Below are positions 1 to 64,000 of a DNA stretch of 64,000 nt, one piece after another. This DNA comes from Malacoraja senta. Lineage: Eukaryota. Position 1 is the first letter of the stretch. Each line of letters opens with the position of its first letter. The notes under the pieces were generated by a model. The model ran no database searches. It saw only the letters and a program-made list of their open reading frames with translations, and was not told the DNA's origin. The position numbers were made by a program, and so were the translations under genes. The stretch spans positions 3,350,001-3,414,000 of the forward strand of contig CM075993.1 in NCBI GenBank assembly GCA_038087875.1, written 5' to 3'.

Positions 1-699
1 AACACAGACATTGTGGCCCTTCGGCCCACAATGTCTGTGCTGAGCATGATGCCGAGACCATCACCTATCTGCCAGCACATAATGCACAACCCACCATATC
101 CATGTGCCTATCCAAAAAGTCTCCAAAATGCCACTATCGTATCTGCCTCCCACCACCACCGTTCCAGGCACCCACCACCCTCGGTGTAAAATAACTTGTC
201 CTGCACGCTCCCTTTTACATTTTTGCCCCCCACATCTTAAAGCTGTGCCCTCTAGAATTTTCCTTTTCCACCCTGGGGGGGAAAAATATCCTGAACGTCT
301 ACCCCTATCTACACTTCCCGTAATCTAACAGGCTTTGTCCTGCCCCCAGCTCGCTTCCAGCTTTCTACTCCCCCTTCTTCAGTCAACAGGAAGTAGGGTC
401 CCGACTGGAAACGCAGTCTGTCCGTGTTCTCCAGAAGGTGCTGCCTGACCCATTGAGTTACTCCAGCGCTTTGTGTGCTTTTTCTTTTGTAAACTGGTAT
501 CTGCAGTTCCCCAAGACCCTGTGGCGGTGGACACAAGATGTTAATCGTGTTTCCTTGCAGATTCTTGCCAATATTATTCTTATCAATATTTGCCAGGTTG
601 CAAAATGCCCAGCCATCACTCACAATTGTGAAACTGTGTTCTGCCGCGTGAAAGGGGAGTTAAATTAATCGAACCATGTGGGTCTTTCATTATAAGGTC

Positions 700-1160
700 A
701 TGCGGTTATAAGTGATAGGGGCAGAATTAGGCCATTCGGCCCATCAAGTCTACTCCGCCATTCAATCATGACTGATCTATCTCTCCCTCCTAACCCTATT
801 CTCCTGCCTTCTCCCCATAACCTCTGACACCCGCACTAATCAAAAATCTATCTATCTCTGCCTTAAATATATCCACTAACTTTGCCTCCACGGCCTTCTG
901 TGGCAAAGAATTCCACAGATTCACCACCGTCTGACTAAAGAAATTTCTCCTCATCTCCTTCCTAAAAGAACGTCTTTTAATTCCGAGGCTGTGACCTCTG
1001 GTCCTAGACTCTCCCACTAATGGAAACATCCTCTCCACATCCACTCTATCCAAGGCTTTCACTACGCTGAATGTTTCAATGAGGTCCCCCCTCATTCTTC
1101 TAGACTTCAGATGGTACAGGCCCAGTGGCGACAAACGCTCATCATAGGTTCACCTACTCT
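700..1160 (-). mobile_element. CR1 LINE 3' fragment
   Basis: RRMRGDLIE...RTRGH...RNFFSQ..VNLWNSLP peptide plus CR1 3' UTR. Confidence 0.85.
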
Positions 1161-4100
1161 TTGAACCTAATAGAATAGATCCAGAGCAGATTGGTTAAGA
1201 TAGGTAAAACTATTATTGGTTGTTTCACCTTTGAACCTGAAGGCCACCATGGCAACTCGCGACGACTTCCCGAACCAAAATCAGAAGCCACTTTCTGATA
1301 AAAAATGTGCGGTAAACAGGTCACCTATCCCAGTCTGAAGAAGGGTCTCGACCCCATCCCTTCTCTCCAGAGATGCTGCCTGTCCCGCTGAGTTACTCCA
1401 GCATTATGTGTCCATCCTCGGATTAAACCAGCGTCTGCAGTTCCTTCCTACACCAAACCTTGAATGCTGTTCCTCTCTCCAGAGATGCTGCCTGGCCTGC
1501 TAAGCCCTTTCCAGCATCCTCCCATTTTTTGTCTCAGAGTTCCAGCATCTGCGGGTTTTTTTTTTTGCTTTTCTTTTGTGATCGGCAACCCTTGTCCGTA
1601 ATGGAATAATTACCGACTGAAAAGAACTACTGTTTGGGAAATTAAAAAAAGTGTATTGTCCGCACTGTTTTGCAGTACGATTAACCAGGTCTTGTGCTAA
1701 AAAAAAAAGACAAAAATACCTCAAAACTGTTTTTTCTGTGTTTCTTCATATATATTATATAAGTATATATATATATATACCTCAGCTCTCATTAACATTT
1801 TACTTTTTAATGCTTGTAAGTTTGTGATGATGATTAACCGTTTATGAAATTGTAACACCAAAGAAGAGATTTTATGAAGAACTGCTATATTATGTATGCC
1901 CCTTATCGAAACCTAACAATCATTCATCAAAAGCCTCCAAAGATTTTTGGATGTGTTGCTACCTCCCTTGGTTTTGGGGTTTTGAGTTGAGTTAAAATGC
2001 AGGAGCGAGGGACGAGAGCTTCGCGTCTTTTAACCTCGAATCATTCTTGCCTATGTGTGTGTAATGGCTGCCAAAACATTTAAGATAATAGGTATTATTA
2101 TGCTGGCCATCAATGTCCTTCTCTTAGGTGGACAAAAAATGCTGGAGAAACTCAGCGGGTGAGGCAGCATCTATGGAGCGAAGGAATAGGTGAAGGGTCT
2201 CGACCCGAAACGTCACCTATTCCTTCGCTCCATAGATGCTGCCTCACCCGCTGAGTTTCTCCAGCATTTTTGTCTACCTTCGATTTTTCCAGCATCTGCA
2301 GTTCCTTCTTAAACACAATATCCATCTCCCGGGACTTGCGTAAATGTTATGAATGGGTGGGGTTGGCTGCACTGTACATCCTTTACTGCAGGCGGGGGGT
2401 AAGGTTGATGCCGTACACTAAGGATTAAGGCCGAGAAGACGTTGGCAAGATCGCCCTAGTCTTGTAAAAGGCACTTTTCCAGACAAGCTCCAACTGTAGG
2501 CCGTACGGAGTTGAACCCGGGTGGACATTGCCTATGGGAGGTGGATGAAACATGGAAAATAGATGCATTGGGCCCTTCGAGCCAGCACCGCCATTCAATA
2601 TGATCATGGCTGATCATCCAGAATCAGTAGCCCGTTCCTGCCTTCTCCCCATATCCCTTCATTCCGTTAGCCCTCAGAAATAAATCTAACTCTCTCTTGA
2701 ATGATGAAGCAACGAAAGCGGTTCAAATCTGGGTTTAGGATGCGAAACGCTCTTCGTTGTACAATGGTGGAGGTGTGCGGAGGTCTTTGTTTGCGATGGG
2801 TTGCATCAACCACGGGCAAAATCCGAGTTTCTAATGTGCCTGCAGTTTGCTGCTAACTATTGCTCCAACTGTGAAATGGCGATTGAGGCAATAATTGTCC
2901 CAACTTGAGGTACGAAAGTCCAACTCTCACCCCAGCCTTTAAGGATGGTTGAGGCCAGGGAGTCCCACTCCTGATGTCCCATGGCTCAGTTGATATTTGT
3001 GGACTGTTTACACAAGAGGCCTGGCCACTGACCTGGTAGTTCAGGTTGAATTCATATCTCACCGCAGCAACAGGAGCAAGTGAAATTAGATTACTGGTGA
3101 GAACGCTGGCCGCGAGATTCCCGGGAAGTGGAATCTGCCCGACATTCCCAGTTCAACACACGTGCGACTTCACACTCGGAACCAAGTGTCGCCAACAGCC
3201 ATGGAATGGTTCGGAAGGAACTACAATTGTTGGTTTATTCTGAAGATCGATTAAAAAAAAGTGCCGGAGTAACTTTGGACGGGACGGGCAGCATCTCTGG
3301 AGATCATGGATAGTAAATATCTCTGGAGAAAAAGAGGTGGCGTTGAGGGTCCTTCAAACTCGAAACGTCACCGATTCCCTTTCTCCAGAGGTGCTGCCTG
3401 ACCCGCTGAGTTACTCCAGCATTTTGTGTCTATCTTAGCCATGGAATGGGTCACAAATGCTCACCCTGTGTGCTGAGGTCAAGGAATAATTGCGGTTGAG
3501 TTACACTGGGGCAATGTTCGAGAGCCTGTGGGCTCAATACCCCTGGCTGCTGAGCTCACCGTTAGAGTTTGGGTTAGTGTTATCAATGGCTGACAATCAT
3601 CACTGCTGCGGCTTCATTGACATGGTGGGTTTTGCTTGAAGTCCTCTCTTGATGCCTGAGTTAAACCATGCTGCTTTGGAGAGAAGGTGACAGAGCTTTG
3701 TCAAAGAGTCTCCTGGACTCCCACCCGACCCTCTCCTTGGACATTTTTGTGAAGTTTTTTTTTAACCTTGAGGGTTCGAAAGATACAGCATGGAAACGGG
3801 CCCTCAGGCCCACCGTGTCCAAGCCGGTCATTGATCATCTGTTCACACCAGCTCTATGCTATTTGGGACGCGGGCGGAAACCAGAGCACCGGGAGGAAAC
3901 CCACGTGGTCACAGGGAGAGCGTGCAAACTCCACGCAGGTCAGGAAGGTGGCGTAAAAGCAATCCGCTCGATATTGCAGCCGCTGACCCCTGGAGAAGAA
4001 TCGGAATGTAAGAAAGGACGATGTCTGTGGAACTGTATAACAACACGGTGAGAGGCCATTCACCCATTGTGCTTCTGCTGGCTCTTTGGAAGGATTGTCC

Positions 4101-4319
4101 AATGTGTTAAACCCCCAATGGTGATCCGGGCAACTTGTGTAGAGGCCTCTCGTATCCTGAGAGTTAAAAACGACAAAGCCTCTTTTTCACCTGAGGGCCC
4201 AGACTTCACCAGCCGCTCTTCAATGGTTAGCCCGGTTATTTGGAGGGGATTCACTGCGCTGATGTGCAATACTAGTGGTTACAAGAGCTGAACAGAAGAG
4301 GAACATGTTTCATCCACAT

Positions 4320-4817
4320 CTGTATCTTCTCCGACTGTACCTGACTCCGACTGTATCGCCAGCTGTATTTGTCTCCAAATGTATCTGTCTCTGACTGTAT
4401 GTTTGTCTATCTGTTTCTGACTGTATCTGACTCAGACTGTATCAGTTTCTGACTGTATCTGACTCCGACTGTATCAGTTTCTGACTGTATCTGTCTGACT
4501 GTATCTGACTCAGACTGTATCAGTTTCTGACTGTATCTGTCTGACTGTATCTGACTCAGACTGTATCTGTTTCTGACTGTATCTGACTCCGACTGTATCA
4601 GTTTCTGACTGTATCTGTCTGACTGTATCTGACTCAGACTGTATCAGTTTCTGACTGTATCTGTCTGACTGTATCTGGCTCAGACTGTATCTGTTTCTGA
4701 CTGTATCTGACTCCGACTGTATCAGTTTCTGACTGTATCTGTCTGACTGTATCTGACTCAGACTGTATCTGTTTCTGACTATCAGTTTCTGACTGTATCT
4801 GACTCCGACTGTATCTG
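4320..4817. repeat. Minisatellite built from GACTGTATC(T/A)G-type units
   Basis: Tandem ctgactgtatctg / cagactgtatcagttt units. Confidence 0.9.
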
Positions 4818-5816
4818 CCTCACAGCACCAGAGACCCGGCTCGACTCCCCACCTCAGGAGCTGGCTGTGTGGAGTTTGCACGTTCTCCCTGCGACGGGGC
4901 GGGTTTCCTCCGGGCGCTCCGGCTTCCTCCCACGTCCCAAAGACGCGCGGGTTCGCAGGTCCATTGGCCCTCTTGTCAATGAACGCGAACGTGCGGGGAG
5001 CGGATGAGACATTGGGCTGACGCAGGGCCGGAGTGAACGGGTGATCGATGGTCAGCGTGGACTCAGTGGCGTGACGGTCCTGTTTCCAACGCTGTACCAC
5101 TTAAGCACCAAGCATCAAAATGGAAGGTCAACCATTCCCATGTTCAAAGCCAAGCCAAGATGGCAGCATAAAGAGTGTACAGTGCATCAACACAACCCTG
5201 ATGTGAGCACTAAAGATCAGGGAGTTCTTCAAAATAAGTACAAATCTATAGGTGCCAGGTTTCAACTCTAACCCGGTCAAGGTTGTGTATGCACGGGCTG
5301 GAAGGCAAACCTTTTTGCCTCAGTGTTTTTAATTTTTAATTTTAAGTGTTACAATTTACCGTGTTTCATTTTTTTTTTAACTTCACAAAAGTAAAAAAAA
5401 GCCGTTTCATAGCTACCTCTTACAACAGTTCAGAGATTTTAAAATATTTTTTAATTTAAAATTTTAAAAAGTGTGGACTCGTCGAAACAATCGGAGAAAA
5501 GGCAAGAATGAGCCAAAAAATAGTTTCAGACGGTTACCATGGTATCATGTATAAAAAATGTTAGCAACACAAAAGCAATATATATAAAGATCTGTGAACT
5601 TGTTAATCAAGATTTGGAATGTAGACTGGCCATGCAGCAACATGCTGTAAGTCTTTTATTAGTGATTTGTATTCATTTGTGTGAATTGACTGTTGTATCG
5701 ATATTATGCATTAACTGGTAATTAGAATAGTTGACATCAATACCTCAAATAATGCTACTTATGATATTTCTGTATATTTTGGTCATCTCTCTTTGACATT
5801 CATGTGAATGGTTTTT

Positions 5817-5860
5817 TGTAATCCAAATAAACTTCTACTGCTCCCAACCTCTGTTTCTTA
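5817..5860 (+). terminator. Candidate polyadenylation signal of an upstream gene
   Basis: TGTA (5817) + AATAAA (5826-5831) + downstream U-rich tract at the end of an AT-rich, 3'UTR-like unique segment (5100-5830). Confidence 0.35.
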
Positions 5861-5937
5861 TAGTAGACTATCTTGTCGCAGAGAGCAATCGGTCTCTATC
5901 ACTTGAACGGTGGTGCAGCGGTAGAGTTGCTGCCCAA

Positions 5938-6257
5938 TGGGGCTGTCCCACTGTACGAGCTAATTCAAGAGCTCTCCCGAGTTTCCCCTGGTTCGAACTC
6001 GGGGAATTACGGTAATGGCCGCCCGTGGGTACTCGGGGCTCTCGTGGACATTTTTCAACATGCTGTTGGAAATCTTCACCAGTCTTCACGAGCTTACCGC
6101 GTTTCCCAACTACCTGCTGTCAGGGTTACGAGCCGCTAAGAGACGTCCCCGAGCTCCGACGTACCCGCTACGTACATTCCACGTGCTTACCACGAGTTTG
6201 ATTTTTTTTTTAACTCGGGAGAGCTCTTGGGTGAACTCGTACAGTGGGACAGGCCCT
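5938..6257. mobile_element. PIF/Harbinger-like MITE inserted in a SINE head
   Basis: GGGGCTGTCCCACTGTACGAG / CTCGTACAGTGGGACAGGCCC. Confidence 0.7.
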
Positions 6258-6570
6258 TTACAGTACTCGCAGCGCCGGAGACCCGGGTTCGATCCCGACT
6301 ACGGGCGCTGTATGTACGGAGTTTGCACGTTCTCCCCGTGACCCGCGTGGAATTTCTCTGAGATCTTCTGTTTTCTCCCACACTCCAAAGGCATACAGGT
6401 TTGTAGGTTAATTGGCTTGGTGTAAATGTAAATTGACCCTAGTGGGTGTAGGATAGTGTTAATGTGCGGGGATCGCTGGTCGGCACGGACCCGGTGGGCC
6501 GAAGGGCCTGTTTCCGCGCTGTATCTAAACTAAACTAAACTTGATTTTGCAAAAGGAAGTGTGGTCATGG

Positions 6571-6903
6571 TCACACACGCATGCACACACACATGCCTAG
6601 GCACACATGTACGCACGCGCACACGCATGCACACACACACGCATGTACACATGCACACACACATGCCTAGGCACACATGTACGCGCGTGCACACACGCAT
6701 GTACACATGCACGCACACATGCCTAGGCACACATGTACGCGCGCGCACACCCACATGCACACACACGCATGTACACATGCACACACATGCCTAGGCACAC
6801 ATGTACGCGTGCACACACACGCATGCACACACACATGCCTAGGTGCACATATACGCACACGCATACACACACAAGCACAAATGCGTCGCGCATTCACACA
6901 CAC
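6571..6903. repeat. CA-rich minisatellite
   Basis: Recurring palindromic CATGCCTAGGCAC in a (CA)-derived array. Confidence 0.9.
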
Positions 6904-8017
6904 ATTTTTAATTTTAGAGATTTAGTATTAGAGATAGACACTAAGTGCTGGAGTAACTCAGCGGGACAGACAGCGTCTCTGGAGAGAAGGAGCAGGTGGC
7001 GTTTCAGGTCCAGACCCTTCTTCAGACTGATCATCAGGTAAGAGCCGTCCTATATGTGACTCCAGGCTTATGTTTGAGGGTGGACACAGCAGTCTCCACT
7101 TGTTAGAATGGGCCTAACTTGCCCACACCGGCCAACATGTCCCAGCTACACTAGTCCCACCAGCCCGTTTTTTGGTCCATATCCCTCCAAACCTGCCCTA
7201 TCCATGTACCTGTCTAACTGAGTCTTAAATGTTGGGATAGTCCCTGCCTCAACTACCTCCTCTGGCAGCTTGTTCCATACACCCACCACCCTCTGTGTGA
7301 AAACGTTACTCCTCAGATTCCTATTAAAACTTTTCCCCCCATAAGCCTATGCCCTCTTGTCTTTGATTCCCCTACCCTGTTCCCCAAGAGCCTGTGCGTC
7401 TACCCGATCTATTCCTCTTATGATCTTATACACATATTATAGTGCTGTTCATATCTTTACACTTAGGGGACTTCAGGAGAAGGGTCGACTCGAAACATCA
7501 CCTATTCCTTTTCTCTGTCCCGCTGAGTTACTCCAGATTTTCATGTCTATCATCAGTTTAAACCAGCATCTGCAGTTCCTTCCTACAGTAAAATGCTTTA
7601 GTTTGGGTGCTATCCAGTCAAAGAAAAAGTTATACATGGTTACAACACAATACAATACCATTTATTGTCATTTGAACCTCAAATGAAGTTCAAACGAAAT
7701 TTGGTTTCTGCAGTCATACAAACAAGTAAAAAGACACAACACAATTTACACAAACATCCATCACAGTGAATCTCCTCCTCGCTGTGATGGAAGGCAAAGT
7801 CGTCCACAGTGTACAAAGTATAATGGGTACAACGTTTAGTGCAAAGATATAACATTGATGTTCAATAAAGTCCGATTAAAGATCGTCCACAGGACTCCAT
7901 GAGGTAGATGGGAAGTCAGAACCGCACTCTAGCTAATGAGAGGACGGTTCAGTTGCCTGATAACAGCTGGGAAGAAACTGCTCCTGAATTTGGAGGTGTG
8001 TGTTTTCAAACTTCTGT

Positions 8018-8468
8018 ACGGGATGGCGGGACTGTCATCTGCTGAGAGAATGGAGCGGCTGGGCTTCTATACTCTGGAGATTAGAAGGATGAGAGGGCAT
8101 CTTAATGAAACATATAAGATTATTTAGAGTTTGGACACGCTAGAGGCAGGAAACGTGTTCCCAGTGTTGGGGGAGTCCAGAACCAGGGGCCACAGTTTAA
8201 GAAGAAGGGGTAAGCCATTTAGAACGGAGACGAGGAAACACTTTTTCTCACAGAGAGTTGTGAGTCTGGGGAATTCTCTGCCTCAGGAGGCCGGTTCTCT
8301 GGATACTTTCAAGAGAGAGCTAGATGGGGCTTAAAGATAACGGAGTCAAGGGATATGGGGAGAAGGCAGGAACGGGGTACTGATTGGGGATGATCAGCCA
8401 TGATCACATTGAATGGCGGTGCTGGCTCGAAGGGCCGAATGGCCTCCTCCTGCACCTATTGTCTATTG
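8018..8468 (+). mobile_element. CR1 LINE 3' fragment
   Basis: Degenerate CR1 C-terminal peptide and 3' UTR with CTATTGT tail. Confidence 0.85.
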
Positions 8469-9327
8469 CCTTGCTTGATGGAAGAGTGGAGAAGAGGGAG
8501 TGACCGGGTTGAGACTAGTCCTTGTTTAGGCTGGTGGGCAGTAATGCTGAGAAATAGTGCAAAGACTGCAGTGCATTTGTAATGGCTCATGGTTGCTGAG
8601 GTTAGCGGTCAGTGTTGTGCAGTGTTCAACAGCCTGCGGTGCCTAGCAACCACAGAACAAGGGGCAGGAATAGACACAAGGGTCCCATTCCCACAATGAC
8701 CCATCTGTCCTGGCAGGGCTGCTCCATTAGCAGAATGAGTCCATACTCCAACTGGAGGAACATTCCGCTCGGATAGATTACAACCCAACAATATGAACAT
8801 TGAATTCTCCATTTGCAGTTTAGTTTAGTTTAGTTTAGTTTAGTTTAGAGATACAGCATGGAAACAGGCCCTTCGGCCCACCGAGTCCGTGCCGGCCAGC
8901 GGTCCCCGCACACTAACACTATCCTACACACACTAGGACAGTCTGAAGAAGGGTCTCGACACGAAACGTCACCCATTCCTTCTCTCCAGAGATGCTGCCT
9001 GTCCCGCTGAGTTACTCCAGCATTTTGTGTCTATCGAGGACAATTTACAATCTTTACCGAAGCCCGAATAACCTACAAACTCGCACGCCTTTGGAATGTG
9101 GGAGGAAACGGGAGCACCCAGAGTAAACCCACTGTAGTCACGGGGAGAACGTACAAACTCCGTACAGACAGGGTCTCTGGCGCTGTGAGGCGTGCACCCT
9201 TTAATGTATTAACCAGCATCTGCAGTTCCTTGCTTGTACAGAAGGGAGAGCATGTACAACTCCCCAAACCAAAATCACAGGAAGTAGTGAATGATTGGGA
9301 TACATTAGGGAGATTAGGGGATACATT

Positions 9328-10302
9328 AGGGAGGAGCCATGTTGGGGAACGACTGCTAAGCAGCAGCCGTCCGTTTAATTCACTTTTTTTTAATAGTTTC
9401 AGTGTGTCCAATGTCTCGTCTGTTGGAGTAATCTAATTTTAAATGTAGGGTGAATGGGGGTAAATATATTCTAGGTCCCTACCTGGTCGGTGAGGCAGCT
9501 TTTTCTCCGGGCTGCCCCGTCGACCCGTCCTCGTGGCCTACCAGCGGACATGGAGCGCCGTTTTCCTGGCGGGGACCGCCCAGCACCTCGGCTTCGGTGG
9601 CGGCACAGCGCTGGAGCGCTATCGCGGAGCGGGCGATGCCTTCCCTGGGTGGCCGCGCTGGATCGATGCGCTGGAGCTCCGGTGAGCTGTGACCGCCGAG
9701 TTCAACACCTCCGGGCTGCGGGACTGCGGAGAGGATCGGGCGGCGCCGACTTTAACATCGGGAGCCTGGGAGCTCCAAACCGGCGCGGCCTTGTCGGCTT
9801 CGGAAGCCGCGGCCTCCGGTGAGGAATGCGGCCGTTCCAGGTGGCCCAGCCGCTGAGAGGACCCTCCTGACGCCGGGACAACAGCACCCGGTGAGAACGG
9901 CCAGGAACATCGGGCCTCCGTAGAGGCAATAGCGGAGGCCTCAATAGGCCTGACTTTGGGGAGAACTGGGGTTGGGGACTGGACATTGTGCCTTCCCCCA
10001 CAGTGGTAACCATTGTGGGGGGATGATTTTTGTATGTAGTGTCTATGTTAGTCTGTGTCCAAGATGGCGGTCGGAAGGGAGAGTGGACGCTGGCACGGTT
10101 TGGCTGCCGCTGCTCTCTCTTCACATTGTGTTTCTGAATTTTTTTGTTTTGTCTTTTGGATCGAATTTCTGTCTTTAATTTGTGTATTGGTGATGTCTTT
10201 ATAACTTATTTTACTCTGATTATATGTTTCTTTGTTAAATTTTGTAAGGTGTCCTTGAGACTTTTGTATAGGCGCCCTTAAATAAAATTTATGATTATTA
10301 TT
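9328..10302 (+). mobile_element. ~970-bp CpG-rich non-autonomous retroelement with L2-like 3' tail
   Basis: Homologous to 45428-46380 in the opposite orientation. Ends TGTAAGGTGTCCTTG...GGCGCC...AATAAAA and (ATT)n. Confidence 0.7.
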
Positions 10303-13165
10303 CCAGGTTAGAGTGGTCGTTTGGGAAGAGTTTCATCGATGGGAGGTATTTCTATCAATGGCCACTTGAGGTCAGCATTTGCTGAATGTGTGAACATGGG
10401 ACCCAAACATCCTAGATTTACAAATCTACGGATCAGTCTGAATAGAAGAAGGGTCTCGACTCGAACCGTCACCCATTCCTCCTCTCCAGAGATGCCGCCT
10501 GTCCCGCTGAGTTACTCCAGCATGTTCTACAAGTCCGTACCCCAAGTCTTTTGAAGATAGGCACAAAAAGCTGGAGTAACTCAGCGGGACAGGCAGCATC
10601 TCTGGAGAGATCGGTCTCTGAATATCGGTCTGAAAAAGTTACCACTCAGTTTCCTATTCAATCTTTTCCCCTTCACCTTGAACCTATGGTCCTCGATTCC
10701 CCTACTCTGGGCAAGAGACTCTGTGCATCCACCCGATCTATTCCTCTCATGATTTTATTTAAAAAATGTTTTCTGATTTTATTGAATTCAGATATTGGCT
10801 TCAACAGAACAGAATAATGCAGATGCTTCAGTTTCTTACAACCAAGCCTATTATTTTGTATTCAATTACTAAATCTTAGTTTAGTTTAGGGATACAACGG
10901 TGAAACAGGCCATTCGGCCCACCGAGTCCATGCCGACCGGCAATCACCTGTACACTGGTTCTATGTCAGAAATACTAGGGACAATGTTATGAAGAAGACC
11001 TCCTCTATTGGAAAATCATGGATTGAGAGATACAGTGTGGAAACAGGCCCTTCGGCCCATTGAGTCGATGCCAACCATCGATCACCCATTCACTCTAGTT
11101 CTATGTTATTCCACATTCTCATCCACTCCCTACACACTAGGGGCAATTTTACAGAAGTCAATTAGCCTATAAAGCTGCGCGTCTCGGGAATGTGGGAGGA
11201 AAGCGGAGCGCCCGGAGAAAACCCACTCGGTCACAGGGACAACATGCATGTCCACTGGTCCTCGATTCCACTACTCTGGGCAAGAGACTGCATCTACCCG
11301 GTCTTGCAGCGCCAGAGACCCGGGTTCGATCCTGATTACGGGTGCTGTCTGTACGGAGTTTGTACGTTCTCCCCGTGACCTGCGTGGGTTTTCCCGGGAT
11401 CTCTGGTTTCCTCGCACTCTCCGAAGACGTACAGGTTTGTAGGCTAGTTGGCCTGGTGCAAATATAACATTGTCCCGAGCCTGTGTAGGGTAGTGTTAAT
11501 GTGCGGGGATCGCTGGTCGGTGCGGACTGGTTGGGCCGAAGTGCTTGTTTCCGTGCTGTATCCCTAAAAACAATCCCCACACAGTCACAGGGAGAACGTG
11601 CAAACTCCACACATGCAGCACCGGAGGTCAGGATCGAACCCGGGTCTCTGGCGCTGTGAGGCAGCAGCTCTACCCGCTGCCCCACCGTGCCGCCATCTGG
11701 TGGATCTTGAAGCAGGTTGCACTAGTGATGTGCCACCACCCCCCCCCCCCCCCCAGCTGTAGGGAGAGGGTTAATAACAGAGTCTGGAGACAGACACACA
11801 ACGTCCCTGAGCCGTCTAGGAGTGCCCTGCCCTTAGAACCAAACACAGCCACACACACACACAGCAGATAACACACTACCAGGCATCTTGGCCAACAAAG
11901 TCAGGAAGTCAGATTCGAGTAGGTTTGCCAACTTTCTCATTCTCAAATAAGGGACAAAATATGGCGTGCCTCTGTGGTGTGGTTATGGTGCTCGCCCGGG
12001 GATGAAGTGTCCCGTGTTAGCCTGTCTGTGGGACGAAGGACTTGAGAGGAATCCTATAAGTAAAACAGTACACAAAGTCTAAAGGTTGAGTGGAGAATGG
12101 CATAACATTTTACTGCACAGTGTATTGTCAGCTATGGGTCAGTGGGCAATATAGTAGGGCAGTGAATATATGGCACAGCATTGCAGAGAGTAGTGTGGTG
12201 TAACAGCATAGTGTAATGACAAGAAGTGCAGTTCGATTGATTGAAAGTTACAACATGGAAACAGGCCTTTTGGCCCATCGGGTCCATGCTGGCCATCGAT
12301 CACCCATTCACATTAGTTCGCATCCACTCCCTACACACTAGGGCCAATTAACCTACAAACCCGCACGTCTTTGAGATGTGGGAGGAAACCAGAGCACCCG
12401 GAGGAAACCCACACAGTCGCAGGGAGAACGTGCAAACTCCGCACGGACAGCATCGAACCCGGGTCTCTGGTGCCGTGATGCAGCGACTCTACCCACTGCG
12501 CCATCGTGTGAAAGTAGAAAAGAGACGTCAAGGTGATTTAGTCGAACAATTGTACAGTTAAAATTAATGGTAAATTAACAGCAAAATTCAAGGAAACTAA
12601 TATTCCATTGGTATCTTTCCAACGAACCAGTGCAAAAACAATCTCCGATTTAATTTTGCTAATGAAATTACAGGGGCTTATTCATTTCTGTCTGATTTTG
12701 ACATGTTTCCTCAGCGTGGTCTTGAAGCATTGATGTCATTCACAATGGTCACCATGGCATTTTGGAACCATTTCATGTCCATTAATGAGTTTGCTCGCTG
12801 TGTAGAATTTCTATGAATGCGCGCCGGAGAAACGTCACCTGGGACTGTGGGCGGCACGGTGGCGCAGCGGTAGAGTTGCTGCCTCACAGCGCCGGAGACC
12901 CGGGTTCCATCCCGACTACGGGTGCTGTCTGCACGGAGTTTGTACGTTCTCCCCGTGACCTGCGTGGGTTTTCTCCAAGATCTTCGGTTCCCTCCCACAC
13001 TCCAAAGACGTGCAGGTTTGTAGGTTAATTGGCTTTGGTAAAATTGCAACCATTTTGTACCTACGCCGGCAAGTGACAGTCGGATACAGGTGTGAAGGTC
13101 TTATTGACCCATCCATGTCCCAACCCCATCACTTTTCGAGCTTTCTCACTCTCACTATGATCAGC

Positions 13166-13193
13166 CTGAAGATAGGTCCCGACCTGAAACGTC
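13166..13193 (+). ncRNA. Minimal hammerhead ribozyme motif, variant subfamily
   Basis: CUGAAGA-U-AGGUC-CC-GACCU-GAAA-C-GUC, with compensatory stem changes relative to the 35088 copy. Confidence 0.6.
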
Positions 13194-13358
13194 GCCTATC
13201 CATGTCCTCCAGAGATGCTGTCTGACCTGCTGAGTTACTCCAGTACTGTGTTCTACACAAGATTAGAACATAGGGTCATAAGGTCATAAGTGATAGGAGC
13301 AGGATTAGGCCATTCAGCCCATCAAGTCTACTCTGCCATTCAATCATGGCTGATCTAT

Positions 13359-14750
13359 TGCAAATAGCAGAAAGAGAATTGATAGTGCTAAAAAAATGGT
13401 TTGATATTAATAAATTATACCTAAACGAAAATAAAACAAAATTTATGGTGTTTGGTGGTGACAGGGTTAATTGTGAAATAAAATTGAATTGAAATGGAGT
13501 TGAAATTGAAAGAGTATATCAAATAAAATTCCTGGGAGTGATTATAGATCATAACCTTTGTTGGAAGCCACATATAGAATACATCAAATGGAAATGATCT
13601 AAATCCATTGCTATTCTTTACAAAACAAAGGATCTGGTGAATAAAAAGTGTTTGTATATATTGTATTGCTCGCTTATAGTGCCATATATGTCATATTATG
13701 TTGAAGTTTGGGAAATGTATATAAAACAAATATAGACCCTATCATTAAACTCCAGAGAAGAGCTATTAGAATAATAGATAAAGCTTCTTACCGTGAAACT
13801 GCAAATCCATTATTTATAAAGTCCGGTACCTTAAATTGTTTGGATATTGTGCATGCAAAGACATTAGAAATACTTTTCCAAGTTAGGAATAAAAGCCTTC
13901 CTGTTAATATTCAAAAAATGTTTAAATTAAGAGAAGGACATTATAATTTAAGAGGGTTGTGTATTTTTGAAACATGTAAAGTGAGAAGCAATATACAATA
14001 TAGATGCGTCTCAGTTTTGGGAGAAATTATGGAACGGGCTTAGTGATGAGTTGAAATTTTGTAGCTCTCTGTCGAGTTTCAAAAAAGCCTTAAAATGTCA
14101 AATAATTAAGGATTATAATGTAAATTGATTAAAATGTAATATAAGTAAGGATTATAATTTATTTTGTGATATAATTTTTTATTAGAAGCAAACATATTAC
14201 AATGTAGAGTAACATATTATAATAGAAGAAAAAACTTTTCATATACATCAATCATACATACATTATCAAATTTGTCAATTGTCAGTTAATTCTGCTTCTA
14301 GTGTTTTTTTTTATATAGATAGAAAAAGAAAAATAGAGAGAAAGAAGAAAGAAGAGAGAGAAAGAAGGATTACAATATCAAAAAAGAAAAAGAGGTGGAA
14401 TGAATAACTTATAATACGTCATAGGAGATAAGTTTGTAGGTTATGAAATATAATTACATCTAATCCTGAGTTCAAACTTCAGTCGGGCTTGAACTCAGGA
14501 TTATAATTTAGAGTCATTTTTATTATTTTTTTCTTTCCTTTGTAATGTTGATATTCTGGGTTATCTTATCTTATGGATTGTATAGGATAGGCAAAAATAA
14601 GCTTTGTGGCTTCGGCCTATTCCTTTTTCGGTCATTGATTATGGGAACGTTGTGTGAAATGGATACAGTGTTGGTTCATATTCATACAGATTGTAAAGTT
14701 TTGTTCTTTTTAATGTATGACTGAAACAAACTATTCATTCATTCATTCAT
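13359..14750 (+). mobile_element. L2-group (Crack/Daphne-like) LINE 3' fragment, degenerate, nested in a CR1 tail
   Basis: AT-rich frames WFDINKLYLNENKTKFMVF, KFLGVIIDHNLCWKPHI, LQRRAIRII. (ATTC)n tail at ~14733-14750. The CR1 3' UTR is interrupted at 13358 and resumes at 14751. Confidence 0.75.
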
Positions 14751-15398
14751 CTATCTCTCCCTCCTAACCCCATTCTCCTGCCTTCTCCCCAAAACCCCTG
14801 ACACCCGTACTAATCAAGAATCTATCACCTGCTGAGTTTCTCCAGCATTTTTGTCTACCTTCGATTTTCCAGCATCTGCAGTTCCTTCTTAAACATAAAG
14901 GGTTTAATAGTTTTGTTATTGAAGATAGACGGATGAATTGTGATAACAAGAGAGCTGCTGTGTCTGACCCCAATCCTAACCATCGGAGCCTTTTTTCTCT
15001 GAATGAAAGGCGAGAATAGTGGAGATGAATCATACTTCTCTGTTTATCTATACCTCCCACAGACTTGGCCTAATCACTGTTCAAAAGCTCGGGACTGAAA
15101 ATCAATTGGATGCAGACTAGCCCAGCCTCCACAGTGATCGGAGGCACTCTCTTTTGGCTTATACTGAGCAGAAAGTAATCTTTTTTTCTCCTCTCAGCTG
15201 AGCAGAGGGTGGGGGTGGGGGTGTGGGGGTGGGGATAGGGGTAATACAACTCCAGCTGGTTACCCGTCCACACTGAACCAGCCACCATCCTCTCTCTCTT
15301 GCTCCCTGTGCACGGAGCCAACTTTTGCCTCAATTCTGTGCTGGAAGCTGGAAAGTTCCTTAAAACTGAAGAAGTGCAACGTTGCCTTGAAAACCAGC

Positions 15399-15402
15399 AT
15401 GA
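15399..15402 (+). CDS. Candidate first coding exon (ATG+A) of the synaptotagmin-like gene
   Basis: ACCAGC-ATG-A is followed directly by a consensus donor GTAAGT (15403-15408), in non-repetitive sequence. Phase 1 matches the acceptor at 33646 (A+TG), giving MMHLQVFLG. Confidence 0.5.
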
Positions 15403-15542
15403 GTAAGTGAGAAAACTTAAATCTCTGCAGGGTCCTGGTTTGTGTGCGATGCCAAGCAAATGTCTGTTTTTTAAAATCTAGATGGGGTTAAGTTTTATAA
15501 GGGGTGAGAATATATAGAAATTAACTTTGACTAAGTTTTATG

Positions 15543-15675
<133 letters not shown>

Positions 15676-17764
15676 GCTAAGCTCAATTTGGTGTGAAGAG
15701 GGTTTTATGTAGACATAGTTACCTGATGTGTAGTCAGGGACAGCACCATTAACCCTTCATGTGCCGACTTGCACACTTAATTATCTTTCGTCCTTAAGAA
15801 TCCTTCCACCCCCTTTCCAGAGACTCTTGCTTTTGTGCATATTTATATTTGTAGATTTTAAATAGTGTATTGCAGGAAGCAAGTATGAGGTTTTAAACCT
15901 AAAACAGTTTTGCTGCCTGCAAGATCTTTTAAGCAAGGACATTGTAATGTGACTGCTATCGAGATGGCATCTAGATTTTGATTGTAGTTGATATTAAGAA
16001 CAGTTTCCATTAATCCTTTCCTTTCGGCTGTAAAAAATTACAAAATCCTGATCCAAGAAGCTAGTTTCTGGCCATGGCACGGTGGCACAGCGGTAGAGTT
16101 GCTGCCTTACAGCACCGGAGACCCGGGTTCAATCCCGATTGCGGGTGCTGTCTGTACGGAGTTTGTACGTTCTCCTCGTGACCTGCGTGGGTTTTTCTCC
16201 GAGATCTTCGGTTCACTCCCACACTCCAAAGACGCACAGGTTTGTAGGTTGATTGTCTTGGCATAAATTGTAAATTGTCCCGCGTGTGTGTAGGGTGGTG
16301 TTAATGTGCGGGGATCGCTGGTCGGTGCGGACTCAATAACACAGCCAGCATCATCCTGGCCACACACTCAATTCACCCCTGCCATCAGGAAGAAGGTACA
16401 GGAGCCTGAAAACTGTAACGTCCAGGTTCAGGAACAGCTTCTTCCTTACAGCCATCAGGCTATTAAACACTACAATCTCAAATAAGCTCTGAACGGCAAT
16501 AGACTTGTGGGCATTGGATTTGTCTTTTCGCTCTATTAATGTTTGTTTGCTTTTTATGTGTATATATGTGTGTGTATATGTTCATATATATATATATGTG
16601 TTCACATATTTGTGTGTGTTTATATATATATATACACACATATGCACATTGAACTTTTTTCTCATTTATTATATTTACAGTGTACTATGTTTACATCTTC
16701 TGTTGTGATGCAGCAAGTAAGAATGTCATTGTTCTATCTGGGACATCTGACAATAAAACACTCTTGACTCTTGGCTGTAATTAAGGGGATTATACAGTTT
16801 ATATAGAGGCTCTTGGCCCCATTACTGAATTTACCGCAAAGTTCCTGTCCTGAAATGCCACCTCTCCACGTTCCCTGACCCCCTGAGTTACTCCAAAACT
16901 TTGTGCCTTTTTTTGCAAACCAGCATCTGCAGTTCCTTGTGTATCCACTCTTTAAGTGTTGGCATTGAGGGCGGAACAGTGGCGCAGCTGGTAGAGCTGC
17001 TGCCTCACAGCGCCAGAGACCCGGGTTCGATCCTGGCCTCGGCTGTGGAGTTTTTGCATGTTATCCCTGAGACCGAGTGGGTTTTCTCCAGGCGCTCCGC
17101 TTTCCTCCCACATTCCCGAGACGCGCAGCTTTATAGGCTAATTGATTTCTGCAAAAATTGCCCCTAGTGCGTAGGGAGTGGATGAGAATGTGGAATAACA
17201 TAGAACTAGTGTACGGGTGATCGCTGGCCGGCGCGGACTCGGTGGGCCGAAGGGCCTGTTTCCACATTATATCTCTAAACCCATGATTATCCAATAGAGG
17301 TCTTCTTCATAACATTGTCCCTATTGTGTAGGACATAGAACCAGTGTACAGGTGATCGCTGGTCAGCACAGACTCGGTGGGCCGAATGGCCTGTTTCCAT
17401 GTTGTATCTCTAAACTAAACTAAGATTTAGTAATTGAATACAAAATAATAGGCTTGGTTGTAAGAAACTGAAGCATCTGCATTTTTCTGTTAAGTACAAG
17501 CCAATATCTGAATTCAATAAAATCAGAAAACACTGTCTAAAATCATGAGAGGAATAGATCGGGTAGATGCACAGAGTCTCTTGCCCAGAGTAGGGGAATC
17601 GAGGACTAGAGGACATGGGTTTAAGGAGAAGGGGAACAGATTTAATAGGAATCTGAGGGGTAACGTTTTCACACAGAGGGTGGTGGGTGTATGGAACGAG
17701 CTGCCAGAGGAGGTAGTTGAGGCTGGGACTATCCCAACGTTTAACAAACAGGTACATGGATAGG

Positions 17765-18304
17765 ACACAAAAATGCTGGAGAAACTCAGCGGGTGCAGCA
17801 GCATCTATGGAGCGAAGGAAATAGGCAACGTTTCGGGCCGAAACCCTTCTTCAGACTGATAGGGGGTGGGGAGAAGAAAGGAAAAAAGGAAAAAGGCGGA
17901 GGAGGAGCCCGAGGGCTGGGGGAGGGGAGGAGACAACCAGATGGCTGATGAAGGGGAGGGGACAGCAAGGGCTAGCAGAATTGGGAGAATTCAATGTTCA
18001 AGCCCCCAGGATGTAGACTGCCCAAGCGGAATATGAGGTTCATTTCCTCCAATTTACGGTGTTGCTCGCTGTGGCCATGGAGGAGACCCAGGACAGAGAG
18101 GTCAGATACGGAATGGGAGGGGGAGTTGAACTGCTGAGCCACCGGGAGGTCAGGTTGGTTATTGCGGACCGACCGGAGGTGTTCGGCGAAACGATCGCCA
18201 AGCCTCCACTTGGTCTCACCGATGTAGATCAGCTGGCATCTAGAGCAGCGGATGCAATAGATGAGGTTGGAGGAGATGCAGGTGAACCTCTGTCGCACCT
18301 GGTG
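17765..18304 (-). mobile_element. Penelope-like element 3' fragment (GIY-YIG endonuclease plus pseudo-LTR)
   Basis: FTCISSNLIYCIRCSRCQLIYIGETKWRLGDRFAEH...KLEE..LIFRLGSLHPGGLNIEF is a PLE-type GIY-YIG domain. It is followed by the abundant terminal repeat. Confidence 0.88.
17827..17854 (-). ncRNA. Minimal hammerhead ribozyme motif downstream of the GIY-YIG ORF
   Basis: CUGAAGA-A-GGGUU-UC-GGCCC-GAAA-C-GUU. Confidence 0.65.
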
Positions 18305-19044
18305 CACGGATAGGACAGGTTTGCAGGGATATGGACCAGGTGGGAACAGTGTAGCTGGGACATGTTGGCCGGTGTGGGCAAGTTGGGCCGAAGGGCCTGT
18401 TTCCACGCTGTATCACTCTGTGACTGGAAATAGTGAAATTGCATCTTAGAGACGGAAACAAGCTAACATTTTATATCACTGAATGTTTCATCCTGATGTA
18501 TGCCGTCGATCTGAAAGCAGAACTAGAAAGTTCCCGACCCGAAACGTCACCCATTCCTTCTCTCCAGAGATGCTGCCTGTCCGGCTGAGTTACTCCAACA
18601 TATTGTGTCTATCTTCGGTGCTTACCAGCATCTGCAGTTCCTTCCTACACACTTGGTCACTCTCCCCTTGTTCTCCCAGAATGCCTCCAGTTTTTATTTC
18701 AGACTTCCAGCATCTGTATTCTATTGGTGTTGGTATATAAATGCATGTCATTGTATTCAATCCCTTCATTGAATTTTATGACACAGATTTGCACTGTCTA
18801 TTTTCGAATGATTTTATGCGCCTTGCCTAGATATGCCTGCAGGGTCCGTTGTTCCAGAGAAAACAATCCCAGTCTAGACAGTCTCCCCTATTAACAATAA
18901 TTCTCCAGCCCTGACAACATCCTGTGCATCTCAGTTTGGAATTAGTATTAACCCTTTATTAATTCTGCTTGAGATCGGCACGGTGGAGTTGCTGCCTCAC
19001 AGCGCCAGTGACCCGGGTTCAATACCGACTATGAGTGTCCCGCC

Positions 19045-19580
19045 TGCAACTGGTCCAAAACGCCGCAGCGAGACTCCTGACGGGCACCCGAAAAAGGGAC
19101 CACATCACCCCGATCCTGGCCTCTCTCCACTGTTCCGTTCCTTATAAACTTCAAGATCCTCCTCCGTCTACAAAGCCCTCAATGGGCTTGCCCCCACCTA
19201 CATAAAAAGTCTTCTCACCCACCACTCCACCTCCAGGCCCCTCAGATTGGCCGACTTGGGGTTGCTGAATATCCCGCGGTCTAGGCATAAGCTCAGGGGC
19301 GACCGGGCCTTTGCGGTTGCAGCCCCTAGACTGTGGAACAGCATCCCCTTTCCCATCAGAACTGCCCCCTCCATCGACTCTTTTAAGTCAAGACTAAAGA
19401 CTTATCTATACTCCCAAGCCTTTCCTGACATCCTCTGAGTGAGGGCTACATGTATATAATATGTATGTAGTTTGTTTTGTTTATGCTATTCTTACAACAA
19501 ATGTAAAGCACTTTGGCCAACGAGAGTTGTTTTTTTAAATGTGCTATATAAATAAATGTGACTTGACTCGACTTGACTTG
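19045..19580 (+). mobile_element. L2-type LINE 3' fragment
   Basis: GDRAFAVAAPRLWNSIP...SFKSRLKTYLY peptide and (GACTT)n tail. Confidence 0.8.
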
Positions 19581-20404
19581 AGCGCTGTCTGTACGGAGTT
19601 TGTACGTTCTCCCTGTGAACTGCGCGGGTTTTTCTCCGAGATCTTCGGCTTCCTCCCACACTCCAAAGACGTGCGGGTTTGTAGGTTAATTGGCTTGGTA
19701 TAAAGGTCGCTAGTGTGTGTGTGTGTGTGTAGGATAGTGTTCATGTTGGCGCGGACTCGGTGGGCCGAAGGGCCTGTTTCCGCGCGGTGTCTCTAAATTA
19801 AACTAACAATGTACTACTCCAGCTTCTCCAGCATTTTTGTGTCAACCTACAAACCTGTACGTCTTTGGAGTGTGGGAGGAAGCCAGAGCATCCGGAGAAA
19901 ACCCACGCGGGTCACAGGGAGAAAGTGGAAACTCCGTATAAACAGCACCCGTAGCCATGATCAAGTGTCTGGTGCTGTGTGAGGCAGTAACTCTACCACT
20001 GCACCACCATGTTCCCCAGCACGCTGTGTCCTGTCTATAATCTTTCTTGGTCAGGATAGTCCACAGACTCCCTGACCTCCTCCGCGAATTGATCAATCTC
20101 TCTTGATGAACGCCTCTTGGATCTTTCAACCCTTGGTCGACTAATCAATTGCTCCCAGAGTACATGCTGACTAACGCACTTGGTTCCTGGCATCCAGTAC
20201 ATCACATCCACATATTTCCGTCTCCTTTCACATTGGTTTTATTTCTGCAGAGACAGCAGAATCTAGACGTGAATCATGTCATCGTTAATCAATTCCCCTT
20301 GCTGATGGGAACAGAAGGTTTGCATCCTTTGTGATACCAATGTTGGCTCATGTAACGCTTCTGTGCATCAGTACATTTGGCCATGAGTGAGAGATCCTCC
20401 TCAG

Positions 20405-20693
20405 TTGTGTGTGTATGTTTGTGTGTGCGTGCACCTGTGCTTGTGTGCGCGTGTGTGTGTGTGTGCGTGTGTGTGTGCGTGTGCATGGGTGTGCATGCAA
20501 GCTGTGCATATGCGTGTGTATGTGTGCGTGTGTGTGTATGTAAGTATGTGTGTGTGTGTGCATGCATGTGAGTGTGTATGTATGTGTTTGCGTGCACATG
20601 TGCGCGTGTGTGTACATGTGTGTGTGCGTGCGTGTGCATGGGTGTGCATGCAAGCTGTGCATATGCGTGTGTATGTGTGCGTGTGTGTGTATG
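20405..20693. repeat. GT-rich degenerate microsatellite (Tc1 copy 1 target)
   Basis: Purine-pyrimidine alternation with an internal duplication. Confidence 0.9.
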
Positions 20694-20695
20694 TA

Positions 20696-22311
20696 CAGTG
20701 GCTTGCAAAAGTATTCATACCCCTTGAACTTTTCCACATTTTGTCACGTTACAACCACAAACGTAAATGTATTTTATTGGGATTTTATGTGATAGACCAA
20801 CACAAAGTGGTGCATAATTGTGAAGTGGAAGGAAAATGATACATGGTTTTCAAATTTTTTCCAAATAAAAAACTGAAAAGTGTCGCGTGCAAAAGTATTC
20901 AGCCCCCCTGAGTCAATACTTTGTAGAACCACCTTTCGCTGCAATTACAGCTGCAAGTCTTTTGGGGTATGTCTCTACCAGCTTTGCACATCTAGAGACT
21001 GAAATTTTTGTCCATTCTTCTTTGCAAAATAGCTCAAGCTCAGTCAGATTGGATGGAGAGCGTCTGTGAACAGCAATTTTCAAGTCTTGCCAGGGATTCT
21101 CAATTGGATTTAGGTCTGGACTTTGACTGGGCCATTCTAACACATGAATATGCTTTGATCTAAACCATTCCATTGTAGCTCTGGCTGTATGTTTAGGGTC
21201 GTTGTCCTGCTGGAAGGTGAACCTCCGCCCCAGTCTCAAGTCTTTTGCAGACTCTAACAGGTTTTCTTCCAAGATTGCCCTGTATTTGGCTCCATCCATC
21301 TTCCCATCAACTCTGACCAGCTTCCCTGTCCCTGCTGAAGAAAAGCATCCCCACAGCATGATGCTGCCACCACCATGTTTCACAGTGGGGATGGTGTGTT
21401 CCGGATGATGTGCAGTGTTAGGTTTCCGCCACACATAGCGTTTTGCATTTAGGCCCAAAACCTCAATTTTGGTCTCATCTGACCAGAGCACCTTCCTCCA
21501 CATGTTTGCTGTGTCCCCCACATGGCTTGTGGCAAACTGCAAACGGGACTTCTTATGGCTTTTTTTCAACAATGGCTTTCTTCTTGCCACTCTTCCATAA
21601 AGGCCCGATTTGTGGAATGCACGACTAATAGTTGTCCTGTGGACAGATTCTCCCACCTGAGCTGTGGATCTCTGCAGCTCCTCCAGAGTTACCATGGGCC
21701 TCTTGGCTGCTTCTCTGATCAATGCTCTCCTTGCCCGGCCTGTCAGTTTAGGTGGACGGCCATGTCTTGGTAGGTTTGCAGTTGTGCCATACTCTTTCCA
21801 TTTTCGGATGATGGATTGAACAGTGCTCCGTGAGATGTTCAAAGCTTGGGATATTTGTTTATAACCTAACCCTGCTTTAAACTTCTCCACAACGTTATCC
21901 CTGACCTGTCTGGTGTGTTCCTTGGGCTTCATGATGCTGTTTGTTCACTAATGTTCTCTAACAAACCTCTGAGGCCTTCACAGAACAGCTGTATTTATAC
22001 TGAGATTAGATTACACACAAGTGGACTCTATTTACTAGTTAGGTGACTTCTGAAGGCAATTGGTTGCACTGGATTTTATTTAGGGCTTTCAGAGTAAAGG
22101 GGGCTGAATACTTTTGCACGCGACACTTTTCAGTTTTTTATTTGTAAAAAAATTTGAAAACCATGTATCATTTTCCTTCCACTTCACAATTATGCGCCAC
22201 TTTGTGTTGGTCTATCGCATAAAATCCCAATAAAATACATTTACGTTTGTGGTTGTAACGTGACAAAATGTGGAAAAGTTCAAGGGGTATGAATACTTTT
22301 GCAAGCCACTG
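20696..22311 (-). mobile_element. Tc1/mariner DNA transposon, Passport-like, full length
   Basis: TA flanks on both sides. ~210-bp TIRs begin CAGTGGCTTGCAAAAGTATTCA with an inner direct repeat (IR/DR type). Contains a 339-aa transposase ORF. Confidence 0.97.
20913..21932 (-). CDS. Tc1 DD34E transposase, open ORF of 339 aa
   Basis: GRPPK, WSDETK, QQDND and SPDLNPIE motifs, with 34 residues between the second D and E. Confidence 0.95.
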   Translation of the reverse strand: MKPKEHTRQVRDNVVEKFKAGLGYKQISQALNISRSTVQSIIRKWKEYGTTANLPRHGRPPKLTGRARRALIREAAKRPMVTLEELQRSTAQVGESVHRTTISRAFHKSGLYGRVARRKPLLKKSHKKSRLQFATSHVGDTANMWRKVLWSDETKIEVLGLNAKRYVWRKPNTAHHPEHTIPTVKHGGGSIMLWGCFSSAGTGKLVRVDGKMDGAKYRAILEENLLESAKDLRLGRRFTFQQDNDPKHTARATMEWFRSKHIHVLEWPSQSPDLNPIENPWQDLKIAVHRRSPSNLTELELFCKEEWTKISVSRCAKLVETYPKRLAAVIAAKGGSTKY

Positions 22312-23127
22312 TAAGTGTGTGCGTGTTTTTGTGTGTACCCATAAAGGGCCTGTCCCACTTAGGCGATTTTTTGGGTGACTACAGGCGACTGCCTCAAAAT
22401 TTTCAATTTGTTGAAAAAATGTCGGCGACAATGGCAACAATTTTTGCTGTCGAAGGTTGTCGCCAGGTGTCATGGGTGAATTCCATTAAAATTAGTCCCT
22501 GGCAGTCGCCTAAAGAGTCCTTATGGTTGACTTGCTCCAAGCCAGGAGACATCCTGGTGAATCTACTCTGCACCATCTCCAGTGCAGTCACGTCCTTTGT
22601 GCGGCAAGGTCACGGAAACATCACACCAGGCTGTAGTAGAATGTACAGAACTGCCCAAGTTCCCTCATTAAGGAGAAATGCAATAGATAAATGATTGTCC
22701 TGGCTGTTTGCCTTCACGGATTTAATTTAACAAGGTCCATTGTAGAAGGGAAATTGGGACCGCACCTTGCTGGCTGGAAGTGTTGAGCCCACTGAACACT
22801 CTCTTATCACAAACAACGGAGAAAGGAGAGGCAACGTGGCACCGATGTTGGCAGGATATTGGAGATTCTATTCCTACTTTGCCCAGGGTGATGGGCGGAT
22901 AAAAAGCAATTTAGTTCAGACTAATGAATCACTACATTCACGCACAAAGGGCATAGAATATAGGACAGCACAGCACAGGAACAGGCCCTTCGGCCCACAA
23001 TGTCCATGCCAAGTTGGGTCGAAGGGCCTGTTTCCACGCTGTATGACTCTATGAATGATATCCTAGCCTGCTCATCCACTCCCATGAGTCCCGTAAAGGA
23101 TGATCCAAAGGACAGTAAAGGAAGGAA

Positions 23128-23620
23128 ATTTTTTATTAATTTCTTTTAATCAAAAATATTTATTCAAATACTAAAATAATATATACACTACAGTAAAAAA
23201 CAAAACAGACCCCACCACCATAATGCACGACAAACGATAAACTATTATACAACTATGTTACAATCCTTGTCAAGGATGCATTCAACTCCTGCGCGGTGCC
23301 CAGTGGTCCCGGAAATCCCCCTAGTGCTACCCGGGCTCGGACGTAACCCCGGAAAAGGGGCAGGCAGCCGGTTCGGGCAGAGCCCTCCACCGCCTGGCGC
23401 CGTGACTCGCGGATGGCCAGCTTGGCCAGGCCCAGGAGCCTGCCCCAACCAGGACATCCTCAGCCCTCTACCCTCTCCCCTACGCGCAGGGCGTCCAAAG
23501 ATGAGGATGGCGGGATGATCCAACCCTCTTGGGTGGAATAACACGATCAAGACACCACATGCCGCGATATATTGAATGGCTGCCCCACCCTGCCCAGTGC
23601 CAATCCCTCAAGCAGAGGTT
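23128..23620 (-). mobile_element. Tx1/L1-like LINE 3' fragment
   Basis: An alternative frame reads LLGLAKLAIRESRRQAVEG...CLPLFRGYVRARV. A-rich tail with AATAAA on the minus strand. Confidence 0.6.
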
Positions 23621-24164
23621 ATCAGGTTAGTTCTCTACTTTCAGATAGACACAAAAAGCTGGGGTAACTCAGCGGGTCAGACAGCATCTCTGGAGAGAAG
23701 GAAGGGGTGATGTTTTGGGTCGAGACACATCTTCGGTTTAAAACAGCATCTGCAGTTCCTTCCCACACTGCTCTATTTGCAGTCTGAAGAAGGGTCTCGA
23801 CCCGAAACATCACCCATCCTTTTTCTCCAGAGATGCTGCCTGCCCCGCTGAGTTACTCCAGCTCCCGTTTCCTCCCACATTCCAAAGTGGGACAGGTTTG
23901 TAGGCGCATGGGCTTGGGGTAAGAATTGTAAATCGTCCCTAGTGTGTAGGATAGTGCCAGTGCACGGGGCGATCGCTGGCCGGCATGGACTCGATGGGCC
24001 GAAGGGCCTGTTTCCGTGCTCTGTCTCTAAACTTAAACGAAACGAAACTAACAATGTGGCGTAAATGGAGAATTCGGAGAACCAGGGCTCTATTAGGTTT
24101 AGGGAAAGCAGAATCCATTTTTTGGGAGGTAAAGTATGTTTTGAAGCTAAAAGGCTTGCAAACC

Positions 24165-25481
24165 ACATATAACCATATAACCATATAACCATAACAGCAC
24201 GGAAACAGGCCATCTCGGCCCTTCAAGTCCGTGCCGAACATTAAAAAAAAATTTTAAAAAAATTTAAAAAAAAAATTTTTAATTAAAAATAAATACTTCC
24301 CCCTAGTCCCATCTACCTGCACTCAGACCATAACCCTCCATTCCTTTCCCGTCCATATACCCATCCAATCTATTTTTAAAGGATAACATCGAACCTGCCT
24401 CCACCACTTCCACTGGAAGCTCATTCCACACAGCTACCACTCTCTGAGTAAAGAAGTTCCCCCTAATGTTCCCCCTAAACTTCTGTCCCTTAATTCTCAA
24501 GTCATGTCCCCTTGTTTGAATCTTCCCTACTCTCAATGGGAAAAGCTTATCCACGTCAACTCTGTCTATCCCCCTCATCATTTTAAAGACCTCTATCAAG
24601 TCCCCTCTTAACCTTCTGCGCTCCAAAGAATAAAGCCCTAACTTGTTCAACCTTTCTCTGTAACTTAGTTGCTGAAACCCAGGCAACATTCTAGTAAATC
24701 TCCTCTGTACTCTCTCTATTTTGTTGACATCCTTCCTATAATTAGGCGACCAAAATTGTACTCCATACTCCAGAATTGGCCTCACCAATGCCTTGTACAA
24801 TTTTAACATTACATCCCAACTTCTATATTCAATGCTCTGATTTATAAAGGCCAGCACACCAAAAGCTTTCTTTACCACCCTATCTACATGAGATTCCACC
24901 TTCAGGGAACTATGCACAGTTATTCCTAGATCCCTCTGTTCAACTGCATTCCTCAATTCGCTACCATTTACCGTGTACGTCCTATTTTGATTTGTCCTGC
25001 CGAGATGTAGCACCTCACATTTGTCAGCATTAAACTCCATCTGCCATCTTTCAGCCCACTCTTCCAAATGGCCTAAATCTCTCTGTAGACTTTGAAAATC
25101 TACTTCATTATCCACAACACCACCTATCTTAGTATCATCTGCATACTTACTAATCCAATTTTCCACACCTTCATCCAGATCATTGATGTACATGACAAAC
25201 AACAGTGGACCCAACACAGACCCCTGAGGCACCCCACTAGTCACCGGCCTCCAACCTGACAAACAGCCATCCACCATTACTCTCTGGCATCTCCCATTCA
25301 GCCACTGTTGAATCCATCTTGCTACTCCACCATTAATACCCAACAATTGAATCTTCTTAACCAACCTTCCATGAGGAACCTTGTCAAAGGCCTTACTGAA
25401 GTCCATATAGACAACCTCCACTGCTTTACCCTCATCAATTTCCCTAGTAACCTCTTCGAAAAATTCAAGAAGATTAGTCAA
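24165..25481 (-). mobile_element. 5'-truncated CR1 LINE (RT C-terminal part, open frame of 392 aa)
   Basis: DFSKAFD, GVPQGSVLGP and YADD motifs. 3' UTR ends in an (ATATGGTT)n tail. Confidence 0.93.
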
Positions 25482-28007
25482 GCATTAAAGATTTCTGAAG
25501 GCAACTTATCTAATTCTGTAATTTTTCTTCAGGTCTTCAGGTCCAACTGAGCATCAGGATAAATCATTCAGCGTTGGTGTAAATGCATTAAATAAATGCA
25601 ATAGACTCCGGGTAACGCAATTGAGGTTAGATAAATGCATTGGGGCATTGGCAAAATGCAGCTGACATTAACTGTAGCGAAGGAAATTCTATTTTCTTCT
25701 CAGGAAAAAGTTGTCTAAATGCAGGAAGAAAGAGACACTGTGCCAACGCCACCCGATTCATTAAGGGTCATTTCTCTCTACAATGGTCGTAAGTGAATGG
25801 GAAATCAACGCGTGTCTCTGTTTTGGAAAGAACTGCTGGTTTGCTCCAAAGATAGACAAGATGGCGCAGCGGTAGAGTTGCTGCCTTAAGGGGCTGTCCC
25901 ACTTGGGCGACCTAATCCGCGAGTTCTGCCGAGTTTGCCCTCGACTCATACTCGCAGCATGGTCGACACGAGGTCGTAGGAGGTCTTTGTAACTCTCCTT
26001 CATGCTCGAGAGTAGTCCCCGCGTACTCGAGGCCTCAGCTAGGTCGCGGCGTATTTTTCAACATGTTGAGCAATGCCCGCGAGTAAAAAAAGGTCGCCAT
26101 GGAAAAAATGGATACTTTTTTTACTCGTAGGTTTGGTCGTAGTAGGTCGGCCTGTTAGTCGTAGGTAATCGAGGGTAGTCGAAGGTAGTCGTAGATAGTC
26201 TTCATCATAGTTGAAGGAGATCGAAGGAGGTCGTCTTGACTCTCCACTATTCGGTGTCCAATTTTCTTGAAGTTAGTCGAAGCTAGTCGAAGCTAGTCTT
26301 CAACATGTCATTTTTTCAAACTCTTCTAAACTCACCAATACAGCGCTTGCAGCGCCAGAGACCCGGGTTCGATCCCAACTACGGGTGCTGTCTGTACGGA
26401 GTTTGTACGTCCTCCCCGTGACCTGCGTGGGTTTTCTCCGAGATCTCCGGTTTCCTCCCACACTCCACAGCCGTACAGGTTTGTAGGTTAATTGGCTTTG
26501 GTGAAATTACAAATTGTCCCTAGTGTGTGTAGGATAGTGTTAATGTGCGGGGATCGCTGGTCGGTGTGGACCCGGGGGGCCGAAGGGCCTGTTTCCGCGC
26601 TGTATCTCTAAACTAAACATTAAATTAAAACTAAAAGACTGATGTACAAGGTCACCCTTGCTGCTTCCTGTTTCAGATACGGGTGAGATATGGACAACTG
26701 CCAACCTGCCAAACCTCCTAGTCTCTCAATGCCAACCTTATCTTGGCTTACAGAATGGATTACGTCACTGCTATATCTCCAAGGGTCAATCTGTTCAACT
26801 TTCTAGCCCATTGTGGGCTGAAGGTGTGTTTAATTGCCTGATTAGGGCAAGAAACGACAGGAAAGAATTGATAAGCTCGTGGCAGGTTGGGACTGGATAA
26901 ATGGGTCCCTCATTACCCATCTGTCCGTGAGTTTATTATATAAGTGTACCAGAGCCAAGTGTAGTTAATCACAATCACTTGTGCCCATGCAGTCACGGGG
27001 AGAAGGTACAAACTCCATGCAGGCAGCACCCGTAGTCAGGATCGAACCCGGGTCTCTGGCGCTGTAAAGCAGCAACTCTACCGCTATCTAAGCAACGTGA
27101 GGAAGGCAATAGATGTTTGTTGGCCTTGCCACCAATGACCTGATCACATATAAATGAACATTTAAAAAAATCTAGTTACATGGAATGATGCTGGAATTGG
27201 GGGTATTGGCTACAGGAAGAGGTTTGACAGACGGATTGTTTTCCCTGGAATGCTGGTGGTTGAGGGGAGACCCGATGGAAGTATAACAAATTCTGGGAGG
27301 CAGAGACCATATACATAGGGGCTAGGACTCATGTCTGTGAGTGGATGGCGGGCCACATCTGTCGCCACAGTGTGACACTTGGTGTTGATGTCCGCATTAG
27401 TTTTCACGTGTTTTTCCAATTCGTTTTCTGCAGTTCCCAGGTCGGCTCGCCTACCCCGGGACTGGCTGTAGCGCCCACGTCGCCCGCGTGCCCCGGGACG
27501 AGCTGCAGTTCCCAGGTCGCGAAAACGAATTGGAAAAAAAAAAACACGCCTGCGGGCCGGATGATTTCGGGGTGGCGGGCCGGATCCGTCCCGGGGGGCC
27601 GCAGGTTGCCGGCCCCTGGGGTAGACAGTCAGAACCTTTTTTCCCAGGATGGAAATATCAGATAACAGAGAGCATAGCTTTAAGGTGAAAAAGGCAAAGT
27701 TTAGAGGAAATGGGCAGGGCAAGATTTTACATAGAAGGGGGTTCGGGGGGGGGGGGGGGGGGGGGGAGGGGGTGCCTGGAACGCATTGCTGGGGTTAGTG
27801 AGGTAGATATAATAGAGGCATTTAGAACATACATAGACTAGTACAACACAGGAACGGGCCCTTCATAATCCCAAGTTTAATTGATCTAATTTGCCTGTAC
27901 TTGATACATGATCCATATCCCTCTAGATAGACACAAAAAGCTGGAGTAACTCAGCGGGACAGGCAGCATCTCTGGAGAGAAGGAATGGGTGACGTTTCGG
28001 GTCGAGA

Positions 28008-28558
28008 CAGTTGTGGTCTCCAAATCTGAGGAAGGACATTATAGCCATAGAGGGAGTGCAGAGAAGGTTCACCAGACTGATTCCTGGGATGTCAGGACTT
28101 TCATATGAAGAAAGACTGGATAGACTTGGCTTATACTCGCTAGAATTTAGGAGATTGAGAGGGGATCTTATAGAAACGTACAAAATTCTTATGAGGTTGG
28201 ACAGGCTAGATGCAGGAAGATTGTTCCCGATGTTGGGGAAGTCCAGGACAAGGGGTCAAAGCTTAAGGATAAGGGGGAAATCCTTTAAGACCGAGATGAG
28301 GAAAAACTTTTTCACACAGAGAGTGGTGAATCTCTGGAACTCTCTGCCACAGAGGGTAGTTGAGGCCAGTTCATTGGCTATATTTAAGAGGGAGTTAGAT
28401 GTGGCCCTTGTGGCTAAAGGGATCAGGGGGTATGGAGAGAAGGCAGGTACGGGATACTGAGTTGGATGATCAGCCATGATCATATTGAATGGCGGTGCAG
28501 GCTCGAAGGGCCGAATGGCCTACTCCTGCACCTATTTTCTATGTTTCTATGTATCTAT
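28008..28558 (+). mobile_element. CR1 LINE 3' fragment
   Basis: 149-aa CR1 C-terminal ORF and TTCTATGT tail. Confidence 0.9.
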
Positions 28559-29854
28559 GAGACCCTTCTCATATCCCCTGCACTTCGATGTGCCTTTCTA
28601 AAAGCATCCTGAACGACACAATTTAAGAAACCTTCTGATAGGCTCATGGATATGGAGGGTTTCGGATTAAGTGCAGGCAGGTTAGAGTTGGTCTTGACAT
28701 CATGTTTAGCATAGACAGTGTGGGCTGAAGGCTCTGTTCCTGTGCGATACTGTTCTATGTTCTGTTTGCTACAGGAAATACATTTCATGGGGATGCTCAC
28801 CTCATTATTGTCTTGAGCATCTATATCCACGAGTGAGATGTCAAACAGGATAGACCAGCATAAATCAGCATCGATTTCCTTTCACAAACTCATGCAACTT
28901 AAGAGAAATGGGCTAATCTTGTAAATCTGTGTCAGGCAAATGGCTTTTTTTTCTGGGAAGCATTCGTGGGGAAATAATCACGTGATTGTCAATCAATTGT
29001 TGGAACGTCTCATTGAGTTCAATCTATAAGCTGATTTGGAATAAGTTTTTAATGGAAATGAAGAAAGGTTTTCAATGGTTACTGTAGTTAATGCACCACT
29101 GTTTGACATAAGGTGACTGAGAAGAAAATTAGATGATCATTGTAAATTGTCCCAGAATGTGTGTAGGATAGTGTTAAGAGTGCGTGGTTTGCTGGTCGGT
29201 GTGGACTCGGTGGGCCAAAGGGCCTGTTTCCACGCTGTATCCCTGAACTAAATGGAACTAACCTAAACACATGGGCGGTCGAAATGTGTAGGAAGGAACC
29301 GCAGAAGCTGGTTTAACCCGAAGATAGGCCCAAAAAGCTGGAGTAAATCTGCGGGTCAGGCAGAAAAATGGAATGGGCGAGGTTTCGGGTCGAGACCCTT
29401 CTTCAGGCTGGTTAGGGATAAGGGAAACGAGAGGTATAGACTGCGATATAGAGAGATAGAGAACAATTGAATGAAAGATATGCAAAAAAGTAGCGATGAT
29501 TGAGGAGACGGCCATTGTTGGCTGTGGGCTGGAACTAGTTATACATCTCAAATCTAGTTATTTTCCTATTTCTTGCCACCAAGCTGTAGACTTCTCTGCA
29601 GCTCAGGCATCAAAGAAGTTTAAACAGTTTGAAATTAGTTTGCGCAAGATCCCGATCTGTAAATATTAACACTCTCTCTCACTCTCTCTTCTGAATGCAA
29701 TTACATAATGATATGATGGTCATATTTAACGATAAGGTTCAAAGGAAGGTCACAGATGTTTTCAAAGCTCTCTAGGTTTCAAAATTCTGTTCCAAAAGCC
29801 CACAGGAATGATCGCGGGCGGAGAATGTGGGCCCCAATCACACCGAGCAAGTTA

Positions 29855-30176
29855 AGGCCCTGTCCCACTTTCCCGAGTTATACGCGAATTCTCCCGAGTT
29901 TTTCCACTTGATTCAAACTCGCAGAATGTTCGTAACGAGTCCGTGGATATATCGTAGCGGCTCGTTATGCCGGCCGTAGGTACTTGGAGCATCAGGCAAG
30001 TCGGGACCTTTTTTCCAGCCTGATAAAAAATGCCCACAAGTAAATAAATGGCCGCGAGTACCTACGGCCACTACGATATATCCACGGACTCCTACGGACT
30101 CGTTACGAAAATTCTGCGAATCAAGGGGAAAACTCGGGAGAATTCGTGAAAAACTCGGGAAAGTGGGACAGGCCCT
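29855..30176. mobile_element. PIF/Harbinger-like MITE
   Basis: TIR AGGCCCTGTCCCACTTTCCCGAG / CTCGGGAAAGTGGGACAGGCCCT with long internal inverted symmetry and a TTA flank. Confidence 0.75.
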
Positions 30177-30606
30177 TGAATCTGCGTTTACCTCTTTAAG
30201 GAAAGTTGTTTATGCCAGAGATTAGTTTTATGGAGATTCCGTGCAATCTATGCTGATAGGAGCCGCCAGAAAAAAAGCACCTGAGGATTTTCACAGGGTA
30301 GTTTCTGACGTCAGGGCCAGGTACTAAACTGCTCACCTTTCAGAAGAGAGAAAGTTATTTGCACTGTGTGCACACCAGCTAAGCAGCGTTCATTGAGCAG
30401 AACAGTCCATCTTCTACATGCCTGGATTTTGGTCGCACAGCTGAGCTGAGCAAGACAGTCTCCGAGAGACACTAAACTCCTTGTTCCCCACCCTCCAATG
30501 CTGTGCTGAGGGAACATTTCATGATCAGAATACAAGGATCTGCCCCGCTCACTCAAGTGGCTGAAGAAGTTGGATCCACAACCTCCGCAGTTCAGGAGAA
30601 AAGAGA

Positions 30607-30646
30607 ATGATCTTTGGTTTTAGATGGTTTTACTTGAGAGATACAA
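30607..30646 (+). CDS. Alternative candidate first coding exon (MIFGFRWFYLRDT) of the synaptotagmin-like gene
   Basis: ATG at 30607 with an upstream in-frame TGA at 30562. It reads 13 codons + 1 nt, then donor GTAAGA. Phase 1 is compatible with 33646, and it lies in a unique-sequence island. Confidence 0.35.
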
Positions 30647-31051
30647 GTAAGAAAGGAATTTCTGCTCACTAAAACTGCTCGGGTTTCAGCCCGAAACGTT
30701 GCCTATTTCCTTCGCTCCATAGATGCTGCCTCACCCGCTGAGTTTCTCCAGCATTTTTGTCTACCTTCACCTTTAGCTAAGGTGTCCTAGGACTGTTTGC
30801 TGCAACATGAACTTATACACCTGGGAAGCTTAAAACTTGTCTGAATGGAAACCTCTGTACACCTCAACGCAGCAGGTAGGAAACTGTATGTCTGACCTCT
30901 TTAAAGACTGTAAGGGTTATCCTTTATGGTGATTGCTTTGCTGAAACTTTCCCAGAGTTTCACGCTGTACCCTCATAGAGTCATGGAGTGGAATCAAGTC
31001 CCAGCTACACTAGTCCCACCTGCCCACGTTTGGTCCACATCCCTCCTATCC

Positions 31052-31401
31052 ATAATAATAATAATAATGGATGGGATTTATATAGCGCCTTTCTAATACT
31101 CAAGGCGCTTTACATCGCATTATTCATTCACTCCTCAGTCACACTCGGTGGTGGTGAGCTACTTCTGTAGCCACAGCTGCCCTGGGGCAGACTGACGGAA
31201 GCGTGGCTGCTAATCTGCGCCTACGGCCCCTCCGACCACCACCAATCACTCACACACATTCACACACATTCACACACAGGCAAAGGTGGGTGAAGTGTCT
31301 TGCCCAAGGACACAACGACAGTATGCACTCCAAGCGGGATTCGAACCGGCTACCTTCCGGTTGCCAGCCGAACACTTAGCCCATTGCGCCATCTGTCGTC
31401 C
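31052..31401 (-). mobile_element. tRNA-derived CORE-type SINE with L2-like tail
   Basis: A box TGGCGCAATGG, B box GGTTCGAATCC, CORE-like TCCTTGGGCAAGACACTT, tail TGTAAAGCGCCTTGAG...(ATT)n. Confidence 0.8.
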
Positions 31402-33645
31402 ACATGTATCCATGTACCTGTCCAACTGTTTCTTAAATGTTAGGATAGCCCCTGCCTCAACTACCTCCTCTGGCAGCTTGTTCCATACACCCACCGCCCT
31501 TTGTGTGGAAAAATGTAGCCCCTCGGATTCCGATTAAATTTTTTCCCCTTCACCTTAAACTTATGTCCTCTGATCCTCAATTCATCTACTCTGGGCAAGA
31601 GACTCTGTGTCTGCTCAATCTATTCCTCTCACGATCTTATACACCTCTATAACATAGACAAAAGTGCTGGAGAAACTCAGCGGGTGCAGCAGCATCTATG
31701 GAGCGAAGGAAATAGGCAACGTTTCGGCCCGAAACCCTTCCGGGTTTCGTCCCGAAACGTTGCCTATTTCCTTCAGGGTTTCGGCCCGAAACGTTGCCTA
31801 TTTCCTTCGCTCCATAGATGCTGCTGCACCCGCTGAGTTTCTCCAGCACTTTTGTCTACTTTCGATTTTCCAGCATCTGCAGTTCCTTCTTAAACACCTC
31901 TATAAGATCACCCCTCATCCTCCTGCGCTCCAAGGAATAGAGTCCCCGCCTATTCAACCTTTGCCTGTAGCTTAGACCCTCGAGTCCTGGCAACATCCTC
32001 GTAAATCTTCTCTGTACCCTTTCCAGCTTGGCAACATCTTTCCTATAACACGGTGCCCAGAATTGAACATAATACTCCAAATGTGGCCTCACCAACGTCT
32101 TGTACAACTGCAGCATGACATCCCCACTTCTATATCCACCAATGGCTGATGCTATCGTGGGCGTCAGCTGGTTCAGGCTTCCCACCTAAATGGGAAAGTC
32201 TCAAACTTCCGTAGGAACAAGGAACTGCAGATGCAGGTTCACACCAAAGATAGACACAAAGTGCTGGAGTAACTCGGTGGGTCGAGCAGCATCTCTGGAG
32301 AACATGGATGGACGAGACCCTTCTTCAGACTGGAGCGTGACATCCAGTCAAATCAGAGAATACTATCTCTTCATGCAATCAAGCCAGTCTCAAGTACAAT
32401 AGGTAGAGCAAAGGGAAAAATTCGGAAGAAGGGTCTCCACCCGAAACGTCACCCATTCCTTCTCTCCAGAGATGCTGCCTGTCCCGCTGAGTTACTCCAG
32501 CAATTTGCGTCGACCTTCCGAAAGACGCAGAGTGCAGAATATCGTTCTCAGCATTGTAGCGTATCAGTTCCATAGTCCAACGCCCAACGTATTGTGGAAG
32601 TGACTCGGACAGTCCCCTAGCTTATGGAAGGACCGTTCAGAAGCCTGATAATGGAGGGGGAAGAAGCTGTTCCTGAGTCTGGCGGTGCGCGCTTTCAAGC
32701 TTCTGTCTCTACTGCCCGAAGGGAGAAGGGAGAAGGGAGAAGAGGGAATGACCAAGGTGGGACATGTCTTAAATTACATGATGCTATTTTTCTGAAGCAG
32801 TGTGAAGTGAAGATGGAGTCAATGGTGGGGAGCCTGGTCTCTGTGATGGGACTAGGCTACATCAATAACTCTGTCATTTCATGCAGTCTTGTGTGTGAAA
32901 TGGCCTCCTCTGCAGGGCTCAACACCTGGTGCCAGGATCTGGGTTCTAGACCAGGCAGCTCTTTCTTTGACCAGCACAGGCACGATGGGTGGAATGGCCT
33001 CCTCCTGTCCTGTTTAGGTTTAGGTTCATTATTGTCAGGTGTACCGAGTAATATGTGAGACGGCACGGTGGCGCAGCGGGTAGAGCTGCTGCCTCACACC
33101 GCCAGAGACCCAGGTTCCATTCTGACCTCGGGTGCTCCCTGTGTGGAGTTTGCATGTTCTCCCCGTGACCGCGTGGGTTTCCTCCAGGTGCTCCGGCTCC
33201 CTCCCACAATCCCGGACTTGTAGGTTAATTGGCCCTCTGTAAATTGCCCCCTAGTGTGTAGGGAGTGGATGGTAGTGGGATAGCATAGGACTGGTGAGAA
33301 TGGGTGATCAATGGTCGATGTGTACTTGATGGGCTGAAGGGCCTCTTTTCCATGCTGTATCTCTAAAACCATGATTTTCCATTGGAGGAGGCCTTCTTTA
33401 TAACATGTAAAGCCAAGTAATCTCTTAAAATGCAGCCGTGTTAATAATGGGTGGGAAGGAACTGCAGATGCTGGTTTAAACCGAAGATAGACACAAAAAG
33501 CTGGAGTAACTCAGCAGGACAGGCAGCATCTCTGGAGAGAAGGAATTCTCTGAGTTCGAATCAAGGGGAAAACTCGGGAGAGTTCGTGAGTAACTCGGGA
33601 AAGTGGGACAGGGCCTTAACATGTCTCTCCCTGTGTCTTTGTCAG

Positions 33646-34493
33646 TGCATCTGCAGGTTTTCCTTGGTGCAGGTCTGGCCATTCTCTTCTTCTGCCTGGC
33701 CGTGGGCTGCGCTATCTGCTGGCGGAAGGGAAAGCACCGGCATGCCACCGCGGGCAAGGAGCAGGCGTCGGAGAGGATCGTGCTGGACCCCAGCGCCGGG
33801 CTGCTCGGACACGCCGGCACCCCCGTTAAGCAGCAGTACGAGGAGATTGAGGGCTCGGTCCTGGACAACTGCGCCACTGCCGACGGGCCAGACCCCGGCC
33901 ACCGGGGCAAACCCGGTCCTCACGGAAGGGCATCCTTGCCCTTCATCCCGCCGGTCCATAAGGCTGGCAAAACCAGGAGCATCCTGGAGCGACGTTGCAC
34001 GGTGTCGGGAGACAGCTCGTACTACAGGGACCCCACCGCCATGGGACCACCGTTGGGTCATTCCCAGACTGCGCCGGACATGAAGACAAAGGCGAGGCCT
34101 CTCCTGCACTTCACCCTCTTCTACTCGCCCTACGAGATGACTCTGACGGTGAGCGTGATCGGCCTCCACAACCTTCCCAAGAAATTTGGCCCCAACTGCG
34201 ACTCCTACGTCCGGGTGCGGCTCCTGCCCAGGGTGGCGGAGACCCGGCAAACCGCCCTGCGCAGGAAGAGCCTGAACCCGGAGTTCCGGGAGAGTTTCCA
34301 GTTCTCGGGGTACAGCCTGGAGGAGATCAGATGCTTCAAGCTTCGCTTTGCCGCCTACGTCAAGGAGTTCCACCACATGAAAGACACCTTCGTGGGCGAG
34401 TTGCTCTTCCCCCTGGAGCAGGGCGACTGGGAGTCTGACACTCCCTCCATCTACACCAGGGAGTTGACCACCACCAGGACAAAGCTCAAAAAG
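33646..34493 (+). CDS. Atypical synaptotagmin (syt18-like), exon encoding TM helix, linker and C2A domain
   Basis: Acceptor CTTTGTCAG and donor AAG|GTAGGC. Hydrophobic Cys-rich TM (VFLGAGLAILFFCLAVGCAICW) followed by RKGKHR. C2 motifs LHFTLFY, CDSYVRVRLLP, SLNPEFRESFQF, DTFVGELLFPL. GC-rich codon pattern. Confidence 0.9.
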
Positions 34494-35024
34494 GTAGGCA
34501 GTGGGATGGGGAAAGCTTAAAGGAGATGTCTTTATTTACACAGAGGGTGGTGGGAGCCTGGAATGCACTGCCTGGAGTGGTGGTGGTGGAGGCAGATACC
34601 ATAGTGGCGTATAAGAGGCTTTCAGACAGGAAGAGAATAGAGGGATATGGATCATGTACAAACTGGTGAGATCAGTTCAACTTGGCATCATGTTCATAAG
34701 TTATAGGAGCAGAATTCAGGCCATTCGACCCATAAAGTTTACTGCACCATTCAATCATGACAGAACGGCCTAATTCCGCTCATGGAAAAACTCCTGTACA
34801 GAGTTGGCACATTCTCCCTGCGACTGCGTGGGATTTCTCCGGGTGATCCAGTTTGTAGGCTAATTGCCTTCTGCAAAGTGTGTGGGATAGAACTAGTGGT
34901 GATTGTTGTTCAGCACGGACTTGGTGGGCCCAAGGGGCCTGTTTCCACACCGTATCTTTAAACTGAACTAAACCAATATACTCTCGGGTAAAACATTCTA
35001 TGAGCCCACTTTGAAAATCGGAGA

Positions 35025-35382
35025 GAGACAAAAATGCTGGAGAAACTCAGCGGGTGAGGCAGCATCTATGGAGCGAAGGAAATAGGTGACGTTTCGGGTC
35101 GAGACCCTTCTTCAGACTGATGTGCGGGTGGGGGAGGGGCGGGAAGAAGAAAGGTAGAGGCCGGAGACAGTGGGCTGTGGGAGAGCTGGGAAGGGGAGGG
35201 GAAGGGATGGAGAAAGCAAGGATTACCTGAAATTGGAGAAGTCAATGTTCATACAGCTGGGGTGTACAATATGAGGTGCTGCTCCTCCAATTTGCAGTGG
35301 GACTCACTCTGGCCATGGAGGAGGCCCAGGACAGAAAGGTCGGATTTGGAATGGGAGGGGGAGTTGAAGTGCTGAGCCACAG
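35025..35382 (-). mobile_element. Penelope-like element 3' fragment
   Basis: VAQHFNSPSHSKSDLSVLGLLH...KLEEQHLI peptide plus the terminal repeat. Confidence 0.8.
35088..35115 (-). ncRNA. Minimal hammerhead ribozyme motif in a Penelope terminal repeat (representative of many copies)
   Basis: RNA reads CUGAAGA-A-GGGUC-UC-GACCC-GAAA-C-GUC: CUGANGA and GAAA core boxes, stem II hairpin, GUC cleavage triplet. Confidence 0.7.
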
Positions 35383-36713
35383 GGGGGGGTGAATACCAGA
35401 GAAATAGATTTCCTATATTCAGGTCAATTCTATGCTCCAATAATCCAATCAATAAACACCATTGACCTCACATCTACTCAGTGGGAACGCAGTAATCAAT
35501 AACCAATAATCTCACAAAAATCTGGCTATGGATGGGTATTCTTTGAGTAAACCAAATGGCACTGAATTAATAACTTTAATGCAACAGCAAAGCGTTGGAA
35601 ATCTGAAATTAAAAATGGCAGCAAATGCAGGAAATATCCGCCAGGTCAGGCAGCATTTACAGAGGGAGTGTCAGAGATAATGTTCCAAGGCACCGTAATT
35701 CTTTATCTCTCGTTTTCTCTAACGTCTGCATTTGTGTCCGCATACGGTGTTCCAATGCAGCTCAAATTAAGTCAAGAGAGAGAAAAAAGACACAAAGTGC
35801 TGGAGTAACTCAGTGGGTCAGGCATCTCTGAGAACACCGTGCAGGCGGCAGTAGAGATGCTGCCTCACAGCGCCAGAGACCCGGGTTCACAGGTGCTGTC
35901 TGTATGGAGTTTGCATGTTCTCCCCGTGACCCGCGTGGGTTTTCCTCCGAGATCTTCGGTTTCCTCCCGCACTCCAAAGATGTACAAGTTTGTAGGTTAA
36001 TTGGCTGGGTATATAAATGTACAAAATGTGAAATTGTCCCTGGTGTGTGTAGGGTAGCGTTGATGTGTGGGGATCGCTGGTCGGCGCGGACCCTGTGGGC
36101 CGAAGGGCCTGTTTCCGCTCCGAATCTCTAAACTAAACACAAAAACATCACTGTACCTTAATTGTTGCATGTGACAAAAAATCCGAACTTGAACTAAGCA
36201 TGGATTGGCGCTGAGAACAATGAAGTGTGAGGGGACCCCAAGGAGAAAGAGGTACCACAGAGACTCTAATGAACACTTTGTAACTCTGTTGGCATCCTTT
36301 AAGTGGCCACCCTTTGCATACCTTGTATATGGTTGCAAAACAAAGAATTGCACTGTGACATGACCTCTCTCCGCTGGCTCCCTGTGCGGTTCCGTATACA
36401 TTTCAAGATCCTCCTCTATGTCTACAAAGCCCTCAATGGGCTTGCCCCCACCTGCATTAAAAGTCTTCTCACCCACCACTCCACCTCCAGGTCCCTCAGA
36501 TCGGCCGACTTGGGGTTGCTGAATATCCCGCGGTCTAGGCATAAGCTCAGGGCGACCGCGCCTTTGCGGTTGCAGGCCCCTAGACTGTGGAACAGCATCC
36601 CCCTTCCCATCAGAACTGCCCCCTCCATCGACTCCTTTAAGTCAAGACTAAAAACGTATCTATACTCTAGAAGCCTTTCTTGACGTCCTCTGAGCGAGGG
36701 CTATATGTATATA

Positions 36714-38331
36714 CAGTGGCTTGCAAAAGTATTCATAACCCCTTGAACTTTTCCACATTTTGTCACGTTACAACCACAAACGTAAATGTATTTTATTGGG
36801 ATTTTATGTGATAGACCAACACAAAGTGGCGCATAATTGTGAAGTGGAAGGAAAATGATACATGGTTTTCAAATTTTTTTACAAATTAAAAACTGAAAAG
36901 TGTCGCGTGCAAAAATATTCAGCCCCCTTTACTCTGATACCCTAAATAAAATCCCAGTGCAATCAATTGCCTTCAGAAGTCACCTAATTAGTAAATAGAG
37001 TCCACTTGTGTGTAATCTAATCTCAGTATAAATACAACTGTTCTGTGAAGGCCTCAGAGGTTTGTTAGAGAACATTAGTGAACAAACAGCATCATGAAGC
37101 CCAAGGAACACACCAGACAGGTCAGGGATAAAGTTGTGGAGAAGTTTAAAGCAGGGTTAGGTTATAAACAAATATCCCAAGCTTTGAACATCTCACGGAG
37201 CACTGTTCAATCCATCATCCGAAAATGGCAAGAGTATGGCACAACTGCAAACCTACCAAGACATGGCCGTCCACCTAAACTGACAGGCCGGGCAAGGAGA
37301 GCATTGATCAGAGAAGCAGCCAAGAGGCCCATGGTAACTCTGGAGGAGCTGCAGAGACCCACAGCTCAGGTGGGAGAATCTGTCCACAGGACAACTATTA
37401 GTCGTGCACTCTACAAATCGGGCCTTTATGGAAGAGTGGCAAGAAGAAAGCCATTGTTGAAAAAAAGCCATAAGAAGTCCCGTTTGCAGTTTGCCACAAG
37501 CCATGTGGGGGATACAGCAAACATGTGGAGGAAGGTGCTCTGGTCAGATGAGACCAAAATTGAAGTTTTTGGCCTAAATGCAAAACGCTATGTGTGGCGG
37601 AAACCTAACATTGCACATCACCCTGAACACACCATCCCCACTGTGAAACATGGTGGTGGCAGCATCATGCTGTGGGGATGCTTTTCTTCAGCAGGGACAG
37701 GGAAGCTGGTCAGAGTTGATGGGAAGATGGATGGAGCCAAATACAGGGCAATCTTGGAAGAAAACCTGTTAGAGTCTGCAAAAGACTTGAGACTGGGGCG
37801 GAGGTTCACCTTCCAGCAGGACAACGACCCTAAACATACAACCAGAGCTACAATGGAATGATTTAGATCAAAGCATATTCATGTGTTAGAATGGCCCAGT
37901 CAAAGTCCAGACCTAAATCCAATTGAGAATCTCTGGCAAGACTTGAAAATTGCTGTTCACAGACGCTCTCCATCCAATCTGACTGAGCTTGAGCTATTTT
38001 GCAAAGAAGAATGGGCAAAAATTTCAGTCTCTAGATGTGCAAAGCTGGTAGAGACATACCCCAAAAGACTTGCAGCTGTAATTGCAGTGAAAGGTGGTTC
38101 TACAAAGTATTGACTCAGGGGGGCTGAATACTTTTGCACGCGACACTTTTCAGTTTTTTATTTGTAAAAAAATTTGAAAACCATGTATCATTTTCCTTCC
38201 ACTTCACAATTATGCACCACTTTGTGTTGGTCTATCACATAAAATCCCAATAAAATACATTTACGTTTGTGGTTGTAACGTGACAAAATGTGGAAATGTT
38301 CAAGGGGTATGAAAACTTTTGCAAGCCACTG
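36714..38331 (+). mobile_element. Second full-length copy of the same Tc1 transposon, opposite orientation
   Basis: TA flanks, same TIRs, near-identical to 20696-22311. Confidence 0.97.
37094..38113 (+). pseudogene. Tc1 transposase with a premature stop
   Basis: TGA at 37859-37861 where copy 1 has TGG (Trp). The same frame continues to ...GGSTKY*. Confidence 0.93.
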
Positions 38332-40200
38332 TATGCATGTAGTTTGTTTGTTTATATTATTCTTATAACAAATGTAAAGCACTTTGGCCAACGAGAGTTG
38401 TTTTTTAAATGTGCTATATAAATAAATGTGACTTGACTTGACTTGTGATAATAAATGATCAATCGATCGATCAACAACTTTGGGGGCATTTCTCCATCAA
38501 GCATTAGGAGACATCTTGCTGCTTCCTGCAACTGCCGCGACAATGTCAAGGGCATAGGATTTTAACAAGTTACTATTTATCCTAGATTGTTTCCCTTGCA
38601 AATGTTTACTGATCGTAACAACCCATTCAGAAACCTCTCGGTGACGTTGGTGGATGTTCATGATATAATTATATTCACATTCATGCCTTGGTTTATCACA
38701 TTGCAACGTACATCGGAGACTTGCTGTGATGTACAGTGATTAAGTCTCCGCACAGTAGTCATCGAACAGAAGCATTCTGCACGTAATTGCAGCTAAAAAC
38801 CAGAAGCACTTTGCGAGCTGTCTTTGACATCCACCCCGACAGGCAGATGCATTGATTCTATTGAAGATAGACACAAAACGCTGGAGTAATTCAGCGGGAC
38901 AGGCAGCATCTCCGGTGACGTTTCAGGTCGAGACCCTTCTTCAGACCCCGACACTTCACCGTTCCTTCTCTCCAGATTCCTTCGCTCCAGAGAAACGGGT
39001 TGGAAAATGTGATGAGAATCTCAGTCAAGGACGTGGGTGTGAAGCAGAGGGAAGTGAAGAGGGTGATGATCGGGGAGAGAGGTGGTCGGAAGGGAATTGC
39101 TGAGTTTCAGGTCTCGGCAGTTGAAAGTTCAGCTCCGGTAGTGGATTAGTATTTGGATTGAAGAAGAAGAGTCTAGAGTTAGAGAGAGGCGAATATCTCA
39201 AAAGACAGCAGAGTCGGAGAGGGATGTAGAGATCGAGAGAGGAAAAGCATAAAGGGAATTGAACAGAAAAAAAAATTATCTTGACCTTTCAAGATCCAAA
39301 GGCAATTAACAGCCAATGAAGTCCCTATTAAGTGTGGCTGCTGTCATAGTCCAATGGGAGTATGATAATGGCCAGATATTGTATTGGGAAAGGAGACTGC
39401 AGATGCTAGAATCCTCTGCAAATCACAAAGTGCTGTAGGAACTCAGCCAGTCAGGCAGCATCAGTGGAGAGAAGGAATTGGTGACGCTTTGGGTTGAGAC
39501 CCTTCTTCAGGATCTGTGGAGGGAATGGACAGGCAACTTTTTTGTGTTGTGACCCTTCTTCAGACTGAGGGGCAACAGAGAAACAGAGGTGGAGGGGTGT
39601 GGGACTGGCAAGTGATAGGTGGAATGTGCAGGAAGGAACAGCAGATGCTGGTTTACACCGAAGATAGACACAAAATGCTGGAGTAACTCAGCGGGACAGG
39701 CAGCATCTCTGGAGAGAAGGACCCGAAACATCACCTGACTCTCATTCTGAGGAAGGGTCTCGACCTGAAACGTCGCCCATTCCTTCATTCCAGAGATGCT
39801 GCCTGTCCCGCTGAGTCACTGCAGTGTTTTGTGTCTGTCTTGTGATGTGGGTGAATACAGGTGAAGGGGGTTTGATTGGAAGATGGATGGAGTAGGTGAC
39901 AAGGATTGGAAGTGAAGTGGAGACAAAAGGGTGTCCTTATACTTTAGACTTGACATTAGAATTTAGAGATACGGTGTGGAAAGAGGCCCTTCAACCCACC
40001 GAGTGCACGCTGACCAATGATCACCCCGAACACCGGCAGTGTCCGACACACTAGGGACAATTTACAGCACCGAGTTAACCTACAAACCTGCACGTCTTTG
40101 GAGTGTGGGAGGGCACCGGAGAACCCGGCGAAAACCCACGCAGTCACGGGGAGAACGTACAAACTCCGTACAGACGTGATCTCCGTATCGGAGAGAAGGG

Positions 40201-40477
40201 ACGGCACGGTGGCGCAGTGGTGGAGTTGCTGCCTTACAGCATTTACAGCGCCAGAGACCCCGGCTCGATCCCGACCACGGAGTTTTGTACGTTCTCCCCG
40301 TGGGTTTTCTCCGAGATCCTCGGTTTCCTCCCGCACTCCAAAGACGTACAGGTTTGTAGGCAATGTAAATTGTCCCCAGTGTGTGTAGGATAGTGTTGAT
40401 GTGCGGGGATCGCTGGTCGGTGCGGACTCGGTGGGCCGAAGGGCCTGTTTCCGTGCTGTATCTCTAAACTAAACTAA
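40201..40477 (+). mobile_element. HE1-like V-SINE (representative; many more copies, e.g. 5905-6540, 12852-13045, 16075-16335, 16970-17280, 33060-33368, 35845-36138, 63779-64000)
   Basis: tRNA-like head GGTGGCGCAG..GG / GTTCGATCCC-type boxes, V-domain-like GGAGTTTG.ACGTTCTCCCCGTG...TCCAAAGAC, CR1-like tail GGGCCGAAGGGCCTGTTTCC and (CTAAA)n. Confidence 0.85.
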
Positions 40478-42779
40478 GAAAAGGTGAAGTGAAATGTAAA
40501 GAGGGTTACCATTGTATTGGTAACGTGATAGTGAGTCTCACCTGATGCCATCTCCTCTGTCTCGTGTTTTCCACTGGTACCCGCGACTGTGTGTGTGGAT
40601 GTATTTGTAAACAGCCATATAAAACTAATTTACACGCCACGCTTTTCCTTATTACACATCACTCAACTATAGGGTTCAGCAGTTTGCCTTCGTGTTCATC
40701 GACTAGTGTAAATAATTCATAACTGTGAATCTACATGAGTTATTAGCCAGTTCCTGGTTATTTATAGATAGCGCACTTGCTATCTTTTATCAATAGCCCT
40801 GTGTCATCTTGGACAGCAGTGATTCACTAAACACAAAACAATAGTTCTTCTTTTATGACGCACTTTGTTCCCTCTCAGAGAGCCGGTTCTCTTCCTCCAC
40901 TGTCTCGATACATTTGAATGGCTGTTTATCTTGTGGCTATTTGTGTTCATTTTTATATTCATCTCGCAGACGGAGGCCAAAGCAAGACATCTGTTTCCAG
41001 AATCTGAATCTGAATCAATTTGTTGGCCAAGTGTGTCCGCATAGGGCGGTCACGGTGGGGCAGCGGTAGAGTTGCTGCCTTGCAGCGCTTGCATCGCCGG
41101 AGACCCGGGTTCGGTCCCGACTACGGGTGCTGTCTGTACGGAGTTTGCACGTTCACCCTGTGACCTCGTGGGTTTCCTCCCACATCCCAAAGCCATGCAG
41201 GTTAATTGGCTTCTGTAAATTGCCCCGAGTGTGCAGGATATGAAAGCGGCATAACATAGAACTAGCGTACTAGTCTCAGTGGGCTGCCGTATCTCCAAAA
41301 GAACTCTCCGAGTGAATTTGCGCAAGGGATGATTAACTGATAACAATTGTACCTTCTCCCCATGACCTGCGTGGGTTTTCTCCGGGCGCTCCAGGTTTCC
41401 TCCCACACTCCAAAGACTTGCAGGTTTGTAGGCTAATTGGCTTGGTATAATTGTAAATTGTCCCGTGTGTGTTTGTTGGATAGTGTTAGTGTAGTGGGAT
41501 CGCGGACCCGATGGGCTGAAGGGCCTGTATCTCTAAAACTAAAGCTATAAAAATAAATTTGGACTGTGGCAATCGTGTTTAACTAAAGTGACTGGGAGGG
41601 CAAAGGTGAGTATGGAAAGGGCACAAGTCAGTGCCCTAAGGTACTGAGGTCAAGTAAATGACTGCCAGTGCCAGGCAATGTGGGCTGATCAGTGACCCCA
41701 AGGGCAGATGACTGGTCAGTGATCCTGAGGTTAGAGGTCGGTGATCCCGGCCACTGAGGTTAAAGGTCAGTGACCACAAGCACTGAGGTTAAAGGTGAGA
41801 GATCCCCATGCAATGTAGGCAGACCATTGGCTCCAGGTTGAGCAGGTAGCTCAATGCCCATCACCCACCCTTCCCACCCAGACACCAAGGTCAGGGGTCA
41901 CTCACCTTAGGCACCAAGGTCAGGGGTTTCCTTGGAGATAGATCAGTGAGAGAAGACCAGGAGGCTCTGATAGGTGTAGTCGGAAGGAACTGCAGATGCT
42001 GGTTTACCCCGAAGATAGAGACACAAAATGCTGGGGCAACTCAGCGGGACAGGCAGCGTCTCTCTGGAGAGAAGCAATGGGTGACGCTTATTCAGACTGA
42101 GAGTCAGTGGAGAGAGGGAGACACCAGGATAAGGAAGGGTGAGGTGTGAAAATGAGACAAAGGGGACGGAGATCAAGGAAAATGTAGAACAAATCATTGT
42201 TAGTCAGGAGAAGGTGACAACGAAGCATACAGAGATAAAATTGAATCAGTGGAGACAGTCAGACTGGTGGGACAACTGGGAAGGGGGAAGGGATGGAGAG
42301 AGAGGGAAAGCAAGGGTTACTTGAAGTTAGGGACGTCAATGTTCCTACCGCTGCCCAAGCGAAATATGAGGAGCTTTTCTCACAGAGAGTTGTGAGTCTG
42401 TGGAATTCTCTGCCTCAGAGGGCGGTGGAGGCATGTTCTCTGGATGCTTTCAAGAGAGAGCTAGATAGGGCTCTTAAAGATAGCGGAGTCAGGGGATATG
42501 GGGAGAAGGCAGGAACGGGGTACTGATTGGGGATGATCAGCCATGATCACATTGAATGGCGGTGCTGGCTCGAAGGGCCGAATGGCCTACTCCTGCACCT
42601 ATATTGTCTATTGTCTATTGAGCTGTTCCTCCCATTTGGAATCTTCTGAATAGAATGGGCAGCTGATGACGGAGGTAGCAGCAAGTGACAAAAGGGTTTT
42701 TTCAATCGACCAGCATGGTCACGAGGGGGCAGAGTGGCCTCCGTCTGTGTTGACTAAACCGGCCTTGCTTCACTTCCAG

Positions 42780-42948
42780 TGCCTCAGCAGCCAGGACGTG
42801 GTAAGCCCCACCGGCGGCCCGGCGCACTCCAAGCCCGTCGGTCAACTCTTCATCCTCCTGCAGTACCAGACACTGGCGAACCGCATCAAGGTCATGGTGC
42901 GCAAGGCCGAGTCCCTGGGCCGTCTGACCCGCATCCCAGGATCACCAG
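42780..42948 (+). CDS. Synaptotagmin-like gene, exon starting C2B
   Basis: Acceptor CACTTCCAG, donor CAG|GTGAGG. 169 nt, phase 0 to 1. Encodes GQLFILLQYQTLANRIKVMVRKAESL, a typical C2B start. Confidence 0.9.
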
Positions 42949-42961
42949 GTGAGGGGTCGCG

Positions 42962-44060
42962 ACATAGAAACATAGACAATAAGTGCAGGAGTAGGCCATT
43001 CGGCTCTTCGAGCCTGCACCGCCATTCGACATGATCGTGGCTGATCATCCAGAATCAGTACCCCGTTCCTGCCTTCTCCCCATATCCCCATAATCTAACT
43101 CTCTCTTGAAAACATCCAGTTAATTGGCCTCCACTGCCTTCTGTGGCAGAGAATCCCACAGATTAGAATAGAATAGAATAGAATGCCTTTTATTGTCATT
43201 CAAACATTCCACAGAGATTCATAACTCTCTGGGTGAAAAGGTTTTTCCTCATCTCAGTCCTAAATGGTCTACCCCTTATTCTTAAACTGTGTGACCCCTG
43301 GTTCTGGACTCCCCCAACATCGGGAACATTTCTCCTGCATCTAGCCTGTCCAATTCCTTTAAGAATTGTATATGATTCTATAAGATCCCCTCTCATCCAG
43401 TGAATACAAGTCCCAGTCGACCCATTCTTTCATTATATGTCAGTCCTGCCATCCCGGGAATTAACCTGGTGAACCTACGCTGCATTCCCTCAATAGCAAG
43501 AATGGGAGGTCACCGCCAAGACACAGGGAGGTCAGAGTTGGATAGAGTAGGCTTGGACAGAGTGGATGTGGAGAGGATGTTTCAACTCGCGGGAGAGTCT
43601 TGGACAAGAGGTCATAATAGCCTCAGAATTAAAGGACGTTCCTTTGGGAAGGAGACGAGGAGGAATTTCTTTAGTCAGAGGGTGGTGCATCTGTGGAATC
43701 CATGGCAGTGGAGGCCAAGTCAACTGATATTTATAAGGCAGAGATAGATAGATTCTTGCTTAGTACGGGTGTCAGGGGTTACGGGGAGAAGGCAGGAGAA
43801 TGGGGCTGGGAGGGAGAGATAGATCAGCCATGATTAAATGGCGGAGTAATTAGTACACCCGTACTAATCAAGAATCTATCTATCTCTGCCTTAAAAATAT
43901 CAGTTGACTTGGCCTCCACTGCCATGGATTCCACAGATGCACTACCCTCTGACTAAAGAAATTCCTCCTCGTCTCCTTCCCAAAGTAATGGCGGAGTAGA
44001 CATGATGGGCTGAATGGCCGAATTCTGCTCCTATCACTTATGACCTTATGACCTTATGAG
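42962..44060. mobile_element. Cluster of CR1 3' fragments on both strands filling synaptotagmin intron 3
   Basis: CR1 peptides in ORFs 43196-43396(-) and 43400-43747(+), with CR1 tails. Confidence 0.8.
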
Positions 44061-44161
44061 GCAGCGAGCAGTCAGATCATGGGACCTGATTGTGACATTT
44101 CAGCAAATTGACCGACTCGATGTTGTGCACTAATTCGTCTTCTTCTTATGTTTCTTTGTAG

Positions 44162-44328
44162 ACCACTGCGTTATTATAAATCTTTGTAAAGATGGCAAAG
44201 TAATCTCCAGCAAGGAAACCAAAACTTCGAGTGGCTACAATCCTGTGTGGAACGCTCCATTTCTCTTTGACATCCCTTCAGGAAACATTGAAAGTCTGGC
44301 TCTCTCTTTGGAGTTCATTGTCATGCAG
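44162..44328 (+). CDS. Synaptotagmin-like gene, C2B middle exon
   Basis: Acceptor TTTCTTTGTAG, donor CAG|GTAAGG. 167 nt, phase 1 to 0. Encodes DHCVIINLCKDGKVISSKETKTSSGYNPVWNAPFLFDIP...LEFIVMQ, including the C2 NPVWN motif. Not in the ORF track. Confidence 0.88.
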
Positions 44329-45427
44329 GTAAGGCCGTAGGCTTCACTTAACCTGAGGCTCCCAGCGATATGAATATTGTGTAGGAAACTGGTTTAAACC
44401 GAAGATAGACACAGAATGCTGGAGTAACTCGGCGGGACAGGCAGCATCTCTGGAGAGAAGGAATGGGTGACGTTTCGGGTCAAGATCCTTCTTCAGACTG
44501 AAGAAGGGTCTCCACTTGAAACCTCACCCATTCCTTCTCTCCAGAGATGCTGCAAGTCCCGAGTATGAATATTGTCTTCTAGGTGCAGGAAAAAATGTTC
44601 CCAATGTTGGGCGAGTCCAGAACCAGGGGCCACAGTCTTAGAATAAAGGGGAGGCCATTTAGGACTGAGGTGAGAAAAAACTTTTTCACCCAGAGAGTTG
44701 TGAATTTGTGGAATTCACTGCCACAGAGGGCAGTGGAGGCCAAATCACTGGATGGATTTAAGAGAGAGAGTTAGATAGAGCTCTAGGGGCTAGTGGAATC
44801 AAGGGATATGAGGAGAAGGCAGGCACGGGTTATTGATTGGGGACGATCAGCCATGATCACAATGAATGGCGGTGCTGGCTCAAAGGGCCGAATGGCCTCC
44901 TCCTGCACCTATTTTCTATGTTTCTGTTTCTAACTTCAAGTAACCCTTGCTTTCCCTCTCTCTCCATCCCTCCTCCACCCTAGTTCTCTGACCAGTCTGA
45001 CTGTCCTCCTGATTACATTTTAACTCTGTATGCTTCGTTGTCAGCTTCCCTGAGCCAACAATGCTCTACTCTACATTTTCCTTGAACTTCGTCCCCTTTG
45101 ATGTCTCCTTTACCCTTCCATATCTCCGTGCCTCCCTCTCCCCCGACTCTCAGTCTGAAGAAGGGTCTCGACCCGAAACATCACCCGTTCCTCCTCTCCA
45201 GAGATGCTGCCTGTCCCGTTGAGTTACTCCAGCAGTTTGTGTCCATCTTACAGCTTTGTTACAGGAATTGGTGGCGGCTGAGGCCAAGGTGTTGAAGCAG
45301 TGAAATGCTAAGATGGTGGATGGTGTGAAGGCACAAGATCTACCTTGTTAAAGAAGACCACACCTTCCAACCCTGGAATCAGATCTCAGTTCAGTTTATT
45401 TTAGTTTATTGTCACGCGTACCGAGGT

Positions 45428-46380
45428 AATAATAATAATAATAATAATCATTTTATTTACTGGCGCCTTTCTAAAACCCAAGGACACCTTACAATGCATA
45501 GAATCACAAAAAAATACAAAACACATAATCGGAATAAATTAAATATAAAAACACCACAATACACAAATCAAGGACAGAATTCAATTTCAAGAGCACCAAA
45601 AGAAAATAAGAAACACAATTTGAGGAGAGAGCAGCGGCGACTAATTCGCGCCAGCGTCCACTCTCCCCTCCGACCGCCATCTTGTACACGGACTAACAGG
45701 CACAGCACACAAAATCATCCCCCCACAATGACCACCATTGTGGGGGAAGGCACAACGTCCAGTCCCCAACCCAGTTCTCCCCAGAGTCAGGCCCATCGAG
45801 GCCACCACAGTTGCCTCTACGGAGGCCCGATGTTCCTGGCCGTCGGGAGAGTCCTCGCAGCGGCTGGAACGGCCGGTTTCCCAGCGGAGTCGATGGCACC
45901 TGAAGCCGACAGGGCCGCGGCGATTTGGAGCCACGAGGCTCCCGATGTTGGAGTCGGCGCCGCCGCCCGCGGCTGGTCGCTCCGCAGTCCCGCAGCCCGG
46001 AGGTGTTGAAGTCGGCGGGCAGCCCCAACGCGTCGATCCAGCGCGGCGACCCAGGCAAGGCATCGCCCGCTACGCTCCCCGATAGCGCTCCAGCGCTGTG
46101 CCGCCACCGAAGCTGAAGGTGCTGGGCGGTCCCCGTCAGGAAACGGCGCTCCATGCCCGCTGGTAGGCCACGAGGACGGGTCGACGAGGCAGCCTGGAGA
46201 AAAAGCTGCCTCACCGACCAGGTAGGGACCCAGAAATAGTTTCCCCCTTACCCCCCCACATTAAAAGTCAAAACCCCCCAAACAAACAAAGAATTAAAAA
46301 ACACTAAAACTAAAGAAAGAGTGAATTTGACGGACGGCTGCTGTTTAGCAGCCGTTCCTCCAAGATGGCGGCTCCTCCTT
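45428..46380 (-). mobile_element. Second copy of the CpG-rich non-autonomous retroelement
   Basis: (AAT)n tail at 45428, short AGGTA duplication at both flanks, and it interrupts another repeat. Confidence 0.7.
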
Positions 46381-46797
46381 CAAGGTAGTCAAAAGCTTTT
46401 TCGTTGCGTGCTACGCAGTCAGCGGAAAGACTAGACCTGATTACAATCAAGCCGTCCACAGTGTACAGATACAGGATAAAGGGTCAAAGTCAAGGTCAAT
46501 TTTATTCGTCACATGCTCATCTCATGCAGTGAAATGAATTTACCAGCAGCGAAACACTTAAAAAGAACCCACAACACACAATTTAAAAAAAATTAACTTT
46601 TTAAATTGTTTTAATTGTGTGTTGTGTGTTCTTATTAAGTGTATCGCTGCTGGCAAATTCACTGTGGTGGAAGGCAACAACGTTCAGCCAGGGTATAATG
46701 TTTTGTGGAAGATGAGGATAGTCCAAGGGTCCAGACTTATGTGGAGTGTAGAAACTCATCTGATTATAATTATAACTCATCCCATTATAGTTACAGG

Positions 46798-48331
46798 AAC
46801 ATAGAAACATAGAAACATAGAAAGTAGGTGCGAGAGTAGACCACCAGGCCCATCGAGCCCGCACCGCCATTCGCTCATGGCTGAACACTAAACAGACACC
46901 CTTACCCACAAACAGTAGACACAAGACACAGAACACAAGACACTACCCTCCCCTTTATATCGCTATCACCCCTCTCCACCCCAAGAACCGCGTGATCTCC
47001 TGGGGGAGGCAAAAAACCGGATAAAAACCCAGGTCCAATTCGGGAAAAAAATCCGGGAAATTCCTCTCCGACCCCAATCCAGGCGATCGACACTTGTCCA
47101 GGAGATCACTCAGGTCTTACTATACTAACCATACCTAGGTCCATATCCCTGCCCTCTCCCCGTAGCCCCTTATCCCCTTGGCAGCTAAAAAACCATCTAT
47201 TTTAGATTTAAATATATTTAATGTTTCTGCTTCCACTGCTCCCTGGGGCAGTGAATTCCATAAATTAACCACCCTCTGGGTGAAGAAGTTCTTCCTCATC
47301 TCAGTTTTAAAAGAGCCCCCTCTTATTCTACAACTATGTCCCCTAGTTCTAGTTTCCCCGATCATTGGGAACATCCTCGGTGCATCCACCCGATCAAGGC
47401 CCCTCACGATCTTATATGTTTCAATGAGATCGCCTCTCATTCTTCTAAACTCCAAAGAGTAGAGTTCCAGCCTACTTAACCTTTCCTCATATGTCAATCC
47501 CCTCATTGCAGGAATTAATCTTGTAAACCTTCGCTGCACTGCCTCCAGGGCCAGTACATCCTTTCTTAAGTATGGACCCCAGAACTGTACACGGTATTCC
47601 AAATGTGGTCTCACTAATACTGTGTACAGCTGCAGCAAGACCTCCATGTTTTTATACTCAATCCCCCTAGCAATAAAGGCCAAAACTCCATTGGCCTTCC
47701 TGATTGCTTGCTGCACCTGCATACTAACTTTTAGTGATTCATGTACTACTACCCCTAGATCCCTTTGCGTTGCATTACAACGCAGCTCCACCTCATTTAG
47801 AAAATAACTTGCCCTATCATTTTTTTTCCCAAAGTGAATGACTTCACATTTATTAGTATTAAATTTCATCTGCCAAGTTGTTGCCCACTCACCTAGCTTA
47901 TCTATATCCTTTTGCAGACTCTTCCTATCCTCCTCATCCCCTACTTTTCCTCCCATTTTTGTATCGTCCGCAAATTTTGATATATTACACTTGGTTCCCT
48001 CCTCCAAATCATTTATATAAATTGTGAACAACTGGGGTCCCAGCACTGACCCTTGCGGAACCCCGCTAGTTACCGGTTGCCATCCCGAGTATGAACCATT
48101 TATCCCCACTCTCTGCTTCCTATTTGTTAGCCAATCCTCTACCCATGCTAATATATTACCCCCAATCCCATAATTTTTTATTTTTAGCAATAGTCTCTTA
48201 TGTGGCACCTTGTCAAAAGCCTTTTGGAAGTCCAAGTATACCACATCCACCGGTTCCCCTTTATCCACCCGGGTTGTTACTTCCTCAAAGAATTCGAGCA
48301 GATTCGTTAAACAGGACTTCCCCTTCACAAA
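46798..48331 (-). mobile_element. 5'-truncated CR1 LINE, second subfamily (open RT frame)
   Basis: DFQKAFD, GVPQGSVLGP and FADD motifs. ~330-bp 3' UTR with a (TTTCTATG)n tail. Confidence 0.93.
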
Positions 48332-48473
48332 AGCTGGAGAAGAGTTGTCCAGACAGAAATGTCTGAGAGTGGGCTCAACTGGGGAGATCTCGAAAGAACT
48401 GGCAACAACCAAGTGAGGTGGATGACATTTGTCAGTGGCCTATGCTCCCTGGAGGAGCAAAGGGCTTAAGAAG
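48332..48473 (+). mobile_element. RTE-clade LINE 3' fragment
   Basis: Translates SWRRVVQTEMSESGLNWGDLERTGNNQVRWMTFVSGLCSLEEQRA*, resembling RTE C-termini, followed by a TAAGAAG tail. Confidence 0.65.
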
Positions 48474-48758
48474 ATTATAGTTACAACTCATCCCATTATA
48501 ATGATCTCATCCCATTATAATGATCTCATCCCATTATAACTACTCAGTGGCACAGCTGGTAGTGCTGCTGACACTCATTGCCACAGACTTGAATTCATTC
48601 CTACCCTCAGGTGTTTTCTGTGTGGAGTTTGCATGCTCTCCTGTTGGTTCCATTTTATCCTCTCCGTCTAGGGGGGGGGGGGGGGGCGGTCCCGTATCTC
48701 GCGGGCGATGAATCCAGACCCAGTTGCTCGATTGCAAATCTCTCCTCTCTTTCCCCAG

Positions 48759-48908
48759 GGCCGTATTTACACCAGAAGCTGTGTCCTGGGCCGGGTCCTC
48801 ATCGGGGCCGATGCCCCCGAGATGGGGAGGATGCACTGGAAGGAGATGTCCAGCCGTGGCCACGTGGAAACCGCGCGGTGGCACGCCATCCAGTCGGACG
48901 CTGTGTAG
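48759..48908 (+). CDS. Synaptotagmin-like gene, last coding exon
   Basis: Acceptor CTCTTTCCCCAG. Encodes GRIYTRSCVLGRVLIG...GRMHWKEM...ARWHAIQSDAV*, with the synaptotagmin C-terminal HWxEM and WHxL-like motifs. The spliced total with the 15399 exon is 445 aa. Confidence 0.9.
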   Translation, partial: GRIYTRSCVLGRVLIGADAPEMGRMHWKEMSSRGHVETARWHAIQSDAV

Positions 48909-51529
48909 ACGACCGCGTATATGTCGTATCTCATCCCCCCCCCTCCCCTCAACGTCGGCCTGTACGTTGATAAATGTCCTATCCTATGTCCATTTGAAGC
49001 TTGGTGTGGTAAAGTTGATGCTACCCTTGTTGGCCTAGATGTTACCCTTGTTGGCCTAGCCCCGTCAAGTCCAGTACCAGTTGCCAAGGGACACAAGGGG
49101 ACCACGTCGAGACCATTTCATCTCTAAACTTATAAGATCATGGTCTATCACGCTGCCATTTTAACAAGCAGAGGACTCCAGTGAATATGGTTGCGAGTAC
49201 TTCCTAGAATGAAATAACTGGTCCTCAGTAGGGTCACGGTAGTGTTACAACCACATGCATGTGTTCATGAGGGACTTTTTCCCCGGGGTGGGTCTCACGA
49301 AGGGTCTCGCATCTGGAGATACCAGGACAGGTGATCAAAGGATTGGTCAAAGAGACAACTTTCAAAGAGTATCGCAAAGAAAGGGAGGGGAAAGGAATTT
49401 GCCAATTGAATTCCAGAACTTGGATTCCATGGGCTTGAAGGGAATGGACGCCAATGGGAGACAGATTGAAATGAGGGCCGTGCGAGGGGACAGAGTTGGG
49501 ATCTTGGAGGAGGTCTTTTACAGATAGGGAAAGGTAAGGGCACAAGATGCTTTGAGAACCAGAATGAGATTTTTCTTAATGTGCTGTGTCCATGCCGAGA
49601 CTCGACCTCAACCAAAGGCTCAACGTCAGGCAGCAGGCAAAGGTTTGAAGAGTGTATCAGACTTGATGGTTCAATGGGACTTGGTGTGAAGTGGGTTTTC
49701 AGCACCAGTGGATGCCCCCCTTCCCGATGGAAGTCAAAAAGCACCAGAACACCTGAGAGGTGAATGTGATCCCAAATGCCACTGGTCATGTTGTAGATGG
49801 AGGCGGGATGGATTTGCAAGGTGTGGAGGGTGAAGGTACATCGCTGAACATATTGACCTGGCTAGACCTTCCCCCATGGTCGACCCTATCTTCACCAACA
49901 TCAGTCACAAGATTCTCCAAATGGTCAGTCGTGGAAACACCTGCATCGCATGCTCCAGCGAGAAGGTTTCTAGCGATTGCCCTCATGCCCAAAGAGGGCG
50001 GACGGCCCCGAGTGAGGTGGAGAGAGGAATGTAGGAGCTAATTAACACAGAAAGATCATTCATTGTAATTGTAAGCGACTTTGCGTCAGAAGTGGATAGG
50101 ATGGGTTTGGAGGGATGTGGACCAAACGCGGGCAGGTGGGACTAGTGTAGCTAGTGGGACATGTTGGGCAGTATGGGCAAGTGTAGCTAGTGGGACATGT
50201 TGGCCAGTATGGGCAAGTTGGGCTGAAGGGCCTGTTCCCACGCTGTATGACTATGACTAAGTGATATTGGAAACTTGTTCTGGTGCAAGTAGTTCTAGAC
50301 CATCGGAGCTTTAAGAGGATAAACCGATCAGACAGCAAGTGATTTGTAAATGTACAGAGACTTGCTTCACAAGCTGAAATGTCGATATGTGTGTGGGTAC
50401 TTGTTCTAATAGACAAATAAAACTGCACCTCGTTTCATCAGTTGCAGTAGAATTAGGCCATTCGGCCCATCAAGTCTATTCTGCCATTCAATCATGGCTG
50501 ATCTATCTTTCCCACCCCACCCCATTCTCCTGCCTTCTCCCCATAACCCGACACCCACATTAATCAAGAATCTATCTAACTCTGCCTTAAATATATCCAT
50601 TGACTTGGCCTCCACAGCCTTCTGTGGCAATGAATTCTTCAGATTCACCACCCTCTGGCTAAAGAAATGACTCCTTCTTAAAAGAACGTTCTTTTATTTT
50701 GAGGCTGTGACCTCTGGTCCAAGACTCTCCCACCAGTGGAAACATCCTCTCCACATCCACTCTATCCAGGCCATTGTTTCATTCGATCTAAACCATGCTG
50801 TGGATCTGTGTGGATGTTGTACTTTGCAGATAGACATAAAAAGCTGGTGTAACTCAGCGGGACAGGCCATCTCTCTGGAGAGAAGGAACGGGTGATGTTT
50901 CGGGTCGACAAGTCTGAAAAAGTGTCTGCAGAGTTGTTGCCTGTCCCGCTGAGTTACTCCAGCATTTTGTGTTCATCTTTGGTGTAAACCAGCATCTGCA
51001 GTTCCTTCCCACCCACGCCGCACATTGCACCTGTTTCTGCTTCGAGAAAGGGTTTGTTCTTGTATTCACATCATTTACAAGCTATCCGAGTCTTTAAAAC
51101 CATCTCAAAGTAACTCACGGCTGACATCATATCCTCGTCTCGAAGAAAATGTCATCTTGTGACTCAATGTGGTGGAATCGTGTGTTGTTGCCTTGACAGT
51201 CCCCACTGGATTAACTTCTGGAATACATTCATGATCACACCACACTTTGATATTCCCTTGAACATGTCTTGCAGGAATTAAGTGATTTATGAGCATGCTT
51301 GTGTGAGAGACCTCTGAGTGACGTATGTGTCCCCCATCTCTCCGACATCCTGCGTCTAAATGTCAGCCTTGTTGGGTTGTGCTAACGTGCCAACCGGACC
51401 GTGCTGTTTAACATGTTTCTCTTCACATCCTGAATCAGAATGTTGCTTCTGACTCATCTCTTTCCCTTCCATTCTCCCTCAAGCTTTGGCTGAATTCAGT
51501 GGAGTTATGTTCTAAGTCTATTGTGTATT

Positions 51530-52960
51530 AGTAACTCTGTGCTGGTAACTGCAAACTAGCAATTCTGCACCAGTAACTACCCACTAGTAACTAACTGCCA
51601 GTAACTACCCACCAGGTATTCTGCACTAGTAAGTCCCCACTAGTAACCCCTCACCAGTAACTCTGCACCAATAACTACCACTAGTAACTCCACGGCAGTA
51701 ACTCTGCACTAGTAACAACCCACCAGTAACTGCACTAGTAACTACACACGAGTAACTCCACATTAATTACTCCTCACCAGTAACTCTACACTAATAACTA
51801 CCACTGATAACTCCTCACCAGTAACTGCACTAGTAACTACCCACTAGTAACTCCGCACTAGTAACTCTGCACTAGTAACAACTCACTAGTAACTAGCCAC
51901 TAGTAACTGCACTAGTAACATCCCACTAGTAACTCTGCAACAGAAACACCACACTAGTAATTCTGCCTCAGTAACTATCCATTGCATTAATAACTACCCA
52001 CTAGTAACTCTGCACTAGTAACTCTGCGCTAGTAACAACTCACTAGTAATTGCCCACTAGTGGCTTTGCACTAACTATCCACTAGTAACTCCTTACCAGT
52101 AACTCAGCACCAGTGATTCTGCACTAGTATCTACTCACTAGTAACTCTGCACTAGTAACCCCATACCAGTAACTAGCCACTAGTAACTGCATTAGTAACC
52201 CCACACTAGTAACTAGTCACTAGTAACTGCACTAGTAACCCCACACCAGTAACTAGCCACTAGTAACTCTGCACTAGTAACCCCACACCAGTAACTAGCC
52301 ACTAGTAACTGCATTAGTAACCCCACACTAGTAACTAGTCACTGAACTAGTAACCCCACACCATTAACTAGCCACTAGTAACTCTGCACTAGTAACCCCA
52401 CACCAGTAACTAGCCACTAGTAACTCTGCACTAGTAACCCCACACCAGTAACTAGCCACTAGTAACTGCATTAGTAACCCCACACTAGTAACTAGTCACT
52501 GAACTAGTAACCCCACACCAGTAACTAGCCACTAGTAACTCTGCACTAGTAACCCCACACCAGTAACTAGCCACTAGTAACTGCACTAGTAACTCCACAC
52601 CAGTAACTAGCCACTAGTAACTGCATTAGTAACCTCACACTAGTAACTAGTCACTAGTAACTGCACTAGTAACCCCACACCAGTAACTAGTCACTAGTAA
52701 CTGCACTAGTAACCCCACACCAGTAACTAGCCACTAGTAACTGCACTAGTAACCCCACACCAGTAACTAGCCACTAGTAACTCTGTACTAGTAACCCCAC
52801 ACCAGTAACTAGCCACTAGTAACTCTGCACTAGTAACCCCACACCAGTAACTAGCCACCAGTAACTGCACTAGTAACATCCCACTAGTAACTCTGCAACA
52901 GAAACACCGCACTAGTGATTCTGCCCCAGTAACTAACCACTAGTAACCACACCACTGACT
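51530..52960. repeat. ~1.4-kb minisatellite of 12-14-bp ACTAGTAAC-core units
   Basis: Units CACTAGTAACTG / CACCAGTAACTAGC / ACTAGTAACCCCAC, homogenised centrally into a ~39-41-bp higher-order repeat. Confidence 0.95.
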
Positions 52961-53499
52961 CCACACTCAAAAACAAGGCGGCATAGCTTTAATGTGGGAG
53001 GTTTGAAATTTAACGGGGATCTTAGGAGGACGTTATTTTACAGACAGATAATGGTTGACATCTAGAACTTGCCTCTAGGGCTGGTGGAATCAGATACAGT
53101 TCCCAAGTTTAAGAGTAATTTGGATACACACTTTAGTAGACAAAATAAATAAGGATACGGTCCTAATGAGGGCATATAAGATTACTGTAGATGGGCAAAT
53201 TGGCTGGCATGGATGAGGTGGGCTGAAGGGCCTGTTTCTGTATGACTATGTCATCAATGGGTGCCTGGGTCCAATGAGACTGAAGACAAGGGAAGTGTGA
53301 GTGGCAACCATGATATGATGACAAACAATGTTTGGTTTCAGCAGTGCAGAAACAGGCCCTTTGGCCCATCTCATGCATGCCGGCCATTTTGCCCCATCTG
53401 CAGTAATCCCATCTTCTACTTGGTGTGGTACAGATGGCTCTAGCAATGTGGTATCTAGTTTTGGTCAGCACAGATGGCTGGAGATCTCACGGTCTTGAA

Positions 53500-54060
53500 G
53501 GACTAAAGTTTAAGGTGAAGGGTACAAGATTTAATAGGAATCAGAGGGGTAACGTTTGCACACAAACGGCGGTGGAACAAGCTGCCGGAGGAGGTAGTTG
53601 AGGCAGGGACTATCCCAACGTTTAAGACACAGTTAGACAGGTACATGGATAGGACAGGTTTAGAGGGATATGAATTAAACGCGGGCAGGTGAGACTAGGG
53701 GTGATTTTATTGAGGTGTATAAAATCATAAGAGGAATAGATCGGGTAGATGCGCAGAGTCTCTTGCCCAGAGTAGGTGAATTGAGGACCAGAGGACATAG
53801 GTTTAAGGTGAAGGGGAAAAGATTTAATAGGAGTCTGAGGGGTAACATTTTCACACAAAGGGTGGTGGGTGTATGGAACGAGCTGCCGGAGGAGGTAGTT
53901 GAGGCAGGGACTATCCCAACATTTCAGACACAGTTAGACATGGATAGGACAGGTTTAGAGGGATATGGACTAAACGCAGGCAGGTGGGACTAGTGTAGTT
54001 GGCCGGTGTGGGCAAGATGGGCCGAAGGGCCTGTTTCCACACTATATCACTCTATGACTT
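53500..54060 (+). mobile_element. Tandem CR1 3' fragments
   Basis: YKIIRGIDRVD...RTRGH...VGVWNELP peptide. Confidence 0.8.
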
Positions 54061-57000
54061 GGCAAGCAATGATGTCCAGTTTTAGAGCTTTTAGCAGTTA
54101 GCATAGTTTGAGATAATTTCACTGCAGGTCCAGTGGGAAAATGACTATTTTAAAATCATGAAGCAATTAGATTCTGAATAATTGAATGTATTAACTCAGA
54201 TGGATAAGATGATGGAGATGAAGTCCATCCGTGCGTGTGTCTTTAGATTGTACATGACATTTCAAAAGAATCAGATATTGACAGATGATGTTGAATGTCA
54301 ACTCAGGTGGATATCACGAATATCAGTCAATGGTTATATTTAAGGCAGAGATCGATAGATTCTTGATTAGTACGGGCGTCAGGGGTTATGGGGAGAAGGC
54401 AGGAGAATGGGGTTAGGAGGGAGAGATAGCTCAGCCAATTAGGTTAATGTTTGAGGAGCGTTTGATGGCTCTGGGCCGGTTCTCGCTGGAGTTTAGAAGG
54501 TTTTAGAGGGACCTCATGGAAACTTACCGAATAATGAAAGGTCTGGATAGAGTGGATGTGGAGAGGATGTTTCCACTAGCGGGAGAGTCCAGGACTAGAG
54601 GGCACAGCCAAAGAATAAAAGGCCTAATTCTTAGGAACATAGAATTGCCAATGTGGAGATTTAAGTTCAGCTGAGCCAAACGTTGTTGGCCGTTGTTGAT
54701 CTGATATCTTGTTTAAGGCAGTGGGAAGTCCTGGAGATCGCAGACCAACCCTGCTCCCAGAACCCTGCTCAACATTAAAACCAGTTACAGGGCCCACGGG
54801 CTGGCTGGCAAGCGACAGCGATTATTTATTGTTTAAGAAGGAACTGCAGATGCTGGAAAATCGATGGTAGACAAAAGTGCTGGAGAAACTCAGTGGGTGC
54901 AGCAGCGTCTATGGAGCGAAGGAAATAGGCAACGTTTCGGGCCGAAACCCTTCTTCAGAATATATTTATTTTGGTCAGCACAGATGGCTGGAGATCTCAC
55001 GGTCTTCAAGGACTAAGGTTTAAGGTGAAGGGGACAAGATTTAATAGGAATCAGAGGGGTAACTTTGAGGGGTACCTTGTTTATTTATGTTCAGCCACAG
55101 TTCATGCAATGTTGCCAGCATTGTTGGTTTGGTCACAGAATTATCAAGTGTCTTGCTTTGACTTGGTCACCATTGGTATGGCTTCCATTTCTGTGTGAAT
55201 CAGAATCCTTCCGAACAGAATAGTTGTGGTGAGCCTCCATTCAGAGTGTGTAAACACTTTGCTTTGTGTATCAATGTGCAAGGTGTGTAAATGTTGAAAC
55301 TCAAATAAATCTTGCAAATATCGTTCTGTCTTGCGAAATTCTTTATCTGTTGAAATCCCACTTCTTCCCCTGTTGTGCCTTGCTACCATCAGGATGCCGT
55401 TTTTCACTCGGGAACCTTGAAACACATGTGGCGCAGTTGGCAGAGTCGCACAGTTGGTGGCTGCCTCACAACGCCGGAGACCCCGGTTCGATCCTGACCT
55501 CGGGTGCTGTCTGTGTGTGGAGTTGCACATTCCCCCCCCGTGACCGTGTGTGTTTTCTCCGGGTTCTCCGGTTTCCTCCCACATCCCAAAGACGCGTGGA
55601 TTGGCTTCTGTAAATTGCCCCAAATTGGGTTAATATTGGGTGATTGTTGGTCTGTGTGGACTTTGTCGACCGAAGGGCTTGTTTTCACGCTGTATCTCTG
55701 AAACTAAACCAGGTTTAATCTTGACCTCAGGTGCTGTCTGTGTGGAGTTTGAGCGTCCCTCCTTCAAGTTTCATCAGTTTTCTCCCAAATTGCCCCTAAT
55801 GCGCAAGAAGTGGGATAACATAGAACTAGTAAGAAAGGGTGATTGATGATCAGCATGGACATAGCCGGCCAAAGGTCTATTTCCATGCTGTATCTCTAAG
55901 CTAAACTGAAGGCCAATTGTTCTAGCAATTCACCACATCATGCAACAGTTTAGGTGCAGCAATAGCTGTAATGAAGTACATGTCACAAAAAAAACATGCT
56001 GAACGCAACTCTTTACAAATGCAGCAAAATCAGACTTATCCCGCACATCGTGGTTTCAACAAAGACACAACTGGCAATGTCCTTCTGGAGACATTCGTGG
56101 ACAAACTTGGACTGTTTTCTCATGAACTCTGGAGATTGAGGGGTGACCCGATAGAAGTAAGGGCGGCACGGTGGCGCAGCGGTGGAGTTGCTGCCTCACA
56201 GCGCCAGAGACCCGGGTTCGATCCTGCCCACGGGTGCTGTCTGTGCGGAGTTTTACGTTCTCCCCGTGACCTGCGTGGTTTTTAGGTCGGCACATGGATA
56301 TGGAGGGATATGGATTACCTGCAGGCGGATGAGATCAGTTTAACCTGGTATCATGCTCGGCACAGACATTGCGGGCCGAAGGGCCTGTTCCGGTGCCATG
56401 CTATTTTACGTTTGAACATGGAAGTAAAGGGCTGAGTGATGTTTCATGCCAAGACCATGCATTGGGATTTGACGTAGAATTATTCCACAATGCACGGGCT
56501 GAAACAGAGGGTAGAAAATGGAAAAGAGAAATACAGCTTGCTGTGCAAACAAATCAGCAGAGCAATATTATTTGCTATATTGAACCACATATAATAGTGA
56601 CAAGCAAGCTCCAGCCTCCTACAATAAATAAGCTTGTCCAGGATTGGCTTGAGGAGAACGCTCCTTAAAGAGTTGAGAGCTCCATTCATTTCTGTTTGTT
56701 CAAAATATTTGTAATGCAGCAACTGGTTACGATTGTCCTTTTTTCCTGAATGTTTCCGCTATCTTGCTTTTCTTGTTCAGAAGATAGACACGAAAAGCTG
56801 GAGTAACTCAGCGGGACAGGCAGCATCTCTGGAGAGAAGGAACGGGTGATGTTTCGGGGTCTCTGACCCTTCTTCAGACTGAGAGTCAGGGGAGAGGGAA
56901 CGAAAGATATAGACGGTGATGTAGAGAGATGCAGAACAAATGAATGAAAGATATGGAAAAAAGTAACGATGATGGAGGAAACGGGACATTGTTAGCTTTT

Positions 57001-57160
57001 GCTAGGTGAGAACGAGAAGCTGGTGCGACATCAGTCAGAGGAAGGGTCTCGACCCGAAACGTCACCCATTCCTTCTCTCCAGAGATGCTGCCTGTCCCGC
57101 TGAGTTACTCCAGCTTTTTGTGTCTGTCTTAAACCAGCTTCTGCAGTTCCGTCCCACACA

Positions 57161-57742
57161 TTATTTCTTGTTCAGGTTCATCCTGTGCATGTTGAAGGGT
57201 CTGGGAGACAGGAGGAGAGAGCACTTGACTGCCGATGACATCGTCCTTCCTTGTGGCTTCTCCCTCTCGCTCTGGACATCGGATGCGGAGTAGAAGTCGA
57301 GGGAGGGCCTGAGCGGTGAGACGGGGCGGCTGGGCCTGGGGGGAGATGGTGTCCTGCTGGGGGGAGGGGGGACGGGGACCTGTCTGGCGTGCTGGCTCCC
57401 TTTGGCCACAGCGGGCTTGTCGACGCGCCGCCGAGCCACGCCTCTGGGCGGAGGGACAATTCGGCCCCGAGGGGACTCTGGTCGGACGGCACGGCTCCAA
57501 GTAGCCGTGGCCAGATCTCACGCCGAGTCCACCGGCCTCAGCAGACGAGCCCAGGTCTTCCCTTCGGTACGGGGAGAGGTCTCTGCCTCTTCGGTTGAAA
57601 GGTTTGAACTCCTGGAACGAGTGGGCAGCCCAAGGGCTGGACTGCCGCCCGTCTGAAGTCCTCGGTTCCAGCCCGGTCAAGGCAAGAGATGAAGCTTGGC
57701 GACTCCAGTCTTTCTCCAGAAGATGCTGACCCCCAGCTTGAG
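57161..57742 (-). CDS. Probable terminal exon (Pro/Ser-rich tail) of the coiled-coil gene; reading frame ambiguous
   Basis: Acceptor CTTTTCTCACCCAACAG and GC-rich unique sequence. Spliced as written, it stops at 57538. A different frame gives a protein-like end (...LLLSPRPFNMHRMNLNKK*) at 57161. Confidence 0.5.
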
Positions 57743-57829
57743 CTGTTGGGTGAGAAAAGAGTTGGCGGGGGTGGGTGGGAGGGGGGTGGGTGGGTGGGTG
57801 TGGGGGGGGGGGGAGAGTTGGTACCAATG

Positions 57830-58324
57830 ACAATAGACAACAGGCAATAGACAATAGACAATAGGTGCAGGAGTAGGCCATTTGGCCCTTTCGAGCCAGC
57901 ACCGCCATTCAATGTGATCATGGCTGATCATCCCCAATCAGTACCCCGTTCCTGCCTTCTCCCCATATCCCTGACTCCGCTATTTTTAAGAGCCCTATCT
58001 AGCTCTCTCTTGAAAGCATCCAGAGAACCTGCCTCCACCGCCCTCTGAGGCAGAGAATTCCACAGACTCACCACTCTCTGTGAGAAAAAGTGTTTCCTCG
58101 TCTCCGTTCTAAATGGCTTACACCTTATTCTGAAACTGTGGCCCCTGGTTCTGGACTCCCCCAACATCGGGAACATGTTTCTGCCTCTAGCGTGTCCAAA
58201 CCTTAACAATCTTATATGTTTCAATGAGATACCCTCTCATCCTTCTAAACTCCAGAGTGTACAAGCCCAGCTGCTCCATTCTCTCAGCATATGACAGTCC
58301 CGCCATCCCGGGAATTAACCTTGT
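57830..58324 (-). mobile_element. CR1 3' fragment
   Basis: CR1 C-terminal peptide and (CTATTGT)n tail. Confidence 0.85.
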
Positions 58325-58398
58325 ATTGGTCAAAGTTAGCCTTAGAACAAGAGGTCGCAGGCCTACAAGGCGAGCGGCAGAGATCGGGGCAGCGTTAC

Positions 58399-58460
58399 CT
58401 TTCACTAGGGTCTTCATTCTTGTGTTTCAGCGATTCCATTTCACAAGCCATGGTGGCCAT
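58399..58460 (-). CDS. Short internal exon of the coiled-coil protein gene
   Basis: Acceptor TTCTCCTTTCAG, donor AAG|GTAACG. 62 nt, encoding MATMACEMESLKHKNED, which continues the coiled coil. Confidence 0.6.
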
Positions 58461-58797
58461 CTGAAAGGAGAACAGGCAGCAGATTTAGCAGGTCGCCACT
58501 TTGTGTTAGCGTCTCGGCAATGCCCTTCAAATGGGAGCCTCAGATTTTCTTTAAAAAACTGAATCAAAGGTGACGGAAACAATTCTTTCAGAAGGAGCAA
58601 ACCCCCCCCCCCCCCAACCCAAACTGCCCAGAGGAACTCAATGGGCAAGAGTGGTTTATCGCACTATCTCAGTATCATTCCCCATTGAGTCTTTATCACA
58701 GCATTTCATTCACCCTCGACTAAATGTTCTCATGATATTTTGGTAACAACACAATCTAACTCTATATTGCATAAAAACGGGGCTCAAATCTCCATAA

Positions 58798-59026
58798 AGG
58801 GCCCGTCCCACTTGGCGATTTTTTTCGGCGACTGCCGGCATCATTGACTGACGTATCGGGGTCGGCAAAAGATTTTGAACATTTCAAAATCCAGCGGCGA
58901 CAAAAAAAATCGCGACACTCGAGGAAACGCCGCGGCTTTTGCACGCCACGACTTTTTCGGTGACCTGATACGTCAGTCAATGATGACAGGCAGTCGCCGA
59001 AAAAATCGCCAAGTGGGTCAGGCCCT
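58798..59026. mobile_element. PIF/Harbinger-like MITE
   Basis: TIR AGGGCCCGTCCCACTTGGCG / CGCCAAGTGGGTCAGGCCCT with TAA/TTA flanks. Confidence 0.75.
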
Positions 59027-59634
59027 TTAATATAGCAGGAATCCATGTTGCTTGATGCAAATAAGTGCTGGCAAATTGAAGTACAGTAAATATATATAGA
59101 ATTTTAGTTCTTGCAGAACAGTAGCTAAATTGGCAACACAAAATCAAGTTACAGTTCAACACTTGCCTAGGGAAATCCACCAGTGTTGCCATTTATAAAT
59201 TTATGATCCCACTAGCTCGTCTGGTCTTCCCTAAAAGGTCATATTACAGTAAATTTGGGAAATATCCTGCTACTTTGAAATTAGAAAACTGTCGGTAGAG
59301 AGAAGAAAACACATCGCATTTCCAGCTCCACTGACATTAAAACCAATAAGAGCTAACTCACCACTTTCATGGCAATGCCTTTTATAAGGATCGAAAACAA
59401 TATTTAAATATCTGAATAAATTAAGTCATTCACCCTTCATTCACCCCACTAGTTTCATTCACCCCAAAATAATTTCAGGCGCCCTTGGGTGAACCATTCA
59501 CCAGTTTAAGAAGCACTGGTTTATTGTCATGTGTCCCAGATACAACAATGACATTCTTACTTGCAGCAGCACAACAGAACATGTAAACTTAGAACTTTGT
59601 AAACAATGTACCAAATAAAAAGTCCAGTTTATAT

Positions 59635-60410
<776 letters not shown>

Positions 60411-61037
60411 CGTGGTACCTCAGGACATGTGACAATAAACTAAAGTGAATATACCTACATAAAACAAACAAACAAGCAATAGCAGTGCAAAAAGACAAAA
60501 TCAATGTCCCTGTCTGTGTAGTTCAGAGCACACGTATTTGGAGGTTGTAGTGTTTAATCGCCCGATGGCATGTAGTGTATTCCTGAACCTGGACGTTACA
60601 GTTTTCAAGCTCCTGTATCATCTTGCTGGGAAAGGGGAGAAGAGGGAGTGGCCAGGGTGCGACTCGTCCTTGATTATGCTGCTGGCCTTGCCGAGGCAGC
60701 GCGAGCTATAAATAGAGTCAATGGAAGGGAGTAAGAAAGAACTGGTTTAAATTGAAGGTAGTCACAAAATGCTGGAGGAACTCAGTGGGTGAGGCAGCAT
60801 CTCTGGAGAGAAGGAATGAGCGGCGTTTCGGTTCGAGACCCTTCTTCAGACTCTTCTCTCCAGAGATGCTACCTCACCCGCTGAGTTACTCCAGCATTTT
60901 GTGTCTACCTTCAATGGAAGGGAGGTTGGTTTGCCTGACGGTCTGGGCTGCGTCCACAATTCGCCGCATTTTCTTGCAGTCTTGGATGGGGCTGTTCCCA
61001 AACCAAGCTGCCATGCATGCCGATAAAATGCGATCAC

Positions 61038-61193
61038 CTTTTGTCTTTTGCTGTCGAGCTGATGCTGCAGCTGATGCATTTCCTCCTGCAGCTGGTGGAA
61101 GTTCTGGCAAGTGGCACGTTCCTTCAACCGGTGGCTCTGCCTCTCCAGAGCCCGCTGCTCCTCCTCCTGAGTCTTCACCATTTCTCCCACATT
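61038..61193 (-). CDS. Internal exon of the coiled-coil protein gene
   Basis: Acceptor TTTTGCTTGTGGCAG, donor AAG|GTGATC. 156 nt, phase 0-0. E/Q/K/R-rich heptad-like peptide NVGEMVKTQEEEQRALERQSHRLKER...LQEEMHQLQHQLDSKRQK. Confidence 0.7.
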
Positions 61194-61960
61194 CTGCCAC
61201 AAGCAAAAAGGTCACCACAGTCAGTCAAACACGACCTACTGTCATGTAGTACTTTCCAATCTAATGCCTTGGAACTGCTAGCAAGAAACTATTAAAAAAC
61301 TGCAGATGCCAAAAATCTGAAACAAAAAACAACAAGTGGTGGAAACACTCAACATAAATTTAGAAAAAATTAGGAGTGACATCATCGAACCCTTGGTTAA
61401 ATTTGATAGAACTTGGGGAAGCTTTATTCAACATTTTCACACGATATAAATTGTCCCCTCTCCAAACGTTATAATAATTCTTTTACCTTTATTCGGTGGA
61501 ACGGACTTGACGACAAACAGGGATTTAAATTGTTGAAATTCTTTGTAGCCCAGATTTTGTTTTGCTTTTTTTTTTAAGTTTAGGGGGGTTTTGTTTTTCT
61601 ATTTTTTCTCTTTTTTTCTTTTTTTTTTCTTTTTATCTTTTTGTTTTTTATATACATACAAGTTATCTTTTAAACACTTAACTATATTTACATAGAGACC
61701 GGGAGGTCTATATCCAATGTGTATTTTGACACTGGACTCATACTTAGGTTATACCTGTTATTAATGTTATCCTGATCCCTATGTATCAATATCGCTGTCA
61801 TGTTTATCATTATTGGGGGGGTGTTGTTTTGTTTTTGTTTTTGAAAAAAATTAATAAAGAGATTTTAAAAGAAAGAAAGAAACACTCAACAGGTCAGTCT
61901 GCACCTGCGGAGAGAGAATGTGTAGGAAGGAACTGCAGATGCTGGTTATTAACCGTAGAT

Positions 61961-62155
61961 CAGTGGTTCTTAGCCCTTTTGGCACCAGTACGCGCGTATG
62001 TGAACAAAATACTGTGTGTGGTATGTACCTTTGTTAGGTTCCTAATCATGGGCTCAACAAATTGATATGTTATTTGTGTCTCCTTCATGACCCCTAGCAA
62101 AGCCCCAAACGACCCCCATAGGGGGGGTCACAACCCCCCAGGTTAAGAACCACTA
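61961..62155. mobile_element. hAT (Charlie-like) MITE
   Basis: TIR CAGTGGTTCTTA / TAAGAACCACTA with an 8-bp TSD CCGTAGAT/CTGTAGAT. Confidence 0.75.
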
Positions 62156-63087
62156 CTGTAGATGGACACAAAGTGCTGGGGTAACTCAGCGGGTCATAAG
62201 TCATAACATCATAAGCGATAGGAGTAGAATTAGGTCATTCGGCCCATCAGGTCTACTCTGCCATTCAATCATGGCTGGTCTATCTTCTTGAGGAGAAGAA
62301 GGAGAAGACCCTTCTTGAAGAAGGAGAAGACCTCGACCCGAAACGTCACCCATTCCTTCTCTCCAGAGATACGGCCCGTCCCGCTGAGTTGCTCCAGCAT
62401 TTTGTGCCTACCTGTGACCCATTGTTGGCTGGGGAAGGAGGATACAAGGATGTGAACAGTGGAACTGGTAGGATGACTAGGGTGGGGGAGAGAGGGTGGG
62501 GAATGCAGGATAGTCCGTGTGAATATTGGTGTCTCATTGTGCGGGGAATCTACACAACTCACCTCGGTGAGGCTCTGTATTCAGCAGCCACACGGCGAGG
62601 GCTACATTAGTATTGCAAACTTATTAAAGGAGCACTGAAAGTCCAGAGACAATGAGCGACTTGTCTATCGCCAGCGATGTACTGTAACTCAACCCCTCTG
62701 TCCTACTTTTCTCGAGGAAACTGAGCCCTTGGTGACTACTTTCAGCTAAACTATGGTTCAATTTATCCGACGGAAGAATGCTCGCACATTCCCTTCCAAA
62801 TTCTCTGCTTCTGTTGCTATGGAAGCAAGATTTTTTTTATTTAAAAAAAATTAATTCAATCAGAATAGTTGTTTGCCTGCAAGTGGAGTGCGGAGCTCTC
62901 AACATTGGCCCATTTCCTTTATCATCGTTTTTTTTTCCACATCTTCCATTCATTAATCGTTACCTCTCTCCATCATCATCTATATCTCTCGTTTCCCTTT
63001 CCCCTGACTTTCAGTCTGAAGGAGGGTCTCGACCCGATACGCCACCCATTTCTTCTCTCCAGAGATGCTGCCTGTCCCGCTGAGTTA

Positions 63088-63477
63088 TGGCCCTGTCCCA
63101 CTTAGGAGACCTAAACGGCAAACTCTGGTGACCTTGCCCGCCACCCAAAAAAAAATCAAGGTGGAGGTGACCTGCAACCTCCTACCACCTCCCACGCATT
63201 TGTTGAAAACCTTCCTCGACTATGAAGAAAACCGGCTTCGACTAGACCCGCGACTAAAAAATGATCGATTTTTAAAACGGCAACCTATTTTTAGTCGAGG
63301 CCGGTTATAATCACGATGAAAAAATAGCAGCAACCGAGATGAAGCCTCGACCACGCGGAAACCATTTTCGACCATTAGGGAGAGTGATCAAAACCTCCTG
63401 TGACCTCATGGAAACCTTGGGTGGCTGGCAAGGTCACCAGAGGTTGCTGTTTAGGTCTCCTAAGTGGGACAGGGGCT
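63088..63477. mobile_element. PIF/Harbinger-like MITE inserted in a Penelope terminal repeat
   Basis: TIR GGCCCTGTCCCACTTAGGAGACC / GGTCTCCTAAGTGGGACAGGGGC. It splits GCTGAGTTA|CTCCAGC. Confidence 0.75.
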
Positions 63478-63535
63478 TAACTCCAGCATTTTGCATCTAG
63501 CTCCCATGAGACAGATCATTGTGCAACATGTTTAC

Positions 63536-63652
63536 CTGGACCAGGTGTGATCTGGGTGCCCAGTATTCAACAGAAGTCTCTCCCTTCATTTCTTCTGGTA
63601 GTTCATCGTAAGCTTTTGTCAAATCCTTTTGCTCTCTTGTCAAACTAAGCAG
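63536..63652 (-). CDS. Internal exon of an unidentified coiled-coil protein gene
   Basis: Acceptor (T)nCAACAG, donor CAG|GTAAAC. 117 nt, phase 0-0. Encodes LLSLTREQKDLTKAYDELPEEMKGETSVEYWAPRSHLVQ. Confidence 0.7.
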
Positions 63653-64000
63653 CTGTTGAAAAAAAAAACTCAGGAAAGTTATTATCATAACTTTTACTTA
63701 ATTCAAATACTTTTTATGCTTCTTTTACATAATTACTTCTTCAGTAGTGATGCAAGGATGAGGCTCATTAAAACAAGGGCGGTCATGGTGGAGCAGCGGT
63801 AGAGTTGCTGCCTTACAGCGCTTACAGCGCCAGAGACCCGGGTTCGATCCCGACTACGGGTGCTGTCTGTACGGAGTTTGTACGTTCTCCCCGTGACCTG
63901 CGTGGGTTTTCTCCGAGATCTTCAGTTTCCCCCCACACTCCAAAGACGTGCAGGTTTGTAGGTTGATTGGCTTGGTATGAATGTAAATTGTCCCTAGTGT

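What the first reader, a model, noticed from the sequence alone, without database searches (positions are those of the whole stretch)
1330..63060. Many minimal hammerhead-ribozyme motifs with covariation, carried by Penelope-like terminal repeats
Seen: one of the most abundant short repeats contains CTGAAGA-A-[stem II]-GAAA-C-GTC. Examples: 35088-35115(-), 17827-17854(-), 13166-13193(+), 8943-8970(+), 23784-23811(+), 39747-39774(+), 45155-45182(+). Stem II covaries (GGGUC/GACCC, GGGUU/GGCCC, AGGUC/GACCU), as does the first stem I pair (U-A, U-G, C-G). Two copies lie directly 3' of GIY-YIG coding remnants. Established: Penelope-like elements carry minimal type I hammerheads with a tiny palindromic helix III that cleave mainly as dimers. 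Inference: sense-strand copies in the synaptotagmin introns could be cleavage sites in the pre-mRNA.
Basis: partly seen in the sequence, partly recalled or inferred. Interest (0 to 1): 0.7.

Follow-up and report, generated by a model that had tools for sequence, protein, structure and literature searches.

The report
Penelope retrotransposon ends with minimal hammerheads
This skate- or ray-like genome window holds about 50 short, mostly decayed ends of a Penelope-like jumping gene, six of which keep an intact minimal hammerhead motif that is predicted to self-cleave; such motifs are a known feature of these elements, and they are unlikely to cut the host gene's RNA.

Summary
The repeat is the 3' end (pseudo-LTR plus optional tail) of a Neptune-like Penelope retrotransposon in a skate- or ray-like genome. 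There are 53 pieces; 15 keep both core boxes and 6 keep an intact minimal type I hammerhead (0 in 60 random windows). Three pieces follow GIY-YIG remnants. Covariation inside the window is weak and mostly wobble or CpG decay. Across distant relatives it is clear: 28 of 73 loci with related GIY-YIG genes carry the same motif downstream, sense strand only, with compensated helices. This matches Cervera and de la Peña 2014. The idea that intronic copies cut the synaptotagmin pre-mRNA is not supported: one sense intronic copy has an intact core, but its helix I is 1 bp and it lies in an inverted repeat, and the family shows no significant sign of selection. Two side observations are less ordinary. 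Copy 5' ends pile up at the ribozyme's 5' half and not at the cleavage site. This lineage's motif also has a 2-bp helix I and is predicted to fold into a self-blocking hairpin, unlike its relatives.

The parts
13166..13193 (+). Intact minimal hammerhead core, type C (AGGU/CCCG/ACCU, bulge U, helix I C-G, G-C)
17827..17854 (-). Intact core, type B (GGGU/UUCG/GCCC, GUU triplet), 120 nt after the GIY-YIG stop
17975..18304 (-). GIY-YIG endonuclease remnant, 5'-truncated end of the Penelope-like ORF
   Evidence: Pfam PF01541 E 4e-4, 21 bits, below the 22.6 cut-off; 60-84% identical to chondrichthyan proteins, one with RT plus GIY-YIG
35088..35115 (-). Intact core (GGGU/CUCG/ACCC, GUC), antisense in synaptotagmin-like intron
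35223..35387 (-). GIY-YIG remnant with an internal deletion, stop codon 107 nt before the core
38917..38944 (-). Intact core in a rearranged copy, antisense in intron
39747..39774 (+). Only intact sense-strand core in the introns; helix I 1 bp; inside inverted pair 39623-39841
54931..54958 (-). Intact core, type B, truncated just 5' of the core (helix I 1 bp)
8943..8970 (+). Damaged core (stem II mismatch)
23784..23811 (+). Damaged core (ACAU, helix III palindrome lost)
29379..29406 (-). Damaged core (ACCU); helix I C-G
44385..44561 (.). Head-to-head pair of two damaged cores (44496-, 44498+) with a 12-bp target-site duplication, in the last intron
44931..45250 (+). Long copy from the last ORF codons through the pyrimidine-rich 3' UTR; core 45155-45182 damaged (ACAU); sense in last intron
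41965..42400 (-). Third GIY-YIG remnant plus UTR plus terminal repeat with tail; stem II deleted
8683..8810 (+). Weak GIY-YIG remnant, separated from the 8943 copy by a microsatellite and another repeat
   Evidence: tblastn E 0.03
3201..3438 (.). Head-to-head unit, 13-bp target-site duplication
31651..31898 (.). Head-to-head unit, 12-bp target-site duplication, all cores truncated
56779..57164 (.). Head-to-head unit, 12-bp target-site duplication
60729..60916 (.). Head-to-head unit, 14-bp target-site duplication
361..63087 (.). Range over which the 53 family pieces lie
30845..48911 (+). Host synaptotagmin-like gene, five coding exons: 30845-30875, 33646-34493, about 42780-42948, about 44161-44328, 48759-48908

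Best explanation
These repeats are the short, mostly decayed 3' ends of a Penelope-like retrotransposon (likely Neptune-type), and each end carries the element's minimal type I hammerhead motif, which likely serves the active parent element as a weak self-cleavage site needing a dimer or the element's protein, while the scattered copies are likely inert. Shown: the order GIY-YIG ORF end, 107-220 nt pyrimidine-rich UTR, hammerhead motif, about 70 nt of repeat, optional tail of about 35 nt; head-to-head pairs with target-site duplications; the same motif behind related GIY-YIG genes with compensated helices. Inferred from the literature: reverse transcription starts at either of two sites that define the two 3' ends, and cleavage needs two ACGU palindromes to pair. 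Inferred here: the template is uncleaved RNA, because 5' ends avoid the cleavage site and pile up in the 5' half of the ribozyme; selection acted on the parent elements and not on the copies.
For: GIY-YIG remnants directly upstream of three pieces. Relatives of that protein carry RT, a Cys linker and GIY-YIG (P0044). 3' ends are bimodal: 18 of 53 at model positions 230-236 and 22 of 53 at 262-279, like the optional 30-40 bp tail (PMC8557442 passages; PMC11167929). 5 of 10 head-to-head units tested have 12-14 bp duplications against 54 of 2000 random pairs with 10 or more. The motif fits the published consensus CUGANGAH G..C GAAAN palindrome NUH (PMC4209133 supplement). 28 of 73 metagenome loci with a 42-56% identical GIY-YIG have the full descriptor 95-306 nt downstream, 0 antisense, 0 of 1460 shuffles. 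With no pairing required, 40 of 73 have both boxes; over 9 cluster representatives plus 3 window types, helix I pair 1 pairs in 12 of 12 (shuffled 5.7), pair 2 in 11 of 12, stem II pair 2 in 12 of 12 and pair 4 in 10 of 12. L006 and L038 hold RT motif, linker, GIY-YIG and hammerhead in one locus. Core positions in type-A pieces differ from the majority at 13 of 242 cells against 179 of 2017 in the flank, p = 0.067. 27 of 53 5' ends fall at model positions 127-152 and 0 at 160-165, the cleavage site being 162/163.
Against: No cleavage was measured. No full-length element lies in the window, so RT and linker are seen only in relatives. Helix I is 2 bp in all three window types while 8 of 9 related clusters pair a third position or more, and the hammerhead fold is not the predicted ground state: P(stem II) 0.00-0.22 in 8 of 8 window copies against 0.87-1.00 in 8 of 8 relatives (first three pairs scored there, four), so this lineage's motif could be vestigial. 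The core is slightly better kept than the flank (5.4% against 8.9%), which leaves some room for selection, though the flank figure includes subfamily differences. 33 of 73 related loci show no core boxes within 500 nt. The 12 representatives are related, so the shuffle p-values are not true probabilities.
Confidence: 0.88

Rival explanations
1. Sense-strand copies in the synaptotagmin-like introns cut the pre-mRNA, as monomers or as dimers in cis or trans, and so affect its processing.
For: One sense copy (39747) has an intact core and palindrome. Fewer sense than antisense pieces in the introns, 6 against 11, as expected if sense copies were harmful. The family is very abundant, so partners in trans could exist. 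Related retrozymes are depleted in Xenopus introns (bioRxiv 10.64898/2026.07.22.740005, passages).
Against: The strand bias is not significant (p = 0.33). 39747 has a 1-bp helix I, lies in an inverted repeat (z = -10), and its active dimer is predicted at +5.1 kcal/mol against -30.4 for the best dimer. The other sense copies lack the CUGA box or the palindrome; P(stem II) is at most 0.06 for the 4 sense copies folded in 270-nt context. Published minimal motifs show no activity as monomers, low activity as dimers (PMC4209133), and the anole motif needs the element's protein, with no RNA-seq ends at the site (PMC11167929).
Confidence: 0.04
2. In this lineage the hammerhead is vestigial: the core survives as an inherited or protein-binding signal, but the 2-bp helix I and the competing hairpin prevent cleavage even in the active element.
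For: Helix I third position is A-C in all three window types. A hairpin that pairs the core and the 5' strand of stem II with the pyrimidines after the cleavage site dominates the predicted ensemble. In the anole element, ribozyme mutants do not affect insertion in vitro.
Against: All three subfamily types keep every core base, stem II, the palindrome and both helix I pairs through changes. Two-bp helix I motifs are published for Drosophila virilis, Culex and Oikopleura elements. Folding programs do not score hammerhead tertiary contacts or bound protein.
Confidence: 0.2
3. The motif is a chance look-alike within an abundant repeat.
For: Rfam hammerhead models do not hit; covariation in the window is weak.
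Against: The same core stands at the same place behind related GIY-YIG genes with different, compensated helices; 0 hits in random controls.
Confidence: 0.01

Closest known systems
Minimal type I hammerheads (min-HHR) in pseudo-LTRs of metazoan Penelope-like elements (Cervera and de la Peña 2014, PMC4209133; Lünse et al., PMC5785218, seen only as cited in the review PMC6765202)
   Same: CUGANGA core, one extra base before stem II, G10.1-C11.1 pair, GAAA-C-G-U-H with no loop 3, position downstream of the GIY-YIG ORF, mostly solitary truncated copies, close pairs on opposite strands.
   Different: Helix I is 2 bp (published 4-5 bp in Schistosoma, 2 bp in D. virilis), stem II is 4 bp with a tetraloop (published 7-8 bp in Schistosoma). 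No cartilaginous fish name among the terms searched in that paper's supplement. Density here is higher: 53 pieces and 6 intact cores in 64 kb, against about 4,000 and 9,000 motifs per genome reported for coelacanth and Xenopus.
Neptune (or Nematis) clade of endonuclease-bearing Penelope-like elements (PMC8557442)
   Same: C-terminal GIY-YIG; CX2-5CXXC linker in close relatives (P0041, P0043, P0044) and in 8 of 10 loci checked; 5' truncation, inverted 5' copies, optional tail.
   Different: No RT or linker inside the window; no tree was built, so Neptune and Nematis were not told apart.
Poseidon element PAc of Anolis (PMC11167929)
   Same: Two 3' ends that define a tail; copies that look made from uncleaved RNA.
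   Different: PAc's ORF starts in stem II; no ORF start could be placed here.
Animal non-LTR retrozymes (PMC7229834; bioRxiv 10.64898/2026.07.22.740005)
   Same: Short non-coding repeats with type I hammerheads, related to pseudo-LTRs.
   Different: No tandem array of intact motifs in the window; copies are single or head-to-head.

Membership tests
Endonuclease-bearing Penelope-like element | C-terminal GIY-YIG endonuclease upstream of the terminal repeat | tested here: met
   Three remnants; the longest scores just under the Pfam cut-off and is 60-84% identical to chondrichthyan relatives
Endonuclease-bearing Penelope-like element | RT in the same ORF | tested here: inconclusive
   Absent from the truncated window copies; present in relatives P0044, L006 and L038
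Endonuclease-bearing Penelope-like element | 5'-truncated copies, inverted 5' partner, optional 30-40 bp tail, target-site duplications | tested here: met
Endonuclease-bearing Penelope-like element | Full-length ORF between two direct pseudo-LTRs | not testable with these tools
   No genome held; none in the window
Neptune clade | CX2-5CXXC linker between RT and endonuclease | tested here: inconclusive
   Present in relatives; the window remnants begin after it
Neptune clade | RT phylogeny | not tested
   No reference RT set on hand
Minimal type I hammerhead | CUGANGA and GAAA boxes around stem II, extra base at 9/10.1, NUH triplet | tested here: met
   6 intact copies; consensus
Minimal type I hammerhead | Palindromic helix III without loop | tested here: met
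   ACGU in 8 of 12 copies with both boxes
Minimal type I hammerhead | Helix I closing the motif, kept by compensatory change | tested here: met
   2 bp in the window; pair 1 holds in 12 of 12 and pair 2 in 11 of 12 representatives
Minimal type I hammerhead | Site-specific self-cleavage as dimer or with protein | not testable with these tools
   Needs an assay; only contigs, no raw RNA reads, were available
Non-LTR retrozyme | Tandem units each with an intact hammerhead | tested here: not met
   No two intact cores in tandem among 53 pieces; none among tandem repeats of 26000-50000
Domesticated intronic hammerhead | Monomer-competent fold in the sense strand, kept under selection | tested here: not met
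   orthologous positions in other species not tested

The most novel reading that the evidence does not exclude
This skate/ray lineage carries a switchable hammerhead: a conserved hairpin locks the catalytic core until the element's protein or a partner opens it, and the ribozyme's 5' edge (a pyrimidine tract plus CAG that looks like a splice acceptor, as in D. virilis Penelope) marks where the RNA template begins or reverse transcription stalls, so the element mass-produces 100-140 nt ribozyme-bearing ends as a SINE-like family of very high copy number.
Probability: 0.2. Interest if true: 0.45.

Novelty: new member of a known kind. Interest (0 to 1): 0.17.

Why it matters
Modestly. It extends Penelope-associated minimal hammerheads to a skate/ray-like genome, where I found no report (searches and the supplement search), at a density that would make this one of the more abundant ribozyme-like motifs in a vertebrate if the window is typical. 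The pile-up of 5' ends at the ribozyme's 5' half, with none at the cleavage site, bears on the open question of what these ribozymes do in Penelope transposition and can be tested on any skate assembly. It gives no evidence for regulation of a host gene.

Tried and rejected
Rfam scan at E up to 1: no hammerhead family, only sub-threshold miRNA hits on microsatellites and inverted repeats. Whole genome: none held, so no genome-wide count, R-scape run or full-length element. Exact repeat pattern in viral and metagenome contigs: 0 and 0. GIY-YIG alignment in viral contigs: 1 weak locus, L001, not used. Sequencing runs: no RNA holder listed; all four runs laid are contigs, so ends, strand and expression could not be read and no end pile-up table was given. 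Intron idea (donor-like GT at the ORF stop to the CAG before helix I): no such joint among the 15 joints shown, 279 not shown; the donor is missing in the 17854 copy, and splicing would not lengthen helix I; left open. Covariation of the competing hairpin: not above shuffles, 109 of 500, so it stays a folding prediction. The idea that inverted partners free the core: P(stem II) stayed at or below 0.06 in long context. The idea that copies derive from cleaved RNA: 0 of 53 5' ends at the site. Lünse et al. (PMC5785218) is not held. One supplementary file of PMC4209133 could not be searched, and the bioRxiv preprint's supplements, which name its one chondrichthyan genome, are closed; either may already list shark or skate motifs. 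Earlier scan notes: no look-alike by sequence, none for the first word search.
Full report
Setting. The window is animal DNA rich in repeats. Its one identified host gene is synaptotagmin-like, on the + strand, 73% identical to a Rhinoraja longicauda protein and 58-68% to most other shark and ray proteins, which points to a skate or ray relative. Five coding exons run from 30845 to about 48908 with GT/AG borders. No whole genome is held. Upstream non-coding exons were not mapped.

Observation. The seven listed stretches exist. A profile built from window copies finds 53 pieces, 27 on + and 26 on -. Of these, 15 keep both core boxes, 12 also keep U16.1 at the standard spacing, and 6 are intact. 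A relaxed descriptor gives 6 hits in the window and 0 in 60 random windows of the same dinucleotide make-up. Stem II is 4 bp with a tetraloop; helix I is 2 bp; helix III is the ACGU palindrome. Three sequence types are visible: GGGU/CUCG/ACCC, GGGU/UUCG/GCCC and AGGU/CCCG/ACCU.

Covariation. On 27 of the 53 pieces the covariation score is 0.180 against 0.154 +/- 0.013, with 19 of 500 shuffles as high, a level that relatedness alone can give. Most changes are one-sided, and CpG positions are the most changed (29 of 169 cells in the motif). Stronger evidence came from outside. An alignment of the window's GIY-YIG remnant with 23 relatives fetched the best 80 of 568 related metagenome stretches (42-56% identity). 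Of the 73 with at least 150 nt downstream, 28 carry the full descriptor 95-306 nt after the match, none on the opposite strand and none in 1460 shuffles. Asking only for the two boxes gives 40 of 73, in 9 clusters, one of them a mis-registered singleton. Over these 9 and the 3 window types, helix I pair 1 pairs in 12 of 12 with four pair types, pair 2 in 11 of 12, pair 3 in 9 of 12 (the three misses are the window types), stem II pair 2 in 12 of 12 and pair 4 in 10 of 12; stem II pairs 1 and 3 barely vary and say little. The motif is therefore a conserved RNA structure of this element group.

Element. GIY-YIG remnants end 120 nt before the 17854 core, 107 nt before the 35115 core and about 220 nt before a copy with a deleted stem II at about 42090; a weak fourth lies at 8683-8810. 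Relatives carry RT, a CX2-5CXXC linker and GIY-YIG; the linker marks Neptune and Nematis (PMC8557442, passages). 3' ends fall in two groups about 35 nt apart (18 and 22 of 53), matching the optional tail, which in the anole element is the stretch between two reverse-transcription start sites (PMC11167929, parts 1-2 of 4). Head-to-head pairs are common, and 5 of 10 tested have 12-14 bp target-site duplications, the usual Penelope layout (PMC3846280, passages). Contigs of run X23, which match the unique flanks without a difference at depth 35-43, give summed depth near 3e7 over the motif. The tool warns that this is no copy number; it shows only that the family is very large. The same repeat is abundant in three other runs.

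Mechanism. From the literature: minimal motifs did not cleave as monomers and cleaved weakly as dimers (PMC4209133, parts 1-2 of 4 and supplement part 2); the anole motif cleaved only with the element's protein and was dispensable for insertion in vitro. From this window: 27 of 53 5' ends lie at model positions 127-152, from helix I to stem II, a rate of 0.036 per nt against 0.002-0.013 elsewhere, and none lies at 160-165 around the cleavage site. In one search, depth falls 23-fold just 5' of helix I and about 2,000 loose ends with unrelated flanks map 2-3 nt before the core; part of the fall reflects UTR divergence between subfamilies. I infer that copies come from uncleaved RNA and that cDNA synthesis often ends or folds back at the ribozyme. 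Whether this is a transcript start, a splice acceptor (pyrimidine tract plus CAG, as described for D. virilis) or stalling is open.

A lineage-specific point. In 54-nt context stem II has probability 0.00-0.22 in 8 of 8 window copies, in seven of them because the purine-rich core pairs with the pyrimidines after the cleavage site, whereas it is 0.87-1.00 in 8 of 8 relatives (L043 left out). This competing hairpin shows no covariation above shuffles. It may be a switch, a sign of decay, or an effect of base composition.

Host-gene cleavage. The four introns hold 17 pieces, 6 sense and 11 antisense (p = 0.33). Only 39747 is an intact sense core; it has a 1-bp helix I, lies in a long inverted repeat, and has no intact sense partner between the first and last coding exon. 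Core positions are not significantly better kept than the flank (5.4% against 8.9%, p = 0.067). I rate a host role at about 4%.

Novelty. The association, the architecture and the dimer model are published; I also read passages of a review (PMC6765202), of PMC7229834 and of the 2026 retrozyme preprint (part 1 and passages), which finds retrozymes in its one chondrichthyan genome. Five literature searches showed no paper on this motif in skates or rays; unread supplements and subscription papers may hold one. Verdict: a new member of a known kind, low interest, with two testable side observations.

Noticed in passing
window 20694-22313 (-) and 36738-38333 (+): Two Tc1/mariner copies, 98% alike over 1442 nt, with about 180-200 nt inverted ends; the first has an open 343-codon transposase frame, suggesting recent activity.
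   Followed up: partly
window 30845-48911 (+): The synaptotagmin-like gene belongs to a group found in cartilaginous fish, coelacanth, amphibians, reptiles and birds and named inconsistently by sources (SYT2, 4, 5, 7, 9, 11-like); no mammalian protein among the 40 hits.
   Followed up: partly
window 24303-25484 (-) and 47135-48439 (-): Long open LINE-type reverse transcriptase fragments, with many shorter 3' pieces across the window; CR1-like by recall.
   Followed up: no
window 12849, 16072, 33059, 41054, 56161, 63787 and others: A second abundant family with a tRNA-like head (D11, D14, D15); resembles the elasmobranch HE1 SINE by recall. Penelope ends are often adjacent to or nested in it.
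   Followed up: no
window 31325-31399 (-): ARAGORN calls a tRNA-Ala(GGC); likely a SINE head.
   Followed up: no
window 17855-17975 (-), 35116-35225 (-), 44931-45154 (+): The UTR before the hammerhead is a pyrimidine tract ending in CAG one base before the first helix I pair's U, and in three of four copies begins with a donor-like GTAA overlapping the stop codon; possible retained intron, not confirmed.
   Followed up: partly
L006, L038: Metagenome loci with RT motif, Cys linker, GIY-YIG and minimal hammerhead in one piece; L038 has only 2 stops in the frame over 2.8 kb and a U-A swap in helix III (AUAU).
   Followed up: partly
P0041, P0042, P0043, P0052: Annotated skate and shark proteins in which this GIY-YIG remnant is fused to unrelated domains (DUF4518, LINE RT, receptor-transporting protein), likely gene-model artefacts or exonised repeats.
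   Followed up: no
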